This document shows, in pieces, positions 1 to 64,000 of a stretch of DNA of 64,000 nucleotides. The translations under genes and the position numbers were made by a program. How positions within the stretch are numbered: position 1 is the stretch's first letter; every line of letters begins with the position of its first letter. The stretch is taken from NCBI GenBank assembly GCA_033344795.1, contig JAWPMS010000001.1:4152757-4216756 (forward strand), read 5' to 3'. The notes under the pieces are model-generated. The model was not told where the DNA came from. It did no database searches and saw only the letters and a program-made list of their open reading frames with translations. This stretch comes from Acidimicrobiia bacterium. Its GTDB lineage: Bacteria > Actinomycetota > Acidimicrobiia > Acidimicrobiales > SHLQ01.

Positions 1-651
1 CTCGCGGAGATCACCGATCGGGTGAACGAACTCAACCTGTGGATCCTTGAACAATCACTCCGAATCGTTGGAGCACTCAATCTCGAGGAGAACCAGGAGT
101 TCTCGATCGCGGTCAACGTCTCCCCCACCGAGCTCGAGCTCCCGAACCTGGTCAGCAACATCACCGACGCACTCCTCCTCTCGGGAGTTTCGGCCGAACG
201 CCTTGTCATCGAGCTCAGCGAACGGATCGTTGCCGAACGCGGGGCGACGCTTCCCGCCATCAAGGAACTCACCGAGCTCGGCATTCAGTTGTCGCTCGAC
301 GACTTCGGCGAGGGACGCACCTCACTCGCCCACCTTCGAGGCCTCCCCATTTCTCAGATGAAGCTCGACCGTCTTCTCGTGCAACAAGCATGCATGGCAA
401 AGCAGGATCGAATCATTCTCGAGTCGCTTGTTGACCTCGCACACGATCTCGATCTCTCGGTGGTCGCTGAGGGCATCGAGACCAAGGAACACTTCGCAAC
501 GGTCATCAACGCAGGCGTTGACCTTCTCCAGGGATACGGCCTCCACCGACCCATGCCAGCCGAGTCCTTCCTTGCGCTGATGGCCCATGCGAAACCTGTC
601 GATCGGTTCGTCATCGCGAGATCGAACCAAACGAACGAGGTCGAGATCTAA
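1..651 (+). CDS. EAL-domain protein (c-di-GMP phosphodiesterase family), 5'-truncated by the window edge
   Basis: The frame is open from nt 1. EAL-family motifs are visible: AVNVS, IELSER, DDFGEGRTSL, KLDR, VAEGIET, LQGYG. Stop TAA at 649-651. Confidence 0.85.
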   Translation, partial: LAEITDRVNELNLWILEQSLRIVGALNLEENQEFSIAVNVSPTELELPNLVSNITDALLLSGVSAERLVIELSERIVAERGATLPAIKELTELGIQLSLDDFGEGRTSLAHLRGLPISQMKLDRLLVQQACMAKQDRIILESLVDLAHDLDLSVVAEGIETKEHFATVINAGVDLLQGYGLHRPMPAESFLALMAHAKPVDRFVIARSNQTNEVEI

Positions 652-1262
652 TGGCGCGACCACTGCACGAATTCACTGTCACCCCAGCATCAGACGAGGA
701 GCAGGCCAGCGAGAACTGGCTCACCCGAACGACGGCGCGAGCCTTCGCTGCTGCGATCTCCGCGCTCTTGATCGCCACACTTGTGGTCAATAGATCGAAC
801 GAGGCTCTTGCGACCGACGGAACAGCTGCCGGATCGTCGCTGTCCACCGGAACGATCTCCCTTCTCGACGACGACTCTGGACGCGCCCTGTTCGACTTCA
901 GCGACATGGCCCCCGGTCGACCCATCATCCGGTGCCTCGAAGTCATCTATGACGGCACGATCACCCCCGTCGACCTCACCCTGACCACAGAGAGCAACGG
1001 CGAGCTGGCCGAATTCCTCGACGTCAAGATTGAAGCCGGCGAGGGCGCTGGCTTCGAGTCGTGCGATGGCTTCGTTCCAGACGGTCAACTGATCTCGGGC
1101 ACATTGCAGAAGCTTTCCGATGACGGCCGACTCGACCTCGGTCGGCTCGTGAACAGCGGGGAACGCCACAGCTATCGCATCACGGTCGATATTCGCGATG
1201 TGCAGGATGCGCTCGGAAAGTCTGCTTCCGCGGACTTCATTTGGGAAGTCTCACCATCATGA
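651..1262 (+). CDS. TasA/camelysin-like exported protein, paralog 1 (SipW-cognate-type signal peptide)
   Basis: Long n-region, then h-region AFAAAISALLIATLVV, then ALATDGTAAGSSLSTGTISL and F.FSDMAPG. Size is ~200 aa. The ATG overlaps the EAL stop (TAATG). Confidence 0.6.
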   Translation: MARPLHEFTVTPASDEEQASENWLTRTTARAFAAAISALLIATLVVNRSNEALATDGTAAGSSLSTGTISLLDDDSGRALFDFSDMAPGRPIIRCLEVIYDGTITPVDLTLTTESNGELAEFLDVKIEAGEGAGFESCDGFVPDGQLISGTLQKLSDDGRLDLGRLVNSGERHSYRITVDIRDVQDALGKSASADFIWEVSPS

Positions 1263-1900
1263 GCGAGCTCACCCAACAAGAACACGACGAGCTGCTGAGG
1301 CGGAGGAGCCTGATCGCAGTCGTGGCTGCTCTGCTTCTTCTGGTCATCTCGACGCCGATCTGGCTCATCTATCGAGCGAACAGTTCGACGGCTGCCTTTG
1401 CCGATGCCGAGGTTCTCGAGAACAACCGCCTCGGTGCCGCAACACTCGACATCGAAGTCGGCAATGGTGCCGCGACGTTCGAAGCCACCAACCTCGCCCC
1501 CGGAGATGTCGTGTCCGGACAGCTCGAACTCCACAATGCGGGGACCCTCCCACTCCTCTATGAGATCTCTGGATCGTCGGATGGCGATCTCCTCGCCGAG
1601 TGGCTGCGGTTTGAGCTTTGGCTCTCCCAGGACACCTGCAACATCGCAGACCCGAAGAATCGAATCGCGCAAGACCTGAGCTTCGACCCGTCGGTAGCGT
1701 CGTTCGACGAACTGAATGTCACCGGGCGCGCGGTCGTCGCTCGTGGAGGCCTCTCGGTCGGCGAACGGCAGACGATGTGTCTCGGCGCGCGGCTCGTCCT
1801 GGAAGCCCCCAATGACGTGCAAGGCCGACGAACCGAAATCGACATCGTCGTCGACGCCGTACATGACATCGAGGCAGATCAGGATGGAGGCACCCCGTGA
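1259..1900 (+). CDS. TasA/camelysin-like exported protein, paralog 2
   Basis: h-region LIAVVAALLLLVISTPIWLI, then AAFADAEVLENNRLGAATLDIEV and NLAPGD..SGQLELHNAGTLPLLY. ATG 1259 overlaps the upstream stop (ATGA). The ORF-track start at 1241 is TTG. Confidence 0.6.
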   Translation: MSELTQQEHDELLRRRSLIAVVAALLLLVISTPIWLIYRANSSTAAFADAEVLENNRLGAATLDIEVGNGAATFEATNLAPGDVVSGQLELHNAGTLPLLYEISGSSDGDLLAEWLRFELWLSQDTCNIADPKNRIAQDLSFDPSVASFDELNVTGRAVVARGGLSVGERQTMCLGARLVLEAPNDVQGRRTEIDIVVDAVHDIEADQDGGTP

Positions 1901-2385
1901 CGCGCCGACGCGATCGTTTCATCAGTGGCCTCGCCCTGCTTGTCATCATCCTCGTATCGGTCGTACTGGGTGGGCTGGCGGCTGGCTACCGGCCAGTCAT
2001 CATCCAGACGGGCAGCATGGTCCCGACAGCTCCGCCGAAGTCGCTGATCATCGCGTCTCCTCGCGACGCGTCTGACATCGCCGTTGGAGACATCATCGTC
2101 ATGCGCCGCCCGGGCGCCACACCGGTCACCCATCGAATCATCGAAATCGAGGGCTCTGCCACCAATCGATTCGCCATCACGCAAGGTGACGCGAACGAAG
2201 GACCCGACGCCTCGCCGTACCCCCTCGACGGTGAAGATCTTGTCGCGAGATGGATCCGCCCAGGTTGGGGTGGAGCAATCCAATCACTGTTCCAACCTGG
2301 TATCGCTCTCGGCGTCATGGCGCTCGCCGTGCTGGCGCTTGTTTTTCAAGCACTTCGATTCATCTGGCGCAACCCATCGCCGATG
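1897..2385 (+). other. Signal peptidase I (S26B) module of the fusion protein
   Basis: aa 1-163: TM GLALLVIILVSVVLGGLAAG, the catalytic-type motifs GSM, THR and GDAN, and a second TM GIALGVMALAVLALVFQAL. Confidence 0.7.
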
Positions 2386-5300
2386 GCCGTCGAGGCCGCC
2401 AGTTCAGCACGTGTGATCGCCGACACGTTGTCCAAGGACGCCCCGACCACCTCGAAACCGGTGAAGCCGATTCAAGGAAAGAAGCGGCGTTCCCGCAAGC
2501 CGCTCGTCGTGGCGATCTTCCCGCTCACCGCGATGTTCACGACTGGGGTCGCGTGGGCGCTTTTCGTCTCGACCGACACGGTCGCCTCCAACGATTTCGC
2601 CACGGCAGCGTGTTTCGATGCCCAGCTCGGATCGGTCCAGTCCGGCGAGACCATCCATGCGGTGAACGGCAACGTCTCGATACCGATCAGCGCGGTCGAC
2701 CCAACCGGTTCGTTCGTCATTGCCTCGATACGGAGCGCATCGAACGAACCAGCCGACAGCGTCGTGCAAGTCCAGCTCGGAACCGGCGGTACATCGGTCG
2801 AACTCGATCGGCTCACCGACAATGGTGCGCCGCCACCGATCACCGTCTCCTGGTCGGTCGTCGAATACACGTGCGGAGTCACCGTGCAACGAGGGGTGGC
2901 CAACGGCAATGGCTCTGGCCAGGTTGACATCCCCATCGCAACCGTCGACCTCGCGACGTCTTTCGCCCTGGCTTCGACCAGCCCGGCGGCAAGCGCAACC
3001 CAATTCGACGCCGACGACAGCCTTCTTTTTGAACTCGTGTCCGCAGATACGCTGCGTGTCCGAACCGCGGGAGCGGCGATCGCGGCCACACGGTCGATCT
3101 CGTGGCAGGTCGTCAGTTTCGACGACCCGGGAGATGCGTCGATTCAGACGGTGACGGGAAGCCTTGGCGCCGCAGCGACGACCACCACCCTCGCTCTGCC
3201 ATCTCCGGTCGATCCGACGTCGACCTTCATCCTTGCCTCCGCGGCGACTGCCAGCACCGGCGCTGACATCAGCGAACGTCAGCTCCGGTCTCGCCTCATC
3301 GATGCCAACACGATGGAGGTGAGCCGACTCGGAAGTGGCACCGCCATGGAGATCTCGGTACAGGTCGTCACACTTCGAGATGGCACCTCCGTTCGTCATG
3401 GCTTCGTCGACTTCGCAGCTGGACAACCGGTTCGGACCGTGAAGATCGAGCCGGTCGACCCGCAGCGATCGACCGCGCTCTCGACCGTGGTCACCCCTGG
3501 AGTAGCCAGCGGGGGGCAGACCGACTACACCGTCGATGACCTCGCAGGAGAGGCAAGCGCCACATTTGCGATCACCGATCCAGAAACGCTCTCGGTGCAA
3601 CGAGGGAGCACCGCATCGAACGCATCGTTTGGCTGGCAGGTCATCGAGTGGGCTGGGCCCGGTTGGTGGAATCCGAACTACAACTTCCGTCAACGGATCG
3701 ACGTGGACACCGGATCTGCGGCTGCGCCTGGCGAGTACACCCTGCCATTCACGATCGATCACGCCGCACTCGTCACCGCGGGGCTGGCGCAATCGGACGG
3801 CAGCGACGTGCGCGTGCTCCGTTGGGACGGGACGGCGTGGACGGAACTCGACCGCATTCTCGATGACGGCGCATCCTGGAACCATTTGGCGACAACGCTT
3901 CGGTTCCGCACGACCGACGCCATCGATGCCGACAGCACGAGCACGTACTGGGTGTACTTCGGAAACACCTCGCCTGCGCTGGCCTTCGCTGACCCCGAGA
4001 ACGTCTGGTTGCTGACAGAGGACTTCGAATCCGGAACCCTTGGAGATTTCGAGGACAGGACCGGCAGCACCGGCTGGTATGCAGCGTTGCCCTGGACTCG
4101 CCGGATACCCGTCTCCGTTCCAGCGGGACGAACCACTGCGCCCCTGACGGACTTTCCGTTGCTCGTTTCGTTGACCAGCGCCGATCTCGCATCGAACGCC
4201 CAGGCCGATGGCTCTGACATTCGTTTCACCGCGTCCGACGGAACCACCCCCCTCCCCCATGAGATCGAAGGGTTCGATGCCGGCACCGGCACGCTCGACG
4301 CGTGGGTCCGTATCCCCACGCTCGACTCGGCAACCTCGACCACGATCTACCTCTACTACGGAGCTCCGGACGCGCCGACGCAGGAAGATGTCCGCAACAC
4401 CTGGTCGACCGAGTTCGGCGGCGCATGGCATCTGTCGCGCGATCCTGCAGGTACCGCGCCTCAGGCCGACGACTCCACCGTTCGCAATCATGACGGTCTG
4501 AGCCGCGGCGCCATGACGACTAGCGATCTCGTTCCCGGACTCATCGGCGGTGCCATCGACTTCGACGGTGTAGACGACATGTTCGAGACCGATCCGTTCG
4601 ATCTATCGGTCGGCGGGCTCACACTCTCTGGATGGGTGCGACTCGACAGCTACACCACCCAACCTCGCATCATCAACAAGGCGTACAACCCGAGCAACCG
4701 AGTCTTCGAACTGAGCGTCGATGGTTCCAATGTTCGAAGCCGTCTGGTTCTGGATGGCTCCGAGAACCTCTTGCTTGGTTCCGGGGATGGCGTGACCCTT
4801 GGTGCATGGCATCACCTGGCCATGACGTGGGACGGGGTGACGATCAAGCTCTATCTGAACGGCGTCGAGGTGGCCTCGCGAGCGGCCAGCGGCACACTCG
4901 CCAGCGATCCGGCGATGCCTGTCACGATCGGCGGAATCGAATCGCTGAATCGCCAGCTCGATGGGCTGATCGATGAAGTGCGGATCGATCGGGTCGGGCG
5001 CAGCGCAGCCTGGATTGCGGCGTCCGAATCAAACCAACGCAATCCCGGTGCCTTTCACACGTTCGGGCCTGTCGAGACGGGGAGCTGGCTCGGGCAGGGA
5101 ACGTGGACGGCTCGAAAACCGATTGCGATCGACGCAGACCTCGTCTCGGCGGATGCGACCGACTTCACTCTGCTCGTCGAGGTCATCGACCCCGAGCTGC
5201 AGGTCGGAGCGACGGCGTCGGGAAATGACTTGGTCTTCACCGACGCCAATGGAACAACTCGGCTCGATCATGTTGTCGAATCATGGGACGACGCCACCGG

Positions 5301-5454
5301 CACGCTCAGCGCCTGGGTCAACGTGCCGCTCCTGTCGTCGACCAGTGACACCGAGCTGTTCGTCTACTACGGCAACCCGTCCGCCGTCGACCAACAGGAC
5401 CCCGAAGCGGTCTTTGGACCGAACGCGGATCTCACCTTCTTGGGGGCCTCATGA
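1897..5454 (+). CDS. SipW-like (S26B, archaeal-type) signal peptidase I fused in frame to a large extracytoplasmic DUF2341/LamG passenger (1185 aa)
   Basis: The N-terminus has a TM segment plus QTGSMVPT (Ser), VTHRIIEI (His), TQGDAN and a C-terminal TM, as in SipW/Sec11-type peptidases. There is no stop codon before the ~1000-aa downstream region. The GTG start overlaps the upstream stop (GTGA). Confidence 0.75.
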   Translation: MTRRRDRFISGLALLVIILVSVVLGGLAAGYRPVIIQTGSMVPTAPPKSLIIASPRDASDIAVGDIIVMRRPGATPVTHRIIEIEGSATNRFAITQGDANEGPDASPYPLDGEDLVARWIRPGWGGAIQSLFQPGIALGVMALAVLALVFQALRFIWRNPSPMAVEAASSARVIADTLSKDAPTTSKPVKPIQGKKRRSRKPLVVAIFPLTAMFTTGVAWALFVSTDTVASNDFATAACFDAQLGSVQSGETIHAVNGNVSIPISAVDPTGSFVIASIRSASNEPADSVVQVQLGTGGTSVELDRLTDNGAPPPITVSWSVVEYTCGVTVQRGVANGNGSGQVDIPIATVDLATSFALASTSPAASATQFDADDSLLFELVSADTLRVRTAGAAIAATRSISWQVVSFDDPGDASIQTVTGSLGAAATTTTLALPSPVDPTSTFILASAATASTGADISERQLRSRLIDANTMEVSRLGSGTAMEISVQVVTLRDGTSVRHGFVDFAAGQPVRTVKIEPVDPQRSTALSTVVTPGVASGGQTDYTVDDLAGEASATFAITDPETLSVQRGSTASNASFGWQVIEWAGPGWWNPNYNFRQRIDVDTGSAAAPGEYTLPFTIDHAALVTAGLAQSDGSDVRVLRWDGTAWTELDRILDDGASWNHLATTLRFRTTDAIDADSTSTYWVYFGNTSPALAFADPENVWLLTEDFESGTLGDFEDRTGSTGWYAALPWTRRIPVSVPAGRTTAPLTDFPLLVSLTSADLASNAQADGSDIRFTASDGTTPLPHEIEGFDAGTGTLDAWVRIPTLDSATSTTIYLYYGAPDAPTQEDVRNTWSTEFGGAWHLSRDPAGTAPQADDSTVRNHDGLSRGAMTTSDLVPGLIGGAIDFDGVDDMFETDPFDLSVGGLTLSGWVRLDSYTTQPRIINKAYNPSNRVFELSVDGSNVRSRLVLDGSENLLLGSGDGVTLGAWHHLAMTWDGVTIKLYLNGVEVASRAASGTLASDPAMPVTIGGIESLNRQLDGLIDEVRIDRVGRSAAWIAASESNQRNPGAFHTFGPVETGSWLGQGTWTARKPIAIDADLVSADATDFTLLVEVIDPELQVGATASGNDLVFTDANGTTRLDHVVESWDDATGTLSAWVNVPLLSSTSDTELFVYYGNPSAVDQQDPEAVFGPNADLTFLGAS
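2476..2604 (+). other. Internal signal-peptide-like segment with a SipW-cognate motif, inside the fusion ORF
   Basis: GKKRRSRK (n-region), LVVAIFPLTAMFTTGVAWALF (h-region), VSTDTVASNDFATAA. 10 of 18 residues are identical to ALFTDQETVAGNAFATGT of TasA-like paralog 3. Confidence 0.6.
2635..3650 (+). repeat. Four divergent ~85-95-aa in-frame protein repeats of unknown family
   Basis: Each unit has (V/I)Q.G ... (I/L)P(I/V)..VD(P/L)..S(F/T).(I/L)AS ... (S/F)(W/V)(S/Q)V(V/I)(E/S/T). The units end in SWSVVEY, SWQVVSF, SVQVVTL and GWQVIEW. Confidence 0.55.
3664..5385 (+). other. Three DUF2341-like modules flanking one LamG/concanavalin-A-like module
   Basis: DUF2341-like modules: NYNFRQRIDV...SDGSDVRVLRWDG...YWVYFGN; WTRRIPVSV...ADGSDIRFTASDG...IYLYYG; WTARKPIAID...NDLVFTDANG...LFVYYGN. 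LamG: AIDFDGVDD...WHHLAMTWDG...LDGLIDEVRI. Confidence 0.6.
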
Positions 5455-5468
5455 CCTCCATCACTGCT

Positions 5469-5488
5469 CTTGCGGGCTCGCCTGCAAG
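5469..5488 (+). promoter_or_regulatory. Intercistronic hairpin (8-bp stem including one G-U pair, 4-nt loop), no T-tract
   Basis: cttgcggg-ctcg-cctgcaag, located 15 nt after the fusion-gene stop. Confidence 0.3.
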
Positions 5489-5543
5489 CAAACTCCGCCA
5501 CTCAACCATCACCACAACGACCACCTCGGTGGCGTCAACACAT

Positions 5544-5549
5544 AGGAGG
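5544..5549 (+). promoter_or_regulatory. Shine-Dalgarno AGGAGG for TasA-like paralog 3
   Basis: AGGAGG sits 8 nt upstream of ATG 5558. Confidence 0.7.
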
Positions 5550-5557
5550 TCATCACC

Positions 5558-6178
5558 ATGACCATCACGACTGAGCCCGAGGCTCCTGCGGTCAACAGAC
5601 GCAAGGGCAACGGCACGAAAATATTGGCAACACTTGCCGTGTTGTTCCTCGCAGGCACGATCTTTTCGATTGCTTCGCTTGCATTGTTCACCGACCAAGA
5701 GACTGTCGCTGGAAACGCGTTTGCAACAGGAACGGTCGACCTACTGGCGACGCCGGCAACGGCTGTGGTCACCGCAGCCGCGATGGCGCCCGGTGACCAG
5801 GTCACCGCGCCGCTCGACATCGCGAACAGCGGCTCATTGGAGCTGAGGTACTCAGCGACAACGACCACCACCGAAAACACGCTGGCTTCTCTGCTCGCGC
5901 TGACGGTGAAGACAGGAGTGACCGTGTGTGACGATGCCAACTGGGCCACCGATGGCACGGTCATCTACTCCGGAACCCTCGGGTCCACGGCAACTGCGCC
6001 TCTCTTTGGCTCCGCCGTGCAGGGTGCGCAAGGTGGCGACAGAGTGCTTGCCGCTGGCGCGAACGAAGCGTTGTGCATCAACGTGACATTGCCGCTCGCA
6101 ACCGGCAACGCCGCCCAGAACATCACCACCACTGCCACGTTCGCGTTCGACGCAGAACAAACAGCGAACAATCCATAA
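5558..6178 (+). CDS. TasA/camelysin-like exported protein, paralog 3 (most canonical)
   Basis: NRRKGNGTK, then ILATLAVLFLAGTIFSIASLALF, then TDQETVAGNAFATGTVDL. MAPGD..TAPLDIANSGSLELRY. C-terminal FAFDAEQ. Confidence 0.75.
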   Translation: MTITTEPEAPAVNRRKGNGTKILATLAVLFLAGTIFSIASLALFTDQETVAGNAFATGTVDLLATPATAVVTAAAMAPGDQVTAPLDIANSGSLELRYSATTTTTENTLASLLALTVKTGVTVCDDANWATDGTVIYSGTLGSTATAPLFGSAVQGAQGGDRVLAAGANEALCINVTLPLATGNAAQNITTTATFAFDAEQTANNP

Positions 6179-6201
6179 GCCCCGGCGGTAACAGCGTGGT
6201 G

Positions 6202-9200
6202 ATGACCCTGAGCGTTCACAGGAGGGCGGCGGCAGCCGCCCTCCTCTGCGCGCTCGCAGTCATTGTCACGATGAGCGCGGTTGCCGCGGCGAACGTTGCA
6301 CAAGACGACCCCACGGCAGTACCTGGCATCCCTCTCATCAGCGTCGATGGCGACGCCAAAGCCGAAGCAGGTCGACCGTATCTGCTCGACGTAACCGTCG
6401 AAGGCATCGACCAATCCCAAGTCTCCGAGTGGACGGTCTCGTGGGGTGATGGCACGGCTACCAAAGGCACAGGTTCACCTGGCATTGTCGAACACGTCTA
6501 CGAGCATGTCGGGTCCGCACACCAGATAACCGTGAGCGTTATCACCTCAGGCGGCGACACCCTCAGCAACGCCGCTCTTGTCATCTCCAACTACGACACC
6601 GCCAGGGCGCCAACACTCCATCGCATCACGGGCCAGCCGGCGTCAGACCAGCTGGTGGGCGACGCCACGGACAACATCGCATCGGTACTCGTTGGCGCCG
6701 ATGGAGTTCTCTACGCGATCGACGACGTTGCCAACACGATCCTTCGCTTTGATCTCGATCGGAAGACCCGATTCGAGGTGCCTCTCGACCGAGAATCGGT
6801 CGTCCGCCGACCCCGAGCCATGGCCTTCGACGCAGAGGGGCATCTTCTCGTGGCCGACGCAAGCTCGAACGCAATCCATCAGATCGACGTGGATAGTGGT
6901 CAGATCGTGCGAACGATCGCCGGCGACGAGCACCTCAACCGACCCAGCGCGTTGATCATCGGCCCACAGGGCGACCTCTATGTGACGGACGCTGCCGACG
7001 ACGACATCGAACGGTTCGATTTCACCACCGGTCGGCACGTCAGCACCTTTGCGACCTTCGAACCGGGAGCGACGCCAACCTCGCTCGTCTCGGGCCCCAA
7101 CGACACGTTGCTCGTGTCATTGCCAGGTGCCGGCCGAATCGCCTCGGTTTCCAGTTCCGGCCAGGTCGCCAATTTTGGAGCCGATGTCACCACACCAGAT
7201 CAACTCGCGGTTGGGCCCGATGGCGCGCTTTGGGTCTCCGACTACTGGAACGACACCGTCGAGCGCTTCGATCTGAAGTCAGGCGAGACGCTGGACCGAG
7301 AACCAATCGTTGAGGGCACTGCCGGCCCGCGGGGGTTGTCATTCGCACCCGATGTCTCGGTGACGGTCATCGCCCCTTCTGACGCGCCGAGCTCTGACCC
7401 GTCACCCGATGAGCTGACCGCACAAGAGTGGCGCGAGTCGTTGCCCGAGGATCAAAACATCGACGAGCTGATCTTCGTGGCCAACGATGGTGAAGCCGAG
7501 CCCCAGCTCGACTTCATTGCACAATCCGATGACTACATTGCCGTGATCGCCGACAACACCATCGAAGTGGCCCTCGATCAAGCAGAATCCGATCAACTCG
7601 TCACCATGGAGCTCGAGGACGCCACCGAAAAGCCTCCGTCCGGAGCATCGACGGACACCCGTGTCGCATTCGACGACGTCTACGACGGAATCGACGCGGT
7701 GTATTCCGACGACGAGGGTGAGCTCGAATACAGCTTCATCATCGAGCCCGGAGCGGATGTCGACGACATCTCACTGGACTTCGGTGGAGCGGAGACTCTT
7801 CAGATCACCGAACAAGGCGACCTGTTCATCGACGTGTCCGAGGGACCTGATCTACTCTCCACGGCACCCTTCACCTTCCAGTTCATCGATGGTCGACGAG
7901 TTGTCATCGAGAGCTCATACGTCATCCGACCGGACGGCAGGGTGGGATTTGGTCTCGGAGCGTACGACCCCACACGACCGGTCGTGATCGACCCAACGCT
8001 CACCGCTGCGACGAACCTCCTCATGGTCACCGGTACCGGCACTGCTGTCGGAACCGACGCCACCAAACAAGCCCTGTTTCAAAGCTGGGGCTGGACCGTC
8101 ACGCTCATCGACGACGACAGCGTCGGCTCCTTTGCTGGCGCCGCGGCTGCAAATGATGTGTTGTACGTGAGCGGCACGGCCCGATTCGACATCGCCTACG
8201 ACGTTCGAGATCTGGACATCGGCATCGTGAATGAGAATTTCTCGGCTTGGAACGGCCTACTCAACTACGGCTCTCAACCTCAAGCCTTCACCACAGGCAC
8301 AACCCTCAACATCGTCGACAACTCGCACTACATCACGTCACCGTTTGCCACTGGATCCTTGGCGATTCACAGCGTGGGTGATGACATCAACTACTGGCCG
8401 TCCGATAGCGCCCCGCTACCCGCTGGTGTCACCGTTCTGGCTGAATCGCCCACGTCCACCAATCATGAGGCCCTCCACGTCGCCGAGACTGGGACCACGT
8501 TGTATTCCGCCTTCACGGCCGTGAATCGCCGGGTCTGGTTCCCGAGTGACTACGCCGACCCGGCAAACTACACCACCGACTACGAGACGTTGCTGGAGCG
8601 CTCCCTCGACTGGGCTGCCGGGAACGACGCTCCGCCTGCCGCGCCTCAGTCCATCGCGGTGGCGAACCCCGACACTGCGTCAACAGCGCAGGATTTGGCC
8701 ACCACTCTCGACCCGAGTGCGAACGACGCCGATGCCGAGGGTGACCCGATCGTCGAGATCGACGTGACCGACCCAGCCAATGGCAGCGTGGTCATCAACG
8801 GGGACGAAACGGTGACGTACACCCCAGACCCTGGGTATACGGGATCTGACTCGTTCGACTATTGGGCGATCGACTCAGGCGCCGGTCTGACGAACTATTG
8901 GGGCTTGGCCGGAGGAGGCATCGATTCTGTCGGTTCTGCCAACGGCGCCTTGTCTGGCACCACGACGGTGCCCGGTGACTTCGGAGACGCCCTGTCCTTT
9001 AACGAGATCAACGACCGGGTGACCGTGCCTGACTTCGCCTATGGATCAGACTTCTCTCTGTCCTTCGAGTTCAAGCTAGACGACAACACCGGATCGCTGT
9101 TTCAGTACGTGTACAGCCATGGCGACATCAACGCGGTGAACTCGGTGAACGTCTTCATCAACGAGGCGTCGCACGGATCAGACCCCAACATCCTTCGTAC

Positions 9201-12200
9201 CGTCGTTCGCGATGGAAACGACACCTTGGACAACGCGGCCCTTCAGACCAGCATTGCTTCGTTTGTCGGTGACGGCTTGTGGCACACCTACACGGTGACC
9301 GCCGACAGTTCCGCCGGTCTCACGGTCTCGATCGATGGCGTCGCCGTCGCTACCGACGCAACGCGAGGTACAGGGGTCGTCGATCCCACGGGTTCCGCCT
9401 ACTTCGGGACTCGACAGGATCTCGCCGCTGACCGTTGGTACGGCGGAAGTCTCGACTCGGTCCAGATCTACAACCGGGCGTTGACGGGAAGTGAAGTCAC
9501 CGATCTTCACGCCGGCACGAACCGCAGCACTGTGTCGATAACGGTCGCTCCATGCACCGTTGACACAGACGGAGATGGCCTCTGGGACTGCGAAGAAGAT
9601 GCCAACACCGACGCCGACGGCGACCCCGCGACCAACCCCGGCCCTGACACCGACGGCGACACCACCCCCAACTACCTCGACAACGACGACGACGACGACG
9701 GAGCACTGACCTCGGCAGAGAACGCCGACCCCAACAGCGACGGCGACCCACGAGACGCCCAAGACACCGACCACGACGGCGAACCCGACTACCTCGACAC
9801 CGAGGCTGGTGCCTCCAGGACTCCGGTCGCGGCCGAGCAGAAGATCTCCAACACCTCCGGGGGTCTGACGGGCTCCTGGAGCGCCTCAGATTGGGCCGGC
9901 ACTGCGGTCGCATCTATCGGTGACCTCGACGGCGACGGCATCACCGACATCGCGGTTGGCACCAACGGAGATGACGATGGGGGTGCCAACCACGGCGCCG
10001 TCTGGGTGCTGTTCCTCAACGCCGACGGCACAGTGAGGGCCGAGCAGAAGATCTCCGACACCGCGGGCGGGTTCACCGGCACCCTCGAATCCGGGGACCA
10101 GTTCGGCTCTGCGCTGACCGGCCCCGGTGACATCGACGGGGACGGCATCCCAGACCTCGTGGTTGGTGCCCGACTCGACGACGACGGCGGTTCGGGGCGC
10201 GGCGCCGCCTACATCCTCTTCCTCAACACCGACGGCACCGTGCGAGCCGAACAGAAGATCAGCGACGCCCAGGGCGGGCTCGCCACGACCCTCGACACCA
10301 ATGACGAATTCGGCCACGCAGTCGAGGGCATCGGCGACCTCGACGGAGACGGCATTCCCGACATCGCCGTAGGTGCATGGGGCGACGACGACGGCGGTTC
10401 GGGGCGCGGCGCCGTCTACATCCTCTTCCTCAACAGCGATGGGACTGTGCGAGCCGAACAGAAGATCTCCGACATCAGCGGTGGGCTGGCCGCATCGATC
10501 CCCGACGGCAGCAACTTCGGCGTCGGCCTGGGCGACATCGGCGACGTGGACAGTGACGGGATCACCGATCTGGCCGTCGGTGCCTGGAACGACACCGACG
10601 GCGGCAGCGCACGCGGTGCGGTCTACGTTCTGATGCTGAACGCCGACGGCACCGTTGCGGGCGAACAGAAGATCTCGGCGACGGCCGGCGGCTTCGGCGG
10701 CACCCTTGACGCCAGCGACGACTTCGGCGCGGGGGTCAGCGGCATTGGGGACGTCGACGGCGACGGCACCCCCGACCTCGCTGTAGGTGCTCCTCGCGAT
10801 GATGACGGGGGTTCTTCACGGGGTGCGGTGTGGCTCCTGACGCTGAACACCGATGGCACCGTGGGCACGACGAGCAAGATCTCGTCCACCGCTGGTGGGC
10901 TCACGGGTCCCTTGGACGACAACGACCAGTTCGGCTACGAGGTCACCAGCCTCGGCGATCTCGACGACGACGGGTCCCTCAACCTTCTGGTCGGCGCCTG
11001 GGGCGACAGCGACGGCGCATCGGCCGCCGGCGCCGGCTACATCCTCGACCTGTCTCCTCCGTCCTCCACCGTCACTGTCAACTCGACTGGTGACCTGGGC
11101 GACGCCACTCCGGGCGATGGCTCGTGCGATACCGGATTCCTCAACAGCGAGACCAACACCGAATGCACGCTGCGCGCTGCCATCGAAGAAGCGAACGCGT
11201 CCGCGGCCATCGACACGATCCACCTTGACATCCCGACGTCAGATTCCGGCTACGCCGCAGCGCCGCTCGCCTTCACCATCACGCCCGGATCCGTTCTGCC
11301 CGCGATCACGTCGTCGGTCGTTCTCGATGCCACGACACAAAGCGAGTACGCAGGTCGCCCTGTGATCCAACTCGACGGAAAGGACGCGACAGGCGCGACG
11401 GCAGGCATCCTCATTCACGCGGACGACGTCACCGTGAGCGGGTTCATCGTGCACAGCTTTGACGATGAGGGGATCGAGGTCTCCAACTTCAGCAGCAGCG
11501 CTGACCGCAGCACAATCATCAACAACTGGATCGGTATCGACGCATCTGAGGCCACGCGGGCGAACCTCGGCGATGGCGTGCTGGTCACGAGCGGTTCCGC
11601 TGCCAACACCATCGGAAGCCCGGGCCAAGGCAACGTCATCAGCGGAAACGTGGGCGCCGGTGTCTTGATCCGCGGTGTCGACAGCGACGACAACGTCGTG
11701 CAGGCAAACCTCATCGGTGTCGGCTCGGACGGCTCCACAGCCGTTCCGAATGGCAGCGATGGTATCCAGATCAGCGACACCACGACAGGCAACCGAATCG
11801 GTGGCACGCTGGCGACAGAAGCCAACACAATCGCCAACAACGGTGGCGATGGCGTCGCCGTCCTTGCGACGGCGGGATCCGACAACGCCGTTCTCCGAAA
11901 CGAAATCCACTCCAACGCTGGCATGGGAATCGACATCGATCCCAATGGGGTCAACGCCAACGACCCAGGTGATACCGACGGTCCCGGCCCAAATGACTTG
12001 CTCAACTACCCATCCATCACGTCTGCGACGACGAGCGGCATCATTGCGATATTGAACGGCACCTACGACGTGCCGGCCGGGAGCTATCGCTTCGACTTCT
12101 ACAAAAACCCCTCGGGGGCTGACGCCAGCGGCTTCGGCGAGGGCGAGCAGTGGGTGGCGACATCCACGCTGAGTCACAGCGGCTCTGGGGCCGAAGGCTG

Positions 12201-15200
12201 GGGTGCAGCATTTGTCGGCGCGGTTGGCGACATCATCACCATCACTGTCACCGAGGATCTCGGCGGCGGGAACTACGGGTCCACTTCGGAGTTCTCGAGC
12301 GCCGCATCGGTCACAGCTCCAGCGGTCGTGGTCAACTCAACTGGCGATGCAGCGGACCAGACTCCGGGCGATGGATCGTGCGACACCGGCGGGGTGAATT
12401 CTCAACTCGCGACCGAATGCACCCTGCGCGCTGCCATCGAAGAAGCGAACGCGCTCGCCGGCGGCGACACGATCGAGTTCAACATGCCGAGCAGCGAATC
12501 GGGCCACGCGAGCGGCGTGTGGACGATCTCTCCAGCCACCATCTACCCAGAACTGACCGAACGGGTCGAGCTGGACGCATCGTCACAACCTGGTTTCGTT
12601 GGTACACCGATTGTGGAGCTCGATGGCTCATCCCTCTCGGTGTCCTCCGAGCACGGATTACAACTCGGAGTAGGCAGCGACGGGACGACCGTCCGCGGGC
12701 TCTCCATCAGCTCGTTCCCCGGCGCCGGGCTCTACCTCGAGGGTTCCGACAGCCACACCATCGCAGGAAACTACATCGGCCTCAAGGCCGATGGTTCGAC
12801 CGCTGCTGGCAACCGCTACGGCATGTACATGAGCGCCTCGTCGTCGACGACAATCGGCGGAACCACACCTGCCGATCGCAACGTGATCTCCGCCAACACG
12901 TTCTCCGGAGTCGCGGTCTACAACAGCATCGGCTTGGGCCTCGAATCGTTGGACACCGTGATCATCGGCAACTACATCGGCACCGACAGCACTGGAATGT
13001 TGGCCCGCGGCAACGCTCGCGACGGCCTGTTCGTCGTCAACGGCTCATCGCGCACTCAAGTCGGTGGGTCCTCCCCCGGCGAAGGGAACCTCATCTCGGC
13101 AAACACCGATGCAGGTGTCTACGTGGGCTCGGGTTCGATGGTCGACACCGTTGTCGTCGGTAACACGATTGGCGTGAGCGTCGATGAATCGATCGAGCTT
13201 CCCAACGAAATAGGCGTCGAGGTCGGTTGGTCGGAGCGCACAATCGTGCGAGACAACGTCATCGGGTCGGCGACCAGTCATGGTGTGCTGCTCAGTTCCG
13301 CGGACAACGCTGTCGTCGCTGGCAACACCATCGGCACCGATGCAGCGGGGTCTGCGGCGTGGACCATCGGTGGTCACGGCGTGTTGCTCGAGAACACGAG
13401 CGAGCTCAACATGATCGGCGGAACGCTCACCGCCGACGCCAACACCATCACGAACGCTGCACTCTCGGGCGTCGCTGTTCCCGCGACGGCGGGATCCAAC
13501 AACAGCATCCTGCGCAACGAGATCGCAGCAAACACGGGACTCGGCATCGACCTCGATGTCGACGGCGTGACTCCAAACAGCAGCGTTGACGGCTGGTTGG
13601 ACTATCCGGACATCACCTCGGTCGTTTCATCCGGCGGCACGCTCACCACCGAGTTCGACCTCGATGTTCCTGCGGGTGCCTACCGAATCGAGTTCTTCAA
13701 CAACCTCTCTGGGGCCGATGCCAGCGGCTTTGGCGAAGGCGAGACGTTCGTCCACGCCACTACGGCGACGCACACGGGCTCGGGAACCGAGTCATTCTCC
13801 GTCAACTTCGCAGGTTCGTTCGGCGACATCATCACCGCCACAGCGACGCAGGACTTGGGCGGAGGCTCATTCGGATCCACGTCAGAGTTCTCCGGTGCCG
13901 TAGCTGTCTTGCCCGTGGCCGTGGTGAACTCGACCGGCGATTTGGGCGATGCCACGCCCGGTGATGACATCTGCGACACCGGTGGCACCAACTCTGGGCT
14001 CGACGCCGAATGCACGCTGCGGGCAGCCATCGAGGAAGCCAATGCATCGGCTGACGTCGACACGATCGAGTTCGACATGCCAACGTCCGAGGCAGGCCAC
14101 TCAGCCGGCGTGTGGATGATCGAGCCAGGGACGCAGCTCCCGGAGATCACACAGGTCGTCATGCTCGACGCCAGCACTCAACCTGGATGGACCGCCACGC
14201 CGATCGTCGAGATCGACGGCAGCAGCGCAGGCGCGACCACCGATGGCCTTCTCATCAGTGGCGACGACGTCACCATCTCGGGCCTCGCAATCAACCGCTT
14301 TGCCGCGGACGGTGTCAAAGTCCTCGTTGGTGCCCAAAACACCACACTTCGCTCGAACCACATCGGCCTCGATGCGTCGGGTCTGATCGACAGAGGCAAT
14401 GGCGACCGAGGCGTCGACCTGCAAGCCGGGTCGGGTCCAACGACCGTCGGCGGCACGAACGCGATCGACCGCAACGTCATCTCCGGCAACGGCGACGACG
14501 GCATCATCATCTTTGGTTCCGACGACAACATCGTCATCAACAACCTCATCGGAACGGACGTGTCCGGCCTCTCTGCTATCCCGAATGCCGCAGATGGGGT
14601 CGTGCTCGCCAGTGGAAGCGCCGACAACACGATCGGCCAGCCCGGGTTCGGCAACGTCCTCTCGGGCAACGCCAACGATGGCATCGAAATCGACGACACG
14701 ACCGGCCCGAACACCATTCAGAGCAACATCATTGGGCTGGGACTCGACGGGGACGCCCTGGTGCCGAACGGTCGTTACGGCATCGTCCTCTACAACGGAG
14801 CGAACACCACCCAGATCGGTGGCGGCGGAGCCGATCAGGGCAATGTCATCTCCGGCAATGCCACCGACGGCATCTACATTGATGGCAACAACAACGCGGC
14901 CACCACTGCGAACGTCATCGAAGGCAACCTGATCGGCACCGACGGCACGGGCACCCTCGAACGGGGCAACGTTCGCTACGGGATCAGGGTCGACAATGCT
15001 GCGACGTCGACGGTCATCGGTGGCCCCGGGGCGGGAAACACGATCTCCGGCAATGGCGATGATGGCATCTATCTCTCGGATTCGGGGACAGACAACACGA
15101 TCATCCAGGCCAACCACATCGGTACGAATGCCGCCGGTGATGATGCGATCCCGAACGGCGATCGTGGAGTTCAGATCGAGTCGGGAGCGTCGTTCACACA

Positions 15201-18200
15201 AGTGGGTGGCGCGGGCGCAGGCGAGGGCAACGTGATCTCGGCAAACCTCGGCGATGGGGTGATCATCGCCGACTGGTTGGCGCTTGGAACCACCGGCACG
15301 GTCGTCGAAGGGAACTTGATCGGCGTTGAAGCCGACGGTTCGACGCCTCTTGGAAATGGCGGCCACGGAGTGCACGTCGACCCGGTCACCGGCAACCGTA
15401 TTGGCGGAACCGCTGTCGGCGCCGGAAATGTCATCGCCAACAACGGTGCGACCGGGACGCAGATGGCGCCGACCTCAGGCACGAATACCGTTCTCGGCAA
15501 CTCCATCTACGCGAATGCCGACATTGGATTGGGCCTCGGCTGGGATGGAGTGACCCCGAACGACCCCGGTGATGTGGATAGCGGACCCAACGGATTGCTC
15601 AACTTTCCCGAAGTCACCGCGGCGTCGGTGTCGGCCGGTTCGGTGACCGTCGACTTCGAGCTCGACGTACCCGCTGGCGATTACCGCATCGAGTTCTTCA
15701 CCAACCCTTCGGGCGCGGATCCGACGGGTTACGGAGAGGGTGAGGTCCTTGCGGACGCACTCACGATTTCTCACACGGGCTCGGGCGTCGAGTCATTCTC
15801 GACAAGCTTTGCCGGCGCGATCGGTGACGTGATCACCGCCACGGCGACAGAGGACCTCGGCGGATCTCATGGAGCCACGTCGGAATTCTCGGCAGCCGCG
15901 ACAGCCACCGCCACCGACACGATCGTCAACTCGACGGGCGACGCAGGCGACGCCGCTGTTGGCGACGGCGTTTGTGACACGGGGGCCCTCAACAGCGCCG
16001 GCGTGACGGAATGTACGCTCCGCGCCGCGGTGCAGGAGAGCAACAACCTCGGGGCGGCGGCGATCGTCTTTGACATCCCCGCTACCGAGTCCGGTCATGA
16101 TGCCGGTGTGTGGACCATCTCACCGAGCGCTCCATTCGACGACCTCACCGCTCCGGTGAGCATCGATGGTTCGACGCAACCCGGATGGAGCACCACGCCG
16201 GTCATCCAGATCGACGGGTCGGGATCCGGAGCGGCCGCAGACGGCTTCCGGCTGCTTACTGGTTCCGACGGTTCTGAGATCCGCAGCCTTTCAATTGGCA
16301 TCTACGACTCAGACGCGCTCGAGATCCAAAGCAATGATGTGGTCATCGCCGGCAACCACCTCGGCCTCGACGCTGCAGGCACAACTGCGACCCCCATGGC
16401 GACTGGGGCAGGAGTCAACATCTCCGGCGCAGCGCGGACCACGATTGGGGGATCGACCGCGGTTGACCGCAACGTTATTGCGGGTGGGCCCAACGGTGTC
16501 ATCGTCGGCGGTGCCTCGACCGACACCGTGATCATCGGCAACTACATCGGAACGGACGTGACGGGTTCGGCTACGGCTGTCACCTTCAGCCAATACAGCA
16601 TCTACGTTCTCGGCGGCAGCGCCGACACCAGGATCGGTGGACCGCTGACGACCGACCGCAACATCATCGCATCACGCGGGATCTACATCAGAGACGAAAC
16701 CTCCGACAACGTGCTGATCGAGAACAACTCGATCGGCGTGGGAGCGGATGGGACGAGCCCTGTCAGCGTGGCCTCACGCGCCATTCTCGTCTCGGGAGGC
16801 TCCGATGACATCGATGTGATCGACAACGTGATTGGCAACGCGTACCGCGCGGTCGAGATCAACGGCGCAACCACAAACAGCACGGTGCGGGGCAACACGA
16901 TCGGCACCGATGCAGGTTTGACAACCGACCATGGCACGACCGTGGAGGCCATCGAGATCAGCGGTGGCGCCGCCGGCATCCAGATCGGCGGCACGACGCC
17001 AGCGGAGGCCAACCGTATCCAGTTCGTCGGTCTTGGCTTCCCAGCGATCAGCGTCGCTGACGCCGCAACCGATGACGTGCACGTGATGGGCAATTCCATC
17101 CTGCATGATCACGGTGCCATCGACCTCGGAGCCGACGGCCCAACGTCCAACGACCCTGGCGACATCGACGGCGGCGCAAACGACCTGCTCAACTTCCCAA
17201 CTCTGACGGTGACCAACACGACCGGAAGCGGGCCGTTCACCGTCGACCTGGACGTCACTCTCGACACGGCGGCAGGTGATCATCGAATCGAGATCTACTC
17301 GAACGCTGACCCTGGATTCGGTGGGCTGGGCAAGGGCGAGGTTCTCGAGCACACGTTCACGTTCACACACACCGGCAGCGGCCCCGAAACCGTGTCGACG
17401 ACATATGTCGGCTCGTCGTCGACCGCGTTGTCCGCTACGGCGACCGAAGAGTTCGGTGGTGGCACATACGGGTCAACGTCGGAGATGTCACCGATTGCGG
17501 CCATCGCTGCAGACGCGGTCGTGAACTCGACCGGTGACTTGGGCGACGCCGACCTGAACGACGGACAGTGCGACACGGGCGGCACGAACAGCGACGGTGC
17601 CACCGAGTGCACGTTCCGGGCAGCGATCGAACAAACCAACCGGGCCATCGCCTCGAGAGTGGATTTCGCCATCCCGAACACAGACTCCGGCTACGACGTC
17701 GGCGGCTACTGGACCATCAACCAGGCCACCGACTACGAGGACATTTTCGCCTCGACGACCGTCGATGGCAGCACCCAGCCTGGATGGGACGGGTCACGTC
17801 CAGTCGTGTTCATCAACGACAACTCCTCGGGAACCGACCATTTGACCGCATTCGGGGACGACGTCACGCTGCGCTCGCTCGCCCTGGGAAACCCAGGTGA
17901 CGATGGGGTTCAAATCGAAGGCAACCGGGCCACGCTCGATGACCTGTGGATCGGCATCGACCCCACGGGAGCTGATGCAGGGCGTCCTGGAACGGGCAAC
18001 GAAGGTGTCATCGTCTACAACGGGGCCACAGACCTCCTGATTTCCGACAGCCGTATCGCCGGCTTCGACTCCGGCATCATCTCGAACTCTGGGACCATCG
18101 ACGCGACGGTCAGCAACACCGAGATCTTCAATAACCGCAACGGCGGTATCGCGTTCGACAATCTCGGCCGCGTCACCGCGATTGGCAACTCGATCCACGA

Positions 18201-21195
18201 CAACATCGGACTGGGCATCGACCTGAGCGTCAACAATGGCATCCCCCTACCGAACGATCCGGGCGATACCGACACCGGAGGCAACGACCTCCTGAACTAC
18301 CCCGTTCTCACCGGAGCCACGATCGGGGCTGGCTCCCTCGACATCACCTACGACCTCGACGTCCCTGCAGGCACGTACCGGATCGAGTTCTTCGACAACG
18401 CAGCGCCCGACCCGTCTGGCAACGGCGAGGGGGAAACGTTCGTAGCGTCGGCGACGCTCACCCACGGCGGAGGAGCGGCGTCGTATCTCACGACAATTCC
18501 GGGCGTGGTGGGCGACGTCATCACCGCAACGGCCACCCCCGATCTCGGCGGAGGAACCTACGAGGGGACATCGGAGTTCTCCAACGCACTCGCCATCGGG
18601 GTGGTGTTCGTGAACTCGACAGCCGATGCCTCTGATGCTTCGGCTGGCGATGGCGCCTGTGACACCGGGGGCCTCAACAGCGACGGGAACGCTGAGTGCA
18701 CCTTGCGAGCAGCCATCGAGGAGACCGCTGCGAACTCGGGCTACGACCACATCCGCTTCACGATCCCCGAGACAGATCCCGGCTTTGTTGCTGGGGCGCC
18801 CTCGTACTGGACGATCTCGCCAGCAACCACGCTCCCGTTTGTCTCCGACACGATCGAGATCGATGCAACGACCCAACCGGGGTGGGTCGACAGTCCGGTC
18901 ATCGAACTCGATGGGTCTGGCGTGGTGAGCGCTGGCGCCGACGGCATCAATTTGGCGACGGGGATGACTCTACGGGGTTTCTCCATCACGGGGTGGCTCG
19001 ACGACGGTGCGTTCAGCGACCAGGACGACATCGTCGTGGCTGGCAACTGGTTCGGCATCTCGCCCGACGGTACCCCGCTCGCCAATCAGGGCACTGATCT
19101 CGTTCTCTATGGCGCAAGTGATGGCGCGACGATCGGCGGTCCCGACGCAGCCGACACCAACATCTTTGCCGCCGGTGGCTCCGAGGACGGAGTCATGCTC
19201 AGCGGCGATACAACGAACGCCGTCGTCGAGAACAACCGATTCGGCGTCGCTGCTGATGGGGTGACCGGCCTTGGAACAGCCACTGCGGAACTTCTGGTCA
19301 TCGTCGACAACGCTTCGGACATTCTGGTGGTCGACAACCAGTTCGGTGACGCACCCAACGCGTCTGTGACCTTGTGGGCCGATCCGACGAACGTCACCAT
19401 CGTCGGCAACATCTTCGGCACGGATGACACGGGAACGGCGGTTCTCCCCGTGGGCCAAGCCGTGTATGCGCAAGCCGCCGGCAGCGCACGATTCGGCGGG
19501 ACCACCTCGAGCGAGTGGAACACGATCCGCAACGTCCTCTGGCAGGCGGTCTTGCTCGACGCAGGCCACACCGGGTCCTTCAGCTACCTCGGAAACTCGA
19601 TGACCGGTTCCGGCCTGTATGGGATCGACCTGAGCGGAGACGGAACCACATCCAATGATGCTGGTGATGCTGACAGCGGTCCGAACGACAACCTGAACGT
19701 CCCCGAGATCTCATCGGTCGTCGAGAGCGGTGGCACCGTGCGGGTCTCCTTTGGGCTCGACGTACCGGCGGGCACCTACCGGATCGAAGCGTTCACGAAC
19801 CCGAGCGGCGCACATCCGACCGGGTTCGGCGAGGGCGAGGTCTTCGAAACATCGGCGACGATCACGCACGCGGGCTCCGGTCGACAGAGCTACGAGGTCA
19901 CGTTCCCCGGAAGTATCGGCGAGCTGGTCTCGTTGACGACGACGCAAGATCTTGGTGGCGGACTGTTCGGCGCCACGTCGGAGTTCTCACAGACCGTTCA
20001 AGCAACCGACCCCGCCCTCATCCTCGAGGACGACCGCTCAGAACGACGTTCCGACCTCGCCAGTAGCGGCGGGGTGAGCATCAGCGGTGACAGCGCGCCT
20101 GGTCAGGCAGGGCTCGCCGTGCACTTCGACGGGTCCAACGACCGTTTCGTCGGCCCAGCGGTCGACATCACCGACGCGGCGCTCACGATGTATGCCAGCT
20201 TCAATGCCGACGGGCTCACCGGCGACCCTGTCCTGCTCTCGAAGAGGACCAGCGCCGGATCGCCGATCTACGAGCTCTCGATCGATTCGGGGACCGGCGA
20301 GGTCGTCGCCGAAGTACGCACGAACAGTGGCCCAGCGGTCGCACGGGGCGGTTCCATCGCGGCTGGGACCTGGCATCAGGCGCTCGCCACGTGGGACGGC
20401 GCCGAGTTGGTCTTGTTCGTCGACGGGCTCGAGGTCGATCGCGTCGCCCTCACCGGAGCCCTTACGGTCGATGTGGCGACCGATGTCATCATCGGCAGCA
20501 CGAGCACGAACTCGGCTCCGTTCGATGGTCTGATCGACGATGTCCGCGTCTCTCATGAAGCCACGGATAGCGCTACCGCAGACGCCTTGGCGCAAAACCA
20601 AACCATGGTGGGGTTCGTCTCGGTGGGCGGCGAACAGACATCGGCACCCTCGCCGTGGACGACGAGCAGCGTGCAGACAAGGTCCGGCTCCTTCGCGCTG
20701 TCGGCTCCGGAAACGAGCGGATCCGGCGCCGCAGCATGGGCGGTGGCCACTGGTATCGACGAACCTGGACTCGTCTTTGAATCTTGGTGGTGGTTCAGCT
20801 CGAACACCGGCGTCGATTTGTCCTCTGGCACCCGTGCGGGTGAGGCGCCAACCGATCAGTACGAAGCTGCACTGACATCGCCGTCGGGTTGGGAACTCCG
20901 CCAACGAAGCGGCGGCACAGGGTCGTTCGACGCTCCCGCCGCCGGCTCGCCAACCGCTGGTGCGTGGGTCAACGTCGAGATTCGAACAGATCAGTTCGGA
21001 GCCACTCGCCTGTTCATCGATGGCAGCGAAGTGACGACCACAACTCCGCAGGGTTCTGCGCTGTTGAGCGGCTCGATGGCGCTACGCGCAGGACTGCTCC
21101 CCACTGGCCAGACCTGGTACATCGACGATGCTCGCGGCCGAAAGCTGGTCACGCCGGAGCCCGTCACCTCAGTGGGCCCCCTCGACAGGAATTGA
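6202..21195 (+). CDS. Giant secreted multidomain protein (~4997 aa): PKD, NHL propeller, cadherin-like, LamG, Ca-binding repeats, FG-GAP propeller, six CSLREA/beta-helix modules, two C-terminal ConA-like domains
   Basis: Single open frame. Sec-type signal peptide MTLSVHRRAAAAALLCALAVIVTMSAVAAA. ATG 6202 lies 23 nt after the TasA-like stop; the ORF-track start at 6073 overlaps that gene. Domain motifs are listed under the sub-features and findings. Confidence 0.9.
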   Translation: MTLSVHRRAAAAALLCALAVIVTMSAVAAANVAQDDPTAVPGIPLISVDGDAKAEAGRPYLLDVTVEGIDQSQVSEWTVSWGDGTATKGTGSPGIVEHVYEHVGSAHQITVSVITSGGDTLSNAALVISNYDTARAPTLHRITGQPASDQLVGDATDNIASVLVGADGVLYAIDDVANTILRFDLDRKTRFEVPLDRESVVRRPRAMAFDAEGHLLVADASSNAIHQIDVDSGQIVRTIAGDEHLNRPSALIIGPQGDLYVTDAADDDIERFDFTTGRHVSTFATFEPGATPTSLVSGPNDTLLVSLPGAGRIASVSSSGQVANFGADVTTPDQLAVGPDGALWVSDYWNDTVERFDLKSGETLDREPIVEGTAGPRGLSFAPDVSVTVIAPSDAPSSDPSPDELTAQEWRESLPEDQNIDELIFVANDGEAEPQLDFIAQSDDYIAVIADNTIEVALDQAESDQLVTMELEDATEKPPSGASTDTRVAFDDVYDGIDAVYSDDEGELEYSFIIEPGADVDDISLDFGGAETLQITEQGDLFIDVSEGPDLLSTAPFTFQFIDGRRVVIESSYVIRPDGRVGFGLGAYDPTRPVVIDPTLTAATNLLMVTGTGTAVGTDATKQALFQSWGWTVTLIDDDSVGSFAGAAAANDVLYVSGTARFDIAYDVRDLDIGIVNENFSAWNGLLNYGSQPQAFTTGTTLNIVDNSHYITSPFATGSLAIHSVGDDINYWPSDSAPLPAGVTVLAESPTSTNHEALHVAETGTTLYSAFTAVNRRVWFPSDYADPANYTTDYETLLERSLDWAAGNDAPPAAPQSIAVANPDTASTAQDLATTLDPSANDADAEGDPIVEIDVTDPANGSVVINGDETVTYTPDPGYTGSDSFDYWAIDSGAGLTNYWGLAGGGIDSVGSANGALSGTTTVPGDFGDALSFNEINDRVTVPDFAYGSDFSLSFEFKLDDNTGSLFQYVYSHGDINAVNSVNVFINEASHGSDPNILRTVVRDGNDTLDNAALQTSIASFVGDGLWHTYTVTADSSAGLTVSIDGVAVATDATRGTGVVDPTGSAYFGTRQDLAADRWYGGSLDSVQIYNRALTGSEVTDLHAGTNRSTVSITVAPCTVDTDGDGLWDCEEDANTDADGDPATNPGPDTDGDTTPNYLDNDDDDDGALTSAENADPNSDGDPRDAQDTDHDGEPDYLDTEAGASRTPVAAEQKISNTSGGLTGSWSASDWAGTAVASIGDLDGDGITDIAVGTNGDDDGGANHGAVWVLFLNADGTVRAEQKISDTAGGFTGTLESGDQFGSALTGPGDIDGDGIPDLVVGARLDDDGGSGRGAAYILFLNTDGTVRAEQKISDAQGGLATTLDTNDEFGHAVEGIGDLDGDGIPDIAVGAWGDDDGGSGRGAVYILFLNSDGTVRAEQKISDISGGLAASIPDGSNFGVGLGDIGDVDSDGITDLAVGAWNDTDGGSARGAVYVLMLNADGTVAGEQKISATAGGFGGTLDASDDFGAGVSGIGDVDGDGTPDLAVGAPRDDDGGSSRGAVWLLTLNTDGTVGTTSKISSTAGGLTGPLDDNDQFGYEVTSLGDLDDDGSLNLLVGAWGDSDGASAAGAGYILDLSPPSSTVTVNSTGDLGDATPGDGSCDTGFLNSETNTECTLRAAIEEANASAAIDTIHLDIPTSDSGYAAAPLAFTITPGSVLPAITSSVVLDATTQSEYAGRPVIQLDGKDATGATAGILIHADDVTVSGFIVHSFDDEGIEVSNFSSSADRSTIINNWIGIDASEATRANLGDGVLVTSGSAANTIGSPGQGNVISGNVGAGVLIRGVDSDDNVVQANLIGVGSDGSTAVPNGSDGIQISDTTTGNRIGGTLATEANTIANNGGDGVAVLATAGSDNAVLRNEIHSNAGMGIDIDPNGVNANDPGDTDGPGPNDLLNYPSITSATTSGIIAILNGTYDVPAGSYRFDFYKNPSGADASGFGEGEQWVATSTLSHSGSGAEGWGAAFVGAVGDIITITVTEDLGGGNYGSTSEFSSAASVTAPAVVVNSTGDAADQTPGDGSCDTGGVNSQLATECTLRAAIEEANALAGGDTIEFNMPSSESGHASGVWTISPATIYPELTERVELDASSQPGFVGTPIVELDGSSLSVSSEHGLQLGVGSDGTTVRGLSISSFPGAGLYLEGSDSHTIAGNYIGLKADGSTAAGNRYGMYMSASSSTTIGGTTPADRNVISANTFSGVAVYNSIGLGLESLDTVIIGNYIGTDSTGMLARGNARDGLFVVNGSSRTQVGGSSPGEGNLISANTDAGVYVGSGSMVDTVVVGNTIGVSVDESIELPNEIGVEVGWSERTIVRDNVIGSATSHGVLLSSADNAVVAGNTIGTDAAGSAAWTIGGHGVLLENTSELNMIGGTLTADANTITNAALSGVAVPATAGSNNSILRNEIAANTGLGIDLDVDGVTPNSSVDGWLDYPDITSVVSSGGTLTTEFDLDVPAGAYRIEFFNNLSGADASGFGEGETFVHATTATHTGSGTESFSVNFAGSFGDIITATATQDLGGGSFGSTSEFSGAVAVLPVAVVNSTGDLGDATPGDDICDTGGTNSGLDAECTLRAAIEEANASADVDTIEFDMPTSEAGHSAGVWMIEPGTQLPEITQVVMLDASTQPGWTATPIVEIDGSSAGATTDGLLISGDDVTISGLAINRFAADGVKVLVGAQNTTLRSNHIGLDASGLIDRGNGDRGVDLQAGSGPTTVGGTNAIDRNVISGNGDDGIIIFGSDDNIVINNLIGTDVSGLSAIPNAADGVVLASGSADNTIGQPGFGNVLSGNANDGIEIDDTTGPNTIQSNIIGLGLDGDALVPNGRYGIVLYNGANTTQIGGGGADQGNVISGNATDGIYIDGNNNAATTANVIEGNLIGTDGTGTLERGNVRYGIRVDNAATSTVIGGPGAGNTISGNGDDGIYLSDSGTDNTIIQANHIGTNAAGDDAIPNGDRGVQIESGASFTQVGGAGAGEGNVISANLGDGVIIADWLALGTTGTVVEGNLIGVEADGSTPLGNGGHGVHVDPVTGNRIGGTAVGAGNVIANNGATGTQMAPTSGTNTVLGNSIYANADIGLGLGWDGVTPNDPGDVDSGPNGLLNFPEVTAASVSAGSVTVDFELDVPAGDYRIEFFTNPSGADPTGYGEGEVLADALTISHTGSGVESFSTSFAGAIGDVITATATEDLGGSHGATSEFSAAATATATDTIVNSTGDAGDAAVGDGVCDTGALNSAGVTECTLRAAVQESNNLGAAAIVFDIPATESGHDAGVWTISPSAPFDDLTAPVSIDGSTQPGWSTTPVIQIDGSGSGAAADGFRLLTGSDGSEIRSLSIGIYDSDALEIQSNDVVIAGNHLGLDAAGTTATPMATGAGVNISGAARTTIGGSTAVDRNVIAGGPNGVIVGGASTDTVIIGNYIGTDVTGSATAVTFSQYSIYVLGGSADTRIGGPLTTDRNIIASRGIYIRDETSDNVLIENNSIGVGADGTSPVSVASRAILVSGGSDDIDVIDNVIGNAYRAVEINGATTNSTVRGNTIGTDAGLTTDHGTTVEAIEISGGAAGIQIGGTTPAEANRIQFVGLGFPAISVADAATDDVHVMGNSILHDHGAIDLGADGPTSNDPGDIDGGANDLLNFPTLTVTNTTGSGPFTVDLDVTLDTAAGDHRIEIYSNADPGFGGLGKGEVLEHTFTFTHTGSGPETVSTTYVGSSSTALSATATEEFGGGTYGSTSEMSPIAAIAADAVVNSTGDLGDADLNDGQCDTGGTNSDGATECTFRAAIEQTNRAIASRVDFAIPNTDSGYDVGGYWTINQATDYEDIFASTTVDGSTQPGWDGSRPVVFINDNSSGTDHLTAFGDDVTLRSLALGNPGDDGVQIEGNRATLDDLWIGIDPTGADAGRPGTGNEGVIVYNGATDLLISDSRIAGFDSGIISNSGTIDATVSNTEIFNNRNGGIAFDNLGRVTAIGNSIHDNIGLGIDLSVNNGIPLPNDPGDTDTGGNDLLNYPVLTGATIGAGSLDITYDLDVPAGTYRIEFFDNAAPDPSGNGEGETFVASATLTHGGGAASYLTTIPGVVGDVITATATPDLGGGTYEGTSEFSNALAIGVVFVNSTADASDASAGDGACDTGGLNSDGNAECTLRAAIEETAANSGYDHIRFTIPETDPGFVAGAPSYWTISPATTLPFVSDTIEIDATTQPGWVDSPVIELDGSGVVSAGADGINLATGMTLRGFSITGWLDDGAFSDQDDIVVAGNWFGISPDGTPLANQGTDLVLYGASDGATIGGPDAADTNIFAAGGSEDGVMLSGDTTNAVVENNRFGVAADGVTGLGTATAELLVIVDNASDILVVDNQFGDAPNASVTLWADPTNVTIVGNIFGTDDTGTAVLPVGQAVYAQAAGSARFGGTTSSEWNTIRNVLWQAVLLDAGHTGSFSYLGNSMTGSGLYGIDLSGDGTTSNDAGDADSGPNDNLNVPEISSVVESGGTVRVSFGLDVPAGTYRIEAFTNPSGAHPTGFGEGEVFETSATITHAGSGRQSYEVTFPGSIGELVSLTTTQDLGGGLFGATSEFSQTVQATDPALILEDDRSERRSDLASSGGVSISGDSAPGQAGLAVHFDGSNDRFVGPAVDITDAALTMYASFNADGLTGDPVLLSKRTSAGSPIYELSIDSGTGEVVAEVRTNSGPAVARGGSIAAGTWHQALATWDGAELVLFVDGLEVDRVALTGALTVDVATDVIIGSTSTNSAPFDGLIDDVRVSHEATDSATADALAQNQTMVGFVSVGGEQTSAPSPWTTSSVQTRSGSFALSAPETSGSGAAAWAVATGIDEPGLVFESWWWFSSNTGVDLSSGTRAGEAPTDQYEAALTSPSGWELRQRSGGTGSFDAPAAGSPTAGAWVNVEIRTDQFGATRLFIDGSEVTTTTPQGSALLSGSMALRAGLLPTGQTWYIDDARGRKLVTPEPVTSVGPLDRN
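6337..7360 (+). other. PKD-like domain followed by NHL-type beta-propeller repeats
   Basis: PKD: WTVSWGDGT...HVYEHVGSAHQITVSV. NHL: LYAIDDVANTILRFD, HLLVADASSNAIHQID, DLYVTDAADDDIERFD, ALWVSDYWNDTVERFD. Confidence 0.6.
8944..9515 (+). other. LamG/concanavalin-A-like domain 1 of the giant protein
   Basis: ALSFNEINDRVTVPDF...FSLSFEFK...WHTYTVTADS...GGSLDSVQIYNRALTGSEV. Confidence 0.6.
9553..9803 (+). repeat. Thrombospondin-type-3-like Asp-rich Ca-binding repeats
   Basis: DTDGDGLWDCEEDANTDADGD...DTDGDTTPNYLDNDDDDDG...DPNSDGDPRDAQDTDHDGEPDYLD. Confidence 0.6.
9826..11055 (+). repeat. FG-GAP/integrin-alpha-like propeller repeats, period ~69 aa (six full units plus a partial one)
   Basis: Recurrent (D/N)(Q/E/D)FG...GD(L/I/V)D(G/S/D)DG(I/T)(P/T)D(L/I).VGA..DDDGGS.RGA.(Y/W)(I/V)L.LN.DGTV..EQKIS. 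Confidence 0.75.
11077..20010 (+). repeat. Six tandem CSLREA-cap, parallel beta-helix (PbH1) and C-terminal beta-sandwich modules
   Basis: Module starts (VNST(G/A)D) are at 11077, 12331, 13924, 15925, 17521 and 18610. Each has EC T(L/F)RAA(I/V)(E/Q)E(A/S/T)N, then N.IG...G.(S/T)GN-type helix turns, then NDPGD.D.G.N(D/G)LLN(Y/F)P ... YRIEFF.NPSGAD..G(F/Y)GEGE ... TSEFS. Confidence 0.8.
20110..21160 (+). other. LamG-like domain 2 plus a further ConA-like C-terminal domain; no LPXTG-type sorting signal seen
   Basis: AVHFDGSNDRFVGP...WHQALATWDG...FDGLIDDVRVSHEA, then WVNVEIRTDQFGATRLFIDGSEV...WYIDDARG. The protein ends ...VTSVGPLDRN. Confidence 0.55.
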
Positions 21196-21307
21196 TCTCG
21201 ACTTTAGCTCTCTTTGGGTAGTTCGGCCCTGGGACGACGACCACTCTGCGTGGTGTAGTTGTGGTGGGTTGACCGCACACCGCCGTCACGAGATTGAGAG
21301 CTCCCTG

Positions 21308-23671
21308 ATGTTTCCCCGATCTTCTACCGTTCGAAAGAGCTTCCGCAAGGCCGTCACCGCCGGGCTCGTTCTGGCGCTCGCCGCAACTGCGGTCTTGAGC
21401 GCGGGACCGACCGACAGCGCCTCCGCTGGCGTCCTGGACGAGCCGTTCACCCCTCATCCATCACTCGTGCCGGACGTACCCGAGACCGGCTACCCGATCA
21501 TTCTCACGACCCCAGCCGACGGACGAAATGGAAATCGCCAGACCCGCGCCGTTGACTTGATCGGCGACTACATCGTCTCAGGTGGCGACTTCTACAACAT
21601 CGAACTGCAGAACGGTCAGACGATCGAGCAGCGGTATCTCAGCATCGTCGATGCATCGACAAAGCAGCTCGTCTGCACGAACCTCGACGTGAACAACGAC
21701 GTTCTTGCCATCGCACCAGGTCCAGATCGCAACACGGCCATCATTGGCGGACGGTTCAACACCGTGACGGGCGCCGACGGAATCGTGCGAGTCAAGCCAA
21801 GGGTTGCCAAGATCGACCTCGATACGTGTCAGGTCGATCCCAACTGGGCGGCGGGCGCAATCAACTCGAAGGTCACCGAACTCGCAGTCAACGGCAACCG
21901 CCTCTTCGTTGGCGGCGATTTCACCGCGATCGCCGGAACGTCGATCGAGCGTCTGGCAGAACTCGACCTCACCACAGGTGTCATCAACCCGAACTTCAGC
22001 TTCGTCTTTGGCGGCGAACTCTCGACTCCAATCCGGGCGCTCGAAGTGAACACGGCTGGGACACGCGTGGCGATCGTCCATCGGACCACGTCGATCAACG
22101 GCAACTCGATGCGCGGCACCGCGATCTTCGACGTGAGCAACCCCAACGCCCCGACCCTCACGAACCACCGGATGAGCACCAACGCAAACGCCTACACCAA
22201 CTACACCCGAATCCAAGACGGCGCTGTCTCCCCTGACTTCAGCCGTATCGGCATCGCCGCTGGCTTCAGTACGGTTGCCGACTACGTCACCCTTGTGCCG
22301 ACGACCGAAGCCGCCGGCCAGCTCAGCTGGCAACACTTCATGCGAGATAGCAACACCGGTATCGGCATCTCGAACAACGCCGTCTACGTCGGAGGTCACT
22401 TCTGCAAGCCCGATGATGGTCCTGGACCGACCGTGATCTCGGCACCGAACAGCGGCCCGAGTAGCTGCACCGGAAGCAACGCATTCCCCGGCGGCGCATG
22501 GCGCACACAACTCGCTGCTCTCAACATCGCAGACGGAACTCCTCTCGATTGGAACCCTGGCAACGACTCCTTCCGGGGCGCAACAGCGGTGACGGTCGTG
22601 AGCCGAGGTCTCCTCGTCGGATACGACGGCGCTCGCACCAACAACCGCCGAGTCGGCGCAACGGCGTTCTTCGACTTCGGAGCGACCCCAGATCCCCGCG
22701 AGGATCAGACCTGCAGCGCATCGGTGGATGCAAACTTCGATGTGAACCTGACCTGGACCCTTGTCGCCGGTGGCGTGGACGGTGACAACTATCAGGTGCG
22801 TCGCGACGGCGTGTTCGTCGCAGATGCTGGAAACACCACGACGTACACCGATTCGCCGGACAACGGCACGTACACCTACCGAATTCGCACATTGCTCAAT
22901 GGTGTGGAGTGGGACACGACGTGTGAGCCAACGGTGACGGTCGACGCCCCTCCTCCTCCCGCCCAGACCTGCACCGCCACGGAAGCCAACGGACTCGTGA
23001 CGCTCACCTGGACGGCGATCGCAGGCGAAAACAACTACATCGTCCGACGCAACAACACCTACATCGCCACCGCAGGCAACGTCCTCACCTTCGATGACAG
23101 CCCCGGCAACGGCACCTTCACCTACGTCATCCGATCAAACATGGCCGGAGTTCAGACCAACACCACCTGCAACCCCGACATCACGATCGACGACCCACCA
23201 CCACCCGGACAAACCTGCACCGCCACGGAAGCCAACGGACTCGTGACGCTCACCTGGACGGCGATCGCAGGCGAAAACAACTACATCGTCCGACGCAACA
23301 ACACCTACATCGCCACCGCAGGCAACGTCCTCACCTTCGATGACAGCCCCGGCAACGGCACCTTCACCTACGTCATCCGATCAAACATGGCCGGAGTTCA
23401 GACCAACACCACCTGCAACCCCGACATCACGATCGACGACCCACCACCACCCGGACAAACCTGCACCGCCACGGTGAACGGTGATGGTTCGGTCACGTTG
23501 GTTTGGACCGCTATAGCGGGCGAGAACACGTATGTGGTACGTCGCAACAACAGCTGGCTGGAAACGGTGGGCAACGTCCTCACCTACACAGACACCGGTG
23601 CAGCTGCTGGAGACACGTACGTCATTCGATCGAGCATGGGCGGCGTGCAAACCAACACGACCTGCGACTGA
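21308..23671 (+). CDS. Secreted beta-propeller protein with four C-terminal Cys-bounded ~82-aa Ig/FN3-like repeats (~787 aa)
   Basis: Signal peptide MFPRSSTVRKSFRKAVTAGLVLALAATAVLSAGPTDSASA. Propeller-type repeats: GG(D/R)F..(I/V).G...R.A..D. Repeats: QTC.A...LTW(T/A)..AG...Y.VRR(D/N)....A...T(Y/F).D.....TY.IR......TTC. Confidence 0.8.
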   Translation: MFPRSSTVRKSFRKAVTAGLVLALAATAVLSAGPTDSASAGVLDEPFTPHPSLVPDVPETGYPIILTTPADGRNGNRQTRAVDLIGDYIVSGGDFYNIELQNGQTIEQRYLSIVDASTKQLVCTNLDVNNDVLAIAPGPDRNTAIIGGRFNTVTGADGIVRVKPRVAKIDLDTCQVDPNWAAGAINSKVTELAVNGNRLFVGGDFTAIAGTSIERLAELDLTTGVINPNFSFVFGGELSTPIRALEVNTAGTRVAIVHRTTSINGNSMRGTAIFDVSNPNAPTLTNHRMSTNANAYTNYTRIQDGAVSPDFSRIGIAAGFSTVADYVTLVPTTEAAGQLSWQHFMRDSNTGIGISNNAVYVGGHFCKPDDGPGPTVISAPNSGPSSCTGSNAFPGGAWRTQLAALNIADGTPLDWNPGNDSFRGATAVTVVSRGLLVGYDGARTNNRRVGATAFFDFGATPDPREDQTCSASVDANFDVNLTWTLVAGGVDGDNYQVRRDGVFVADAGNTTTYTDSPDNGTYTYRIRTLLNGVEWDTTCEPTVTVDAPPPPAQTCTATEANGLVTLTWTAIAGENNYIVRRNNTYIATAGNVLTFDDSPGNGTFTYVIRSNMAGVQTNTTCNPDITIDDPPPPGQTCTATEANGLVTLTWTAIAGENNYIVRRNNTYIATAGNVLTFDDSPGNGTFTYVIRSNMAGVQTNTTCNPDITIDDPPPPGQTCTATVNGDGSVTLVWTAIAGENTYVVRRNNSWLETVGNVLTYTDTGAAAGDTYVIRSSMGGVQTNTTCD
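22706..23668 (+). repeat. Four ~82-aa Cys-bounded protein repeats
   Basis: Units start at 22706, 22964, 23210 and 23456. Units 2 and 3 are identical. Confidence 0.85.
22967..23474 (+). repeat. Perfect 246-bp direct tandem duplication (2.07 copies)
   Basis: nt 22967-23212 and 23213-23458 are identical base for base when read side by side. The identity continues 16 nt into the next unit. Confidence 0.9.
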
Positions 23672-23716
23672 GCTCTTCGCCTACGATCGGCAAAACGCCG
23701 ACGTCAGGAGCGCTCA

Positions 23717-24406
23717 ATGGGACAGATGATCGAATTCGCATCGAACGGTGACACCGCAGGGGGTTACCTGGCGATACCAGACTCCGGCAATGGGGCCGGA
23801 GTCATGGTCATCCAGGAGTGGTGGGGACTGGTCCCTCAGATCAAGGCCGTCTGCGATCGGCTGGCTGCGGCCGGTTATGTCGCTCTGGCGCCAGATCTCT
23901 ACCACGGTGCGCTCGCCGAGCACGATGAGATGGACAAGGCCGGGCATCTGATGACCACCCTCGACATCGAACGAGCGGTGGTCGACATGGGCGGAGCGAT
24001 CACTCACCTTCTGTCGTTGGATGCGGTCGACGGCGATGCAATAGGCGTCGCTGGTTATTGCATGGGAGGCATGCTGTCGCTGCTCATCGCCGCTCACGAG
24101 GGCGATCGCGTTGGTGCGGTCGCACCGTTCTATGGAGCTCCGCTCGGCGACGGTGCTCCCGACTGGTCAGGCCTCACCGCAACCGTCGACGGCCACTTCG
24201 CCGAAATCGATGACTTCTTCCCCCCAGACGCAGTGACCGCACTGGGCGACGAGCTGCGCGCCATGGGCAAGAACGTCACGTTCACCGTGCACGAAGGGAC
24301 CGGACATGGTTTCACCAACGAAGAGAACCCACTCGGCACCTACGACGCGGAGCGCGATGCCCAGACATGGCGGTCGATGCTCGATCTGTTCGCGACCTCT
24401 TTGTAG
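23717..24406 (+). CDS. Dienelactone hydrolase family protein
   Basis: GGYLAIPD...GVMVIQEWWGL...DRLAAAGYVALAPDLYHG...GYCMGG...GTGHGF. AGGAG sits 7 nt upstream. Confidence 0.85.
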   Translation: MGQMIEFASNGDTAGGYLAIPDSGNGAGVMVIQEWWGLVPQIKAVCDRLAAAGYVALAPDLYHGALAEHDEMDKAGHLMTTLDIERAVVDMGGAITHLLSLDAVDGDAIGVAGYCMGGMLSLLIAAHEGDRVGAVAPFYGAPLGDGAPDWSGLTATVDGHFAEIDDFFPPDAVTALGDELRAMGKNVTFTVHEGTGHGFTNEENPLGTYDAERDAQTWRSMLDLFATSL

Positions 24407-24424
24407 TACGAGAAGGAGCCGATG

Positions 24425-24865
24425 TCAGGCGTCGACGACCACGAACATGATGTCGGCGCTACAGGCAACCTTGCCGTCGATGAGCACCGCACCCTTGCCT
24501 TTGCCCGCTCGCGCAGACAGCTGGTTTATCTCGGCCTCGACTTCGACCGTGTCTCCCGGCCCAACCTGCCGTCGGAACCGTGCCTTGTCGAGCCCGCCAA
24601 ACAGCGGCAGTTTTCCGATGTACTGGTCGGGGTCGCACAGCACGGTGTAGGCGCCCATTTGGGCAATGGCCTCACACATCAGGACGCCGGGAAGCGTCGG
24701 ACGACCGGGAAAGTGGCCCGGAAACCAGAATTCGTCCCCGGTCAACGTCCAGGATGCCTTGCCGTACTCCAGCGGGCGGAGCTCGACAATCTCGTCCAGA
24801 AACAGGAACGGTGGACGGTGCGGGAGGATCTCGCTGGGCGCTGGGAACGTCGTCATAGGCCACAA
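24425..24865 (-). CDS. fabZ: 3-hydroxyacyl-ACP dehydratase FabZ
   Basis: LPHRPPFLFLDEI...FPGHFPGRPTLPGVLMCEAIAQMG...FGGLDKARFRRQVGPGD. Confidence 0.85.
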   Translation of the reverse strand: MWPMTTFPAPSEILPHRPPFLFLDEIVELRPLEYGKASWTLTGDEFWFPGHFPGRPTLPGVLMCEAIAQMGAYTVLCDPDQYIGKLPLFGGLDKARFRRQVGPGDTVEVEAEINQLSARAGKGKGAVLIDGKVACSADIMFVVVDA

Positions 24866-24871
24866 ACTCTA

Positions 24872-24911
24872 GGGCCAAAAAGACAATGGGGCGGCGCCGA
24901 AGCACCGCCCC
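24872..24911 (-). terminator. Rho-independent terminator downstream of hup
   Basis: On the minus strand: GGGGCGGTGC-TTCG-GCGCCGCCCC, followed by ATTGTCTTTTT. It lies 32 nt after the hup stop. Confidence 0.65.
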
Positions 24912-24942
24912 ACAGCTCAGATTGTCGGTGTGAACCGAAGAA

Positions 24943-25221
24943 TCAAGCGCCCTTGCCGGCAGCCTTCAGCTTCGAGCCAGCCTGAATCTTGACGGCGGTG
25001 CCGGCAGGAATCATGCGTGCTTCACCGGTGCGCGGGTTGCGACCCATGCGCTCCTTGGTGTCCTTACGTGAGAACTTCACGTAACCGGGAATGTTCACCT
25101 CGCCGCCGCCGCGGACCTGCGACGACACGATCTCCATCATTGCATCGACGCACGAACCCGCGTCTGACTGGGTTACTCCAGCCTTCGAAGCGATCTCTGC
25201 TACCAATTCACTCTTGTTCAT
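24943..25221 (-). CDS. hup: Nucleoid-associated DNA-binding protein HU
   Basis: MNKSELV..IA...G.T...A...VDA....V......G..V.IPG.(V)KF......ER.GRNP.TGE...IPA. AGGAGG sits 8 nt upstream of the ATG. Confidence 0.95.
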   Translation of the reverse strand: MNKSELVAEIASKAGVTQSDAGSCVDAMMEIVSSQVRGGGEVNIPGYVKFSRKDTKERMGRNPRTGEARMIPAGTAVKIQAGSKLKAAGKGA

Positions 25222-25481
25222 CTTTATGTACCTCCTGAGCCACCAACTTGGCGGAACGTTGCGAATTACAAGTAGGCGTCACTGTAGTGGACGAATTTTG
25301 GCAAGTGGCGATGCTCCAGCGAAAATTCGTTGGAATTCCAACGGTGCCGATCTCTCGATGTTGGCCGTCGTCCGACACGGGCAAATTACAAACCTGCGTC
25401 GATTGCAACATCGGTCGGTCTGCCCACGACTTGTGCCGGTCGATTCTCGACACATCCGCGAGCGCTACTAGTGTGTCCACG

Positions 25482-26033
25482 ATGTCGACTGATCAGAATT
25501 CTGGCCCCGTAGGTCAGGACGCTCGCTTCGCCGAGTACGTGGTGCCAGAACTCGAAGTGCTCTACCGCGTCGCACAGTCGATCACGCGCAACCCCACCGA
25601 TGCCGAGGACCTGGTCCAAGACACGCTGATACGGGCCTACCGAGCGATCGAGAGATTTGATGGTCGTTACCCACGTGCGTGGTTGTTGACCATCATGCGC
25701 AACGCTCAGGTGAATCGTGTGCGTCGGAAGCGACCCGAGCTCATGCACGATCCCGACGAACAGATGGCACGGGTGGCCGATGAGTCGCCTGATGGTGCGG
25801 ACGCCGAGAGTCAGCTCATGGACCAGGAGTTCGAAGCCCCCATCGAGAACGCCCTCAACGCCCTTCCGGAGAAGTTCCGTCGCGTCGTCGAGCTCGTCGA
25901 CCTCAACCAGTTGTCCTATCAAGAAGCCGCCGACGCCCTTGGAATTCCCGTCGGTACCGTGATGTCGAGATTGCATCGAGCCAGACGGAATATTCGGCAA
26001 CACCTCGAGGCTTCCCAGATGGAGGAGACCTGA
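25482..26033 (+). CDS. ECF (group 4) RNA polymerase sigma factor
   Basis: Region 2: AEDLVQDTLIRAYRAIERFDG...AWLLTIMRN. Region 4: LSYQEAADALGIPVGTVMSRLHRARR. ATG 25482 was chosen within the longer ORF 25248..26033. Confidence 0.85.
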   Translation: MSTDQNSGPVGQDARFAEYVVPELEVLYRVAQSITRNPTDAEDLVQDTLIRAYRAIERFDGRYPRAWLLTIMRNAQVNRVRRKRPELMHDPDEQMARVADESPDGADAESQLMDQEFEAPIENALNALPEKFRRVVELVDLNQLSYQEAADALGIPVGTVMSRLHRARRNIRQHLEASQMEET

Positions 26034-26299
26034 TGTCGAACAAAACCATGACATGCCGAGACGTTGCGCTTCGCCTGCAGACCTATCTGGACGGCGAACT
26101 CGACGCCGAGCGGATGGAGCGGATCCAGACACATCTTGAAGCCTGTGTCGACTGCGGCCTCGAAGCCGACGTGTTCACGACCATCAAGAACGATCTCGCG
26201 AAACAGGTCAGCCCCGTGAACTCAGAAGCGCTCGCACGCCTCCGGGCCTTCAGCGATCAGATCGCTACCGCTGCGCAGGACGAGCCTCAAGACCACTGA
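26033..26299 (+). CDS. Soluble zinc-binding (ZAS, RsrA/RshA-like) anti-sigma factor
   Basis: C-x25-H-x3-C-x2-C motif: TCRDV...THLEACVDCG. 88 aa with no TM segment. The start overlaps the sigma stop (TGATG). Confidence 0.75.
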   Translation: MSNKTMTCRDVALRLQTYLDGELDAERMERIQTHLEACVDCGLEADVFTTIKNDLAKQVSPVNSEALARLRAFSDQIATAAQDEPQDH

Positions 26300-27617
26300 C
26301 GGGCTGGAAGAATTGACCGGCGGCCTGCTGGATCGCCGTCGACCACGTTGGGTACGGCGTCGTCACCTGCGCGAGCCGACCGACAAACATTCCCAGACGA
26401 GCCGCCAGGGTAGGACCGTGGATCATCTCCCCAGCCCGGTCCGCAACGATCGTGGCGCCAATGATCTGTCCGCCGAACAGCCCTCTCGTGATCATCTTCG
26501 GTCCGGCGATGAGCTTCACGAAACCGTCGGTGCGACCTTCGGTGATCGCTCGATCGACATGTGACAAAGGCAAATGGGCGACCATCGCACCTCGCGGCGC
26601 CTCGGACTCGAGCACACCGACCCGTGCCACCTCTGGCGACGTGAAGGTGACCCATGGTGTTGCCGTCGTGCCGTACTTCCAACGGGTGCCCTTTCCCAAC
26701 GCATGGCTGACGGCAAGGCGAGCCTGCTCATCGGCGGCATGGGTAAAGGGCAGGAGTCCGGTCACGTCACCAGCGGCGATGATGCCCTTGACGGTCGTTC
26801 GCAGCCTGTCATCGACCTTGATATGACCTGATTTGGACCGTTCGACGCCAGTCGACTCCAGTCCGAAGCCGGTTGTGTTCGCGACACGTCCCGTCGCGAC
26901 AAGAAGTGTGTCCACATCGACGACGTGACCATCGACCGTCAGCGTGATGACACTCCCCTGGGCCGAGACGTCGTCGACAAGGGAACCGGTTCGCACGTCG
27001 ACGCTCGCGGCTGCCATCGCCCGTTCGATGACCGCGGACGCTTCTGGTTCCTCGTTGGGGATGAGCCTTGGCGCACCCTCGAAAATCGTGACGGCGCTGC
27101 CGAAGCCAGCAAACGCCATCGCCATCTCACAGCCGATCGGCCCACCACCGATAATGCCCAATCGTGGTGGAAGCTTCTCCAACTCGAACAACGTCTCGTT
27201 CGTGAGGAAGTCGACGTCACTGAGTCCCGAGATCGGAGGGATTGCGGCTCTCGCCCCCGTCGCGATGAGCACGTGTTTCGCCGAGTACGAGGTGCCATCG
27301 ACTTCGACGGTGTCGGGGGCCACAATCGTGCCCCGACCATCGATGACATCCACACCTTCGGCACGGAGCACGTCGGCGCTCTCCTCGGCAGCGATGCGGT
27401 CGATCGTCTCGTGCACGGTGCGCATGGCATCACCGAACGACGCTCCGCGGCGACTCTGCGAAATCAACGTCTTCGAGGGGACGCAACCGGTGAACGTGCA
27501 GTCTCCCCCTATAGGCCCATCGGTGATCAGGAGCGGCGAGGCGCCGTGCACTCGCGCTCCGCGAGCTGCACCCAATCCTGCTGTTCCTCCACCGATGATG
27601 ATCAGATCATGAGCCAT
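26265..27617 (-). CDS. Class I pyridine nucleotide-disulfide oxidoreductase (dihydrolipoamide dehydrogenase / mycothione reductase-like)
   Basis: MAHDLIIIGGGTAGLGAA (FAD), GGDCTFTGCVPSK (redox CxxxxC), IIGGGPIGCEMA (NAD), AAGDV. ATG 27617 was chosen; the ORF track extends to 27803. Confidence 0.85.
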   Translation of the reverse strand: MAHDLIIIGGGTAGLGAARGARVHGASPLLITDGPIGGDCTFTGCVPSKTLISQSRRGASFGDAMRTVHETIDRIAAEESADVLRAEGVDVIDGRGTIVAPDTVEVDGTSYSAKHVLIATGARAAIPPISGLSDVDFLTNETLFELEKLPPRLGIIGGGPIGCEMAMAFAGFGSAVTIFEGAPRLIPNEEPEASAVIERAMAAASVDVRTGSLVDDVSAQGSVITLTVDGHVVDVDTLLVATGRVANTTGFGLESTGVERSKSGHIKVDDRLRTTVKGIIAAGDVTGLLPFTHAADEQARLAVSHALGKGTRWKYGTTATPWVTFTSPEVARVGVLESEAPRGAMVAHLPLSHVDRAITEGRTDGFVKLIAGPKMITRGLFGGQIIGATIVADRAGEMIHGPTLAARLGMFVGRLAQVTTPYPTWSTAIQQAAGQFFQPVSGLEARPAQR

Positions 27618-27699
27618 ACGCAACAAACCCTTCCACGACGGGGCTTCTTCCGCGGGGAGGCTACGGAATCCGAAGTACCCCGGTTGGTGTTTCACCCCC

Positions 27700-27891
27700 G
27701 TGCCCGATTTCCTACTCGATCTCCTTCTGCCAAAGACCGACAGAATCGTGGCAATCCAATGGCTGGTGATGACGCCGTTCTGGCTGATCATGATCGTGCT
27801 CACCAGGAAGTTGCAGAAGGAGACCCGACTCTTCGTCTATGGCCTCGCGATGATGAATCTCGCCTGGTTCGCGGCACGGACGATCCACTGA
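27700..27891 (+). CDS. Candidate small two-TM membrane protein (<=63 aa)
   Basis: Lies in an otherwise unassigned 296-bp gap. About 80% G/C at third codon positions in this frame, counted by eye. Hydrophobic segments: IVAIQWLVMTPFWLIMIVL and LFVYGLAMMNLAWFAA. The start is uncertain (GTG 27700 or the internal ATG). Confidence 0.35.
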   Translation: MPDFLLDLLLPKTDRIVAIQWLVMTPFWLIMIVLTRKLQKETRLFVYGLAMMNLAWFAARTIH

Positions 27892-27913
27892 CAACTCCGC
27901 GGTCGAACTCGTG

Positions 27914-28582
27914 CTATTCGACTTCCCAGTTGTAGAAGCCTTCTTCGCTCGGCTCGTGCTGTTCGGCGTCGAGCACTTCTCCCGCAGCTTTGGCGTTTTG
28001 GATGAAACGTCGCAATGCCGACGGGTCCTTCTTGCCGGGTGCACTCTCGACGCCACTGGCCACGTCCACGCCCCACGGCTTGACCGCTGCGATTGCATCA
28101 GCGACGTTCTCGGGGTTCAGGCCTCCGGCGAGCAGAATTCGACGATCCATCGGCAGCGACTCGGTGAGTCGCCAGTCGAAGACCTCACCTGCACCGGGCG
28201 TCGGAGCGTCGACAAGGATGATGGGCACCAAGAACTCGCTTGCCCGACGAGCCTGCTCGGTTCCCGCAGCAACCGCCTTGATCACCGTCGGTACACGCTC
28301 GGCGACCCATGCAACTTCGTCGGGGCTCTCGTTGCCATGGAGTTGCGCTGCCCGAAGGCCGACGGTGTGGACGATGTCGACCACCCGCTCCTTGGACTCG
28401 TTGCGGAAAATGCCGACCGTCAAGGTCTCGGCGGGGATTCGTGCGGCGATGTCTCGAGCTCGGGTCGTTGCGATCTGACGGGTAGAACCCGAGACGAAGT
28501 TCAGTCCCAACGAATCGGCACCAAGAGCCACAGCCAACAAGGCATCGTCGACGTCCGTCACGCCACAGATCTTCACAAACAC
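27914..28582 (-). CDS. trpF: Phosphoribosylanthranilate isomerase TrpF
   Basis: MFVKICGVT....A......GAD.LG(L)NF...S.R.I...LAGGL.PENV....PWGVDV(A)SGVE..PG.KD. Confidence 0.9.
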   Translation of the reverse strand: MFVKICGVTDVDDALLAVALGADSLGLNFVSGSTRQIATTRARDIAARIPAETLTVGIFRNESKERVVDIVHTVGLRAAQLHGNESPDEVAWVAERVPTVIKAVAAGTEQARRASEFLVPIILVDAPTPGAGEVFDWRLTESLPMDRRILLAGGLNPENVADAIAAVKPWGVDVASGVESAPGKKDPSALRRFIQNAKAAGEVLDAEQHEPSEEGFYNWEVE

Positions 28583-28583
28583 G

Positions 28584-29423
28584 CTAGGTACCCAACCGTT
28601 CGGTCAGTCCGTCCGATTCTTCGGCGACCGACGTGGGCAGCTCGGCGCCCCCTGCCGCGTCGAGGAGTGCTCGGACACCGTCGGCTGGTCCGCGGTGTTT
28701 GACGAGCGATTCGCCGATGAGGACCGCATCGAATCCGGCCTCGACGAGGGCGGGAATGTCCTGTGGTCCGCCGATACCAGACTCGGCAATGCGCAGCGCC
28801 TCAGCGGGCAACGACGCAGCAACACGGGCAGCTCGGTCCACATCGACCTCAAATGTTCGCAGATCGCGCTGGTTGACTCCGATGATCGTGCCCCCTACGG
28901 CGATGGCCCGCTCGGCCTCGGCTTCGTCATGCACTTCGATCAGTGCATCGAGGCCGACCTCGGTCGCGAGAGAAAAGAAATCGGTGAGTTCAGCATCGTC
29001 GAGCGCAGCAACGATCAGCAGCACACAATCGGCACCCATCAACCGAGCATCGACAACGTCATTGGGGGAGACCGTGAAGTCCTTGCGGAGAATTGGGATC
29101 TCGACCGCCTCGCGAACCGCACGCAGATCAGCGACCGAACCGCCGAAGTACTCCTCGTCGGTCAGCACGGAGCAACAAGCTGCGCCCCCGGCTGCATAGC
29201 TCGAGGCGAGCTCGGCCGGGTCGAGGTCGGGATCGAGGTCGCCCTTCGATGGGGAGCGCCGTTTCACTTCTGCGATCACGCCGAGCGGAGCCGCCGCGCG
29301 TAGCGCGGCACCAAATCCACGCGCCGGAGAGAGGTCGCCAACCAGTTCGACCAGCTGATCGACCGATCGGTCGTCATCGGCAGCCGCAGCTCTGTGCGAC
29401 GCGAGGATCCCGTCGAGGTACAT
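28584..29423 (-). CDS. trpC: Indole-3-glycerol-phosphate synthase TrpC
   Basis: MYLDGI...VIAEVKRRSPSKG...ILRKDF...D.VLLI.AAL...L...A...GLDALIEVH...IGVNQRDL.TF.VD...ESG. Confidence 0.9.
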   Translation of the reverse strand: MYLDGILASHRAAAADDDRSVDQLVELVGDLSPARGFGAALRAAAPLGVIAEVKRRSPSKGDLDPDLDPAELASSYAAGGAACCSVLTDEEYFGGSVADLRAVREAVEIPILRKDFTVSPNDVVDARLMGADCVLLIVAALDDAELTDFFSLATEVGLDALIEVHDEAEAERAIAVGGTIIGVNQRDLRTFEVDVDRAARVAASLPAEALRIAESGIGGPQDIPALVEAGFDAVLIGESLVKHRGPADGVRALLDAAGGAELPTSVAEESDGLTERLGT

Positions 29424-29425
29424 GG

Positions 29426-30241
29426 CTACGCCGCGTCTCCGGGCACCGGCCGGACCGTGACAGCTGTGCCACTGAAATCGAGCTCGGTCTTGTCGAACGA
29501 AGACCGTTTCACATACGCCAGTGCCACCCAACCGTCATCGGTGGGCGCGACGGACGTGAGGGTGCCCGCAATTGCACCGTCGTTGTGCAGCTCATCGCCG
29601 ACGGCGGCCGAGCCGGATCCCGAGACGATTCGCAGGCGTCGTGGGGTGTTATCGCCGCGCGAGTCAACCCGGGCAACCAGTTCTTGTCCGGTGTAACAAC
29701 CCTTGGTGAACGACACCGACTGCTTCACGATCCCTGCCTCAGCAGGAATGGTCGATTCACCGAGCTCGCTTCCCATCGCCGGGATGCCGCCCTCGATCCG
29801 ACGGCGGAGGTGCTCGGTTGCATCGAGTTCCGTGGCGACTGGAGTCGCCAAGTCTGGTCCGATCACGTCGACGCCCAGCCCATCTGCTGATGGCGAAACG
29901 ATGGGTGCCGCTGTGGCAGAGTCGTCGATGGCTCCGTCATACGCGTGCAGCGTCCACGTCGCGAGTTCGAGCTCGACCTTGACGCGCATCATGAAACGTT
30001 TCACTCGGGCGAGCAGCGTTTCGCCGAATCCGGCATCGACGTCGAGCAGAAAAACGTCGTCTGCGGTCCTGGTTATCCGAAACCACGCATCCACCTTGCC
30101 CTGCGGCTGCAGGATCAGGCTCCATGCACTCTCGCCGATGCCGAGTTTGGTGACATCCTGCGAGACCTGGCCTTGCAGGTACGACTCCGCGTCCTCTCCC
30201 GAGACCGACAGTACGTCGCGTTCACCCACGTAGACATTCAT
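29426..30241 (-). CDS. YgfZ/GcvT-like folate-binding protein
   Basis: VLSVSGEDAESYLQGQVSQDV...SFTKGCYTGQELVARVDSRG. The ATG overlaps the trpE stop (ATGA). Confidence 0.7.
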   Translation of the reverse strand: MNVYVGERDVLSVSGEDAESYLQGQVSQDVTKLGIGESAWSLILQPQGKVDAWFRITRTADDVFLLDVDAGFGETLLARVKRFMMRVKVELELATWTLHAYDGAIDDSATAAPIVSPSADGLGVDVIGPDLATPVATELDATEHLRRRIEGGIPAMGSELGESTIPAEAGIVKQSVSFTKGCYTGQELVARVDSRGDNTPRRLRIVSGSGSAAVGDELHNDGAIAGTLTSVAPTDDGWVALAYVKRSSFDKTELDFSGTAVTVRPVPGDAA

Positions 30242-31755
30242 GATGAAGCCGCCTTTCGTTGCGCCGTCATGATCCTGGCGCCGGGCACCGCAGCGAGCAG
30301 CGCCTTCGACTTGTTGATGCACTCATCATGCTCATCGATGGGAACGCTGTCCGCAACGATCCCCGCACCCGCTTGCACCGACGCCTGGTTTCCCCGCACG
30401 AACATCGTGCGAATTGCGATAGCGGTGTCGATATTGCCCGAGAAGTCGATGTAGCCGACGATGCCGGCGTACGGACCACGCTTGACCGGCTCGAGCTCAT
30501 CGATGATCTGCATCGCTCGAACCTTCGGTGCTCCCGAAACCGTTCCCGCTGGCAGCGTTGCTCGAAGCACGTCGATTGCCGTCTTTCCAGGAGCGAGGTC
30601 GCCCGAGACCTGCGACGTGAGATGCATGACATGGCTGTATCGCTCGAGTGTCATCAACTGATCACGGGTCTCGCTCCCGTAGCTGATGACCCGGCCGATG
30701 TCGTTGCGAGCAAGATCCACGAGCATCACGTGCTCGGCGACTTCCTTCGGATGTTCTTGGAGTTCGGCTCCAAGACGTCGGTCTTCGACGTCGGTCGCAC
30801 CACGCGGTCGGGTTCCCGCGATCGGGCGCGAGATGACCTTGCCGTCGAGCAATTGCACCATCGGCTCGGGCGATGCACCCACGATGCTCAGCTCCCCGAT
30901 GCGCAAGAAGTACATGTAGGGGCTCGGATTCACCTGACGGAGAACCCGGTAGACGTCGAACGGTTCCGCGTCGAGCTCGAAGTCGAAACGTTGTGCGAGC
31001 ACGACCTGAAAGATGTCTCCCGCGAGGATGTACTCCTTCGCTGTCTCAACGGCTCGGCAGTAGTCGGCCTCACCCATCGTCGAGGTGACCGTCGGGAGCT
31101 CCGCATCGAGCGGAGGCGGCGACACGAGGGGTTCGTCGAGCGGTCGAGCTCCATCGTTTTGCAGTGCCGTCAGCCGGCCGATGGCGTCGTCGTAACAGGA
31201 ACGCAGCGCAGTCTCGTCGGCGTTCTCGGGAATGATCGTGTTGGAGATTAGCGTGACCTGTTGCTTCCAGTGATCGAAGGCGACCAACTCGCCGATCATC
31301 GCCATCACACCATCGGCGTGGCCCGTGTCGTCGTCGGGTACGTCCGGCAGGTGTTCCACCTCGCGGACGACGTCGTACCCGAGGTAGCCCATGAGACCGG
31401 AGTGCAGCGGTGGCAGTGCTTCGAGCGACGGGGCGCTGAACGTTTCCAGCAGTTCTTCGAGGGTCGCCAGCATGCCGCCTCCTGTTGGCATCTGGTCCGC
31501 AAGCGGGCCGGTGACCGAGATGACACCACCTACCGAGACGACGGTGGCCAGAGCATTGCGACCAAGAAAGGACCAGCGACTCCACCGCTCCCCGTTCTCG
31601 ACTGACTCGAGCAAGAATCCGTCGTCCTCGCCAACACAGCGTGCGAAGATCGAGACCGGCGTGACCTGGTCGGCCAGCAAGGACCGCCACACGGGAACGA
31701 CACGGTGTTCTGCTCCAAGCGAGACGAACTCGTCGAAGGTCGGCTGGATCGTCAT
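30238..31755 (-). CDS. trpE: Anthranilate synthase component I TrpE
   Basis: LLESVENGERWSRWSF...GDIFQVVLAQRF...SPSPYMYFL...GASPE...RGPYAG.VGY....G..D.AIAIRT. Confidence 0.95.
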   Translation of the reverse strand: MTIQPTFDEFVSLGAEHRVVPVWRSLLADQVTPVSIFARCVGEDDGFLLESVENGERWSRWSFLGRNALATVVSVGGVISVTGPLADQMPTGGGMLATLEELLETFSAPSLEALPPLHSGLMGYLGYDVVREVEHLPDVPDDDTGHADGVMAMIGELVAFDHWKQQVTLISNTIIPENADETALRSCYDDAIGRLTALQNDGARPLDEPLVSPPPLDAELPTVTSTMGEADYCRAVETAKEYILAGDIFQVVLAQRFDFELDAEPFDVYRVLRQVNPSPYMYFLRIGELSIVGASPEPMVQLLDGKVISRPIAGTRPRGATDVEDRRLGAELQEHPKEVAEHVMLVDLARNDIGRVISYGSETRDQLMTLERYSHVMHLTSQVSGDLAPGKTAIDVLRATLPAGTVSGAPKVRAMQIIDELEPVKRGPYAGIVGYIDFSGNIDTAIAIRTMFVRGNQASVQAGAGIVADSVPIDEHDECINKSKALLAAVPGARIMTAQRKAASS

Positions 31756-31767
31756 GTTGATTCCTGC

Positions 31768-32175
31768 CTAGAGGTAGAGCCCGGTCGAACCCTCTTCGAG
31801 GCGTTCTGCGGCCACGGCATGCACGTCACGTTCGCGAAGAATGATGTAGTCGGTGCCACCGACTTCGACCTCGTAACGATCGTCGGGGTTGAAGAGCACA
31901 CGGTCACCGATTTCCATGTTTCGTACGTTTGGGCCAGCGGAGACGATCTCGGCCCAGGTCAATCGTTTTCCGACCTGTGCGGTCGCGGGGATCAGGATCC
32001 CTCCGGACGATCGCCGCTCACCCTCTGCATCGCCGATGCGGACGAGGATGCGGTCATTCAGCATCTTGATCGGAAGACGATCGCCAGCGCTGTTCGACGG
32101 CCCAAGTTCGTTGTGCTTCTTGGGTGAGGGCTTCTTGGCGTCAGGCTCGGTGGACGTCGGTGTTGATGCGGTCAC
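31768..32175 (-). CDS. GroES/Cpn10-family small protein with an N-terminal extension
   Basis: LPIKMLNDRILVR...SSGGILIP......K..WAEIV(S)AGP......GDRVLF. GTG start. The stop lies 12 nt before the trpE ATG. Confidence 0.55.
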   Translation of the reverse strand: MTASTPTSTEPDAKKPSPKKHNELGPSNSAGDRLPIKMLNDRILVRIGDAEGERRSSGGILIPATAQVGKRLTWAEIVSAGPNVRNMEIGDRVLFNPDDRYEVEVGGTDYIILRERDVHAVAAERLEEGSTGLYL

Positions 32176-32286
32176 GGCGTCAGGCTACTGGCGCGGTCGA
32201 ACGGTGACGCCACGCGATGGCCATCGGCTCACCAGGTGGTGCCATTCGCCCGGTCTGGAGAGGAAGATGAATCGAGGCCTGCGACA

Positions 32287-32922
32287 ATGGCAGCCATGCC
32301 AGTCGCCATCCTCGACTACAACGCTGGAAACGTCACTTCGGTGGCGCACGCTGTCCGCAGCCTCGGGTTCGACGCTGAAATCACCGCCGATCATGACGTG
32401 ATCCGAGCCGCCGATCATGTGATCTTTCCTGGTGTTGGCGCTGCTGCGACGTGCATGCGCGTGCTTCGCGAACGTCGACTGGACGTCGCACTTCGAGACG
32501 CAGTCGAATCGGGAAAGCCGGTCTTCGGCATCTGCGTTGGCATGCAACTGCTGTTCGATCACAGCGAAGAAGACGGGGGCGTCGAGTGTCTCGGACTGCT
32601 GCCGGGTCGCGTCAGACGTTTCGAGCTCGACGACCCAACGCTCAAGGTTCCCCACATGGGATGGAACCCGGTGACCTTCGCTGATGACGAACCCTTGGCC
32701 AAGGATCTCGTCGGGGCAGCGGACACGGCCTGCTATTTCGTGCACAGCTACTACTGCGACCCTGACCCCTCGGTGCACGTGATCGCCACGACCGACCACG
32801 GCCACGCCTTCTGTGTCGGTGTGCGCAAAGACAACCTGGTCGCCCTGCAGTTCCACCCGGAAAAGAGCGGACCCGTGGGCATGTCGATACTCAAATCGTT
32901 CCTAGACGGAGACCGATCATGA
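32287..32922 (+). CDS. hisH: Imidazole glycerol phosphate synthase, glutaminase subunit HisH
   Basis: [15 protein letters not shown]...LG......D......AD.VIFPGVG.F...[12 protein letters not shown]....E...GLG...HMGWN...VHSY. The alternative ATG at 32296 gives MPVAILDY. Confidence 0.9.
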
Positions 32923-33701
32923 CGTTGCTCAAACGAGTCATCGTGTGTCTCGATGTGCGTCGAGGCCAAGTGACCAAGGGAATCAAGTTCGAAGGAAACG
33001 TCGACCTCGGCGACCCGGTCGAATACGCCGTGCGTTACGACGAGCAAGGTGTCGATGAGCTGGTGTTCTATGACATCACCGCATCGGCGGAGGATCGCAA
33101 CCTCTTTCTCGACGTCGTCGAGAACGTGGCGGCTTCGATCCGTATCCCTTTCTCCGTAGGCGGCGGAATCGATTCGCTCGATGCCATGCGGGCGGTCCTG
33201 CTCGCCGGCGCCGAGAAAGTCAGTCTCAATTCACCAGCGGTCCGCAATCCGGATCTGCTCAGCCAAGGTGCTGAAGCGTTTGGCGCCCAGTGCGTCGTTC
33301 TCGGCGTCGATGCAAAACGGGTCGAGCCGACAGCATCCATCCCATCAGGGTACGAAGTGGTCATTCAAGGCGGTCGCACGCCGACCGGACGTGACGTTCT
33401 CCAGTGGATCACCGAGGCCGAGGATCGCGGCGCTGGCGAAGTCTGCCTCAACGCCATCGACACCGACGGCGTACGAAGCGGATACGAACTCACACTCACC
33501 CGAATGGTCGCCGACGCAGTGCGCATCCCCGTGATCGCATCGGGAGGCGGAGGCGAACCATCACATCTCACCGACGCGGTCACCAAAGGCGGCGCGGACG
33601 CTGCGCTGATTGCATCGATGGTGCACTACGGCGACTACACCATCGGCGAAATCAAGACCGCGATGGCCGCTGATGGTGTTCCCGTGCGGCTCTCGCAATA
33701 G
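32919..33701 (+). CDS. hisF: Imidazole glycerol phosphate synthase, cyclase subunit HisF
   Basis: KRVI(V)CLDV..G.V.KG..F......GDPVE.A..Y...G.DELVF.DITAS...IP...GGGI...GAGE.....ID.DG...GY......VIASGG(G)G. ATGA overlap with hisH. Confidence 0.95.
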
Positions 33702-33721
33702 TTCTTCGAAACACCGACGTC

Positions 33722-34309
33722 CTACAAGACACCTTTTGTCGACGGAAGTCCGCCACCGGTCACGGTGACCGCGTCGCGAAGGGCCCGGGCGACGCCCTTG
33801 AACGTTGCCTCGATGATGTGGTGGGTGTTCTTTCCCCGGACGGAGGTGATGTGCAGCGTCAGGCCAGCCGCGGTCACGAAGGCCCGCCAGAACTCTTCGC
33901 AAAGCTGGGGGTCAAAAGGTGGGTTGCCCAAGATCTTCTCACCCGGGAAATCGACCTCGTAGTGCAGAAATGGGCGGCCGGAGAGATCGAGCGCCGTCTC
34001 GACCAACGCTTCATCGAGCGGCACCGAGTTCGAAGCGAAGCGCCGAACGCCCACCTTGTCGCCCAACGCCTCGCGGAACGCGTCGCCGAGCAGAATTCCC
34101 GTGTCCTCGACCGTGTGATGGGAGTCGATCTCGAGATCTCCAACGGCTTTGACCGTGAGATCGAAGCCCCCATGTCTTCCCAGCTGGTCGAGCATGTGAT
34201 CGAAGAACGGAAGGCCCGTGGTGCAATTGGTGGTTCCGTCGCCGTCGAGCTCGATGCTGATCTCGATCTGGGTTTCTTTTGTGTCTCTGCGTGCTTCAGC
34301 GTTGCGCAT
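33722..34309 (-). CDS. hisB: Imidazoleglycerol-phosphate dehydratase HisB
   Basis: RDTKET.I.I...LDG.G......TG..FFDHML.Q...HG.FDL...A.GDL.ID.HHT.ED.GI.LG...G.N.HH..EA.FK..ARAL. Confidence 0.95.
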   Translation of the reverse strand: MRNAEARRDTKETQIEISIELDGDGTTNCTTGLPFFDHMLDQLGRHGGFDLTVKAVGDLEIDSHHTVEDTGILLGDAFREALGDKVGVRRFASNSVPLDEALVETALDLSGRPFLHYEVDFPGEKILGNPPFDPQLCEEFWRAFVTAAGLTLHITSVRGKNTHHIIEATFKGVARALRDAVTVTGGGLPSTKGVL

Positions 34310-34331
34310 CCGACAAGTCTACGGAATCACC

Positions 34332-35435
34332 TCACGCATCGAGCACAGCGGAGAGCGCCTCGAGAAAGAGGTCGTTGTCCTGCGGACTGCCGACCGTCAC
34401 CCGCAAGCACCCTTGCAAGCGTGGCCAAGACGAACAATTGCGGACCAGCACGGACCGCTCGACCAAACCATTCCAGAGGTCATCGCCCGACATGTCGTCG
34501 GCGCGGAACAAAAAGAAGTTGGCGCCGCTGTCCCAGGTGGTGACCGGCAGGGCCTCCAGAGCCTTCAACAATCGCGCTCTCTCTTCGACGATCAGCGCAA
34601 CCCGGTCGTCCATGGCGTCGCCGAAGCCGAGCGCCGCCAGACCTGACGCTTGTTTGAACGAGTCGAGGTGATACGGCAGCACGACCTTGTCGAGCTCTTG
34701 CACGATCCACGCCGGGGCCAGGAGGTATCCGAGTCGCGCGCCGGCCATTGACCACGTCTTCGAGAAGGTGCGGCTGACGACGAGTGGCACGTCTTCTGCG
34801 ATCTGCTCGACGGCCGAGGTCTCGGCGAACTGTCCATACGCTTCGTCAACCACGAGCAGTCCGTCGGTCCCTGCCATCAACTCGAGGACCGCTCCGACGG
34901 TCTCGGGTGGATCCACGAGACCGGTTGGATTGTTCGGAGAACACAAGAAGAGCACGTCGGGCTGGTGTGTCTCAACGATGCGTTGCACCTCGTCGAGATC
35001 GAGAGAGAAGTCGTCACGACGTGCCCCCTCAACAACCTCGGTACCCGTCGTTTTCGAGATGTGCGCGTGCAACGCGTATGTGGGCTCGAACACGGCGGCG
35101 GTTCGCCCCGCCCCACCGAACGTGAGCATCACGGTCTGGAGAACCTCGTTGGACCCATTGGCCACAAACACTTCGGCCGCAGTTCGGGAATATCGATCGG
35201 CCAACGCCGATCGAAGCTCCCCTGCGGAGCGGTCGGGGTATCGGTGCCAAGAGATTTCGTCGAGCGCTCGGTGCAACGCATCGTCGAACTCGGCCGGTGG
35301 AGCACTTGGTGCCTCGTTCGTGTTCAACCGCACATCGACGTCGAGCTGCGGAGAGTGATACCCGGGACGCAAAGCGATGTCCTCGCGGACTCGTGGCCGA
35401 CCCGACTTCTTCGCTGAGTTCTCCATCGAAATCAA
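34332..35435 (-). CDS. hisC: Histidinol-phosphate aminotransferase HisC
   Basis: LNTNE.P..P......YPD.....LR..LA......V..NGSNE.....C.PNNPTG......VVDEAY..F......V.RTFSK...(M)AG.R.GY. The PLP Lys lies in RTFSKTWSMAG. Confidence 0.9.
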   Translation of the reverse strand: MISMENSAKKSGRPRVREDIALRPGYHSPQLDVDVRLNTNEAPSAPPAEFDDALHRALDEISWHRYPDRSAGELRSALADRYSRTAAEVFVANGSNEVLQTVMLTFGGAGRTAAVFEPTYALHAHISKTTGTEVVEGARRDDFSLDLDEVQRIVETHQPDVLFLCSPNNPTGLVDPPETVGAVLELMAGTDGLLVVDEAYGQFAETSAVEQIAEDVPLVVSRTFSKTWSMAGARLGYLLAPAWIVQELDKVVLPYHLDSFKQASGLAALGFGDAMDDRVALIVEERARLLKALEALPVTTWDSGANFFLFRADDMSGDDLWNGLVERSVLVRNCSSWPRLQGCLRVTVGSPQDNDLFLEALSAVLDA

Positions 35436-35620
35436 AAAGCCCGAAAGGCGCTCTGCAAGTTGCGACCAGCGCTGTTGAGGGAACGTTCGACTTCGAACAA
35501 CCGAATCGCGACATCATCGCGATCTGTGCCGCGATAGCGCTCGGCCACCTCGACTATTCGTTCGACGAGTTCGTCGATCTGGGTAGCGACGGTCGACAGT
35601 TCTGCCTGGTCCGAGTTCAT
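35432..35620 (-). CDS. Small hypothetical helical protein (~62 aa)
   Basis: MNSDQAELSTVATQIDELVERIVEVAERYRG... Moderate third-position GC bias (~66% by eye). The stop overlaps the hisC start. No recognisable family. Confidence 0.35.
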   Translation of the reverse strand: MNSDQAELSTVATQIDELVERIVEVAERYRGTDRDDVAIRLFEVERSLNSAGRNLQSAFRAF

Positions 35621-35709
35621 GGTGTGAAAGCTACTCAGAAAAATAGGAAAGAGCGGATGCCGAAGCATCCGCTCTTTCTGCGACACGAGGGCGGCGGATC
35701 CCTCACGAT

Positions 35710-36546
35710 GTGTCGCACGCACGCCCCATCGCGGCGGAGCTCAGGGGCGCTATGCGTACATTAACACCGAGTCTTGCCCGGCCAAATTCAATCGGCAGGC
35801 CGACCAACCAATTTAGGTGGAATGGAAAACTTTCTTTGGAAAGCGATCTCGCTCGTAGCCTTCATGGGGTGGAGTTCATTGTCGAACATCAACCGGGTCG
35901 CACATCTGTCGTTCACCTCACATTCGAGGAGGCCGACACGATGACGACGTTCACCGATGCGCTCGCTCTGGCCGAAAACGCTCCTGTTGACGCGGCGATA
36001 TGGATTCACGGAACCACTCCCGAGCGTCGCGCCGCGATGGAGGCGCGTGAACTGGTCTCGAACCGCACTCTTCTGCAGATGCGCATGCCACTTCCGGCAG
36101 CATCGACCGACGTGGCCACCGAGCCGTTCACCGATGCCGACATCGATGAATTCGTGGTGGTGAACAATCGCGCGTTCCACTGGCACCCAGAGCAGTCTGG
36201 GTTGACCGCGGAAGCTGTTCGCGAAGACATGAGCCAGTCGTGGTTCGATGCGGATGGCTTTCGTCTCCACCGAATCGACGGGGCACTGGCGGGATTCTGC
36301 TGGACGAAGATCCACTCCGAGCCCGAAGCGCTGGGCGAGATCTACGTCATCGCCGTCGATCCAACGTTCCACGGCCAGGGCCTCGGCAAAGCACTCACCC
36401 TTGCGGGGCTGCAGTGGTTGCACGACCAGGGGTTGTCAACGGGAATGCTCTACGTGGAGTCCGACAACGTCGCCGCCGTCGCGACATACAAAAAGATCGG
36501 ATTTCACATCCACCGCACCGACACGCTCTGGACGCCGCAATCATGA
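35710..36546 (+). CDS. mshD: Mycothiol synthase (MshD)-like GNAT acetyltransferase with a short N-terminal domain
   Basis: Recalled MshD blocks match: IWIHGT, LLQMRMPL, NNRAFHWHPEQSGLT, SWFDADGF, AGFCWTKIH, GEIYVIAVDP, GQGLGKAL, LYVESDNVAAVATYKKIGF. The start is uncertain. Confidence 0.7.
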   Translation: MSHARPIAAELRGAMRTLTPSLARPNSIGRPTNQFRWNGKLSLESDLARSLHGVEFIVEHQPGRTSVVHLTFEEADTMTTFTDALALAENAPVDAAIWIHGTTPERRAAMEARELVSNRTLLQMRMPLPAASTDVATEPFTDADIDEFVVVNNRAFHWHPEQSGLTAEAVREDMSQSWFDADGFRLHRIDGALAGFCWTKIHSEPEALGEIYVIAVDPTFHGQGLGKALTLAGLQWLHDQGLSTGMLYVESDNVAAVATYKKIGFHIHRTDTLWTPQS

Positions 36547-37601
36547 CCGCCACCGAGACCCGCTATCAACTCGACCGCGAAACACTTGGCACCCTGCTTG
36601 CCGAGCATCCCAAATACCGAGTCGAGCAACTTTGGAAGGGCCTCTACGAGGACGGGCTCGAGATCTCGGAGATTTCCACCCTGCCCAAAGCGTTGCGCGC
36701 CGACCTCGACGAGCTGTTGCCCGTTGCCTTGCACAATCGGGTCGAGCGCATCAGCGACGATGGCGAGACCCACAAGTGGCTCTGGGGCCTCGGTGACGGT
36801 GATGCCGTCGAGACGGTGCTCATGCACTACCCGGGCCGCTCGACCGTCTGCGTCAGCTCTCAGGCTGGATGTGCGATGGCCTGCGGGTTCTGCGCGACCG
36901 GACAAGAGGGCTTTCGGCGACATCTCACCACGGGAGAGATCGTCGAACAGGTCATCCGTGCCCGCGAGGCTGCCAAGCCGAGACGTTTGTCGAATGTGGT
37001 GTTCATGGGGATGGGCGAACCTCTCGCCAACTACGACGCCACCTGGGGTGCGGTTCGTCGAATTCACGGCGACTTGGGACTGTCGGCGCGGCACATCACG
37101 ATGAGCACCGTCGGAGTTGTCCCGGGGATCAAACGGATGTCGGAGGAGAACCTTCCGGTCAGTCTTGCGGTCTCGCTTCACGCCGCGACCGATGACCTGC
37201 GCACCGAACTCGTGCCTCTGAACAAGCGCTACCCGATCGATACACTCGCCGACGCCTGCGCAGGATACGTTGCGGCGAGCGGGCGCCGACTCAGTTTCGA
37301 GTGGGCGCTGATCGCAGATGTGAATGACACCGAGGCGCAGGCGATCGCTCTCGCAGAGCTCTGTCGCGAGCTCCGTGCACATGTCAATCTGATCCCGCTC
37401 AACCCAACGCCTGGGTATCCCACGATCGGGACCGACGCTGCGGGGGTCGCTCGTTTTCAGCAATGGCTGCTGGATCGGGGAACCAACGCAACCATCCGCC
37501 GAAACCGCGGTACCGACATCGATGCTGCGTGTGGCCAATTGCGAGCAAGCCAATCAGGATCGCCACAATCGGTTGCAGCTCCCCGCCGTCGCCGATCCTG
37601 A
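36543..37601 (+). CDS. rlmN: 23S rRNA/tRNA adenine-C2 methyltransferase RlmN (radical SAM)
   Basis: YRVEQLWKGLY...CVSSQAGCAMACGFCATGQ.GF.R.LT.GEI..Q...N.VFMGMGEPL.N...SLHA.....R..L.P.N......CGQL. ATGA overlap with mshD. Confidence 0.9.
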   Translation: MTATETRYQLDRETLGTLLAEHPKYRVEQLWKGLYEDGLEISEISTLPKALRADLDELLPVALHNRVERISDDGETHKWLWGLGDGDAVETVLMHYPGRSTVCVSSQAGCAMACGFCATGQEGFRRHLTTGEIVEQVIRAREAAKPRRLSNVVFMGMGEPLANYDATWGAVRRIHGDLGLSARHITMSTVGVVPGIKRMSEENLPVSLAVSLHAATDDLRTELVPLNKRYPIDTLADACAGYVAASGRRLSFEWALIADVNDTEAQAIALAELCRELRAHVNLIPLNPTPGYPTIGTDAAGVARFQQWLLDRGTNATIRRNRGTDIDAACGQLRASQSGSPQSVAAPRRRRS

Positions 37602-37639
37602 GCCCGTCATAGGTCGACAAAACCACCGTTCTAGGTTCG

Positions 37640-38587
37640 ATGGGACCCAAGATTGCGGCTCAGAGTGCAGTACCCTTTGTGCCGATGGCTGATCGCTATG
37701 CATTCCAGAGTCCGTTTTCGCGAGGGTCGGGGTCCGACCCTTGGTTCACCGTTGGCACCATCGCGGTCACGACGACGGTTGCCATCACGGGTTTGGGCCT
37801 GTTCGGCATCCTGCTCGTGGTCCTCGAAGGCGGTTATGGCACGCTGAGCCGAGCGCTTTTCCTCGAGAACTCGGCACTCTCGGGTGGCCAGGTCTGGCGA
37901 TTCCTCACGTGGCCCATTCCGCCTGCATCTGACTTCTTCTGGGCACTTCTCGGGTTGATCTTCTTCTTCATGATCGGTTCGCAGTTCGAGAGCATGCTCG
38001 GCCGGCGGGCGTTCACCAGTCTGATCGGCGCAATCGTGATCATTCCCGCCGTTCTCGCGACCGTTGTCGGCCTGTTGGTGAACGACTCGGTCCCCACGTT
38101 CGGGCTGAGCATGATCTTCCTCGGTGTCGCAGCCGGCTTCTCTGCGTCGATGCCACAAGCGCGCTCGTTCTTCGGCATTCCGTTCTGGGTCGTGGTGGCG
38201 TTCTTCTTCTTCGTGCAATTCCTCCAGCTGTTGACGCTGCGAACGCTCCCCGGGATCGTGATGCTGACGGCCACAGCCTTCATCGGGCTCGTCATGACCC
38301 GGTCGCTCGGATTTGCCAATGTCGAGTGGATCCCGACCGTCGCTCTCCCATCATTTGTGACCGGCACACCATCGACGCCTCGCACGACCAAGAAGACGAG
38401 CAAACGGGCCAAGAAGTCCAAAGGCCGAGCAAACCTCAGCGCCGTGCCGACCGTGGATGCCTCCGACGCCGAGATCGACGCCCTGCTTGATCAGGTGAAC
38501 GACCAAGGTCTCGACAGCCTGACCAAGAAGCAGAAGCAGACCCTCGAGCGACACGCGAAAGAGATGCGCAAGCGTCGAGACGGCTGA
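37640..38587 (+). CDS. Rhomboid-like polytopic membrane protein (possibly non-catalytic) with a Lys-rich C-terminal tail
   Basis: GGQVWRFLTWPI...IFFFMIGSQFESMLGRRAF plus ~6 TM segments. No clear GxSG/His pair was seen. The tail reads TKKTSKRAKKSKG...LTKKQKQTLERHAKEMRKRR. Confidence 0.45.
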   Translation: MGPKIAAQSAVPFVPMADRYAFQSPFSRGSGSDPWFTVGTIAVTTTVAITGLGLFGILLVVLEGGYGTLSRALFLENSALSGGQVWRFLTWPIPPASDFFWALLGLIFFFMIGSQFESMLGRRAFTSLIGAIVIIPAVLATVVGLLVNDSVPTFGLSMIFLGVAAGFSASMPQARSFFGIPFWVVVAFFFFVQFLQLLTLRTLPGIVMLTATAFIGLVMTRSLGFANVEWIPTVALPSFVTGTPSTPRTTKKTSKRAKKSKGRANLSAVPTVDASDAEIDALLDQVNDQGLDSLTKKQKQTLERHAKEMRKRRDG

Positions 38588-38601
38588 CGTCAGACAACGC
38601 C

Positions 38602-40059
38602 ATGACGTGTGACGTCGACGTGCTCGTCATCGGCGCCGGAATCTCCGGGATCGGTGCGGGCAGATATCTCGACGAGAATTGCCCGGACCGCAGCTACGCG
38701 ATTCTGGAAGGTCGATCTGACCTGGGTGGCACCTGGGATCTCTTTCAGTATCCCGGTGTGCGGTCAGACAGCGACATGTACACGTTGGGGTATCGGTTCA
38801 AACCATGGACCGGTAACACGACCATCACCGATGGTGCCTCGATCCAGGCATACGTCCGCGAGACTGCAGCGGAGTTCGGCATCGATCGCCACATCCGCTA
38901 CAACCATCAGGTCACCAGCGCCTCGTGGAGCACGAAGGACTCGACGTGGACCGTTACCGCACGTCGCACAGACACCGATGAAGCGGTCGTGCTCACCTGC
39001 GGTTTCCTGTTCATGTGCTCGGGTTACTACAGCTACAAGGGCGGCTACGAACCAGACTTTCCTGGACGTGACCGTTTCGCCGGTCCCGTCGTGCATCCAC
39101 AGTCGTGGCCTGACGACCTCGACTACGCCGACAAGAAGGTCATCGTCATCGGGTCGGGCGCTACTGCGGTGACCATCGTGCCTGCGATTGCAGCCGATGC
39201 CGAACACGTGACTATGTTGCAACGTTCGCCGTCGTACGTGGCTTCACAGCCCGAGGTCGACCGCATGGCGATGCGGCTACGAACGTTTCTGCCGTCAAAA
39301 CTGGCCTACGGAATCACACGTTGGAAGAACATCCTCAAGACCGAGCTGCTGTACCGACGATCGCGATCGAATCCAGATCAGATCCGATCGCTACTGATCG
39401 GCCGTGTGCGCAAGCGACTCGGACCCGATTTCGATGTCGATACACACTTCACACCGACCTATGGTCCGTGGGATCAGCGGCTTTGTGTCGTTCCCGATGG
39501 TGACCTCTTCGAAGCACTGAAGAGCGGTACCGCGTCGGTCGTGACCGACACGATCGATACATTCACCGAGAGCGGGATACGCCTCAACTCAGGCCAAGAG
39601 CTCGATGCAGACATCATCGTGACAGCCACAGGGTTGCAGCTCGTGACCCTTGGCGACATGCACATCACCGTGGACGGCGAGGCGATCGACTTTTCCAAGA
39701 CCTGGACGTACCGCGGGCTGGCGTACTCGGACGTTCCGAATCTGGTTTCGTCGTTCGGCTACATCAACGCTTCCTGGACGCTGCGTGTCGACCTCACCTG
39801 CGACTACGTGTGCCGACTGCTGAATCATATGACGGACGTACGCGCCACGATCTGCACACCGCGGCTCCGACCCAGCGATGCCGACATGACCGCCCGCCCC
39901 TGGATTGCCGACTTTCCCGCCGGCTACATGGAACGGATGATGCCGCTCCTGCCACGACAGGGCGATCGCGAACCGTGGCTGAACACCCAGCGTTATCTTC
40001 ACGAGCTGCGTCGATTCAAGACGAGACCCATCGACGACGGGGTCATGCAATTCGAGTGA
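38602..40059 (+). CDS. Flavin-containing (Baeyer-Villiger-type) monooxygenase
   Basis: DVLVIGAGISGIGAG (FAD), GGTWDLFQYPGVRSDS, KKVIVIGSGATAV (NADP). Confidence 0.85.
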   Translation: MTCDVDVLVIGAGISGIGAGRYLDENCPDRSYAILEGRSDLGGTWDLFQYPGVRSDSDMYTLGYRFKPWTGNTTITDGASIQAYVRETAAEFGIDRHIRYNHQVTSASWSTKDSTWTVTARRTDTDEAVVLTCGFLFMCSGYYSYKGGYEPDFPGRDRFAGPVVHPQSWPDDLDYADKKVIVIGSGATAVTIVPAIAADAEHVTMLQRSPSYVASQPEVDRMAMRLRTFLPSKLAYGITRWKNILKTELLYRRSRSNPDQIRSLLIGRVRKRLGPDFDVDTHFTPTYGPWDQRLCVVPDGDLFEALKSGTASVVTDTIDTFTESGIRLNSGQELDADIIVTATGLQLVTLGDMHITVDGEAIDFSKTWTYRGLAYSDVPNLVSSFGYINASWTLRVDLTCDYVCRLLNHMTDVRATICTPRLRPSDADMTARPWIADFPAGYMERMMPLLPRQGDREPWLNTQRYLHELRRFKTRPIDDGVMQFE

Positions 40060-40064
40060 TTCGC

Positions 40065-40631
40065 TTACTTCGTCGAGCGGATCAAGCCCGCTGTCGCCTC
40101 GCTCAGTTCGCTCATCTGGTCGAGCACAGCCTTCCACGCATCGGCAATTCGGGCGGGCCTACCTTCGATCGCCACCACCAGAAGGTCATCGACCATCCGA
40201 AACACGAGGATCGCGCCGCGGCTGGTCGATGTCACTGAATCCACGAACGATCCCAGCGCATCGCGTTCGATCAAGTCGAGCTCCATGCGAACCGACGTCG
40301 CCACGTGGCTGAGCGATCGCCGCATCGCCTCCCGATCACCTGCCGTGATCAGGCTCACCAGTGGCTGAGCGGTCTCGCCGCGGAACAACATCGCACCCGC
40401 AAATCCAGGGGACCACTCTGCGATGGCATCGAGCGAGTTGCCCAGTCTTGCCATCATCTCTTCATCGACGTCGGCCGCAGTTGGGCCATCGCCGCCCGAT
40501 CGGGCGCGTCGTCGTTTGTCAGAGGCAGCCATTGCGGCCCGACGCGCCATGTCGGCGACTTCGTCCTCGCGGTTGTCTGCATCGTTCTCGAATGATCCCG
40601 TCACGTGCGAGACGCTAGCGCCGTTGGTCAC
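40065..40631 (-). CDS. Hypothetical protein (possible roadblock/LC7-like fold, weak)
   Basis: The ORF has coding-like composition. The C-terminal ~120 aa (FAGAMLFRGE...AILVFRMVDDLLVVAIEG) is vaguely MglB/roadblock-like. There is no firm motif. Confidence 0.4.
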   Translation of the reverse strand: MTNGASVSHVTGSFENDADNREDEVADMARRAAMAASDKRRRARSGGDGPTAADVDEEMMARLGNSLDAIAEWSPGFAGAMLFRGETAQPLVSLITAGDREAMRRSLSHVATSVRMELDLIERDALGSFVDSVTSTSRGAILVFRMVDDLLVVAIEGRPARIADAWKAVLDQMSELSEATAGLIRSTK

Positions 40632-40688
40632 ATTCCCCGAAGTCGATGAAGCCTGTTACTCAATCGCAATCGACCTACGCTTGCACGT

Positions 40689-41423
40689 GTGACTCGACCA
40701 CCCGACGAACGTTCGTCCGCTGCACTGCCTGAATTGGACCAACCACTCCCCCAGGGAGACAAAAAGGGTGAAGCCGTTCAAGCGATGTTCGACACGATTG
40801 CGCCCCGATACGACCTCGTCAACCGGATCATGACCTTTCGTCTCGATGTCCGTTGGCGTCGGATAGCGATCGACTCACTCGGGTTGGCGCCGCAGTCGGT
40901 GCTGCTCGACCTCGCAACGGGAACCGGCGATTTCTGCCGTGAGCTCGCCGACCGGGGCTACCGCTCGGTCGGCGCCGACTTCAGCTTCGGCATGCTCGCC
41001 GCAGCGCGCACGGGCGAACCATTGGTGCAAGGCGACGGGATGAGCCTGCCCATCGCAACCGCATCGGTCGACGGTGCAACGTGCGGGTTCGCGCTTCGTA
41101 ACTTCGTCGACCTTCAGTTGGTGTTCGAAGAACTCGCTCGCATCGTGCGACCAGGTGGGCGCATAGCGTTGCTCGATGCCAGCGAGCCAGACAACGCACT
41201 GATGCGCTTTGGACACGGGATCTACTTCGGCAAGGTTGTTCCGTTCATCGGAGGGCTGCTCTCAGACAAGCGGGCCTACGGTTACCTTCCGCGCTCTCTT
41301 GCCTATTTGCCTCCTCGCGAGGAACTGCTCGGGGGGCTTCGCCAGGTTGGCTTCACCGACGTTGAACACCGCCAGCTCACTCTCGGCGCAGCCCAACTCC
41401 TCACCGCCACCCGAGGGGCCTGA
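40689..41423 (+). CDS. menG: Demethylmenaquinone methyltransferase (MenG/UbiE family)
   Basis: VQAMFDTIAPRYDLVNRIMTF..D..WR...VLDLATGTGD...GDGMSLP...FALRNF.D....F.E.ARIVRPGGR...L. Confidence 0.85.
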   Translation: MTRPPDERSSAALPELDQPLPQGDKKGEAVQAMFDTIAPRYDLVNRIMTFRLDVRWRRIAIDSLGLAPQSVLLDLATGTGDFCRELADRGYRSVGADFSFGMLAAARTGEPLVQGDGMSLPIATASVDGATCGFALRNFVDLQLVFEELARIVRPGGRIALLDASEPDNALMRFGHGIYFGKVVPFIGGLLSDKRAYGYLPRSLAYLPPREELLGGLRQVGFTDVEHRQLTLGAAQLLTATRGA

Positions 41424-41436
41424 CCCCATCTCGCAG

Positions 41437-41482
41437 AAAGGGGTCTGACCCCTTTTTTGAAAAAGGGGTCAGACCCCTTTTT
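41437..41482. terminator. Bidirectional intrinsic terminator between convergent menG and menA
   Basis: aaaggggtctgacccctttt-ttga-aaaaggggtcagaccccttt. This is a ~20-bp perfect stem with A/T runs on both sides. Confidence 0.7.
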
Positions 41483-41505
41483 AAAACGCCCCTTGTTTCG
41501 AAGCG

Positions 41506-42387
41506 TCAGAGGAGGAGTCCGAAGGTGAGAAGCAGCCCGCTCACGAGCTGCGTTCGAGCCGTTGACTCGAGGACGGGAATCAGGTCCCGGCCGGTCGCTC
41601 CTGCACGAACGGCAAGAATTCCCGGCATCGAGACACCAAATCCGAAGAGACCGAGGAGAAGCGCAGGGCGAGCAGCCACCGCAGCCACGAGCGCGATCAG
41701 CACGAACGCGCCGGTCATCGATGCTGTGTAGAGCAGGCGAGTGCGCGAGTCACCGAGACGCACGGCGAGGGTGGTCTTGCCCATCGCTTCATCGCCCTCG
41801 CGGTCGCGCAGGTTGTTGATCACCAACAGGGCCGTCGCGAAAACGCCCACCGGAACCGACAAGACCAGTGCCAACCCGGAGAGTTCTTCGGTCTGCACAT
41901 ACGCCGACCCGGTCGTCGCCACGATTCCAAAGAAGACGAACACGACCACTTCCCCGAGCCCGAGGTAACCGTAGGGATTCTTCCCTCCCGTGTAGAACCA
42001 CCCAGCCGCGATCGAGGCGGCACCGATCGCCAGCAGCCAGGGATTCACCGCCAACGACAGGACCAATCCAACGATCCCGGCGACAACGAACGATGCGATG
42101 AGCGCAGCCTTCACCTGGGCAGGCGATGCAGCACCCGAACCGACGAGCCTCAGCGGCCCGACGCGGTCATCGTCCGTGCCGCGAATCCCGTCGCTGTAGT
42201 CGTTTGCGTAGTTGGTCCCGACCTGGAGGGCGAGCGCCACGACCATGGCGGCGAGGAATCGCCATGGGATGAACTCATCCTCGGCCACCGCGGCGGTGCC
42301 CACCACCACGGGGACTACGGCTGCTGGAAGCGTCTTTGGTCTCGCTCCTGCGATCCACAATCTGATTCCGGTCGGGTGCACGCTCAT
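41506..42387 (-). CDS. menA: 1,4-dihydroxy-2-naphthoate polyprenyltransferase MenA
   Basis: WIAGARPKTLPAAVVPVVVG...GTNYANDYSDGIRGTD..R.GP.R...NN.RD...D...GK.TL.VR.G. ATG 42387 was chosen within the longer ORF. Confidence 0.85.
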   Translation of the reverse strand: MSVHPTGIRLWIAGARPKTLPAAVVPVVVGTAAVAEDEFIPWRFLAAMVVALALQVGTNYANDYSDGIRGTDDDRVGPLRLVGSGAASPAQVKAALIASFVVAGIVGLVLSLAVNPWLLAIGAASIAAGWFYTGGKNPYGYLGLGEVVVFVFFGIVATTGSAYVQTEELSGLALVLSVPVGVFATALLVINNLRDREGDEAMGKTTLAVRLGDSRTRLLYTASMTGAFVLIALVAAVAARPALLLGLFGFGVSMPGILAVRAGATGRDLIPVLESTARTQLVSGLLLTFGLLL

Positions 42388-42415
42388 GGCGTCCAAGTAT
42401 GGCCCACGAGCGAGT

Positions 42416-43021
42416 TCACCAACGGCCCCGATGCGTCGTCTTCTCTGGCGCTCGACGTGCGCGTTGGCTCGAGCGACTCGGACGGTCGTTCTCTGTATCG
42501 GGGTGCCCCACTGCAACGGTACCCACGGCCCGAAAGTGGTCCGGGACGCCGAACGCCGAACGAACCGATGGCTCGTGATCGAACTGCCCAAAAAGGCACG
42601 CACCGAGTCCGCACGCCACCGCAGCCAACAAGATGTTCTCGACCGCAGCCCCTCCGTCGACCCACCAGTAAGGCACCGGCCATGCGTGTGGACCCACGCC
42701 AAGACCCGTCCGGGCCTTGTCTGGCTCGCTGTATCGAGCCGCGTAGCGGGCTGGATCTACATAGGGGACCAGAAGCAAAGGCGCCCGGAGGAGACCGGGC
42801 CACGGAAAGGCGTCACGCTTGTCGGGTGCGAGGGTCGTCTCCCAGTACCGAACGACGTCCTCACCGGTGAGGACGAGCAGCTCGAGCGAGCGGGTATTCC
42901 CCGCGCTCGGAGCACTGTGCGCCGCGGCAACAATTCGATCGATGGTGGCCTCAGCGACCGGCTCCGCTCGATAGCTGCGGACCATCCTTCGCTGCGCGAT
43001 CGCGTCGAACAGCGATGTCAT
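42416..43021 (-). CDS. Nitroreductase family protein
   Basis: LFDAIAQRRMVRSYRAEPV....I..I..AA..APSAGNT... Confidence 0.8.
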   Translation of the reverse strand: MTSLFDAIAQRRMVRSYRAEPVAEATIDRIVAAAHSAPSAGNTRSLELLVLTGEDVVRYWETTLAPDKRDAFPWPGLLRAPLLLVPYVDPARYAARYSEPDKARTGLGVGPHAWPVPYWWVDGGAAVENILLAAVACGLGACLFGQFDHEPSVRSAFGVPDHFRAVGTVAVGHPDTENDRPSRSSQRARRAPEKTTHRGRW

Positions 43022-43057
43022 GACGAAACTCTGACCGAGGCATGCAGCCTCCCAAGA

Positions 43058-43726
43058 TCAGGCGAACTTGGCAAGATCCTCCGACATTGCCCAACCGAAT
43101 GCCACGAGCACATCACCGTTCGCGGGATCAAGGTCATCGAAGTACGCGGCAACCGCTGGATCGATGCTCTCTGGCTTGGACGATTCGTGGTCGAACGCGC
43201 ACGGAATCGATCCGTTGCCCTTGGAACTGAACGTTCGATCGGCATATCGGAGCGGCGAGATCCCGAATCGTTTCGCGAATCGGCGTCCCCAAGCACGCTC
43301 CTCGCCCGACGCCTTGTGATCTGGGCGAGGCACGATGTCATTGAAGCTCTTGAGTAGTTCGAAGCCATCGGGGGTCTGCATGCGTAGCCCGACGACCACA
43401 TCCTCGTCTGGGAACGCCATGACGGCTCGGTGCATCAGATCGGTCACCATGCCCCGCATGACACTGTCACGACGCGAGGAGCGACCAATGGAGCCGAGTC
43501 CGAGGATGATCGCAGGCGTTCCGCCGATTCGCTCGAGGGTGTAGTACGCAAACCCCTTCAAACGACCGTTGTCGAGCGCCTGGCAGCACAAAACCCATTC
43601 CTCGGCTTGTTTGGAGAGCTCGCCCGCCTCATATGGGAGCGGCGCATCCGCGCAGAGGTCGGCCATGTCGGAGATCTCGGCATCGCTGAGCGCGTTGCAG
43701 TCTTTGGTTTCAACTTCCATTGCCAT
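43058..43726 (-). CDS. Hypothetical protein (~222 aa)
   Basis: ATG 43726 was chosen so that the gene does not overlap dnaE. No diagnostic motif was recognised. Confidence 0.45.
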   Translation of the reverse strand: MAMEVETKDCNALSDAEISDMADLCADAPLPYEAGELSKQAEEWVLCCQALDNGRLKGFAYYTLERIGGTPAIILGLGSIGRSSRRDSVMRGMVTDLMHRAVMAFPDEDVVVGLRMQTPDGFELLKSFNDIVPRPDHKASGEERAWGRRFAKRFGISPLRYADRTFSSKGNGSIPCAFDHESSKPESIDPAVAAYFDDLDPANGDVLVAFGWAMSEDLAKFA

Positions 43727-43811
43727 GTGCGGAGTTCGCCTCGCTGTTTGTTCTTGGGGCCCTACTAGTCCAGTCGATCCGAGGTCGAAAACGCAAACTG
43801 GGTCGAACTGC

Positions 43812-46800
43812 TTAGACAACCACGGCATCGGGGCCAAGGAGAACTCGGAGCTCTGCGACCAGACCGCTACCGGTGTCGACCCGATACGTCTCGGGCAGAC
43901 GGATCACCTGTTTGCCCTCGAGATGTAAGAATACCTCGGACTCGCCGCTGTGATCGTTCAACAGCCCCTTGAGCGCATCGAGTGTGTTCGGATCCTGGGC
44001 GTGGGTTGGCAGCCGCAAACGCAGAGGAATCGACGCTGTCATCTGACTCGAATCGAAGATTTCCAAGTCTTGCGCGATGAACTTGGGTATGTCGTCCTTG
44101 CCGTCGAGACGGCCGCGAACAACCACGATGGCGTCATCGATGAGCTTGTGACCGTGTTCGGTCATCGTGCGTGGGAACACCATGACCTCGATCGAACCTT
44201 CGAGATCTTCGAGCTCGAAGATCGCCATGAGATCGCCCTTTCGCGTCCACTTCTTCTGCAGGTTCGTGATCACTCCACCCACACGAAGGAACGCTCCATC
44301 CGCCTCGTCGGACAACGCACCGACCGTCTTGTCGCATCGACGGCCCAGGGCTGCTTCGTAGCCGAGGATTGGATGATCGGAGATGTACAGCCCGAGCATC
44401 TCTTTTTCGTGCGCGAGCTTGGGCATCTTGTCGAATTCGATGTCTGGAATATCGGGGCGATCATCGAACGACGGTTCATCGCCCAAGCTGCCAAAGAGTG
44501 TTGCGACACCGATGTCGTGATCCTTGCGGGAGGCGACCGTCCGGTCGATGATCACCTCGTACACGTTGAGGAGACCCTTCCGAGGGTGCCCGAGGGCGTC
44601 GAACGATCCCGCCTTGATAAGAGACTCGATGGTCCGTTTGTTGAGCACGGTGTAGTCGACCCGCTCGACGAACTCGAGGAAGCTCGTGAAGGGCCCGTTG
44701 GCATCACGTTCGGCAACGATCTGTTCGACGAGGGCGGTTCCCACGTTGCGCACCGCAGACATACCGAAGACGATTTCGCCGAGTTTGTCGCCGGACTCCA
44801 GATTCGGCTCGGGGTGAAAGTCGACACGAGCCCGATTGATGTCGGGAACGATGACGTCAATTCCCATCACCCGACACTCGTTGAGATAGATAGCGGCCTT
44901 TTCGAGGCTGCCCTTCACCGAGGTCAACAGTGCCGCGAGGTACTCGACCGGGTAGTGCGCCTTCAGCCAGGCGATTTGAAAGGCGACAAATCCGTATCCG
45001 TAGCTGTGGCTCTTGTTGAACGCGTAGTCCGCGAAGGGTTCGATGATCTTCCACCACTCCTCGCCCAAATCGCGGCCATAACCCGTGGTTTCACAACCGT
45101 CGACGAACTTGGCCTTCTCCTTCTGCATGACTTCGCGGATCTTCTTGCCGCAGGCTTTGCGAAGCGAGTCGGCATCGGCGAGTGAGTAGCCGGCGAACTT
45201 CTGCGCCACTCGCATCATCGACTCTTGGTAGATCATCAAGCCATACGTGTCGCCAAGAATTTCCGATGCATCATCGTGAAGGAGCGTGACCTCTTGGCGG
45301 CCGTTCTTGCGGTCGGCGTAGTCGTTGTGCATGTTCGCTTCCATCGGCCCCGGCCGATAGAGCGCGACGAGCGCGGCGACATCTTCGAACTCTGTTGGGC
45401 CGAGCGACTTCATCAGCGACCGCATCGGTGTCGACTCGAGCTGGAATACCCCGATCGTGTCGCCTCGCTGCAGTAGTTCGTAGGTCTTGGCGTCATCGAG
45501 ATCGACGTTGTCGATGTCGACTTCGATGTTTTGTGTCTCGCCGATCATTCGAAGCGTGTCGTCGATGACATCGAGGTTTCGCAGACCAAGAAAGTCCATC
45601 TTCAAGAGGCCGAGTGACTCGACGCCGTTCATCTCATACTGCGTGACGACGGGAGCGTCTTCGGGGGCTTGTCCAGCTTCGGGTTTCCGTTGGATCGGCA
45701 GGTAGTCGGTGAGCGGATCCTTTGTAATCACGACTGCCGCAGCGTGAATGCCGTCGGAGCGCCTCAGACCCTCGAGACCCTTGGCCACCTCGACGACTTC
45801 TGCAGCCACCGAATCGGTCGCGACCATTTCGCGGAGGTCGTTGGCCTGCGCGTATCCGCCTTCGTACTTGGGGTGTTTCTCGAAGCAGTACTGCAGCGGT
45901 GTGTCCCGGCCCATGATGAGCGGAGGCATGGCCTTTGCCACCTTGTCGCCAACCGCGTATGGGTAGCCGAGCACCCTCGCCGCATCACGGACCGCAGCGC
46001 GCGCCTTGATCTGACTGAACGTCACGATCTGAGCGACGTGGTCTCGACCATAACGTTCGGCGCAGTACCGAATCATCTGGTCTCGGTAACGGGAGTCGAA
46101 GTCCATGTCGATGTCGGGCATCGAGATACGGGACGGATTCAAGAACCGCTCGAACAGCAGGTCGTACTTGATTGGATCGAGGTCGGTGATCCAGAGGCAA
46201 TACGCGACCGCACAACCAGCCGCCGATCCTCGACCTGGACCAACCCGGATCCCGTTGTCTCGGGCGTATTTGATGAGGTCCCAGGTGATGATGAAGTACG
46301 AAGAGAACCCCATGTTCTTGATGACGTCGAGCTCGAACACCAACCGTTCAACGGCAGCTTCCGGGATGTTCTCGCCCCATCGTTTGCGCGCCCCCTCCAT
46401 CGTGAGGTGCAACAGGTAGTCGTCATCGTTCTCGAAGCCAGGCGGAAGCGGGAAACTCGGCAGCTGCGGTTCGCCGAACTCGATCTCGACATTGCAGCGC
46501 TCGGCTATCCAGAGGCTGTTGTCGCAGGCGACCTCGACCTCGCGCCACATGTGGCGCATCTCGGCGGCGGTCTTCAGATAGTGCTGGTCGCCGTGGAACT
46601 TGAACCGGTCGGGGTCGCTGCGAAGTGACCCGGTCTGCACGCACAGCAGCGCGTCGTGCGCCGCGTGATCGGCTTGATGCGTGTAGTGGCTGTCGTTGGT
46701 CGCAAGGATCGGGGCACCGATCTTCTTGGCGATCTCCAGCAGCTGTGGGTTGGTGCGAATCTGTTCGGGGATGCCATGGTCCTGAAGCTCGATGAAGAGA

Positions 46801-47351
46801 TTGTCACGCCCGAAGATGTCTTGGAATCGCCCGGCCCGTTGTACCGCCTCGTCGAAGTTGCCCTGCAGCAAAGACTGCAGGACCTGGCCGCCGAGGCAAC
46901 CCGTCGTCGCGATCAGTCCCTCCGAGTGCTGATCGAGGAGCTCCCAATCGACTCTCGGCTTGTAGTAGTACCCCTCCATGAAGGCCTTTGAGGCCAGCTG
47001 GATCATGTTCTGATAGCCGGTGTTGTTCTCCGCCAGCAGGATCAGGTGGTAGTAGAGCTTCTTGCCTGCATCGGTGGAACCGCCGGAGTCATCCATCTTG
47101 CCGCGGCGTGAAGGTCGCTCGGAGCGGTGTTCGTGGGCCATGTAGGCCTCGGTGCCGAGGATTGGTTTGATCCCGGCCTTGTTGCACGACTTGTAGAAGT
47201 CGAGGATGCCGTACATGTTGCCGTGGTCGGTGATCCCGAGCGCTGGCTGGCCGTCGGCAGCTGCTGCGGCGACCAGGTCATCGAGGCGCGATGCGCCATC
47301 GAGCATCGAGAACTCGGTATGGACGTGCAGATGGGTGAAGGACCCGGCCAT
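43812..47351 (-). CDS. dnaE: DNA polymerase III alpha subunit DnaE
   Basis: PHP domain: FTHLHVHTEFSMLDGA...ITDHGNM.G. Further motifs: PDIDMDF, GLLKMDFLGL.NL, FNKSHS..Y. AGGAG sits 5 nt upstream. Confidence 0.97.
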   Translation of the reverse strand: MAGSFTHLHVHTEFSMLDGASRLDDLVAAAAADGQPALGITDHGNMYGILDFYKSCNKAGIKPILGTEAYMAHEHRSERPSRRGKMDDSGGSTDAGKKLYYHLILLAENNTGYQNMIQLASKAFMEGYYYKPRVDWELLDQHSEGLIATTGCLGGQVLQSLLQGNFDEAVQRAGRFQDIFGRDNLFIELQDHGIPEQIRTNPQLLEIAKKIGAPILATNDSHYTHQADHAAHDALLCVQTGSLRSDPDRFKFHGDQHYLKTAAEMRHMWREVEVACDNSLWIAERCNVEIEFGEPQLPSFPLPPGFENDDDYLLHLTMEGARKRWGENIPEAAVERLVFELDVIKNMGFSSYFIITWDLIKYARDNGIRVGPGRGSAAGCAVAYCLWITDLDPIKYDLLFERFLNPSRISMPDIDMDFDSRYRDQMIRYCAERYGRDHVAQIVTFSQIKARAAVRDAARVLGYPYAVGDKVAKAMPPLIMGRDTPLQYCFEKHPKYEGGYAQANDLREMVATDSVAAEVVEVAKGLEGLRRSDGIHAAAVVITKDPLTDYLPIQRKPEAGQAPEDAPVVTQYEMNGVESLGLLKMDFLGLRNLDVIDDTLRMIGETQNIEVDIDNVDLDDAKTYELLQRGDTIGVFQLESTPMRSLMKSLGPTEFEDVAALVALYRPGPMEANMHNDYADRKNGRQEVTLLHDDASEILGDTYGLMIYQESMMRVAQKFAGYSLADADSLRKACGKKIREVMQKEKAKFVDGCETTGYGRDLGEEWWKIIEPFADYAFNKSHSYGYGFVAFQIAWLKAHYPVEYLAALLTSVKGSLEKAAIYLNECRVMGIDVIVPDINRARVDFHPEPNLESGDKLGEIVFGMSAVRNVGTALVEQIVAERDANGPFTSFLEFVERVDYTVLNKRTIESLIKAGSFDALGHPRKGLLNVYEVIIDRTVASRKDHDIGVATLFGSLGDEPSFDDRPDIPDIEFDKMPKLAHEKEMLGLYISDHPILGYEAALGRRCDKTVGALSDEADGAFLRVGGVITNLQKKWTRKGDLMAIFELEDLEGSIEVMVFPRTMTEHGHKLIDDAIVVVRGRLDGKDDIPKFIAQDLEIFDSSQMTASIPLRLRLPTHAQDPNTLDALKGLLNDHSGESEVFLHLEGKQVIRLPETYRVDTGSGLVAELRVLLGPDAVVV

Positions 47352-47628
47352 CGAACTCCTAGGCGTCGGTCTGACACCCTAGCGAATTACATCGACGAAA
47401 TTCGAGCGCAGAGCGACTACACGTCGGGACTTCCGCCCGACTTCCGGCCTCGCCGACATGGCCGTTCCTCCATTCTTTGTGCGTTTGACCACCTCTGAAG
47501 AGGTGAAGTGCACAAATTTTGGAAGAAGAGGGACGAACGACGGAAAGGCGCCTCCGGCGCAACAGCCGAGCATCGAGAGCCGTCAGGCTCGGATTGCGAC
47601 CGCTGGAGCGAGGAACGAGCGGGAAAAA

Positions 47629-48729
47629 TTACACAATCGTGTGGAGTATCGGGACGAGCATTTCTGCCGGAGTCAACGAACCATGACGTCCGACGAGCTT
47701 GTCTGCGTGGCGCTCCCCCGGGTCGTCGAATCCGATCGGTGCGTGAGCGACCAAGGCGACATCGCCCAAGCGGGAGGCCGCCTCCTGGCTCACCGTTGGA
47801 CCGAACCAACCTTCGTCGATGACCCGTTGCTTCGTGCGCACCCAGGCGTGCTCTCCATGGGCTTCCTGAGCTGCACTCTCGAGCTCGGCTGTGGCCCCGC
47901 CCTTCGCGTGCAGCCATCGAAAACGTGGCTCCCCAGAACGTTGTGCGGTGAGGTCGAGGCACGATCCGTGCACCGGAACGATTTCTGGCGCATCGATCTG
48001 TCCGTGGTCTGCGGTGACGACAAGCGCCGTGCCAGATGGAAGAGCGTCGAGCATCGCACCGACCAGCCAATCACAGAAGGCGAGCTCGAGGTTGAAATGT
48101 GAGCCGCTGAACCCATGGATGTGCGCCACATGATCTAGGCCGTCGTAGTACGCGTAGACACGATCGTGTCCTTGATCGAGCAAGGCTCTCGTCTCGGCGA
48201 CGATCGACGACGGGTGCCAGAAGCCGTGATAGGGCGCCGCTCCGAGGTAACACTCGGTGAAGCCGGATCCGATGAATGTTCGATCGCTCACGACGTGCCA
48301 GTCACCACCGCCGAGCGTCGGGACCGGTTGGATGTCGCTGGGCGACACGACGTCTCGGTGGTCCCCTGCCGGAGTTGTCCAGCGGAGCGCATTCATGACC
48401 GAGCCGCCTGCCGGGAAACGATAACCAACGATGCCATGTTCGCCGGGAGCTACTCCGGTCGAGATCGAAGTCAATGCTGCGGCGGTCGTCGAGGGAGCGA
48501 CGGTCGTTGCGGGACCGCCGCCCATCGCGCTCATGACCGGTGCGAGTGCTCGCCGCTCCTCGAGCTGCATCCACCCGAGTGAATCGAGTACGAGAAGCAC
48601 CACGTTGTCGGCTTTGGCAACCTCATCGGGGATCGTTGCGCTCGGCACCCCCCAGGTGAGCGCTGGCATGATCGACAAGGTCGACGACCCCGAGAAGTCG
48701 GGGAGCATTGGAGAGCCTGCCGTTGTCAT
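47629..48729 (-). CDS. Alkaline-phosphatase-superfamily protein (nucleotide pyrophosphatase/phosphodiesterase-like)
   Basis: VVLLVLDSLGW, YYDGLDHVAHIHG, LVVTADHGQ. ATG 48729 overlaps the rluD stop (ATGA). The ORF-track extension to 49146 was rejected. Confidence 0.7.
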   Translation of the reverse strand: MTTAGSPMLPDFSGSSTLSIMPALTWGVPSATIPDEVAKADNVVLLVLDSLGWMQLEERRALAPVMSAMGGGPATTVAPSTTAAALTSISTGVAPGEHGIVGYRFPAGGSVMNALRWTTPAGDHRDVVSPSDIQPVPTLGGGDWHVVSDRTFIGSGFTECYLGAAPYHGFWHPSSIVAETRALLDQGHDRVYAYYDGLDHVAHIHGFSGSHFNLELAFCDWLVGAMLDALPSGTALVVTADHGQIDAPEIVPVHGSCLDLTAQRSGEPRFRWLHAKGGATAELESAAQEAHGEHAWVRTKQRVIDEGWFGPTVSQEAASRLGDVALVAHAPIGFDDPGERHADKLVGRHGSLTPAEMLVPILHTIV

Positions 48730-49664
48730 GACGCTGGCACCGCGCCGCCGTCGGGCGCTCCAAGGTCGGACAGAACGGACTGCATGTCGGCAGGAAGTGG
48801 AGTGGCGAATTCGAGCCACTCCCCACTCGTCGGGTGCTCGAACCCAAGCTCGGCCGCATGCAGTGCGGGACGCTCCATGCCGAGCGAACCGCGAGCAGCG
48901 CCGTATCGACCATCGCCCACCACCGGGTGATGGATCGCCTCGAGATGAACTCGAATCTGATGCGTGCGTCCGGTATCGAGCGTGCACGCAAACAACGCGA
49001 CGACCGGCTCGTCCCAGGTTGCCTCGACTCGATACGAGGTGCGCGCCGACTTGCCATCGTTTCGAACGACCATGCGCGTTGGGTCGCGTACAGCGCGACC
49101 AATCGGTGCTTCGATGACGCCTCGTGGAGTGTCGGGATGTCCCCACGCCAACGCGAGGTAGCGCCGTGAGACCGTTCGTTCACGTAGTTGACGCGTCAGC
49201 GAGTCGTAGGCGACAGCGGTACGTGCGATGACGAATATGCCAGATGTGCCCTTGTCGAGCCGATGCACGACCCCCGGGCGTTCGGGCTGTCCAACCTCAC
49301 GAACCTCGGGGTACGCAGCGATCACGCCCTGGGCAATCGTGCCCGTCTTGTGGCCGGACCCGGGATGCACGATCTGTCCAGGCCGCTTGGCGATCACCAG
49401 GACGTCCTCGTCGATGTGTACGTAGTCGATTTCGACAGACGGATCGTCGGAGATCGGCGGCGCTTCTTCGAGCACGATGTCATCGATCGACAACTCTTGA
49501 TCGGTCGCAACCCGCTGTGACCCCTTCGTGACCAGGTTGCCGTCGAGCGTCACAAGCTTGTTCTCGATGGCGTCCGACGCAGCAGCCCGGCTCAATCCCA
49601 TGAGCATCGAGACCACACGGTCGACGCGCTCGCCATCGAGGGGGTCGGGAATCGTCTCAATCAC
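48726..49664 (-). CDS. rluD: RluA/RluD-family pseudouridine synthase
   Basis: S4-like domain: ERVDRVVS......SR......I....V..(D)G. Catalytic motif: GVVHRLDKGTSG. Also HQIRVH. The GTG start overlaps the lspA stop. Confidence 0.85.
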   Translation of the reverse strand: MIETIPDPLDGERVDRVVSMLMGLSRAAASDAIENKLVTLDGNLVTKGSQRVATDQELSIDDIVLEEAPPISDDPSVEIDYVHIDEDVLVIAKRPGQIVHPGSGHKTGTIAQGVIAAYPEVREVGQPERPGVVHRLDKGTSGIFVIARTAVAYDSLTRQLRERTVSRRYLALAWGHPDTPRGVIEAPIGRAVRDPTRMVVRNDGKSARTSYRVEATWDEPVVALFACTLDTGRTHQIRVHLEAIHHPVVGDGRYGAARGSLGMERPALHAAELGFEHPTSGEWLEFATPLPADMQSVLSDLGAPDGGAVPAS

Positions 49665-50169
49665 GTGAACCCAAGATCGCCACGAGCGCACCGCCGACGA
49701 CGATCGCCACATCGGCGAGGTTGAACACCGGCCACCAGCCACCGACCTCGAGGAAGTCGATCACGGCACCGCCGAGAAACCCATCGCCGTCCCGAAAGAG
49801 ACGGTCGATCACATTGCCGAGCGCTCCACCTTGAATCAGCCCGAGGCCAAGGACGACGACGCGGCTGCGCACGTGGCGCACGATCCAGAACATCGCGACC
49901 GAAACGGCGATGGCGAGGACACCAAAGACCGGTCCAAGTCCTTCCCCAAGAGAGAATGCCGAACCCGTGTTGTAGACGAGCCGTAGGGACGAACCAAACG
50001 GTCCATCGATACTCGAATCCTCAAGCGCGCTGACCGCCCACACCTTCGTGATCTGATCGACGATGAGGACGCCTATGCAGACGGTGAGAAGTTGCCAGCG
50101 ACGAGCTGAGATCTGCAGGGGACCCAGCGCGACTGCTGACGAATCGCTCGTCGACTCAGCGACGCCCAA
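49657..50169 (-). CDS. lspA: Lipoprotein signal peptidase LspA (signal peptidase II)
   Basis: DQITK.WA...L......L.L.YN.G.AF....(G)...GGALGN.IDR...G.V.DF......WP.FN.AD. The start is uncertain (TTG 50169 proposed). Confidence 0.8.
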
Positions 50170-50869
50170 GCCCGCCGACTTTGAACTCGACACGCTGTGA
50201 AGCCCACGGAATGGCCTCGAGGCGTTCTTTGGGGATCGGCAGGCCCGACTCGATGCAGACGCCGTACACCTTGTCCGCAAGGCGCTGCAAGGCCGCATCG
50301 ATCTCCTCGACGGCCTGCTGCGCTTGCGCACTCAAGGCCAGGTCGCGTTCACGCTCGACCGACAACGTGTCGCCCTCGCCCGACTCCTCGTCGAATTGCA
50401 CGTCACCTGGCTCGCGATCGAGCACGAGCGAATCGGCTTCCTCGCGATACGACACGGCCGATCGAGTGTACTTTTCGCGCTCTCGGAGTAGCTCGGCTTC
50501 CTGCTTTTTGAGGAAAGGTTTGGTGAAGGCTTTCGCCGCGACCTTTTGGTGTTCTTTCAGGCGAGCCGCAGCTGCTGCTCGTGCTTCGTCGACCTTTGAG
50601 GACTCTGACACCACTGCCTTTGCTGGAGCCTTCTTTGCGGGGCTCTTCTTTGCTGGAGCCTTCTTTGCTGGAGCCTTGGTAGCTGCAGCTTTCTTTGCGG
50701 GACTCTTCTTCGCTGGAGCCTTCTTTGCGGGACTCTTCTTTGCCGGAGCCTTCTTTGCGGGGCTCTTCTTTGCCGGAGCCTTCTTTGCTGCGGCCTTCTT
50801 CGTTCCTGATGCCGTCTTCTTTGCGGCTGCCTTCTTCGCCACTCCAACACCTTTCTCCAGCAACCACAC
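50156..50869 (-). CDS. DksA/TraR-like protein with an N-terminal Lys/Ala/Pro histone-H1-like repeat tail
   Basis: C-terminus: FDEESGEGD.....ER....A.......EI..AL.R.....YG.C...G..I...RLEA.P.A. N-terminus: ([10 protein letters not shown])n. The start is GTG at 50869 or 50842. Confidence 0.7.
50621..50790 (-). repeat. ~30-bp imperfect tandem DNA repeats encoding [10 protein letters not shown] units
   Basis: The plus strand shows ~5 units of gc(t/c)ggagccttctttgcgg(g/a)(g/c)tcttctt(t/c). Confidence 0.8.
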
Positions 50870-50998
50870 GACCGTGGTTCCTGCACTGCCCGATTACGTC
50901 AACGTGATCGGGTCCTTGAGGCGAGAAGTCTAGACGGAGGTCAGTGGGTTCCCACGGACGCAGCGTCGGACCGCCGCCGGGCGCCGAAACTGCAGCGA

Positions 50999-52432
50999 CT
51001 ATTGGTCGTTCGCGACCGGGTGCGCATCGAGGAGTTCGGCGAACCTCTCCACGAATCGTGGCCCCGAGGCTTCGTCGCCGCCCGCCTCATCATCATCGGA
51101 CAACGCCGCGACCGGCTCGGTCGCCGCGGGGACCGGAACGTACTCTTCCTCGATCGATACTGCGTCCGCGTCCGCCGAGAAGTCGGTACCGAACAGCGCC
51201 GAGGGCTCATCATCGAGCTCGATGAGTTCGCTCTCGTCGTCATCGGCCTCCACAACCACCTCGTCGATGACAGATTCGGCTCCCGCCGTGGCTGTGTCGT
51301 CAACAAATGATGAATCATCGAACGCTGCAGCATCGACGACCGGGATCGGTTCTGTCGCTGGCCCCAGATCGTCGACGATGATCTCGCCGTCGGCATCGGG
51401 CGCCTCGACTACGACCTCGGCGTCGACCACGTCGGTATTGACCACGTCGTCGGCTACAACGCCCTCGGCTGGGTCTGTGATGGCCTCGGTGGTGGGAGCT
51501 GCAGCCTCGACCGCCTCGACCGCCTCATCCACCTCAGGGGCTGCTGGGGCACTACGGACGGTGTCTTCGACCTCATCCGCGGTTGGAGCGTCGGGGGCTT
51601 GTGCCGCCACACGGTCCACGATCTCGATGTCGGGAGCGACGGCCACGTCGGCCGCACCCGCCCCGCTGATCGCCGGCGCCGGTTGCGTCGCCAGGAGCTC
51701 GTCATCATCGGCGACCCGTTCCAGGTCCTCGATCGAGCCAGACATCCCAACCCGAAGTGCCTCGACAGCGGTTCGAACTCGAACCCGCTGCTGCTCGAGA
51801 TGTGACTCGAGGCCAGCAATGTCAGCCATGACGTGGGCTCGTGCAACCTCGAGCTCACCGACTTCGGTGCGGATCGGTTCACGCATCGCTGCAGCCTCGA
51901 CCTGCGCGGCTTGTTCCAGCTCGGCGACCCGCTCCATTCCACGACGTTCGGCTTCTGCGAGAATCTTCTCACTCTCGACTCGTGTTTCGGCCCGAAGCCT
52001 CGCTGCTTCCTCAGCAACCGTTTCCCGAATGCCGGCGGCCTCATCACGTGCGTTGTCGAGTTCGCGCTTGCCTTCTTCGCGCATCGACCGGGACTCGTTC
52101 TCGGCCGCGTTGCGCATTTGCGCGGCATCGGCGACCGCAGCCTCGTGCATTTCAGCTGCGTCTTTCTTGGCTTCCGCTTCCGTCTCGTCAGCGAGCCTTT
52201 GTGCAAGTACCAGCGTGCGTCGAAGGGTTCCTTCGGTCTCGCTCGACGCGCCACCACCGTCTTGCACTGCACTTTCGAGCTCGCGGATACGGGCCGCAGC
52301 AGCGTCGTTCTCTTCCTGCACGTTCGTGATGTCGGCACGCATCTTCGCCAAAAACGCGTCGACAGCCTCGCAGTCGTAGCCGCGCAGGCTCAGTTCGAAG
52401 CGGACGTCTTTCAATTCACGAACCAGGTCCAT
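50999..52432 (-). CDS. divIVA: DivIVA-domain protein (Wag31-like) with a long acidic C-terminal region
   Basis: MDLVRELKDVRFELSLRGYDCEAVDAFLAKM is followed by coiled-coil-like E/A/R-rich sequence. The last ~220 aa are D/E/A/V-rich. Confidence 0.85.
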   Translation of the reverse strand: MDLVRELKDVRFELSLRGYDCEAVDAFLAKMRADITNVQEENDAAAARIRELESAVQDGGGASSETEGTLRRTLVLAQRLADETEAEAKKDAAEMHEAAVADAAQMRNAAENESRSMREEGKRELDNARDEAAGIRETVAEEAARLRAETRVESEKILAEAERRGMERVAELEQAAQVEAAAMREPIRTEVGELEVARAHVMADIAGLESHLEQQRVRVRTAVEALRVGMSGSIEDLERVADDDELLATQPAPAISGAGAADVAVAPDIEIVDRVAAQAPDAPTADEVEDTVRSAPAAPEVDEAVEAVEAAAPTTEAITDPAEGVVADDVVNTDVVDAEVVVEAPDADGEIIVDDLGPATEPIPVVDAAAFDDSSFVDDTATAGAESVIDEVVVEADDDESELIELDDEPSALFGTDFSADADAVSIEEEYVPVPAATEPVAALSDDDEAGGDEASGPRFVERFAELLDAHPVANDQ

Positions 52433-52534
52433 GGTGAAACCATACTTTCCGAGTGTTCCGCGGGTGTGGTTCCTCAGTGCTGAATCCACTCAGGGTCCGG
52501 GGCGCCGCAGCTCGAGTCGCCCTGGCGCCGACGC

Positions 52535-53104
52535 TCACGGGGTGTAGTTGTGACGTTCCTCGTCTGCGACTTCGACCTCGTCGGGGGTCAGCAGGTAGAC
52601 GTCTTTGGCGACCTTCTCCATCTGACCGCCGAGCCCATAACAAAGACCCGAGCTGAAATCGATCAGGCGACGCGCGAGGTCCCGTTCTGCGTTTTGCATG
52701 TTGACGATGACCGGCGTCGAGTCACGAAAGTGGTCGGCGACCTCCTGCGCGTCGTTGAACGACTTTGGCACGATCGTCTTGGGTTTGGTCGTTCGTGGCA
52801 TCGCAACCGCGCGAACCGTTCCCATTGCACCACTCGCAGTGTCCATCGGTACCGCGCGAACCGCACCCTCCGAGCGATCTGGAGCATGCCGGTTGTGGGC
52901 GAGCGGATCGCGCTGGGGCTCTTGTCGCGGTGGCGTGATGCGTTCAGGCCGCGGCTCGGGTCCGACTGGTCGATTGCCCGGTGCTGGCGTCTTCTCGGTC
53001 ATGGGACCTTCCGCAACTGGAGTATGTGATGGTGGAGCTGTCTCGTCTGGATATTCCTCGTTCAGCCCGAGCCAGACGACAGCCTTCTTGTAAAAGCCCG
53101 ACAT
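52535..53104 (-). CDS. sepF: Cell division protein SepF
   Basis: MSGFYKKAVVWLGL ... SFNDAQEVADHFRDSTPVIVNMQ......ARRLIDF.SG..Y.L.G....V...V.LLTP. AGGAGG sits 6 nt upstream of ATG 53104. Confidence 0.85.
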   Translation of the reverse strand: MSGFYKKAVVWLGLNEEYPDETAPPSHTPVAEGPMTEKTPAPGNRPVGPEPRPERITPPRQEPQRDPLAHNRHAPDRSEGAVRAVPMDTASGAMGTVRAVAMPRTTKPKTIVPKSFNDAQEVADHFRDSTPVIVNMQNAERDLARRLIDFSSGLCYGLGGQMEKVAKDVYLLTPDEVEVADEERHNYTP

Positions 53105-53165
53105 CAGGACCTCCTGTCTTTCAACACTACCTGCTTCGAACGCTTCGACCCAGCCACGTACACAC

Positions 53166-53831
53166 TCATCGAGCCGGCCGATCACCAAAGAGAACCGAGC
53201 CGACTCGAAGCATGGTCGAGCCTGCCTCGAGCGCATCTGGGAAGTCGCCGCTCATCCCCATCGAACGCTCCGCCAGACCGAACTGGTCTGCAAGCCGATC
53301 GAGTTCGACGAAACACTGACGGGTCGCGACCGCATCACCCAACAGTCCGATCGTCATCAGCCCCCGAACCGTCACGTTGTTCGCCGCAGCGACCTCGAGC
53401 ATCGACTCGAGCTCGGCTGGTCGCACGCCGTCCTTGGTTGGATCCTCCACGGGTCGCACCTGAATCAGCGCTTCGACTGCACTCGACCGCTTGCCGAGTT
53501 CGACCAGGATTTCCGGTCTGGCGACGCTGTGCCACAGATCGATGTGGTCGACGATCTTGCGCACCTTGTTCCGCTGAATTCGACCCATGAAATGCACGCT
53601 CGTATCGGCGGCGACCGCATCGGCTTTCTCGATGACTTCCTGCGCATAGTTCTCGCCAACATCTCGGAGACCAACCCGCTGCGCACAGTCGACCGCCGAG
53701 CGATCAAACCCTTTGGTGACCGCGACGATTTTCACCCCGGAACGTCCGTGAGACTCGATCGTCTCTCGGATCGATGCAAGGCGCTCGGCGACAATTTCAT
53801 CGGCTACCCGCATCACTCTGTCGGCCGTCAT
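53166..53831 (-). CDS. YggS/YlmE-family PLP-binding protein
   Basis: VKIVAVTKGF....V..A...G....GENY.QE...K........H(F)(M)G.IQ.NK....V......HSV......L...LMTIG....F..L......LSMGMS.D...A...G.T.(L)R.G...FG. Confidence 0.85.
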   Translation of the reverse strand: MTADRVMRVADEIVAERLASIRETIESHGRSGVKIVAVTKGFDRSAVDCAQRVGLRDVGENYAQEVIEKADAVAADTSVHFMGRIQRNKVRKIVDHIDLWHSVARPEILVELGKRSSAVEALIQVRPVEDPTKDGVRPAELESMLEVAAANNVTVRGLMTIGLLGDAVATRQCFVELDRLADQFGLAERSMGMSGDFPDALEAGSTMLRVGSVLFGDRPAR

Positions 53832-54514
53832 CGCTCCGCCTCCGGAAGGATCCTCGCAGCAAGGGCATGACGTTCGACATCGCCTCTTGCCCGATGGGAG
53901 AACCCCGCATTTTCACAGGCCGTGCACCCGCCGACGAACCGGACATCGATCACGTCGTGCTTCGCGAACGCGCTGGTGATGGCCGAGCGAAGATCGAGCG
54001 CTGGTGCACCCGCAGAGGTTGACCCACGAACCTCCTCACCGAGCAACGAGGCAACGTGGTCCAAATCGTCCCGGCCGAACTCGTAGCACTCGGGACCGAT
54101 GGTCGGTCCAACGACAGCACATTGTGCGCGTGCCCCTTGTTCTTCGAGCCGTCCGATCGTCTCGTCGATCACCCCTGCCGCCAACCCGCGCCACCCTGCG
54201 TGGGCGACTGCGACGGGCCCACCGTCGGTGATGAAGGCAATCGGGGCACAGTCGGCACCCTGCACGGCGATCGGCTGGCCGACCTCGGTGGTGATCAGTG
54301 CGTCTGCCTGCGGCGTCGCTAGAGGATCGCCATCGACGACTGCAGCACCGTGCACCTGTTGCGCAACCGCCCATGCACCAGGCATGACCACCGAACGCCG
54401 AGCGACGAGGCCGTCCAGCTCTGCGTGCAGGTGAAAGTCACCATCTCGTCGATCCGTCGTACAGACCTCGATGACGGTGCCATCTTCTCGGATGTAGTGG
54501 TGGCCTTGGCTCAC
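53828..54514 (-). CDS. pgeF: YlmD/PgeF (DUF152, laccase-domain) protein
   Basis: QVHGAAVV...ADALIT....P.AV..ADC.PI.F......AVAHAGWRG...G.......GP.IGP.CYE(F)...C(T)......FS.R. GTG 54514 lies 14 nt after the ftsZ stop. Upstream ATGs at 54571 and 54577 are alternatives. Confidence 0.8.
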   Translation of the reverse strand: MSQGHHYIREDGTVIEVCTTDRRDGDFHLHAELDGLVARRSVVMPGAWAVAQQVHGAAVVDGDPLATPQADALITTEVGQPIAVQGADCAPIAFITDGGPVAVAHAGWRGLAAGVIDETIGRLEEQGARAQCAVVGPTIGPECYEFGRDDLDHVASLLGEEVRGSTSAGAPALDLRSAITSAFAKHDVIDVRFVGGCTACENAGFSHRARGDVERHALAARILPEAER

Positions 54515-54527
54515 CGTTGCGGCGGCT

Positions 54528-55742
54528 TCAGCGCAAGAACGACGGAACGTCGAACTCGTCGTCGGGGCCATCGTCATCGTCGGACGCGTTGGGCTCTGCA
54601 TCTGCGAACACATCCGCTATCTCGAGATCATCTTCAGCGACTTCTGTACCCACGCTGAAGGTCGAGGGAGACGAAGTACCAGCGACCGCAGGGGCCTCGC
54701 TGTCCTCATCATCAGCAGCGGAGCCGCCAATCGTGGCCCGATCGGCCATGGTCGTTCCCGAAGTCGCCGCACCGACAGCACCAGCGGAGCTATCCCAGCG
54801 TTCGAAGCCGGCCGCGATGACCGTCACTCGAACGTCGTCACCCATCTCATCATCGATGACGGCGCCGAAGATGATGTTCGCGTCGGGGTGGGCAACGCCG
54901 TGGATGACCTCGGCGGCCTCGTTGACCTCGAACAAACCAAGATCCGATCCACCGGAGATGTTGAGCAAGATGCCGCGTGCGCCTTCGATCGATGCCTCCA
55001 ACAGCGGCGAACTGATCGCGGCGCGGGCCGCAGCGAGGGCCCGACCCTCTCCCGATGCGTAGCCGATCCCCATCAACGCTGAACCAGCATCCGACATGAT
55101 CATTTTGACATCGGCGAAGTCGGTGTTGATCAGGCCGGGTGTCGTGATGAGGTCGGTGATGCCTTGTACACCCTGCAAGAGCACTTCGTCAGCCATCTTG
55201 AACGCATTCAGTACCGACGTGTTCTCGTTCGAGACCGTGAGAAGGCGATCGTTGGGGATCACGATCTGTGTGTCGACGTTTTCTTTGAGGCGCTGGATTC
55301 CCTGCTCGGCCTGCACTGCGCGGCGACGTCCTTCGAATCCGAATGGCCGCGTGACGACGCCGATCGTCAGGGCACCGACGGTCCGGGCGATCTCGGCGAT
55401 GACCGGTGCGGCGCCCGTTCCGGTGCCACCGCCCTTGCCAGCGGTGATGAACACCATGTCGGCGCCGTTGATGGCCGATTCGATTTCATCTCGATGGTCT
55501 TCGGCCGCTTGTCGGCCGATCTCGGGATCGCTGCCGGCTCCGAGTCCACGCGTGAGCTCACGACCGATGTCGAGTTTGACGTCGGCATCGCTCATGAGAA
55601 GCGCTTGCGCATCGGTGTTCACTGCGATGAATTCGACGCCTTTGAGTCCAGCATCGATCATCCGGTTCACGGCGTTGACGCCGCCGCCGCCGACTCCGAC
55701 CACCTTGATAACTGCAAGGTAGTTCTGGGGTGTTCCGTTCAT
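54528..55742 (-). CDS. ftsZ: Cell division GTPase FtsZ
   Basis: [23 protein letters not shown], the [11 protein letters not shown] tubulin signature, NTDAQAL, and an acidic C-terminal tail ending [17 protein letters not shown] sits upstream of ATG 55742. Confidence 0.97.
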
Positions 55743-55981
55743 GGGGCTACTTCCTCCGGTCCCGATCATCGCGTAAGACTCCTGTGCGTGTGGCGCATAG
55801 TCGCATTCGACCACCCGTCCACCCTGGTAGGTGGAGCGGGTGACCGTTTGCGTTCACATGCGCCTCACGGCCCCTACTCGCTGTGTGTGGTGCAGAAAAC
55901 ACCCCACGTGAGAAAGGAAACCGCAGATCGCGCGAAGATGCAAAACGAGCGCCCGACATTCTACCTCGACGAGGAGCCATG

Positions 55982-56935
55982 TCAGCCGAGCGCCGCGCTC
56001 TGGAGCAGGCAATTCGGATCTCGGTGCAACACGGGGGTGTCCGCGATCGTGAGGTCGATGACCTCGAGGCACACGAGGCTCGCTCCCCCGTTCAAGATCG
56101 ATGCGAGCGACACGAATTGGGTCCGATGGTCATCGAGCCTGCCGAAGTTCGCTCGGGCCGACCCGACCAGCTCAGCGGTCACTTCACCGTCTTCGGACGC
56201 ACGCCAGGTGGTGACCCAAGGGTCGAGTTGCAAGGGAAGGTCTCGAGAGATCTCGAGCACTCGATCGACTCCGGCGAGTGGCTCGCCGATGGTCGATGCC
56301 TCGACGATCTCGTTGGTCGCAACGATGAGAGGAACGCCGCTCGGCGGAGACATGCGATATTCGACCACGACACCGTCGCCAGCGAGAACGACCCACTCGG
56401 AACCCGATGGCCGGGCGATCGCCGCGGACACGGTTCGTTCTCGAACGACGACGCGCAACGTCGACGGCCATTGTCTCGTCAGTGAAACCGCCTCGACCCA
56501 GGCGAGGTCGGCAACCGCTGCACTGCCCTCCTGGGCATCATAGGTCAGCAACGCCTGGTCGTCGGCAATATCGAGCGCTTCGAGAATCGCACCTTCGCTC
56601 GTTCGGGCAGCGCCGCTGATCTGCACAGTTTGCACTTCGAACATCGGACCCTCGAGGAGCGCGACGACAAATCCTGCCACCGCGACGAACAACGCGACGA
56701 GGAACCATCGCAGCTTCGTCGCGCCCGACATCGGCTCGCGAGCTGGTGCTTCGACGCGGCGGCTTCTTTGTGGTGCTGGCTCGCCTCGAGTCGTGCGTTC
56801 GTTGGGTCCGAGCCGTCGACGCGTCGTTCGGTGATTGCTCGGGCTCTTCGATCCGTGGTGTCTCGGGCCCGGGCGAGGGCCAGGACGCGGCCCGGGGCGC
56901 GGGCGCGTTGCAGAGTCTGGGGTGCGCTCGGCCAT
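55982..56935 (-). CDS. ftsQ: Cell division protein FtsQ (POTRA domain)
   Basis: Basic/Pro-rich N-terminus (PRPGPRPGPRPGPR), one TM (WFLVALFVAVAGFVVALL), then the POTRA-like V.(I)SGA......I..A.........L.......V..L.WV..V...R.WP.TL...V.ER. The start is 56935 or 56974. Confidence 0.75.
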   Translation of the reverse strand: MAERTPDSATRPRPGPRPGPRPGPRHHGSKSPSNHRTTRRRLGPNERTTRGEPAPQRSRRVEAPAREPMSGATKLRWFLVALFVAVAGFVVALLEGPMFEVQTVQISGAARTSEGAILEALDIADDQALLTYDAQEGSAAVADLAWVEAVSLTRQWPSTLRVVVRERTVSAAIARPSGSEWVVLAGDGVVVEYRMSPPSGVPLIVATNEIVEASTIGEPLAGVDRVLEISRDLPLQLDPWVTTWRASEDGEVTAELVGSARANFGRLDDHRTQFVSLASILNGGASLVCLEVIDLTIADTPVLHRDPNCLLQSAALG

Positions 56936-56939
56936 CTCT

Positions 56940-57908
56940 CTAGTCTCTCTCGCCTGAGTCCCGCGGCTGGACATGGTCGACCAGATCTTGCGAGAAGCCG
57001 ACCAGCTGAGTCTCGGCGTGCAAGCGCACCCCCGAATCCTCGTGCACTCGATCGACGATCTCGACCATCAGCTGCATCACGTCGTTCGCGTCACCGTCTG
57101 CATCGACCTGAATGAAATTCGCATGCTTCTCGGATACTTCTGCCGAGCCGACGCGGAAACCCTTGAGCCCAGCCGCATCGATCAGGCGGCCCGCCGAATC
57201 ATTCGGTGGGTTTGTGAAGACCGACCCCGCGTTCGCCCCGCCCGGTTGATTCTCGCGCCGCCACCCAACGATTTCGCGGAGAGCTTCTTCGCCGTCGGCA
57301 TCGTCGTCGGCATCTTCCAGTTCAAGCGTGGCCTGCACGACGATGTGCCATGGCGAAAGACTCGACGATCGATAGCCGAGCCCGAGGGATTCAACCCCTC
57401 GAGTGACGATTCCCCCGAGCAAAATGTCCGCGACCTCGACCGAGACGAGATTGGCGGCCATGTCCGAACCGTGACCGCCCGCGTTCATGCGCACCGCGCC
57501 GCCGATCGACCCTGGCACACCGACAGCCCATTCAAAGCCGGTCAGACCTGCTTTGACCGACGCTCGAGCCACAACGGGCAATGTGGCGGCAGCTCCCGCA
57601 TCCACGGTCGTTCCGTCGATCTCGACACCAGAAAAGCCATCACCGAGAACGATGGCGACCCCGTCAAAACCAGCCGATGACACCAAGAGGTTCGACCCCT
57701 TACCCACGGGAAGTGACGCAAGACCGGACTCGCCTATGACAGCCACGAGCTCTCCGAGCGCCTCGATCGTCTCCACTCTCGTCACCAGCGCGAACGGGCC
57801 ACCTACGCGGTAGGTGCAAAAGACACCCGAGGGCACGTCTCGCGCCAACGTCACGCCGTCGATGTTTCCGACGGCGTCGATCACCCCTGCGAAGTCCTCG
57901 CTGTTCAC
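56940..57908 (-). CDS. murB: UDP-N-acetylenolpyruvoylglucosamine reductase MurB
   Basis: T.(Y)R.GGP........E.L..........P....G.GSNLLV...G..G........PG..GGA..MNAG..G.......GS.F.NP....AG.LI...GLKG...G.A.VS..HANF. Confidence 0.9.
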   Translation of the reverse strand: MNSEDFAGVIDAVGNIDGVTLARDVPSGVFCTYRVGGPFALVTRVETIEALGELVAVIGESGLASLPVGKGSNLLVSSAGFDGVAIVLGDGFSGVEIDGTTVDAGAAATLPVVARASVKAGLTGFEWAVGVPGSIGGAVRMNAGGHGSDMAANLVSVEVADILLGGIVTRGVESLGLGYRSSSLSPWHIVVQATLELEDADDDADGEEALREIVGWRRENQPGGANAGSVFTNPPNDSAGRLIDAAGLKGFRVGSAEVSEKHANFIQVDADGDANDVMQLMVEIVDRVHEDSGVRLHAETQLVGFSQDLVDHVQPRDSGERD

Positions 57909-59293
57909 TGCCGTTCCTGCGTAGGTTCCAATAGGGCCTGTACCTCATCGGGAAGGGAAACCAGGTCGCCTGCTCCGAGCGTCAAACACAGATCTCCCGG
58001 TCGCAGCTCGGTCATCACGCGTGTTGGCAGGCTGGCGCGATCGGCGTGGTAGACGATGGTTGGGTGGCCCGCGCGACGCTGGATCGCCTCGACGATGAGC
58101 TCCCCGTTGATGCCTTCTCGAGGCTTCTCACCAGCGGAATAGATGTCGGTAACGATCAGTACGTCAGCAGCATCGAAGACGCCTTCGAACTCTTCCCACA
58201 GTGCCTCTGTCCGGCTATAACGATGGGGCTGAAATACGGCGACGACACGCTCGTGACGCGTATCGACCGCCGCGTCGAGTGCTGCCATGACCTCGGTCGG
58301 CAGATGCGCATAGTCATCGATGAACGTGACTCCGGCAGCGGTTCCTCGCGGATCGAAACGGCGACCGACGCCACCAAAGTTCGCCATTGCAGCCTGTGCA
58401 GCTCGAAACGGCAAACCCATCTCCATGGCTGCCGCCGTCGCTCCTGTCGCGTTTCGTGCGTTGTGAATGCCCGGCATGGGCACACGAAGCCGCCCGAGTA
58501 GAACCGACGAACGGTACAAGTCGAACGTGGTCGCTTCGGAGCTGCGCTCGATGTCCATCATGCGATACGTCGCGTCTTCGCTCGCACCATATGTGACGAT
58601 GTTCGAGGACACCGGCAAACGCTGGGCGCCCTCGTCGTCGGCACACACCACGGCGACCTTCGATGCTGCGACGAAGTCGGCGAACGCCGCTCGCATGGTC
58701 TCTTCGTCGCCGTAGTACTCGAGATGGTCGGGCTCGACGTTGGTCACCAGACCGATCGTGTGACCCAACTCGAGGAACGTTCCATCGCTCTCGTCGGCCT
58801 CGACGACGAACCAGTCCCCTTCGCCCCACGCTGCGCCCGTGCCGAGGTCCGTCACCTCTCCGCCGATGATGAAGGATGGGTCGACGCCGGCCTGACGGGC
58901 GATGACTGCGAGCATCGACGAGGTCGTGGTCTTGCCATGCGTGCCGGCCACGGCTGCGGTCTTGCGCATCGAGGTGATCGAACCCAAGAGTTCGGCGCGC
59001 CGAAGCACCACCTCGCCTCGCTCGTGTACCTCGACCACCTCGACATTCGAATCGGGGATCGCCGTCGATCGTGCAACGACATCGGGCGATCCGACGTTCG
59101 AAGCGTCGTGACCGATGACGGCTTCGATGCCGAGGTCGATCAGCCGATCGAACGCGCCGGAGGCTTGCAGATCGCTGCCGCTGACTCGATGGCCCATACC
59201 GTGGAGAACCTCGGCGATCGCTGCCATGCCGGCGCCACCGATGCCAATGACATGTACGTGTTTCGTCGTCGAAAGGTCGACCGCGGGATTCAT
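57905..59293 (-). CDS. murC: UDP-N-acetylmuramate--L-alanine ligase MurC
   Basis: HVHVIGIGGAGM.AIAEVL...G..VSGSD, AVAGTHGKTTT.SM, EADESDG.F, DDYAHLPTE. Confidence 0.95.
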   Translation of the reverse strand: MNPAVDLSTTKHVHVIGIGGAGMAAIAEVLHGMGHRVSGSDLQASGAFDRLIDLGIEAVIGHDASNVGSPDVVARSTAIPDSNVEVVEVHERGEVVLRRAELLGSITSMRKTAAVAGTHGKTTTSSMLAVIARQAGVDPSFIIGGEVTDLGTGAAWGEGDWFVVEADESDGTFLELGHTIGLVTNVEPDHLEYYGDEETMRAAFADFVAASKVAVVCADDEGAQRLPVSSNIVTYGASEDATYRMMDIERSSEATTFDLYRSSVLLGRLRVPMPGIHNARNATGATAAAMEMGLPFRAAQAAMANFGGVGRRFDPRGTAAGVTFIDDYAHLPTEVMAALDAAVDTRHERVVAVFQPHRYSRTEALWEEFEGVFDAADVLIVTDIYSAGEKPREGINGELIVEAIQRRAGHPTIVYHADRASLPTRVMTELRPGDLCLTLGAGDLVSLPDEVQALLEPTQERQ

Positions 59294-60433
59294 CTACTGA
59301 CCTCCGAGAGAGCGCGCGCTGTGTTGCTCGACCAGATCGCCAACTGCTTGGGCGGCATCTGGCCGGGCGATGCTCGACGCACCGGCGCGCATCGAGTCGA
59401 GAATCTCTGGCTTGGCCACCAGCCGGGTCATGGTCTCCACCATGAGCTCGGCGTCGAAGATCGAGTCCGCGAGAAGCTCAGCACCTCCAGCACCTTCAAG
59501 CGCTCGAGCATTGGCCGTTTGATGGTCTCCTGGCGCTCCGGGAAGTGGCACGAGAACTGCCGGCGTGCCCGTCACCGCCAACTCCGCACAGCTCGTTGCG
59601 CCAGCGCGACACACAACCAGATCGGCGGCCGCGTAGACACTCGCCATGTCGTCTTCGTATTCGATCGGCGTGTACTGAAGCGCCGCTTCTTTGGGCAGCG
59701 TGACTCGCGAGCACACGTCTGCGAAGTCGCGGGTGCCGATGATGTGACGAATCTCGAGATCGCGCCGGCCGGCAAGCAAGGAGAGCGCGCCGACCGTCGC
59801 ATCGTTGATCGTCCGAGCACCGAGGGAACCACCGAACACCACGACGAGTTTCCTGTCGGTCGCAACACCGAGCGCCTCCCGGGCGGCGAGACGGCTCGAC
59901 TCTCGGGCCGACCCGACGGCCAAGATCTCGGGGCGAACCGGATTGCCCGTCCAGACCGCGCGTGGCAAGTCCGTCCCGTCGTACGACACTGCGGATGCCT
60001 TTGCGAACCGGCCGATGATTCGGTTGGCCAGCCCCGGGACGGCATTTTGTTCGGCGACCACAATCGGCACACGAAGCAATACCGCCCACAAACCTGCTGG
60101 CACGCTTGCGTACCCGCCGAGCGCAACCACGACGGCCGGTCGGTGTGTGCGCAGCAGCGAAAACGACGTCGCGAACGCCCGGACAAGTCCAGCGACCGCT
60201 CCGATGTTCTCGGCGGTGAACCGTCGTTGTATCCCGCGACCAGGAAGCAGCGTCAGCTCGAAACCGGCGTCAGGCACGATCGTTCGCTCGACGCCTCGCT
60301 CGGAACCGACGAAATGAATCGACTCGCGAGTATGGCCTCGCCGAACGAGTTCCTGGCCAATGGCAATTCCGGGTAGGACATGTCCCGCGGTTCCCCCGCC
60401 GACGATGAGCGCGTAGGTCTCCGTGGAGCTCAA
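59294..60433 (-). CDS. murG: Undecaprenyldiphospho-muramoylpentapeptide beta-N-acetylglucosaminyltransferase MurG
   Basis: ALIVGGGTAGHVLPGIAI..EL, GGY.S.P, V.FGGSLGA, RAGA.(S)..EL...G.P..LVP.P.A...HQ..NA. The proposed TTG start at 60433 overlaps the ftsW stop (TTGA). Confidence 0.9.
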   Translation of the reverse strand: MSSTETYALIVGGGTAGHVLPGIAIGQELVRRGHTRESIHFVGSERGVERTIVPDAGFELTLLPGRGIQRRFTAENIGAVAGLVRAFATSFSLLRTHRPAVVVALGGYASVPAGLWAVLLRVPIVVAEQNAVPGLANRIIGRFAKASAVSYDGTDLPRAVWTGNPVRPEILAVGSARESSRLAAREALGVATDRKLVVVFGGSLGARTINDATVGALSLLAGRRDLEIRHIIGTRDFADVCSRVTLPKEAALQYTPIEYEDDMASVYAAADLVVCRAGATSCAELAVTGTPAVLVPLPGAPGDHQTANARALEGAGGAELLADSIFDAELMVETMTRLVAKPEILDSMRAGASSIARPDAAQAVGDLVEQHSARSLGGQ

Positions 60434-61662
60434 CGGGTGCCTCGTGCGACGTTCAACATCACACCAACGCCAGCGAGTGTCGTCACGAGAGATGTGCCTC
60501 CAGCGGACATGAACGGCAATGGCACGCCGGTGATCGGGAGCACTCCAAGGACCGCTCCGATGTTGATGAACGCCTGCACGAGAATCCACGAAGCGATGCC
60601 GATCACCAACAACGCACCAAACCGGTCGGCTCGGCGCGCCACCACCAAAGCGACGAGGCCGAACATCACATAACCGAGGACGACGACGGTGGCGCCGACA
60701 AGCCCGAACTCTTCGGCCGTCACGGCGAACACGAAGTCGTTGTGTGCTTCAGGCAGATACCCAAACTTTCCACGGCTCTCGCCAATCCCGACGCCACGAA
60801 CTCCACCGTTCGCCACGGAGACGAGCGACTGGATTGTTTGCCATCCCTCGTCGAGCGGATCCGACCAGGGGTCGAGAAAGGCGAACAAACGGTCCCGGCG
60901 ATAGGGCGCAAGGTACGCGAGCGCACCCGCTCCGGCGGCGCTCAGCGTGCCGAGCACCGCGATGACCCACAGACGAATCCCGCTCGCGAAGAGGGTGGAG
61001 ATCCCGATGACGAAGATGATGATCGTCGTGCCGAGGTTCGGCTGCATCAAGATGAGGCCGCCATACGCCATGAGAACGATGAGAATCGGGCGCAACGAAC
61101 GTTCGACATCGACCGTCTTCGACCGTGCGAGGTTGTCGGCAGCGAAGAGCACGAGGGCGAGCTTGGCGATCTCCGACGGCTGAAACTGCGCGGGGCCGAG
61201 CCGAATCCATCGTTGTGCCCCGTTGACCGAGACTCCGAACCACGGCAGCAACACCATGACGAGGAGGACGAACGAGACGATGAGCGCAGGGACCGTCAGG
61301 CGCCGCAGCAAACGGTGATCGATGAGCGTGGTCGTCAGGCAGGCCAGGCCGCCCAGCGCGAGCCACATCGCCTGGGCCCGGAACTCACCCCAGGGAGACC
61401 CGGTCTCGGTCAACGACGTCACCGATGACGCCGAGAGAACCATCGTGAGTCCCAGTAGCGAGAAACACACCACGATGCCCAACAAGATGATGAACGGCGC
61501 GGTCCGAACCGGTCGTTTCTTTGCCGATGATGTCGAGGTACGGCGGGCGGTGACCGGCCGCGATGGTGTTGTTGCTCGGCTGGCCGTGCGGCGCTTCGGC
61601 CCCGGGCGGGTTGGTGTCCGTGTTGCTGCGGATCGGCGCGTCGCGCTCTTTGTCCGAGTCAT
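60430..61662 (-). CDS. ftsW: FtsW (SEDS-family peptidoglycan glycosyltransferase)
   Basis: Basic N-terminus plus ~10 TM segments. Motifs: GAQRWI..GP..FQPSE.AKL, QPNLGT, LPEAHNDF.FA...EE.GL.G, PLPF.S.GG(T)S. ATGA overlap with murD. Confidence 0.9.
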   Translation of the reverse strand: MTRTKSATRRSAATRTPTRPGPKRRTASRATTPSRPVTARRTSTSSAKKRPVRTAPFIILLGIVVCFSLLGLTMVLSASSVTSLTETGSPWGEFRAQAMWLALGGLACLTTTLIDHRLLRRLTVPALIVSFVLLVMVLLPWFGVSVNGAQRWIRLGPAQFQPSEIAKLALVLFAADNLARSKTVDVERSLRPILIVLMAYGGLILMQPNLGTTIIIFVIGISTLFASGIRLWVIAVLGTLSAAGAGALAYLAPYRRDRLFAFLDPWSDPLDEGWQTIQSLVSVANGGVRGVGIGESRGKFGYLPEAHNDFVFAVTAEEFGLVGATVVVLGYVMFGLVALVVARRADRFGALLVIGIASWILVQAFINIGAVLGVLPITGVPLPFMSAGGTSLVTTLAGVGVMLNVARGTR

Positions 61663-63008
61663 GAGACCTCCACGAGTTCGTGTACAGCACGAATGAAATC
61701 ATCACCGCGTGCCCCGTAGTTGGGGTATGCGTCGAAGGATGTACACCCCGGCGACAGCAGTACAGCATCGCCGATCTCGGCTGCCGAGAGGGCGACCCGC
61801 ACCGCCTCATCCATCGAGGTTGCGCGTATCACGTTCGTCTGACCCTCGAAGATCGCAACGATCTCCTCCGCGGCATCACCCATCGCCACGACTGCTCGCG
61901 TGCGGTCTGCGATGTCGCGCAAACCTCCGAGATCCAACCCCTTGTTCTTCCCACCTGCGATCAACACGACCGACTCGAACGCTCGGACGGCCGTGACCAC
62001 GGCGTGTGGCACCGTCGCTTTGGAATCGTTGTAGAACGAGACGCCCTCGCTGGTGAGAACGTGCTGAATGCGGTGAGGTGGGAGCACGTGGGTTGCGAGT
62101 GCGGCGCGAATTCCTGTGACGGTCGCGCCGAGTTTCACTGCGAGGGCCGCAGCGACCAGCGTGTTCGACACATCGTGTGGAAACGTCCGCTCGAGATCTT
62201 CCAGACCAGCGATGTCGACACCATCGAGGATCAGACGGCCGGCCTCGACGAATCCGTCGACTCCAGCGACCGGCTCGAGCCCCACGATCGTGTGCGGTCG
62301 GTCCGTCGGAAGATGCGAACGGACCACCACATCATCTGCTGGAGCAACCGCCAACCCGTCGGGTGGCAGGAACGCCCAGATTTTTGCCTTCGCGTTCTCA
62401 TAGGACTCGAGGCTCGAATGCACGTCGAGGTGATCCGGACTGAAGTTCAACCAGGCGGCCGCCACCGGCTCGAAACGTTCGGAGTGAGCGAGCCGGAACG
62501 AGGAGGCCTCCACCACGAATGCATCGAAGGCCGGATCGTCGATGACGTCGATCAATGGAGTTTCGGTGTTTCCGACAGCGACCGCTGCCACTCCCGATGC
62601 CTCCAACATCGCAACGGTCAACAGGGTCACCGACGTTTTGCCGTCAGTGCCCGTCACGGCAGCGATCGGACGGTCATCCCACCACCGGGCCATGTCGAAT
62701 TCGGAGATCGTGGGGATCTGATGTGCTGCAGCGATGCCGAACGCGGCGTGCGATTCAGGAACACCGGGACTGGGGATGAAGGCTGCTGCTCCCGTCAACG
62801 CGGCCTCCAAGGTCTCCTGATCAGGGGACTCGATGAGGTCGACACCCAAGTCGCGGGCGAACTCGCGTGTGGCGTCCGTGGGACGATCGTCGATGACCGT
62901 CACGACGATGTCGCGTCGTCGGAGCGCCCGAGCCACTGATTGCCCGGTGATCCCAAGTCCGAGCACAAGGGCTCGATCTTCCGACCGCAGTCGCGTCTCG
63001 CCTGTCAC
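61659..63008 (-). CDS. murD: UDP-N-acetylmuramoylalanine--D-glutamate ligase MurD
   Basis: V.GLG.TG.S.A..L......V...D, A.TG(T)(D)GKT(S)VT, GN.(E)(T)P, E.SSF(R)L, NDSKATN-like NDSKATV, GG..KG. The GTG start at 63008 overlaps the mraY stop (GTGA). Confidence 0.9.
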   Translation of the reverse strand: MTGETRLRSEDRALVLGLGITGQSVARALRRRDIVVTVIDDRPTDATREFARDLGVDLIESPDQETLEAALTGAAAFIPSPGVPESHAAFGIAAAHQIPTISEFDMARWWDDRPIAAVTGTDGKTSVTLLTVAMLEASGVAAVAVGNTETPLIDVIDDPAFDAFVVEASSFRLAHSERFEPVAAAWLNFSPDHLDVHSSLESYENAKAKIWAFLPPDGLAVAPADDVVVRSHLPTDRPHTIVGLEPVAGVDGFVEAGRLILDGVDIAGLEDLERTFPHDVSNTLVAAALAVKLGATVTGIRAALATHVLPPHRIQHVLTSEGVSFYNDSKATVPHAVVTAVRAFESVVLIAGGKNKGLDLGGLRDIADRTRAVVAMGDAAEEIVAIFEGQTNVIRATSMDEAVRVALSAAEIGDAVLLSPGCTSFDAYPNYGARGDDFIRAVHELVEVS

Positions 63009-64000
63009 GCAGTGATTCCTTGGCGGATCGAGTCCCAATAGAAGATTCCAACTCCGACGCCCGTGGTCAACCCCGAGATCAGCCAAAAGCGGATGATCAC
63101 GCGAGTCTCGGGCCATCCGGCGAGCTCGAAGTGATGGTGGATCGGGGCCATCCGGAACAGACGGCGCCCCTTCTGCGTGCGAAAGACCAAAATCTGCAGA
63201 ATCACCGACACCGTCTCCGTCACGAAGAGCAGTCCCATGATCGGTAGCAACAGATGTGTGTTGGTCGTCAGGGCGAGGGCGGCGAGCGCCGCGCCAATGG
63301 CCAGAGAACCTGTATCACCCATGAAGATCTGAGCTGGCGCTGCGTTCCACCAAAGGAACCCAACACACCCCCCGAGCATCGAGACCGAGATCACGGCGAG
63401 GTCGAGAGCGTGCGGCACGTCATAGTCGGCCTCGTGGCGAAAGGCCCAGAATGCGATGAACGTGAACCCGGCGAAGTTCAGGATCGCCGCGCCCGAAGCG
63501 AGCCCGTCGAGCCCATCCGTCAGATTCACGGCATTGGCAGACGCGAGGATGAGCAGAATCGCCCAGAGACTCCAACCGATCTTGCCGAGATCCCATCCAA
63601 TGGAGTCCCAGCGGACGAAGGACAACTCGGTGTGTACCGAGGTGAAGGTCAACAACAAGACGGCAAAGGCGACCGCCACGCTGACCAGACCGATGACCTT
63701 GGCGCGTTTGTTGAGTCCGAGGTTGCGCTCTCTCGAGATCTTGATCCAGTCGTCGAGGAACCCGACGAATCCGGTGGCCAGGATCGTACCCATGACGATC
63801 AGGCCGGTCCGCGTGAAAACGATGGATGTCCCGACGCCGAACAAATTCGCGATGTCCGCTGCGATGTACCCAAAGAAGGCGCCGACGAGAATCGCGATGC
63901 CGCCCATCGTGGGTGTCCCGGCCTTGACCGCGTGGCCCTCAGGTCCGTCTTCTCGAATCGGTTGTCCCACGTTGTTGCGCGAAAGAAAATCGATCAGAAA
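63005..64000 (-). CDS. mraY: Phospho-N-acetylmuramoyl-pentapeptide transferase MraY, 5'-truncated by the window edge
   Basis: GQPIREDGPEGH..K.GTPTMGG, NA.NLTDGLDGLA, F.GD.GS.A.G, PIHHH(F)E..GW.E. The frame stays open through nt 64000 (FLIDFLSRNNVGQPIR). Confidence 0.9.
   Translation of the reverse strand, partial: FLIDFLSRNNVGQPIREDGPEGHAVKAGTPTMGGIAILVGAFFGYIAADIANLFGVGTSIVFTRTGLIVMGTILATGFVGFLDDWIKISRERNLGLNKRAKVIGLVSVAVAFAVLLLTFTSVHTELSFVRWDSIGWDLGKIGWSLWAILLILASANAVNLTDGLDGLASGAAILNFAGFTFIAFWAFRHEADYDVPHALDLAVISVSMLGGCVGFLWWNAAPAQIFMGDTGSLAIGAALAALALTTNTHLLLPIMGLLFVTETVSVILQILVFRTQKGRRLFRMAPIHHHFELAGWPETRVIIRFWLISGLTTGVGVGIFYWDSIRQGITA

Follow-up and report, generated by a model that had tools for sequence, protein, structure and literature searches.

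The tapA-sipW-tasA operon of Bacillus subtilis (TasA fibres; 8AUR, 5OF1) codes for TasA-fold substrates together with an ER/archaeal-type signal peptidase dedicated to them. The substrates have in common a special signal peptide as well as a conserved segment at the N-terminus (A28-F39 in TasA). TasA, the solved member of its family, is a jellyroll fibre subunit whose donor strand comprises residues 28-38; F29, I32 and F39 make contacts (PMC9674648). The accessory substrate TapA, a donor-strand-like N-terminus on a non-TasA body, donates that N-terminus to TasA (PMC10151520). In Pyrobaculum, the TasA-like donor-strand pilin AbpA is encoded beside a larger secreted protein, AbpB, proposed to start the filament and to bear distal adhesin domains (PMC9245690).

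How does the present locus compare? The window analysed here is a stretch of 64,000 nucleotides, and the locus lies at its left end (Table 1). We consider it fairly probable that a conserved Acidimicrobiia cluster has its right-hand two thirds in the window and, jointly, that this cluster encodes an extracellular TasA-type fibre/matrix system, a variant of the TasA/SipW system. All three traits of the Bacillus operon recur: the dedicated peptidase beside TasA-fold substrates, the special signal peptides with a conserved N-terminal segment, and an accessory substrate with a donor-strand-like N-terminus on a non-TasA body, here a DUF2341/LamG ectodomain. Unlike in Bacillus, peptidase and accessory substrate are here parts of one fused protein, the single TasA is replaced by three paralogous subunits, or four counting the upstream one, a giant beta-helix/LamG neighbour is conserved, and c-di-GMP genes are present where Bacillus has SinR-type control. 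No product matches a TapA family in Pfam or NCBIfam. The Pyrobaculum operon likewise pairs a TasA-like pilin with a larger secreted protein but has no dedicated peptidase, whereas two peptidase copies are found here, both fused to other domains. A literature search turned up no paper describing a SipW-substrate fusion together with TasA-like genes and a giant beta-helix/lectin neighbour, in agreement with the preliminary description, which had not recognised the gene combination as a known system.

Layout, conservation and upstream context

The seven co-directional plus-strand genes of the preliminary description are all present as open reading frames, and the domain make-up it gave their products agrees with the Pfam and NCBIfam results. 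The junctions were also as described, with a one-base TAA/ATG overlap at 651, ATGA at 1259-1262, GTGA at 1897-1900, and gaps of 103 nt (5455-5557), 23 nt (6179-6201) and 112 nt (21196-21307). The cluster does not end at the window start: in a strain nearly identical to this one, and likewise in orthologous loci, it extends about 7 kb farther upstream.

Table 1. Features of the locus, in window positions
Feature	Position	Strand	Basis or remark
EAL-gene 3' end, last 216 codons	1..651	+	Pfam EAL E 1.6e-42; cut by window start
TasA-like 1, 203 aa	651..1262	+	hhalign and AF2 fold; no Pfam/NCBIfam match
TasA-like 2, 213 aa	1259..1900	+	Peptidase_M73 26.8 bits (cut-off 22.5)
SipW-type peptidase fusion, 1185 aa	1897..5454	+	TIGR02228 66.9 bits (cut-off 51.85); DUF2341; Laminin_G_3
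Peptidase module of fusion protein	1897..2376	+	AF2 secondary structure; motifs TGSM, THR, GDAN
Internal signal peptide and donor-strand-like segment of fusion	2497..2610	+	motif conservation, hhalign
Predicted internal cut of fusion	between 2559 and 2560	+	AWA↓LF
TasA-like 3, 206 aa	5558..6178	+	Peptidase_M73 38.6 bits
Giant protein, 4997 aa	6202..21195	+	CSLREA, Beta_helix/NosD, LamG and other domain matches
Five CSLREA/beta-helix modules of giant protein	~11074-20121	+	
C-terminal LamG-like pair of giant protein	20122-21192	+	
Gene 7, 787 aa, secreted propeller and Fn3/Ig-like repeats	21308..23671	+	adjacent, outside conserved system
246-bp tandem repeat in gene 7	22937-23474	+	2.2 copies, 97% match

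A homologue survey found the 1185-aa fusion protein kept in about 45 species-level Acidimicrobiia genomes. Some 70 full-length homologues (39-97% identity) were recovered; all source-named ones belong to Acidimicrobiia or Actinomycetota, and every genome with the fused form is an uncultured MAG. Among 43 non-redundant loci compared, TasA-like 3 lies directly 3' of the fusion in 38 of 39, a giant beta-helix/LamG homologue follows TasA-like 3 in 33 of 36, and TasA-like 1 and 2 are retained upstream of the fusion in about 80%. The core genes are indeed conserved together in relatives: the neighbourhood comparison finds the fusion, TasA-like 3 and a giant beta-helix/LamG protein together in about 40 Acidimicrobiia genomes.

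Relatives encode, to the left of the window, a cellulose-synthase-like GT2-PilZ protein, a fourth TasA-like protein (Tas0) and a SipW-GGDEF-EAL protein; for the present genome this module is inferred from the near-identical strain L059. There the gene truncated by our window start encodes a complete 992-aa protein that scores 62.8 bits against TIGR02228 over residues 25-158 and carries GGDEF and EAL domains. The same SipW-domain/multi-TM/GGDEF/EAL architecture is found in the L001, L003 and L004 orthologues, and by this comparison the fragment appears to be the end of such a protein of about 990 aa. The GT2-PilZ proteins of L059, L003 and L004 give partial TIGR03030 matches of 67-89 bits, far below the equivalog cut-off, and their PilZ domains score above the Pfam cut-off. 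The locus is probably a c-di-GMP-controlled matrix locus.

Described matrix systems under c-di-GMP control include the BcsA-PilZ cellulose synthase and the Lap system, which consists of the giant adhesin LapA, the receptor LapD and the protease LapG. As in these systems, one functional context brings together a PilZ-bearing processive GT2, a membrane protein with GGDEF and EAL domains, a peptidase and a giant adhesin held non-covalently; the resemblance is to be read as conceptual only. Compared with Lap, whose LapG is a cysteine protease, the locus has a signal peptidase. Its GGDEF and EAL motifs look intact and not degenerate, the host is monoderm, and type I secretion genes are absent nearby.

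A relative with unfused genes is found in two Lentzea genomes (Pseudonocardiales; L051, L052), where adjacent but separate genes encode a homologue of the ectodomain with 39% identity, a TasA-like protein and a SipW-type peptidase standing alone. The signal motif recurs there, the TasA-like protein ends EQTANNP as TasA-like 3 does, and a C-terminal tail, RKLI.PEP...VG..DR, matches the conserved tail of the giant protein (...RKLVTPEP..S.GPLDRN). The Lentzea loci differ in having three separate genes in another order, in a single 1778-aa protein that joins features split in Acidimicrobiia between the fusion and the giant protein, and in lacking adjacent c-di-GMP genes; their hosts are cultured organisms.

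The peptidase fusion and the TasA-like proteins

By its sequence, the cluster demonstrably has a signal peptidase of its own, of the archaeal/ER (SipW) type and with catalytic residues intact. The fusion protein exceeds the cut-off of the archaeal-type signal peptidase I model TIGR02228, and S40 (TGSM), H79 (THR) and D98 (GDAN) are invariant in 24 homologues. A catalytic beta-domain (aa 32-121) lies between TM1 (aa 3-28) and TM2 (aa 134-157). Against the Bacillus SipW equivalog NF046067 the peptidase scores 33.4 bits, below the 190-bit cut-off; the enzyme type is shared, but it is not an orthologue of Bacillus SipW. The gene had been labelled a SipW fusion; the peptidase domain was correctly recognised, while its enzyme-substrate nature, apparent from an internal signal peptide with the TasA-like 3 motif, was overlooked.

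This second signal peptide comprises TM3 (aa 201-221) and the predicted cut AWA↓LF, followed at aa 222-239 by a donor-strand-like segment, LFVSTDTVASNDFATAAC. Conservation across 48 loci extends to the internal basic patch, TM3 and the motif AWA↓LF...N-x-F-x-T..C, in which N232 and C239 never vary and F234 hardly does. The motif has the same spacing as in TasA-like 3, with 7 of 13 residues identical, and the two signal regions align by hhalign at E 3.2e-5. Residues 225-240, past the predicted cut, are disordered in the model. The unfused Lentzea homologue has the motif at its actual N-terminus, and a separate SipW fusion has it ahead of a cupredoxin domain. In its body the ectodomain has no likeness to TasA or TapA, the N-terminal strand motif being all it has in common with TasA-like 3; its model matches the folds of lectin and carbohydrate-binding modules. 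Sequence and model together suggest a SipW-type peptidase fused to its own substrate.

Motif comparison establishes that the three TasA-like proteins and the fusion's ectodomain have one signal-peptide/cleavage-site/N-terminal motif in common. A hand-derived signal motif occurs once in each of these four products and is absent from the giant protein and gene 7. SipW-type cleavage is predicted after A52 in TasA-like 1 (NEA↓LATDG...), and cleavage after A45 in TasA-like 2 (STA↓AFADAE...) and A42 in TasA-like 3 (SLA↓LFTDQE...). The conserved N-terminal segment bears an F at position +2 and N-x-F from +11 to +13.

All three proteins of about 200 aa had been called TasA-like, an assignment that passes the Pfam threshold for TasA-like 2 and 3 and depends for TasA-like 1, which has no match in Pfam or NCBIfam scans, on a profile chain and predicted fold. 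In an NCBIfam scan at E <= 0.01 the small proteins matched neither TIGR04088 nor TIGR04089, the presence of both models in the release being unconfirmed. By hhalign, the TasA-like 1 family (36 sequences) aligns with the TasA-like 3 family at E 2.6e-6 over 169 columns and with Tas0 at E 3e-18, and a chain of E values of 3e-18, 3.4e-11, 1.2e-18 and 2.6e-6 (the first two via the upstream paralogue; 1.2e-18 for TasA-like 2) links the four paralogue families. The AF2 model of TasA-like 1 has a pLDDT of 75-90 over residues 67-203, and its top two PDB fold matches are TasA 5of2/5of1 (E 4e-4, with a modest TM of 0.43-0.46). TasA-like 1 thus appears to be a divergent TasA-fold secreted protein, recognisable by profile-profile and fold comparison only. 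Every source that gives it a name calls it 'hypothetical protein'.

TasA-like 2 matches TasA-like 3 over its full length (BLASTP 1e-9). The TasA-like 3 family profile finds TasA 8aur/5of1 as its sole matches among PDB sequences (E ~5e-7), the similarity to TasA at sequence level being mostly limited to some 80 residues at the N-terminus. TasA-like 3 is the most conserved of the small proteins, with 53-68% identity where the peptidase fusion has 39-52%, and is the probable major fibre subunit.

A putative fibre system and its alternatives

In the proposed TasA-type system, the special signal peptides of the TasA-like proteins would be removed by the fusion's peptidase domain, which may also cut its own polypeptide after Ala221 and so free a DUF2341/LamG lectin-like ectodomain of about 960 aa; uncut at Ala221, the ectodomain would remain membrane-tethered. 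TasA-like 3 would polymerise by N-terminal donor-strand exchange, as Bacillus TasA does, with TasA-like 1 and 2 as minor or alternative subunits. The N-terminal segment of the ectodomain, LFVSTDTVASNDF, appears to copy the donor-strand segment of TasA-like 3, LFTDQETVAGNAF; because of this mimicry, the ectodomain could take the part that TapA has for TasA and prime or anchor the fibre, and its lectin-like domains may act as an adhesin on the fibre. Since the N-terminal strand motif is all that it shares with TasA-like 3, we infer a TapA-like role and not membership. The N-x-F motif also precedes a cupredoxin passenger; it may instead serve in recognition by the peptidase and not as a donor strand. 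The upstream GT2-PilZ, fourth TasA-like and SipW-GGDEF-EAL proteins would place the whole system under c-di-GMP control.

What of the giant protein? A CSLREA beta-helix protein of about 5000 aa had been claimed, and the product scores 65.9 bits against TIGR04214 (cut-off 25) in four stretches. PKD, NHL-type propeller, DUF7948, cadherin/Big_9, LamG, FG-GAP propeller, CSLREA, Beta_helix/NosD and Laminin_G_3 domains are recognised, and each of five CTLRAA motifs (aa 1655, 2073, 2604, 3271 and 4166) is followed by Beta_helix/NosD matches. Its signal peptide is an ordinary Sec one without the SipW-type motif. As the preliminary description maintained, a sortase-type anchor is absent: the fusion, the giant protein and gene 7 have no LPXTG-like C-terminal signal, a search with the loose pattern L[PA]x[TAS]G yields just three internal chance matches in the giant protein, and no gene of the locus encodes a C-terminal membrane or hydrophobic segment. 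Because the giant protein has neither the motif nor a recognisable attachment device, gene neighbourhood is its one tie to the fibres. Exported by the ordinary Sec route, it would be a matrix partner of the fibres, either an adhesin or a polysaccharide-binding or -modifying component; that the fibres serve as its scaffold or anchor is one possibility, based solely on co-conservation.

Might the locus be centred on a polysaccharide instead, with the giant protein as a lyase, epimerase or hydrolase, the ectodomain binding a GT2-PilZ exopolysaccharide, and the TasA-like proteins as accessories that form no fibre? Beta_helix/NosD and LamG/ConA-like domains dominate both large proteins, the fold matches of the ectodomain model are to lectin and carbohydrate-binding modules, and many loci have a BcsA-like GT2-PilZ gene upstream. 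We nevertheless hold this unlikely: no polysaccharide lyase or epimerase catalytic family was matched, we know of no activity for CSLREA/beta-helix modules, and the synthase gene was detected in 19 of 33 loci, the core of peptidase fusion, TasA-like 3 and giant protein occurring without it in several. A dedicated SipW-type peptidase and four TasA paralogues would also go unexplained.

Less probable still is that the TasA-like proteins are camelysin-type surface proteases or antimicrobials that the peptidase merely exports, with no polymer formed. Pfam does place two of them in Peptidase_M73 (PF12389), 'camelysin metallo-endopeptidase', but a motif scan of the three found neither HExxH nor any other metal-binding protease motif, their best-conserved stretch is the N-terminal donor-strand region and first strands, and the solved relative TasA is a jellyroll fibre subunit (PMC9674648). 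A third reading, which we also rate as improbable, makes the fusion's hydrophobic segment an uncleaved third anchor, the tethered ectodomain holding the substrates or the giant protein at the surface and supplying the missing anchor. The three-TM topology with a cytoplasmic basic linker, the lack of any other anchor in the locus and the class-wide conservation of the fusion, which suggests that tethering is important, are consistent with it; yet the AxA↓LF site and the motif after it show exactly the conservation seen in cleaved-type substrates, and the motif is the N-terminus of the unfused Lentzea protein. Permanent tethering would in any case be a sub-variant of the TasA-type fibre system rather than a contradiction of it.

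Gene 7 had been counted as a member of the system, a view we reject: no homologue was found in the 58 loci compared, and two of its homologues (L061 and L062, 52-59% identity) lie in unrelated housekeeping neighbourhoods. The protein has a signal peptide, a propeller-like region and four repeats of about 82 aa.

Gene layout and the SipW fusion

The seven plus-strand open reading frames of the preliminary description are all present with exactly the junctions it claimed: TAA and ATG share one base at 651, ATGA and GTGA overlaps follow at 1259 and 1897, and the intergenic gaps measure 103, 23 and 112 nt. Profile scans likewise bear out its domain content, and the lack of a sortase-type anchor also held, with neither a sortase signal nor a C-terminal membrane anchor in any gene. 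G+C content is 60-66% and even over the whole region; a scan for promoter-like sites returned none, and terminator-like sites occurred at the shuffled expectation.

Coordinates of genes and protein features (window nucleotides, unless fusion residues or a comparison locus are named; L059 is a near-identical strain, the other L numbers are loci from other genomes)
Feature	Position	Strand	Remarks
EAL domain	1-651	+	216 codons, 5' part cut by window start
TasA-like 1	651-1262	+	203 aa; no family match
TasA-like 2	1259-1900	+	213 aa; Peptidase_M73 above Pfam's threshold
SipW fusion	1897-5454	+	1185 aa; TIGR02228 66.9 bits vs 51.85, then DUF2341 and Laminin_G_3
Fusion, TM1	residues 3-28
Fusion, catalytic beta-domain	residues 32-121
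Fusion, TM2	residues 134-157
Fusion, linker	residues 157-200		variable and disordered; basic patch KRRSRK at its end
Fusion, TM3	residues 201-224
Fusion, conserved GVAWA|LFVSTDTVASNDFATAACFD	residues 217-241
Fusion, ectodomain	from residue 241		confident beta-sandwich domains, three DUF2341 domains, one LamG domain
TasA-like 3	5558-6178	+	206 aa; Peptidase_M73 above Pfam's threshold
Giant protein	6202-21195	+	4997 aa; PKD, NHL-type propeller, DUF7948, cadherin-like, LamG, FG-GAP, CSLREA/beta-helix, LamG-like
Giant, conserved tail RKLVTPEP..S.GPLDRN	21139-21195		also in L002, L004, L005, L050
Gene 7	21308-23671	+	787 aa; signal peptide, propeller-like region, four ~82-aa repeats
BcsA/CelA-like GT2 with PilZ	L059 1677-4307; L003 2267-5212
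Tas0	L059 4304-4894; L003 5209-5811		~190 aa
SipW-GGDEF-EAL protein	L059 4894-7872; L003 5808-8783; L004 5861-8788; L001 5714-8773

Why would a SipW-type signal peptidase carry a large ectodomain? Sequence comparison predicts that the fusion is an enzyme joined to its own substrate. In the layout derived from an alignment of 70 homologues and an AlphaFold model (mean pLDDT 78), the internal segment reads as a second signal-peptide pattern, with a cytoplasmic basic region, a hydrophobic core and a predicted A-x-A site. The residues after this site copy the predicted mature N-terminus of TasA-like 3 (LFVSTDTVASNDF versus LFTDQETVAGNAF) with the same spacing and 7 of 13 residues identical. Within the shared N-x-F element, N never varies in either family; F is likewise invariant in the TasA-like 3 family and nearly invariant in the fusion family. 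In a relaxed form, the motif has a single occurrence in each of TasA-like 1, 2, 3 and the fusion, and none in the giant or gene 7. The signal regions of the fusion and TasA-like 3 are related (hhalign E 3.2e-5), while the body of the ectodomain is unrelated to TasA: when three ectodomain segments were compared with three paralogue families, E values of 0.017-0.69 led us to reject the idea that it is TasA-like or made of repeated TasA domains. The complete fusion model, searched with Foldseek, returned lectin-domain matches only, to ConA-like carbohydrate-binding domains, and none for the N-terminal beta-sandwich repeats. In the monomer model, the residues that follow the predicted cut are disordered, which is what a free strand would show.

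Is the ectodomain a true substrate? Two independent observations support this status. In Lentzea tibetensis and a second Lentzea, three adjacent genes encode an ectodomain homologue of 1778 aa, a TasA-like protein and a stand-alone SipW. The Lentzea SipW scores 89 bits against TIGR02228, the TasA-like protein ends in EQTANNP as TasA-like 3 does, and the ectodomain protein carries the motif (GVAAFYTYLGTSAGNVFSSAAC) behind an ordinary N-terminal signal peptide. The other observation comes from SipW-domain searching at the scale of 1.84 billion representatives, where most matches were peptidases standing alone or incomplete copies of the same fusion, and one was a double-SipW-cupredoxin fusion. 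This metagenomic protein, P0344 (577 aa), consists of two tandem SipW-type domains, a membrane segment, ...SSSNVFSTSSCFS and a plastocyanin/azurin-like cupredoxin domain, with the same N-x-F-x-T..C motif at the junction. Because its passenger is a cupredoxin, SipW-substrate fusion is not confined to DUF2341/LamG passengers, and in view of it the N-x-F motif may be primarily a peptidase-recognition element.

TasA-like proteins, giant protein and upstream module

TasA-like 2 and TasA-like 3 are paralogous over their full length (BLASTP 1e-9; hhalign 1.2e-18). A TasA-like 3 profile built from six orthologues and searched against 177,635 PDB sequences matched only TasA (8AUR fibre, 5OF1 monomer; E ~5e-7), across the N-terminal strands. 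TasA-like 1 is divergent and labeled "hypothetical" in every source naming it; an Acidimicrobiia MAG encodes a 100% identical protein. Its family (36 sequences) aligns with the TasA-like 3 family over 169 columns (hhalign E 2.6e-6) and with Tas0, the upstream paralogue of relatives, at 3e-18; Tas0 in turn aligns with TasA-like 2 at 3.4e-11. In the AlphaFold model of TasA-like 1, residues 67-203 are at pLDDT 75-90, and the best two PDB fold matches are TasA (E 4e-4) with modest TM scores of 0.43-0.46. A motif search found no HExxH in TasA-like 1, 2 or 3; the "metallopeptidase" label of the Pfam family is therefore inapplicable to these small proteins, and a metalloprotease function was rejected.

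The giant contains five CSLREA/beta-helix modules and LamG-like domains at its C-terminus. Its homologues range from ~2400 to ~5000 aa, sometimes divided between two genes, and keep the beta-helix modules and the tail ...W.VDD...RKLVTPEP..S.GPLDRN. Both this tail and the C-terminal domain of the giants also end the unfused Lentzea DUF2341/LamG protein (L051 15242-15298). Since no hydrophobic segment follows the tail, it is not a PEP-CTERM-type signal. A role as SipW-type substrate was rejected for the giant, which has an ordinary AxA signal peptide and lacks the motif; strict gene neighborhood and shared domain types are what would connect it to a fibre. A 207-bp repeat at 10012-10674 (3.2 copies, 74% match) corresponds to FG-GAP blades.

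What lies to the left of the window? Orthologous loci provide evidence, as does the near-identical strain L059, whose TasA-like 1 is 100% identical and whose EAL C-terminus shows a few residue differences. In L059, the complete form of the protein that enters the window with its final 216 residues has ~990 aa and begins with a second SipW-type domain (residues 25-158; TIGR02228 62.8 bits, above the cut-off) that keeps the catalytic motifs TGSM, THR and GDAN, followed by a multi-pass membrane region and intact GGDEF and EAL domains. We found no account in the literature of c-di-GMP turnover domains joined to a signal peptidase. Further upstream lie Tas0, the fourth TasA-like protein, and a synthase protein of ~880-990 aa with partial matches to the cellulose synthases BcsA/CelA and a PilZ domain; in L059, the cluster begins directly after leuS. 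Wherever flanks allow judgment, loci with the second peptidase also have TasA-like 1 and 2. The locus therefore looks like two modules: an upstream one of synthase, Tas0, SipW-GGDEF-EAL, TasA-like 1 and TasA-like 2, and a core of fusion, TasA-like 3 and giant. The presence of the PilZ synthase and the SipW-GGDEF-EAL protein suggests c-di-GMP control of a combined polysaccharide-protein matrix.

The fusion has ~70 full-length homologues at 39-97% identity, and every one with a named source is from Acidimicrobiia or Actinomycetota. Scanning GTDB with one genome for each species gave 53 loci, ~45 with a complete fusion; the latter come almost entirely from MAGs of Acidimicrobiales or Acidimicrobiia, and no cultured isolate is among them. 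All loci were compared by tblastn, and the following counts refer to 43 non-redundant ones that had sufficient DNA on their flanks. TasA-like 3 lies directly downstream of the fusion in 38 of 39 and the giant nearby in 33 of 36, while TasA-like 2 (33/42) and TasA-like 1 (33/41) occur upstream and a GGDEF-EAL protein nearby (32/40). Approximately eight loci, such as L002, have a short form with fusion, TasA-like 3 and giant only. The resulting subunit hierarchy is clear, with one subunit always there and the others optional, and the obligatory giant partner and the c-di-GMP link are among the notable features of the locus.

Some genomes carry two fusion-gene copies on separate contigs (L023 and L032 in the seacave_32 MAG; L008 and L031, likewise from a single MAG), and in seacave_32 the upstream module is missing at both. 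The closest species-level relative of the fusion (69% identity; L006, CAXMRH010000059.1) shows the conserved gene order in full, in a MAG labeled Chthoniobacterales (Verrucomicrobiota), probably through a binning or labeling error.

Comparison with known systems and a possible assembly route

For Gram-positive biofilms, TasA fibres serve as the model protein scaffold. To our knowledge, relatives of TasA beyond Bacillus, Clostridium and a few archaea are known only through domain censuses. The Acidimicrobiia are abundant in marine, freshwater and soil habitats and almost uncultured, and the role of c-di-GMP in the class is poorly known. The locus represents a class-wide, strongly conserved actinobacterial version, with features that open mechanisms to testing. 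Its likeness to Bacillus tapA-sipW-tasA is one of similar working, judged here from the genes; the operon is not orthologous. Against the Bacillus SipW equivalog model the peptidase scores only 33 bits where the cut-off is 190, a TapA homologue is absent, and the locus has in addition peptidase fusions, several paralogues, a giant partner and c-di-GMP genes. Literature searches on the fusion, DUF2341, CSLREA and Acidimicrobiia TasA found nothing pertinent. Those on TasA/SipW in Actinobacteria, signal peptidase with GGDEF, and Ilumatobacter biofilm/c-di-GMP found nothing relevant besides a census noting PF12389 proteins in Actinobacteriota, with nothing further (PMC9245690).

How might such a fibre be started? 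In Bacillus, TasA residues 28-38 are the donor strand by which the next subunit is completed, and F29, I32 and F39 make contacts (PMC9674648). TapA, a second SipW substrate of a different fold, donates a similar N-terminus and starts the filament (PMC9674648, PMC10151520), and the same starter role, with adhesin domains carried along, has been proposed for archaeal AbpB (PMC9245690). By analogy, TasA-like 3 would be the major fibre subunit, with TasA-like 1, 2 and Tas0 as minor or alternative ones, and the ectodomain of the fusion, freed or tethered, could supply both the first strand and a lectin-like adhesin. The giant, judging by its signal peptide, would be exported via the general route. 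The natural enzyme-substrate fusion points directly to the recognition target of the peptidase and to the protein starting or anchoring the fibre.

A bolder reading, which we consider unlikely, makes both SipW-type peptidases signaling and assembly devices, rather than simple processing enzymes, in a secretion-coupled second-messenger circuit. One would cut itself off a lectin-like protein that acts as initiator/adhesin and seeds a heteropolymeric TasA-type fibre; the second, joined to intact GGDEF and EAL domains by a membrane domain with several passes, would link the processing or presence of extracellular fibre subunits to intracellular c-di-GMP turnover. The c-di-GMP signal would gate the neighboring PilZ polysaccharide synthase, and the giant beta-helix protein would be displayed on the fibre-polysaccharide scaffold. 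If true, the circuit would be without a described counterpart. Our interest lies in the enzyme-substrate fusion and the peptidase-GGDEF-EAL fusion; carriers of the fused form lack an experimental handle, and the unfused Lentzea version offers a cultured organism for trying the predictions.

The downstream limit of the locus

Gene 7, which the preliminary description had counted as part of the system, does not belong to it: homologues occur in none of the 58 compared loci, and unrelated genes come after the giant gene in L002, L004 and L005, where the retrieved DNA includes its end. It belongs to a large Acidimicrobiia group of propeller proteins, two of which (52-59% identity) are encoded between leuA-like and Fer2/molybdopterin dehydrogenase genes near rpsL-rpsG-fusA-tuf. 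With an ordinary AxA signal peptide and no motif, it was also rejected as a SipW-type substrate. A 246-bp tandem repeat at 22937-23474 (2.2 copies, 97% match) encodes near-identical 82-aa Fn3/Ig-like modules, which suggests that it expanded recently or was collapsed in assembly. The window continues past gene 7 with housekeeping genes (dienelactone hydrolase, ECF sigma factor, trp genes, dnaE); within ~1-2 kb lie an unannotatable 187-aa open reading frame at 24422-24985 and the ECF-type sigma factor at 25248-26033.

Follow-up and report, generated by a model that had tools for sequence, protein, structure and literature searches.

The window, as we call the whole stretch of 64,000 nucleotides analysed here, comes from an uncultured actinobacterium of the class Acidimicrobiia and carries near its start a group of genes in which a signal peptidase domain and a large passenger share one reading frame (Table 1). 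The fusion ORF is unbroken, with zero internal stops. Its GTG start codon shares bases with the stop codon of the TasA-like ORF before it (GTGA) and is preceded by GGAGG at a distance of 7 nt. This upstream gene is syntenic in four related loci (L002, L003, L008, and L010), and the small gene that precedes it is also conserved in the syntenic loci. On the other side of the fusion, the protein encoded at 5558 has 2224 homologs, of which the best 120 are 60-98% identical to it, under names such as TasA family, SipW-dependent-type signal peptide-containing, and CalY family; its match to TIGR04088 is subthreshold (16.6 bits).

The first gene is cut by the start of the window. Its syntenic equivalents are ~1000 aa long and combine a second S26B domain with a multi-TM region, a GGDEF domain, and an EAL domain. 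The peptidase HMM matches the full-length equivalents (L008 2116..5094, L002 5285..8530, L003 149..3223, and L010 3858..6821) with E-values of 1e-28 to 1e-30. No further S26 domain was found in the 64-kb window, a weak candidate at 27917-28603 being TrpF. A scan for promoters and terminators over nt 1-6400 gave nothing above the shuffled expectation.

Table 1 Features of the fusion gene and its neighbours. Residues are numbered in the fusion protein and nucleotides in the window
Feature	Residues	Nucleotides	Strand	Basis
C-terminal EAL end of gene cut by window start		22..651	+	EAL, 144.6 bits
Small secreted protein with N-terminal hydrophobic segment, possibly TasA-like		651..1262	+	no HMM match
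TasA/camelysin-like gene, putative minor subunit, translationally coupled to the fusion		1241..1900	+	PF12389, 26.7 bits (cutoff 22.5)
Complete fusion ORF: peptidase, linker, putative internal signal peptide, passenger	1185 aa	1897..5454	+	ORF analysis
S26B (SEC11/SipW-type) signal peptidase domain	1-160	1897..2376	+	TIGR02228, AF2, Foldseek
TM1	9-27	1921-1977	+	hydropathy
Predicted catalytic residues	Ser40; His79; Asp98; Asp104	2014-2016; 2131-2133; 2188-2190; 2206-2208	+	
TM2	135-153	2299-2355	+	hydropathy
Predicted cytoplasmic linker, ending in basic n-region GKKRRSRK (nt 2476-2499)	156-201	2362..2499	+	charge, hydropathy
Third hydrophobic segment, h/c-region of putative internal signal peptide, PLVVAIFPLTAMFTTGVAWA	202-221	2500..2559	+	hydropathy, unfused homologs
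Predicted cleavage site	after Ala221	2559/2560	+	A219-W220-A221 / L222-F223...N232-x-F234
TasA/TapA-type post-cleavage motif (donor-strand-like N-terminus of predicted mature passenger), LFVSTDTVASNDFATAA	222-238	2560..2610	+	hhalign, positional table
Compact module of four beta-sandwich repeats, invariant Cys239 and Cys326	239-590	2611..3666	+	AF2
DUF2341, copy 1	771-836	4207..4404	+	PF10102, 108.1 bits over two stretches
Laminin_G_3 / concanavalin-A-like lectin domain	891-1041	4567..5019	+	PF13385, 82.1 bits, E 6.1e-23
DUF2341, copy 2	1109-1173	5221..5415	+	PF10102, 51.2 bits on aa 1051-1185
TasA-family protein, putative major fibre subunit		5558..6178	+	PF12389, 38.6 bits

Reading frame, peptidase domain, and passenger

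A preliminary description of this DNA had claimed that the frame runs on past the peptidase, with no stop between nt ~2380 and 2480, and the comparative data bear this out. The same 1185-aa ORF is called as one gene in independent assemblies (L008/L009), and over 6.2 kb an alignment of two independent assemblies, each from its own sequencing run, has 95.0% nucleotide identity and 0 gaps. Looking for orthologous loci with two separate genes, as had been suggested, gave instead collinear full-length orthologs that keep the fusion at 52-53% identity (L002 9860..13426 and L003 4193..8044), and the fusion is retained in at least 20 clusters at 50% identity. The dN/dS ratio is 0.05 for the peptidase, 0.32 for the linker, 0.04 for the third hydrophobic segment (TM3) plus motif, and 0.09 for the passenger, with synonymous changes predominating across the junction between peptidase and passenger. 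The fusion ORF is genuine and under purifying selection, junction included.

The assignment of aa 1-160 to the S26B (ER/archaeal-type) peptidases, which an HMM search of the N-terminus was to decide, held as well. TIGR02228 (sigpep_I_arch) matches aa 13-121 with 66.9 bits against a cutoff of 51.85, which places the domain in this family. The motifs GSM (Ser40), THR (His79), and GDAN (Asp98) align to GSM, HR, and GDNN of SEC11A, with a Ser/His pair and no catalytic Lys, and S40, H79, D98, and D104 are invariant among 37 homologs. The catalytic roles of this Ser/His/Asp set are established for Sec11 and SipW. The AF2 model of the domain (pLDDT >90) has the fold of SEC11; besides the N-terminal TM anchor there is a TM at the C-terminal end, which SipW also has. 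Human SEC11C and SEC11A (7p2q_A and 7p2p_A) take Foldseek ranks 1-2, with TM-scores of 0.59-0.61 on the target, and SEC11A/C are also the only PDB sequence matches of aa 1-160. The equivalog model of Bacillus SipW, NF046067, gives 33.4 bits against a cutoff of 190. Judged by these scores and motifs, the fused domain is SipW-like in type and not an ortholog of Bacillus SipW, and it looks like an active peptidase.

The passenger consists, in order, of four beta-sandwich repeats, DUF2341, LamG, and DUF2341, an architecture conserved in five homologs (P0083, P0087, P0088, P0102, and P0112). The DUF2341 and Laminin_G_3 matches lie above the gathering score. For the four-repeat module, the AF2 model is all-beta and confident (pLDDT 93.8, pTM 0.91); a Pfam search matched no family, and Foldseek returned a loose likeness to the C-terminal domain of PCSK9 and to PLP1 APC-beta (TM ~0.3) that offers no functional lead. 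The module also occurs as free secreted proteins of ~390 aa. PF12389 (TasA/camelysin, Peptidase_M73) does not match the fusion, which has only the N-terminal strand motif in common with that family. Since the PF12389 body is absent, the passenger may be regarded as a TapA-like accessory protein by analogy and not as a member of the TasA family.

The third hydrophobic segment as a signal peptide

Hydropathy finds exactly three hydrophobic segments in the whole protein (aa 9-27, 135-153, and 203-221). The proposed topology, with the peptidase outside, the linker inside, and TM3 exporting the passenger, fits these segments and obeys the positive-inside rule. The linker carries +10/-3 charges over aa 156-200, its basic GKKRRSRK stretch lying where the preliminary description had put it; among orthologs it varies in length and sequence, but the Arg/Lys cluster is always retained. 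AlphaFold was of partial help here. In a model of aa 1-340, the peptidase and the first repeat are confident, whereas confidence is low in the linker and TM3 and the cleavage region reach pLDDT 39-65; values <50 at aa 223-242 indicate a flexible stretch.

The nature of TM3 is best seen from unfused homologs of the passenger. Four of them (P0069, P0070, P0076, and P0077) start with Met exactly where the internal n-region aligns, so that the segment that is internal in the window protein is N-terminal in these, and TM3 can be read as a signal peptide by homology of position. No peptidase gene adjoins P0069 or P0077 in their genomic context, and these two therefore do not document an ancestral state of two adjacent genes.

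The sequence around the predicted cleavage site points the same way. Position -3 is A/S/V/G and position -1 is A/S/G/T in 28/28 family members, and the passenger family and the TasA family have L at +1, F/Y at +2, V at +8, N at +11, F at +13, and T at +15 in common. The basic n-region, the h-region, the small residues at -3/-1, the aromatic residue at +2, and the N-x-F-x-T motif are thus all in register with TasA-family pre-proteins. The likeness to the TasA-like gene at 5558, first noted as a match between two single sequences, proved real and far above chance at the level of family profiles: hhalign of the 28 family segments against 120 TasA-family N-termini gave an in-register alignment (probability 94.5%, P 7.8e-8, score 35.7), while permuted and reversed controls had mean scores of 9-12 and a maximum of 19.7. 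This profile-profile comparison with permutation controls superseded a narrow HMM built from the 120 TasA-major N-termini, which, among the six-frame ORFs of the window, had found the internal segment at the right place with a domain E-value of 0.55; the likewise weak scores of the paralogs at 1241 and 651 marked that model as too narrow. Together, the position of the segment and the motif it has in common with the TasA family support its reading as a signal peptide.

The curated models TIGR04088 and TIGR04089, proposed earlier as a check, gave a divided answer. In the window protein (aa 184-268), neither matched at E up to 10 (the TIGR04088 cutoff is 19 bits), so that membership of the curated SipW-signal models cannot be claimed for this segment, but two sister fusions have internal TIGR04088 matches above the cutoff (P0104, 23.6 bits; P0198, 20.1 bits). 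P0104, which occupies the syntenic slot of locus L010, and P0110 join TasA-like (PF12389) proteins to a peptidase of the same lineage as the window fusion. Homologs in Micrococcales have an internal AxA-type signal plus a C-terminal LPXTG sorting signal; these fusions would be functional only if cut free. Haloarchaeal relatives have extra TM segments after the peptidase. From the sequences compared, fusion of a peptidase to a substrate is a recurrent arrangement in many relatives. Our search, which covered open-access papers and bioRxiv, found no published account in which a signal peptidase and its substrate are joined.

Proposed mechanism and alternatives

The usual view of signal peptidases is of separate proteins that encounter their substrates by diffusing in the membrane. 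The reading first advanced for this gene, a peptidase fused to a cognate-type substrate, is supported by the frame, the S26B identity, the unfused homologs, the register of the motif, and the sister fusions. We propose, with a probability of roughly two in three, that the gene encodes a self-contained pre-protein in which the S26B peptidase cuts off its own fused passenger, in cis or in trans. Hydropathy and charge suggest that TM1 would insert N-in/C-out, so that the catalytic domain, with Ser40/His79 and Asp98/Asp104, would come to lie outside. TM2 would bring the chain back into the cytoplasm, where the basic linker would remain, and the third hydrophobic segment would act as an ordinary signal-peptide h-region through which Sec exports the passenger; its size is ~964 aa if cut after Ala221, slightly more than the ~950 aa of the preliminary description. 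An ER-type peptidase domain would then cut after A219-W220-A221, where, as in TasA, the residues at -3/-1 are small and the one at +2 is aromatic. Since LepB-type peptidases cope poorly with an aromatic +2 residue, a dedicated enzyme would be needed. The cut could be made by the protein's own domain in cis, by a neighbouring copy in trans, or by the second peptidase of the locus; given that second S26B domain, the fused domain need not be the cutting enzyme.

At the N-terminus of the freed passenger would be the TasA/TapA-like strand (LFVSTDTVASNDF), with lectin-like modules after it, while the three-TM peptidase would stay in the membrane. Judging by analogy, from the N-terminal motif and the gene context, the released passenger is most plausibly a nucleator, cap, or tip adhesin of a fibre made from the three neighbouring TasA-like subunits. 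The fusion would guarantee co-expression, 1:1 stoichiometry, and co-localisation of the enzyme and its first substrate. The spent signal peptide, still tethered to the enzyme after cleavage, could block it.

Two alternatives concern the gene itself. An assembly artefact or recent pseudogene, in which a lost stop or a frameshift merged adjacent genes, might be suspected from the a priori rarity of the architecture and from the frameshift-like tails at the ends of some MAG homologs (P0004, P0006, and P0009). This reading is refuted by the comparative data: the gap-free ORF recurs in two independent assemblies, changes at the junction are mostly synonymous, and distant orthologs and the many clusters keep the fusion, which leaves it a negligible probability. 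There is also very little chance that the substrate is made from an internal start and is never linked to the peptidase, as the preliminary description had allowed. An ATG (2383, Met163) and a GTG do lie in frame 5' of the basic region, the latter at 2413 (Val173) and not at 2411 as first given, which is out of frame. However, neither has a Shine-Dalgarno sequence at a suitable distance, Met163 is missing from the orthologs in L002 and L003, the 95%-identical strain L008 has Glu in place of Val173, and no stop ends the peptidase, so a full-length fusion would be made anyway.

The other two accept the fusion and question the cut. TM3 might be a permanent TM helix, the uncleaved passenger serving as a peptidase accessory comparable to SPC22/23 or DUF5305, or as an anchor of the TasA-like fibre through its donor-strand-like segment. 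Accessory fusions of the type SPase I::DUF5305 have been described, and genes for membrane anchors are frequent in TasA-like loci (10.64898/2026.01.04.697558); the extra TM segments of the haloarchaeal relatives and the missing TIGR04088 match in the window protein also fit such a role. We nevertheless consider it unlikely: a permanent anchor has no need for a conserved A-x-A-like site, whereas small residues occupy -3/-1 in every member and the motif after the site is in register with cleaved TasA-family signals, the same segment is the N-terminal signal peptide of unfused homologs, and the passengers of sister fusions (a TasA subunit, LPXTG proteins) need release. Still harder to accept is a proteolytically idle S26B domain that works as a dedicated assembly chaperone, in the manner of SipA for the pili of Streptococcus pyogenes, with the fused passenger or the TasA-like subunits as its clients. 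SipA (PDB 4n31) is among the Foldseek structural neighbours of the peptidase, and the separate S26B domain of the locus could do the cutting; yet SipA-type chaperones lack the catalytic residues that are invariant in the 37 homologs here, the domain is under strong purifying selection, and its TIGR02228 score exceeds the cutoff, which makes this reading very improbable.

If the self-contained pre-protein is the correct reading, enzyme and substrate would come as one natural pair, in which the recognition and positioning of signal peptides by S26B peptidases could be studied, including in cis versus in trans; we know of no structural data for bacterial or archaeal S26B enzymes. The same reading would suggest how TasA-like biofilm fibres are put together outside the Firmicutes, a nucleator or tip being delivered stoichiometrically with its processing enzyme. 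It would also mean that large passengers lie concealed in hundreds of database entries called just signal peptidase I; they include lectin-like adhesins, TasA subunits, LPXTG proteins, and cupredoxins, and some occur in cultivated Micrococcales that are genetically testable. We only tentatively suggest, and consider it rather doubtful, that substrate-fused ER-type peptidases are a general and so far undescribed secretion device of Actinomycetota. In such a device, the first substrate would be cut in cis, and the spent signal peptide would become a tethered third helix that may gate or limit turnover. A nucleator or anchor (in Micrococcales, a wall protein of the LPXTG type) would in this way be planted where the remaining subunits of the TasA-like fibre are processed. 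The second fusion in the locus, peptidase::GGDEF-EAL, would link the processing of substrates with signalling by c-di-GMP.

Relation to known systems

The closest solved structures are those of SEC11A and SEC11C, with which the window protein has the Ser/His/Asp catalytic set in common. In contrast to the window protein, SEC11 has one TM and is part of a four-subunit complex, and to our knowledge it is never joined to a substrate. SipA/LepA of Streptococcus pyogenes, needed for pilus polymerisation, is likewise a signal-peptidase fold dedicated to one surface-fibre locus, but it belongs to the bacterial S26A type and is not part of a fusion, whereas the window protein is of the S26B type and keeps all catalytic residues.

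The locus also resembles tapA-sipW-tasA of B. subtilis, where SipW is an ER-type signal peptidase dedicated to TasA and TapA. In both, the gene of an S26B Ser/His peptidase lies in a group of TasA-family genes, and the substrates have small residues at -3/-1, an aromatic P2' residue, and an N-terminal strand motif (A/L-F-x-D...N-x-F); TasA is reported to have Phe at P2' and to require SipW (PMC10269814). Residues 28-38 of mature TasA form a donor strand that TapA mimics, and TapA, an accessory protein with this type of signal, nucleates fibres by its own N-terminal donor strand (PMC9674648); the passenger would likewise be of the accessory type. However, the B. subtilis proteins are separate, whereas here the peptidase and then the accessory-type substrate follow each other in one polypeptide. 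The passenger is not homologous to TapA, since it is made up of DUF2341, LamG, and a novel set of four beta-sandwich repeats. The window protein scores below the cutoff of the Bacillus SipW equivalog model, and its host is an actinobacterium of the Acidimicrobiia.

Among the TasA-like fibre loci of archaea and bacteria (AbpX/AbpA/Tafi), the combination of a TIGR02228-type SPase I, major and minor subunits, and c-di-GMP enzymes is the same. These loci have a dedicated SPase I, which can be fused to a partner protein, as well as LPXTG/SLH anchors and tip proteins predicted to attach through donor-strand complementation (bioRxiv 10.64898/2026.01.04.697558). In DUF5305::SPase I, however, the partner is an accessory subunit and not a substrate with its own signal peptide, and no internal cleavable signal is described. 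The SipW/TasA-type system is thus known; what appears to be new here, as far as the sequence can tell, is that a peptidase and a substrate with its own signal are combined in one protein.

A conserved frame joining peptidase and passenger

The 1185 codons of the fusion form one ORF that no internal stop interrupts. Its GTG start shares bases with the stop of the TasA-like gene before it (GTGA) and has a GGAGG 7 nt upstream. Hydropathy analysis found exactly three hydrophobic segments in the entire protein. The N-terminal tail carries four Arg, and the region linking the second segment to the third (aa 156-200, charges +10/-3) ends in GKKRRSRK (nt 2476-2499). The preliminary description, which had proposed from sequence alone a peptidase fused to its own substrate, had the coordinates and motifs right apart from one supposedly in-frame GTG at 2411. 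That codon is out of frame, the in-frame GTG being at 2413 (Val173), and internal initiation of a separate substrate within the ORF is poorly supported.

The TasA-like neighbor of the fusion gave access to two independent assemblies, L008 and L009, which stem from different sequencing runs. They align with window positions 1..6200 at 95.0% identity, with 308-309 mismatches and 0 gaps, and contain the same 1185-aa ORF, with 1151/1185 residues identical. Between the window and L008, dN/dS was 0.05 in the peptidase, 0.32 in the linker, 0.04 in the third hydrophobic segment plus the post-cleavage motif, and 0.08-0.09 in the passenger; selection therefore acts on the frame straight through the peptidase/passenger junction. 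Comparison of orthologous loci, proposed earlier as a check for two separate genes, showed that collinear orthologs keep peptidase and passenger as a single gene, including full-length copies of 52-53% identity in two Acidimicrobiia genome bins (L002 and L003). When 1.84 billion cluster representatives were searched exhaustively with phmmer, many 900-1356-aa proteins had a match spanning the internal signal (P0081-P0085, P0087, P0088, P0096, P0102, P0112, and others). The entire domain order, from peptidase and signal through the four repeats to DUF2341, LamG_3, and the second DUF2341, is retained down to 37-45% identity. The fusion is real, and an origin as an assembly or sequencing artefact is poorly supported. 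Some metagenome-derived homologs (P0004, P0006, P0009, P0084, and P0096) have Arg/Pro-rich ends that resemble translation in a wrong frame; the probable cause is frameshifts in the assembly of those bins, which make the proteins look shorter than they are.

The N-terminal domain scored 66.9 bits against TIGR02228 (cutoff 51.85), and none of Ser40, His79, Asp98, and Asp104 varies among 37 homologs, so that a pseudo-enzyme is a poorly supported reading. Its AF2 model has pLDDT > 90, Foldseek ranked human SEC11C and SEC11A at the top, and its only PDB sequence matches were SEC11A/C. Sequence and model thus point to an ER/archaeal-type signal peptidase. The Bacillus SipW equivalog cutoff was not reached by this domain, which is therefore SipW-like in type and no SipW ortholog. 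It is the sole S26 domain within the 64-kb window.

Features of the locus, the fusion, and related loci (window nucleotides unless stated otherwise)
Feature	Position	Remark
Gene with EAL end	22..651	cut by window start
Small secreted protein	651..1262	
TasA-like protein	1241..1900	
Fusion	1897..5454(+)	
Hydrophobic segments of fusion	aa 9-27, 135-153, 203-221	
Cys239	2611..2613	C-F-D after motif
Cys326	2872..2874	Y-x-C-G-V, end of repeat 1
Possible degenerate third DUF2341	3664..4206 (aa 590-770)	17 bits, below 23.4 cutoff
DUF2341 copy 1	aa 771-836 of fusion	
Laminin_G_3	aa 891-1041 of fusion	
DUF2341 copy 2	aa 1109-1173 of fusion	
Highly conserved TasA-family protein	5558..6178	2224 homologs
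5040-aa predicted surface protein (adhesin)	6073..21195	DUF7948, FG-GAP, Big_9, LamG domains
847-aa protein		after 5040-aa adhesin; housekeeping genes beyond it
Fusion ortholog, L002	9860..13426	1188 aa
Fusion ortholog, L003	4193..8044	
Peptidase::GGDEF-EAL gene, full length	L008 2116..5094; L002 5285..8530; L003 149..3223; L010 3858..6821	
P0104	L010 8001..9161	386 aa

The predicted internal signal peptide and the passenger

Four lines of evidence agree in assigning the third hydrophobic segment to the signal peptides of the TasA/SipW type. Free-standing copies of the passenger's four-repeat module occur in ~390-aa proteins (P0069, P0070, P0076, and P0077); when these are aligned with the fusion, their initiator Met and basic n-region fall exactly on the internal KKRRSRK and their h-region on aa 202-221. 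Across an alignment of the family (28 members), A/S/V/G occupy position -3 and A/S/G/T position -1, followed by mostly Leu at +1, Phe/Tyr at +2 (27/28), Val at +8, Asn at +11, Phe at +13, and Thr at +15. The same residues recur at these positions in 120 pre-proteins of the TasA family that are related to the 5558 gene. Profile-profile alignment placed the two sets in register (probability 94.5%, P 7.8e-8, score 35.7), with control scores of mean 9.1 and maximum 15.1 when every column was permuted, mean 12.4 and maximum 19.7 when the post-site columns alone were permuted, and 9.7 when the alignment was reversed. TIGR04088, the curated SipW-signal model (cutoff 19), matched two related proteins, P0104 internally (residues 208-239, 23.6 bits) and P0198 (20.1 bits). 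Of the HMM searches put forward in the preliminary description, the one for the S26B domain was borne out by TIGR02228, whereas TIGR04088 gave no match to the window fusion sequence alone. As that sequence also scored weakly against a narrow TasA N-terminal HMM (domain E 0.55), the assignment of signal type is made at the level of the family.

Cys239, right after the motif, and Cys326 are both invariant in three full-length orthologs, and Cys239 is kept in 28/28 members of the family as well as in unfused homologs. These residues may form a disulfide locking the N-terminal strand onto the first repeat. The four ~90-aa repeats form a compact all-beta module in the AF2 model (pLDDT 93.8, pTM 0.91) that matches no Pfam family and has only loose structural neighbors, the PCSK9 C-terminal domain and PLP1 APC-beta (TM ~0.3). 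Residues 223-242 were modeled with low confidence and appear flexible, as would be expected of a cleavage site that is exposed and a strand that is free. The degenerate DUF2341 candidate follows the four-repeat module and precedes the first clear copy of DUF2341. Separately, the 225-aa homolog P0010 ends in ...NPTVMDQQDPSPGSDADLQIVGAP, resembling the extreme C-terminus of the window fusion, GNPSAVDQQDPEAVFGPNADLTFLGAS; judging by this end, it looks as if the entire passenger was deleted and the tail alone retained.

Peptidase fusions at the locus and beyond

At every syntenic locus, the gene upstream of the cluster encodes a protein of ~1000 aa that starts with a second S26B domain (GSM/THR/GDAN intact) and goes on with a multi-TM region, GGDEF, and EAL. 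This type of locus therefore has two different peptidase fusions, and the upstream one would link signal-peptide processing to c-di-GMP turnover. Downstream, translation of the 5040-aa protein likely begins at a Met close to nt 6205, which would give it an ordinary signal of the AxA type. This protein begins with PKD/beta-propeller-like, DUF7948, Big_9, LamG_3, and FG-GAP regions, continues with ~8 long repeats, each opening ...NSTGD.GDA.PGDG.CDTG....ECTLRAAIEEAN..., and ends in another LamG-like region.

Among 204 retrieved peptidase-domain proteins, 69 reach at least 90 aa past the domain; public databases label such fusions plain 'signal peptidase I'. About 30 of the 69 are of the window type. 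In two, P0104 and P0110, a like peptidase is joined to a genuine TasA-family protein (PF12389); P0104 is one protein in the slot of the fusion and the major TasA in a syntenic cluster, which suggests passenger swapping or deletion between similar signal-coding regions. The SipW-type motif precedes other passengers in P0061 (lamin-tail domain), P0103 (two peptidase domains and a cupredoxin), P0137, P0198, and P0215. Haloarchaeal forms have additional TM segments, and in sensor fusions the partner of the peptidase is a histidine kinase (P0185) or GGDEF-EAL. Three proteins of the peptidase clade to which the fusion belongs stand out for their architecture: P0103, with two tandem S26B domains before its SipW-type signal and cupredoxin; P0186, with two tandem S26B domains and nothing else; and P0185, an S26B-HisKA-HATPase sensor kinase.

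Some 20 others, with an AxA-type signal inside and an LPXTG-like sorting signal at the C-terminus, come from isolate genomes of Micrococcales; P0024 is from Mycetocola reblochoni and P0049 from Glutamicibacter arilaitensis. Those of 385-503 aa (P0014, P0018, P0024, P0034, P0042, P0049, P0051, P0161, P0175, and P0177; Mycetocola, Nesterenkonia, Plantibacter, Glutamicibacter, and Isoptericola) run from S26B through a basic linker and an internal AxA-type signal peptide to an uncharacterised domain, and end in an LPXTG-like motif, a TM segment, and a basic tail. Their domain order is in effect that of a peptidase with a sortase-type substrate attached, and it occurs in organisms that can be cultivated.

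Proposed processing and relation to known systems

The best-supported reading, on computational evidence throughout, is that the fusion is a self-contained pre-protein. TM1 would set the catalytic domain outside and TM2 would bring the chain back to the cytoplasm, with the basic linker kept inside; the internal signal peptide would then export the passenger, and an S26B domain would cut after Ala221 to free a protein of ~964 aa. Its new N-terminus would resemble the TasA donor strand (residues 28-38), which TapA mimics to nucleate fibers (PMC9674648). A dedicated ER-type enzyme would be needed because of the aromatic residue at P2' (PMC10269814). Cleavage is something we infer, as are its course in cis or in trans, the choice between the two peptidases, and a role of the passenger as nucleator or tip adhesin.

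The principal alternative, that the passenger is an uncleaved anchor or accessory module, is plausible, as TasA-like loci include DUF5305::SPase I fusions and membrane anchors (10.64898/2026.01.04.697558). Arguing against it are the conservation of a cleavage-type site and the kinds of passenger that sister fusions carry.

The SipW, TasA, and TapA components are already known, and so are matrix loci of the TasA-like kind that combine SPase I with minor subunits, tip proteins, and c-di-GMP enzymes. In open-access and bioRxiv full text, we found no account of a signal peptidase in covalent linkage with a substrate that has its own signal peptide. The nearest published statement is the DUF5305 fusion (10.64898/2026.01.04.697558), in which the partner is an accessory protein.

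Follow-up and report, generated by a model that had tools for sequence, protein, structure and literature searches.

The window analysed here, the whole 64,000-nucleotide stretch of DNA from an Acidimicrobiales bacterium, carries a run of forward-strand genes leading into a single giant open reading frame (ORF). The genes of this locus are as follows.

22..651, + strand, GGDEF-EAL gene, only its 3′ end lying within the window
651-1262, + strand, orfA, small secreted protein sharing only its signal region with TasA-like proteins
1241-1900, + strand, orfB, small secreted protein with a Peptidase_M73 match
1897..5454, + strand, SipW-type (archaeal/ER-type) signal peptidase fused to a DUF2341-LamG-DUF2341 ectodomain, 1,185 aa (TIGR02228, 66.9 bits)
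5558..6178, + strand, orfD, TasA/camelysin-like subunit of 206 aa with a TasA-type signal peptide (Peptidase_M73, 38.6 bits)
6202..21195, + strand, giant ORF, 4,997 aa plus stop

At its start, the ectodomain fused to the SipW-type peptidase carries a signal peptide of the TasA type and the motif ALFVSTDTVASNDFATA. OrfD matches TasA structures in the PDB (8aur/5of1, E ~0.01) and shares 52-77% identity with its counterparts in relatives. The ATG of the giant gene sits 24 nt 3′ of the orfD stop codon, a gap which by itself suggests that the giant may be co-transcribed with the upstream genes. Promoter and terminator scans at both ends of the giant gene were uninformative, and scanning the window for Rfam families and tRNAs gave no match. 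We considered the downstream gene orfE as a conserved partner and rejected it, as it is absent downstream in the related locus L059 and the downstream genes differ in L125-L129.

An earlier sequence-only reading of this DNA had proposed a single-ORF protein of ~4997 aa, and we confirm that the ORF is intact and the 4,997-residue secreted protein real. The uninterrupted reading frame spans 6073-21195; from the ATG at 6202 it encodes 4,997 aa, contains 0 internal stops and has a GC3 (0.76) similar to that of the neighbouring genes. The mature protein would have a mass of about 501 kDa and a calculated pI near 4, with 0.4% Lys and 9.9% Asp. Since DNA repeats within the ORF are just 60-77% identical, repeat collapse or chimeric assembly is unlikely. 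The repeat-rich nature of the gene and its source, probably a metagenome-type assembly, could point to an assembly chimera or a pseudogene, but this is scarcely credible given that low repeat identity, the 4,997 codons without a stop, the uniform coding GC3 and the relatives of 2.4-4.1 kaa which, in independent assemblies, share the head-to-tail logic and the C-terminus.

Pfam and NCBIfam searches of the giant reproduced the domain list and order of the sequence-only reading almost exactly, with family models backing nine of its eleven items, two of which, the PKD-like and C-terminal ConA-like domains, match only below threshold. The features of the giant are as follows.

6202..6291, + strand, Sec-type signal peptide, aa 1-30, read from the sequence, predicted cut between VAAA and N
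6331..6561, + strand, PKD-like domain, aa 44-120 (PKD_4, 22.5 bits, E 1.2e-4; below the Pfam cut-off of 27 bits)
6649..7401, + strand, NHL-type beta-propeller, aa ~150-400 (Vgb_lyase 67.8 bits, NHL 40.6 bits)
7621..8001, + strand, DUF7948, C-terminal half of the model, aa 474-600 (117 bits)
8011..8619, + strand, alpha/beta domain, aa 604-806, predicted GATase1-like fold by AF2 and Foldseek, no Cys
8623..8883, + strand, bacterial Ig/cadherin-like domain, aa 808-894 (Big_9, Cadherin_5)
9010..9501, + strand, first Laminin_G_3/ConA-like domain, aa 937-1100 (51.4 bits)
9547..9801, + strand, Asp-rich DxDxDG-type stretch with one Cys pair, aa 1116-1200, TSP3-like by motif only
9814..11061, + strand, FG-GAP beta-propeller of six 69-aa units, aa 1205-1620 (101.7 bits, 5-6 stretches)
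11059..19989, + strand, six CSLREA/beta-helix modules (Pfam/NCBIfam and sequence reading)
11059-12297, + strand, CSLREA module 1
12319-13893, + strand, CSLREA module 2
13909-15891, + strand, CSLREA module 3
15913-17490, + strand, CSLREA module 4
17509-18582, + strand, CSLREA module 5
18598-19989, + strand, CSLREA module 6
20131..20562, + strand, C-terminal Laminin_G_3, aa 4644-4787 (87 bits)
20599..21192, + strand, TAIL domain, aa 4800-4997, family-defining, ~200 aa, always the protein's last domain
21115..21192, + strand, conserved terminal motif WYIDDARGRKLVTPEPVTSVGPLDRN followed by the stop (tail-family alignment)

The Sec signal peptide was upheld by direct reading, which gives MTLSVHRR, an A/L/V-rich stretch with a long hydrophobic core of ~22 residues, and then VAAA with NVAQDD after the cut. 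Relatives of the giant have similar AxA-type signal peptides, and the TasA-type A-F-x-D motif was not found at the signal peptide of the giant. Family models agreed with the assignment of the NHL, cadherin-like, LamG, FG-GAP and six CSLREA/beta-helix modules; the NHL-type propeller also matches virginiamycin B lyase in the PDB (E 1.4e-6), and what had been described as a beta-rich module corresponds to the DUF7948 match. The next region had been called alpha/beta and left unnamed. Its alpha/beta nature held, and it can now be given a predicted class-I glutamine-amidotransferase-like (flavodoxin-like) fold. A Pfam/NCBIfam search of aa 598-815 gave no match and only six homologues of the domain were found; the AF2 model is of medium confidence (pLDDT 71.8, pTM 0.78), and Foldseek aligned it in the PDB with GATase subunits (E 7e-5, TM ~0.5) as well as the N-terminal domain of IFT52. 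A class I glutamine amidotransferase as such was rejected, the match being at the level of fold only; the Cys of the Cys-His-Glu triad is absent and the domain is therefore not a glutaminase.

The thrombospondin-type-3-like repeats of the earlier reading stood as a motif and not as a family match, the TSP_3 model failing to match the Asp-rich stretch at E<=1 while BamM and CglD gave weak matches. Twelve DxDxDG-type motifs occur across the whole giant, and in relatives the Asp-rich TSP3-like stretch is always followed by an FG-GAP propeller. The FG-GAP units of the giant repeat with a DNA period of 207 nt at 61-77% DNA identity and, with tandem repeats above threshold, appear to be of the integrin type.

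Each of the six CSLREA modules is made up of a CSLREA cap containing a single Cys pair, a right-handed beta-helix that varies in length, a linker of the form N-D-P-G-D-x-D and a beta domain of ~100 aa, ‘TSEFS’. The caps lie at aa 1655, 2073, 2604, 3271, 3803 and 4166, and the six CT[LF]RAA motifs of the giant each have a Cys 13 residues upstream. The CSLREA_Nterm model (NCBIfam TIGR04214) scores 65.9 bits against a cut-off of 25, Beta_helix and NosD models also match, and in all six modules a Beta_helix region follows the cap and TSEF/MS stands at the end. A profile of the six ‘TSEFS’ copies found no PDB relative and no Pfam family, and a PDB sequence search with one whole beta-helix module gave nothing useful. 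A beta-helix (CASH-type) module may be an enzyme and not a binder, which counts against reading these modules as parts of an adhesin.

No recognisable anchor had been seen in the giant, and this was borne out. LPxT[GAS] occurs nowhere in the protein, its sole strongly hydrophobic 19-mer is the signal peptide, leaving no C-terminal transmembrane (TM) segment, and no lipobox ([LVI][ASTVI][GAS]C) was found at the end of the signal peptide, Cys16 being preceded by A-L-L. NCBIfam sorting-signal models searched across the whole giant gave no match even at E<=5, and no known wall-binding domains were found. A PEP-CTERM, GlyGly-CTERM or PGF-CTERM signal was rejected, since the tail contains ‘PEP’ but ends in ...GPLDRN without a TM segment.

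The C-terminus is not featureless and ends in a LamG domain and a TAIL with a conserved terminal motif. A LamG plus a further ConA-like domain had been predicted here; the LamG is well matched, while the ConA-like assignment of TAIL is sub-threshold (Laminin_G_3, 25.1 bits against a cut-off of 27.6). The closest paralogue of the C-terminal LamG is the LamG of the SipW-fused protein (hhalign probability 99.8; 30% identity, E 3.5e-20), the LamG portion alone being matched when the tail of the giant was aligned with the fusion. A search with TAIL returned 141 representatives, and all 39 at E<=1e-30 carry it at the C-terminus. Conservation within TAIL is highest over its last 25 columns, and the family motif (WY[VI]DD.R.R[KR]L[VI].PEP..S.GPLDRx, with the stop right after) is present in 37 of 38 representatives, ending 0-1 residue after ‘DRx’. 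The giant, with TAIL last, also matches the broader pattern used for membership (W[YF][VI]DD.R.R[KR][LY][VI].[PD]EP..[ST].G.[LI][DE]Rx-stop). AF2 modelling of TAIL from 14 sequences gave a pLDDT of 39.8, too low to lend structural support to docking. The terminal motif might be no more than the final strand of a ConA-like sandwich.

A homologue search with the first 1,100 aa returned domain-level matches only, covering <=22% of the query, and wrongly suggested an orphan; relatives were reached only via the neighbouring SipW-fusion gene and via TAIL. The SipW fusion is kept at 49-69% identity in 21 Acidimicrobiales loci, with the gene order EAL-orfA-orfB-SipW fusion-orfD in relatives. Homologues of the giant's modules directly follow in 16/16 loci with downstream sequence; these loci, reached via the SipW fusion, show the module kit, and the C-terminus is visible in a few (L016, L007, L008). 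In the reverse direction, independent look-ups of further relatives from TAIL found SipW::DUF2341-LamG and Peptidase_M73 genes adjoining in 4/4 informative cases, including L125, a minimal three-gene core. In nearly all cases the giant gene closes the run, L124 being an exception in which it lies upstream of the cluster, and genes for GT2+PilZ and GGDEF-EAL proteins are often present upstream in relatives. Co-occurrence with SipW/TasA-like genes, which the sequence-only reading had suggested searching for, is thus strong, and turns the open question of how the giant is retained into a specific hypothesis.

Module order and copy number vary between genomes within a common architecture, in which a variable part precedes (CSLREA beta-helix + Ig-like)n, LamG and the ~200-aa TAIL. 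At least one CSLREA-beta-helix-‘TSEFS’ module directly before LamG-TAIL, together with an N-terminal signal peptide, is found in the giant and in all 12 further members (9 full-length). Because the family was collected via TAIL, the invariance of TAIL is partly circular. With its TAIL end, CSLREA-LamG-TAIL order and SipW/TasA adjacency, the giant belongs to this family, and what had appeared an unusual mosaic is not unique and represents one arrangement of a module kit common to a family of 2.4-5 kaa proteins. Nor is the description of its modules as ‘eukaryote-like’ informative, since PKD, NHL, Big_9, LamG_3, FG-GAP and beta-helix domains are ordinary in bacterial giant exoproteins.

The synteny, the lack of a known anchor, the constant C-terminal position of TAIL and the paralogy of the C-terminal LamG with that of the SipW fusion argue for a role within the fibre system. 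We consider it an evenly balanced proposition that the giant is a secreted, non-covalently retained biofilm-matrix adhesin of the TasA-like fibre system, docked via its conserved C-terminal module, and adjacency to genes for TasA-like fibres is the likeliest explanation of how, lacking a classical anchor, it could remain with the cell. The giant would be exported by Sec and encoded at the end of a conserved biofilm-matrix operon of Acidimicrobiales, whose three small TasA-like proteins may form donor-strand fibres after processing by the dedicated SipW-type peptidase, itself fused to a DUF2341-LamG ectodomain. In relatives this putative operon is linked with a GGDEF-EAL protein and with a family-2 glycosyltransferase that bears PilZ. 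Acting as an extended adhesin or cross-linker of the matrix, the giant would gain reach and bind glycans or surfaces through its variable N-terminal and central modules (PKD, NHL, FG-GAP, cadherin-like Ig, LamG, GATase-like and six beta-helix rods). The invariant LamG, TAIL and terminal motif would hold it non-covalently to the fibre, the SipW-fused LamG protein or exopolysaccharide, with this C-terminal docking replacing a sortase or membrane anchor. A more specific and doubtful proposal is that LamG and TAIL, with the peptide ...R.R[KR]LV.PEP..S.GPLDRx, constitute an unrecognised non-covalent docking/sorting module that would tie adhesins of half a megadalton either to fibres of the TasA type or to the membrane-bound SipW-fused ectodomain in monoderm Acidimicrobiia. 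If true, this would provide a third display route for giant proteins besides sortase and S-layer-homology-type wall binding, and the first TasA-like fibre system with a dedicated giant cargo.

The absence of other anchors could suit a free-standing surface coat or adhesin, functionally unrelated to the fibre genes and held by an uncleaved N-terminal signal-anchor, in favour of which stands the long hydrophobic core of the signal peptide, or by LamG/ConA binding to wall glycopolymers, such domains being commonly glycan-binding. The AxA cleavage site of the giant and its relatives speaks against this reading, which also leaves the strict SipW/TasA linkage unexplained, and we think it unlikely. 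To a similarly low degree we credit a secreted multi-enzyme or lectin array, with the six beta-helix (CASH/NosD-like) modules as polysaccharide lyases, hydrolases or epimerases that would remodel the exopolysaccharide of the linked GT2-PilZ synthase or degrade environmental glycans. The Beta_helix and NosD matches, the Vgb_lyase-like propeller and the linked GT2-PilZ gene fit such a role, but no catalytic family (PL, GH, epimerase) matched at any threshold and beta-helix length varies freely across modules and relatives, as better fits a spacer rod than an active site.

A closer tie to the fibre would make the giant its tip adhesin or initiator, an analogue of TapA, TafC or AbpB joined covalently or by strand complementation, consistent with the adjoining TasA-like gene and with LamG domains as in TafC (PMC11821415). 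A TasA-like domain (Peptidase_M73), a donor-strand motif and BLAST similarity to orfA/B/D were all looked for in the giant and not found, which means that it is no fibre subunit of the TapA/TafC kind; the SipW-fused ectodomain, with its TasA-type signal peptide and ALFVSTDTVASNDFATA, is a better candidate for the tip, and this role for the giant is quite improbable.

By itself the giant is an object of an ordinary kind, and its value comes from its family and context. Acidimicrobiia abound in marine, freshwater, soil and wastewater communities and are barely cultivated, and we know of nothing on how they build biofilms or flocs. To our knowledge, TasA-type fibre biology has so far been studied in Bacillus and a few archaea, and a literature search found no description of TasA loci in Acidimicrobiia. 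The locus offers a concrete, conserved candidate matrix system with c-di-GMP enzymes, a PilZ glycosyltransferase, TasA-like fibres, a fused SipW and a giant adhesin, and would extend TasA-type fibre biology to Actinomycetota, where both the peptidase fusion and the partner are unusual.

Retention by matrix components, the working model proposed here for the giant, has parallels in Pseudomonas CdrA (a beta-helix protein binding Psl) and Vibrio RbmC/Bap1 (propeller plus lectin), which are secreted, accompany c-di-GMP-regulated exopolysaccharide and are retained by matrix binding with no covalent anchor. These proteins are unrelated to the giant in sequence and far smaller, use the TPS/T2SS routes of diderms and have no link to TasA-type fibres. 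The giant RTX adhesins of diderms (LapA, MpIBP) have conserved ends, ligand-binding modules and a long repetitive stalk that is variable and binds Ca, an overall logic that is the same in the giant, whose host is a monoderm actinobacterium. A Pfam search of the giant detected no RTX repeats (HemolysinCabind or related), T1SS signal or periplasmic retention module.

As in the B. subtilis tapA-sipW-tasA operon, a SipW-type peptidase is encoded here with TasA/camelysin-like (Peptidase_M73) subunits bearing the characteristic signal peptide. Differences from B. subtilis are the fusion of the peptidase to a DUF2341-LamG ectodomain of ~960 aa, the presence of three genes for small subunits, the linkage of GGDEF-EAL and GT2-PilZ genes and, as a fixed neighbour, an exoprotein of 2.4-5 kaa without TasA/TapA homology. 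TasA-type fibres form by donor-strand exchange (PMC9674648) with TapA as accessory protein (PMC10151520, PMC9674648); the bundling pili (ABP) of Pyrobaculum have a TapA-like AbpB (PMC9245690), and haloarchaeal Tat-fimbriae (tafi) have TafD as their dedicated signal peptidase I and, in TafC, a tip that is LamG-like (PMC11821415). TapA, AbpB and the LamG-bearing TafC are precedents that support an accessory or adhesin protein in a TasA-type fibre system. The tafi and ABP systems resemble this locus in their TasA-like/donor-strand fibres and in minor subunits with adhesin domains, and tafi also in its dedicated peptidase, whereas their accessory proteins are small (about 17-40 kDa) and contain a donor strand, the giant having neither this nor a TasA-like domain. 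Secretion is known for CSLREA-domain proteins, one example being a T2SS substrate of Acinetobacter (PMC9245377). Proteins of this family (TIGR04214), for which no function is established, carry the same cap as the giant, which has six copies above the cut-off, repeats the cap-helix-Ig unit in tandem and adds the LamG-TAIL end.

New here are the family of giant proteins, the conservation of its tail and how strictly it is linked to an operon of fused-SipW and TasA-like genes. A literature search turned up no account of TasA loci in Acidimicrobiia, and the CSLREA domain receives only passing mention in the literature, as a secreted protein.

Translation of the uninterrupted frame at 6073-21195 bore out the single ORF claimed by the sequence-only reading, giving 4,997 residues with zero stops from the ATG at 6202, which lies 24 nt past the stop codon of its upstream neighbour. 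The ORF is very unlikely to be an assembly artefact; DNA repeats within it are just 60-77% identical, so that repeat collapse is no concern, and its GC3 (0.76) is similar to that of the neighbouring genes. The window is ~62% G+C, and dnaE and trpE are among the chromosomal genes it carries. The N-terminus of the giant looks like a Sec signal peptide: its n-region is basic, its Ala/Leu/Val core spans ~22 residues, and VAAA|N follows. The mature protein (~501 kDa) is extremely acidic (9.9% Asp vs 8.6% in the DnaE of the window). Lysine is strongly depleted (0.4% vs 4.8% in DnaE) while arginine is kept (2.7%). The lysine depletion and high Asp may be exoprotein adaptations, e.g. to resist proteases or bind Ca2+. 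Scanned against family models as a whole and in ten segments, the protein showed the domain order previously read by eye.

Domain architecture of the giant (ORF 6202-21195, + strand), N- to C-terminus
aa 44-120: PKD-like domain, match below threshold
After the PKD-like domain: NHL/Vgb_lyase-type propeller (family scan)
aa 474-600: DUF7948 (family scan)
aa 598-815: region without family assignment, between DUF7948 and Big_9/Cadherin_5
After aa 598-815: Big_9/Cadherin_5 (family scan)
After Big_9/Cadherin_5: first Laminin_G_3 (family scan)
aa 1116-1200: Asp-rich stretch with DxDxDG motifs, no TSP_3 match
After the Asp-rich stretch: FG-GAP propeller of six 69-aa units
After the FG-GAP propeller: six CSLREA/beta-helix modules of 358-661 aa each
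aa 4644-4787: C-terminal Laminin_G_3 (family scan)
Protein end: final ~200-aa domain (the tail), Laminin_G_3 match below threshold

The modules and their order therefore stand as described, but among bacterial giant exoproteins the protein is of a normal kind rather than an unusual mosaic. The proposed thrombospondin-type-3-like repeats retain their Asp motifs but not the family assignment. Each CSLREA/beta-helix module starts with a CSLREA cap (TIGR04214, 65.9 bits) carrying its sole Cys pair, continues as a right-handed beta-helix and closes with a ~100-aa beta domain ending TSEF/MS, for which Pfam and PDB searches found no relative. The alpha/beta-looking region at aa 598-815, previously left nameless, was modelled by AF2 with medium confidence (pLDDT 71.8, pTM 0.78); the model resembles class-I glutamine amidotransferase (GATase) subunits as well as the N-terminal domain of IFT52 (E 7e-5, TM ~0.5). 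Since it contains no cysteine, this region is predicted to be a non-catalytic GATase-like scaffold. One of only six homologues found for it lies in a protein (P0021) whose N-terminus bears a prepilin-type cleavage/methylation signal (PF07963), indicating that type IV pilin-like proteins use the domain too.

The last 408 aa of the giant share 61% identity with the C-terminus of a partial ORF (3,699 aa) on a metagenome contig and 39% with the end of the giant from a related locus (L016), the terminal peptide ...DDARGRKLVTPEPV.S.GPLDR. being nearly constant between them. Searching with the last 203 aa identified 141 representative proteins (39 at E<=1e-30), and strong matches align up to the final residue of the protein. 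The terminal motif was present in 37 of 38 representatives with the stop 0-1 residue past 'DRx', and conservation within the tail is highest over its last 25 columns (mean majority frequency 0.70 vs 0.52-0.65 elsewhere). Full-length members retrieved span 2,448-4,114 aa, making the window giant the largest seen. Family N-termini vary, comprising PKD-NHL, DUF7948-SBBP, two GATase-like domains, LamG or a CSLREA module directly; all C-termini are (CSLREA-helix-Ig)n-LamG-TAIL.

Upstream of the giant lie, in order, an EAL 3' end, orfA, orfB, the SipW fusion and orfD. orfA and orfB encode small secreted proteins, the latter matching Peptidase_M73, and orfD is a third TasA/camelysin-like gene (Peptidase_M73, 38.6 bits; best PDB matches TasA, E ~0.01). 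In the 1,185-aa SipW fusion (window 1897-5454), a signal peptidase of SipW/archaeal type (TIGR02228, 66.9 bits) with GSM.P, THR and GDAN motifs makes up the first ~170 residues and is followed by DUF2341-LamG-DUF2341. An internal TasA-type signal peptide (aa ~195-245, nt ~2479-2631), running from KKRRSRK through a hydrophobic stretch to ALFVSTDTVASNDFATA, can be aligned with its counterparts in orfB and orfD and is kept in L002, L004, L008 and L019. From these features the fusion may cut itself, releasing DUF2341-LamG as a protein of ~960 aa; with its donor-strand-like N-terminus, this product would be a TapA/TafC-like accessory subunit. Within the ectodomain, ~345 aa without a Pfam model (aa 244-588, window 2626-3660) correspond to an internal module of relatives' giants (31-34% identity; L005:19074-20054, L008:18679-19659, L014:17584-18684, L015:18979-19965) not found in the window's giant, so that giant and SipW fusion draw on a common module pool.

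Co-occurrence with SipW/TasA-like genes, for which the sequence-only reading had suggested a search, was found from both directions. Using the SipW fusion we identified 21 Acidimicrobiales loci matching over the full length (49-69% identity), to which the order EAL-orfA-orfB-SipW fusion-orfD is common. All 16 loci reaching past orfD continue with a very large ORF, often >3,000 aa and exceeding the 10-kb flank, that carries the window giant's modules in other order and copy number. Among contigs of tail-family proteins, a SipW::DUF2341-LamG gene and a Peptidase_M73 gene adjoin the giant in 4/4, a fifth contig beginning at the giant and carrying no upstream sequence for look-up. L125 consists of just these three genes, and in L124 the giant lies upstream, not downstream, of the other two. 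Genes 3' of the giant vary among genomes. The closest locus, L001 (CAXMRH010000059.1; SipW fusion 69% identity, full synteny), is labelled 'Chthoniobacterales' (Verrucomicrobiota) and is probably mis-binned, as all other relatives are Acidimicrobiales. In the MAGs L010 and L013 the SipW fusion and giant gene are broken into several ORFs in different frames with homology running across the breaks, most likely assembly indel errors rather than pseudogenes.

Relatives also carry, upstream of a conserved GGDEF-EAL gene, a PilZ-bearing glycosyltransferase of family 2 (cellulose-synthase-like logic; L007:2086-4689, L129:1-442); the region matching the glycosyltransferase is beyond the window edge, and of the GGDEF-EAL gene the window has only the EAL end (22-651). 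Because of these upstream genes the whole locus looks like a c-di-GMP-linked EPS, fibre and adhesin (matrix) unit. The GGDEF-EAL protein (L007:5258-8527; also L014, L021) begins with a SipW-like domain, with intact-looking GSM.P/THR/KGDAN motifs, followed by several TM segments. This domain was detected by tblastn (29-33% identity) and alignment, with no Pfam call at E<=0.001, and would give the locus another signal-peptidase-like domain besides that of the SipW fusion, here joined to c-di-GMP enzymes.

That the giant lacks a known anchor proved correct: no LPXTG, lipobox or second hydrophobic segment is present, and sorting-signal and wall-binding models gave no match. The earlier observation is confirmed and its interpretation partly supported. 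Less probable alternatives are a free-standing adhesin, wall- or signal-anchored, an enzyme array working on EPS, and a true fibre tip. A fibre subunit was rejected, as neither a TasA-like domain nor a donor-strand motif was found in the giant, and the SipW-fused ectodomain, with its own TasA-type signal peptide, is the better TapA/TafC-like candidate. The giant is best read as part of a TasA-like fibre and matrix system, in which it would act as adhesin or cross-linker and its C-terminal module may dock it to a product of its own operon. Such docking is suggested by a tail that is invariant while the remaining protein is freely shuffled, and by the tail LamG being the closest paralogue of the LamG of the SipW-fused protein; the tail yielded no usable AF2 model. 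CdrA is an EPS-binding matrix adhesin, and the proposed retention mode resembles that of such adhesins. In its workings the Acidimicrobiales locus parallels the Bacillus operon tapA-sipW-tasA (PMC9674648, PMC10151520), as well as ABP and tafi in archaea (PMC9245690, PMC11821415), although it differs in its peptidase fusion, three subunit genes and obligatory giant partner.

The downstream gene orfE (21308-23671) was rejected as a conserved neighbour of the giant, being not conserved in relatives. Its product combines a signal peptide with a beta-rich region of ~450 aa that has no family assignment, a beta-sheet match of RGI_lyase-like type and Cys-bounded repeats, and no anchor was found in it either. 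The repeats, three to four by eye and ~82 aa each, lie at 22914-23405; two are 92-100% identical in DNA (246-nt period), and their copy number could therefore be misassembled.
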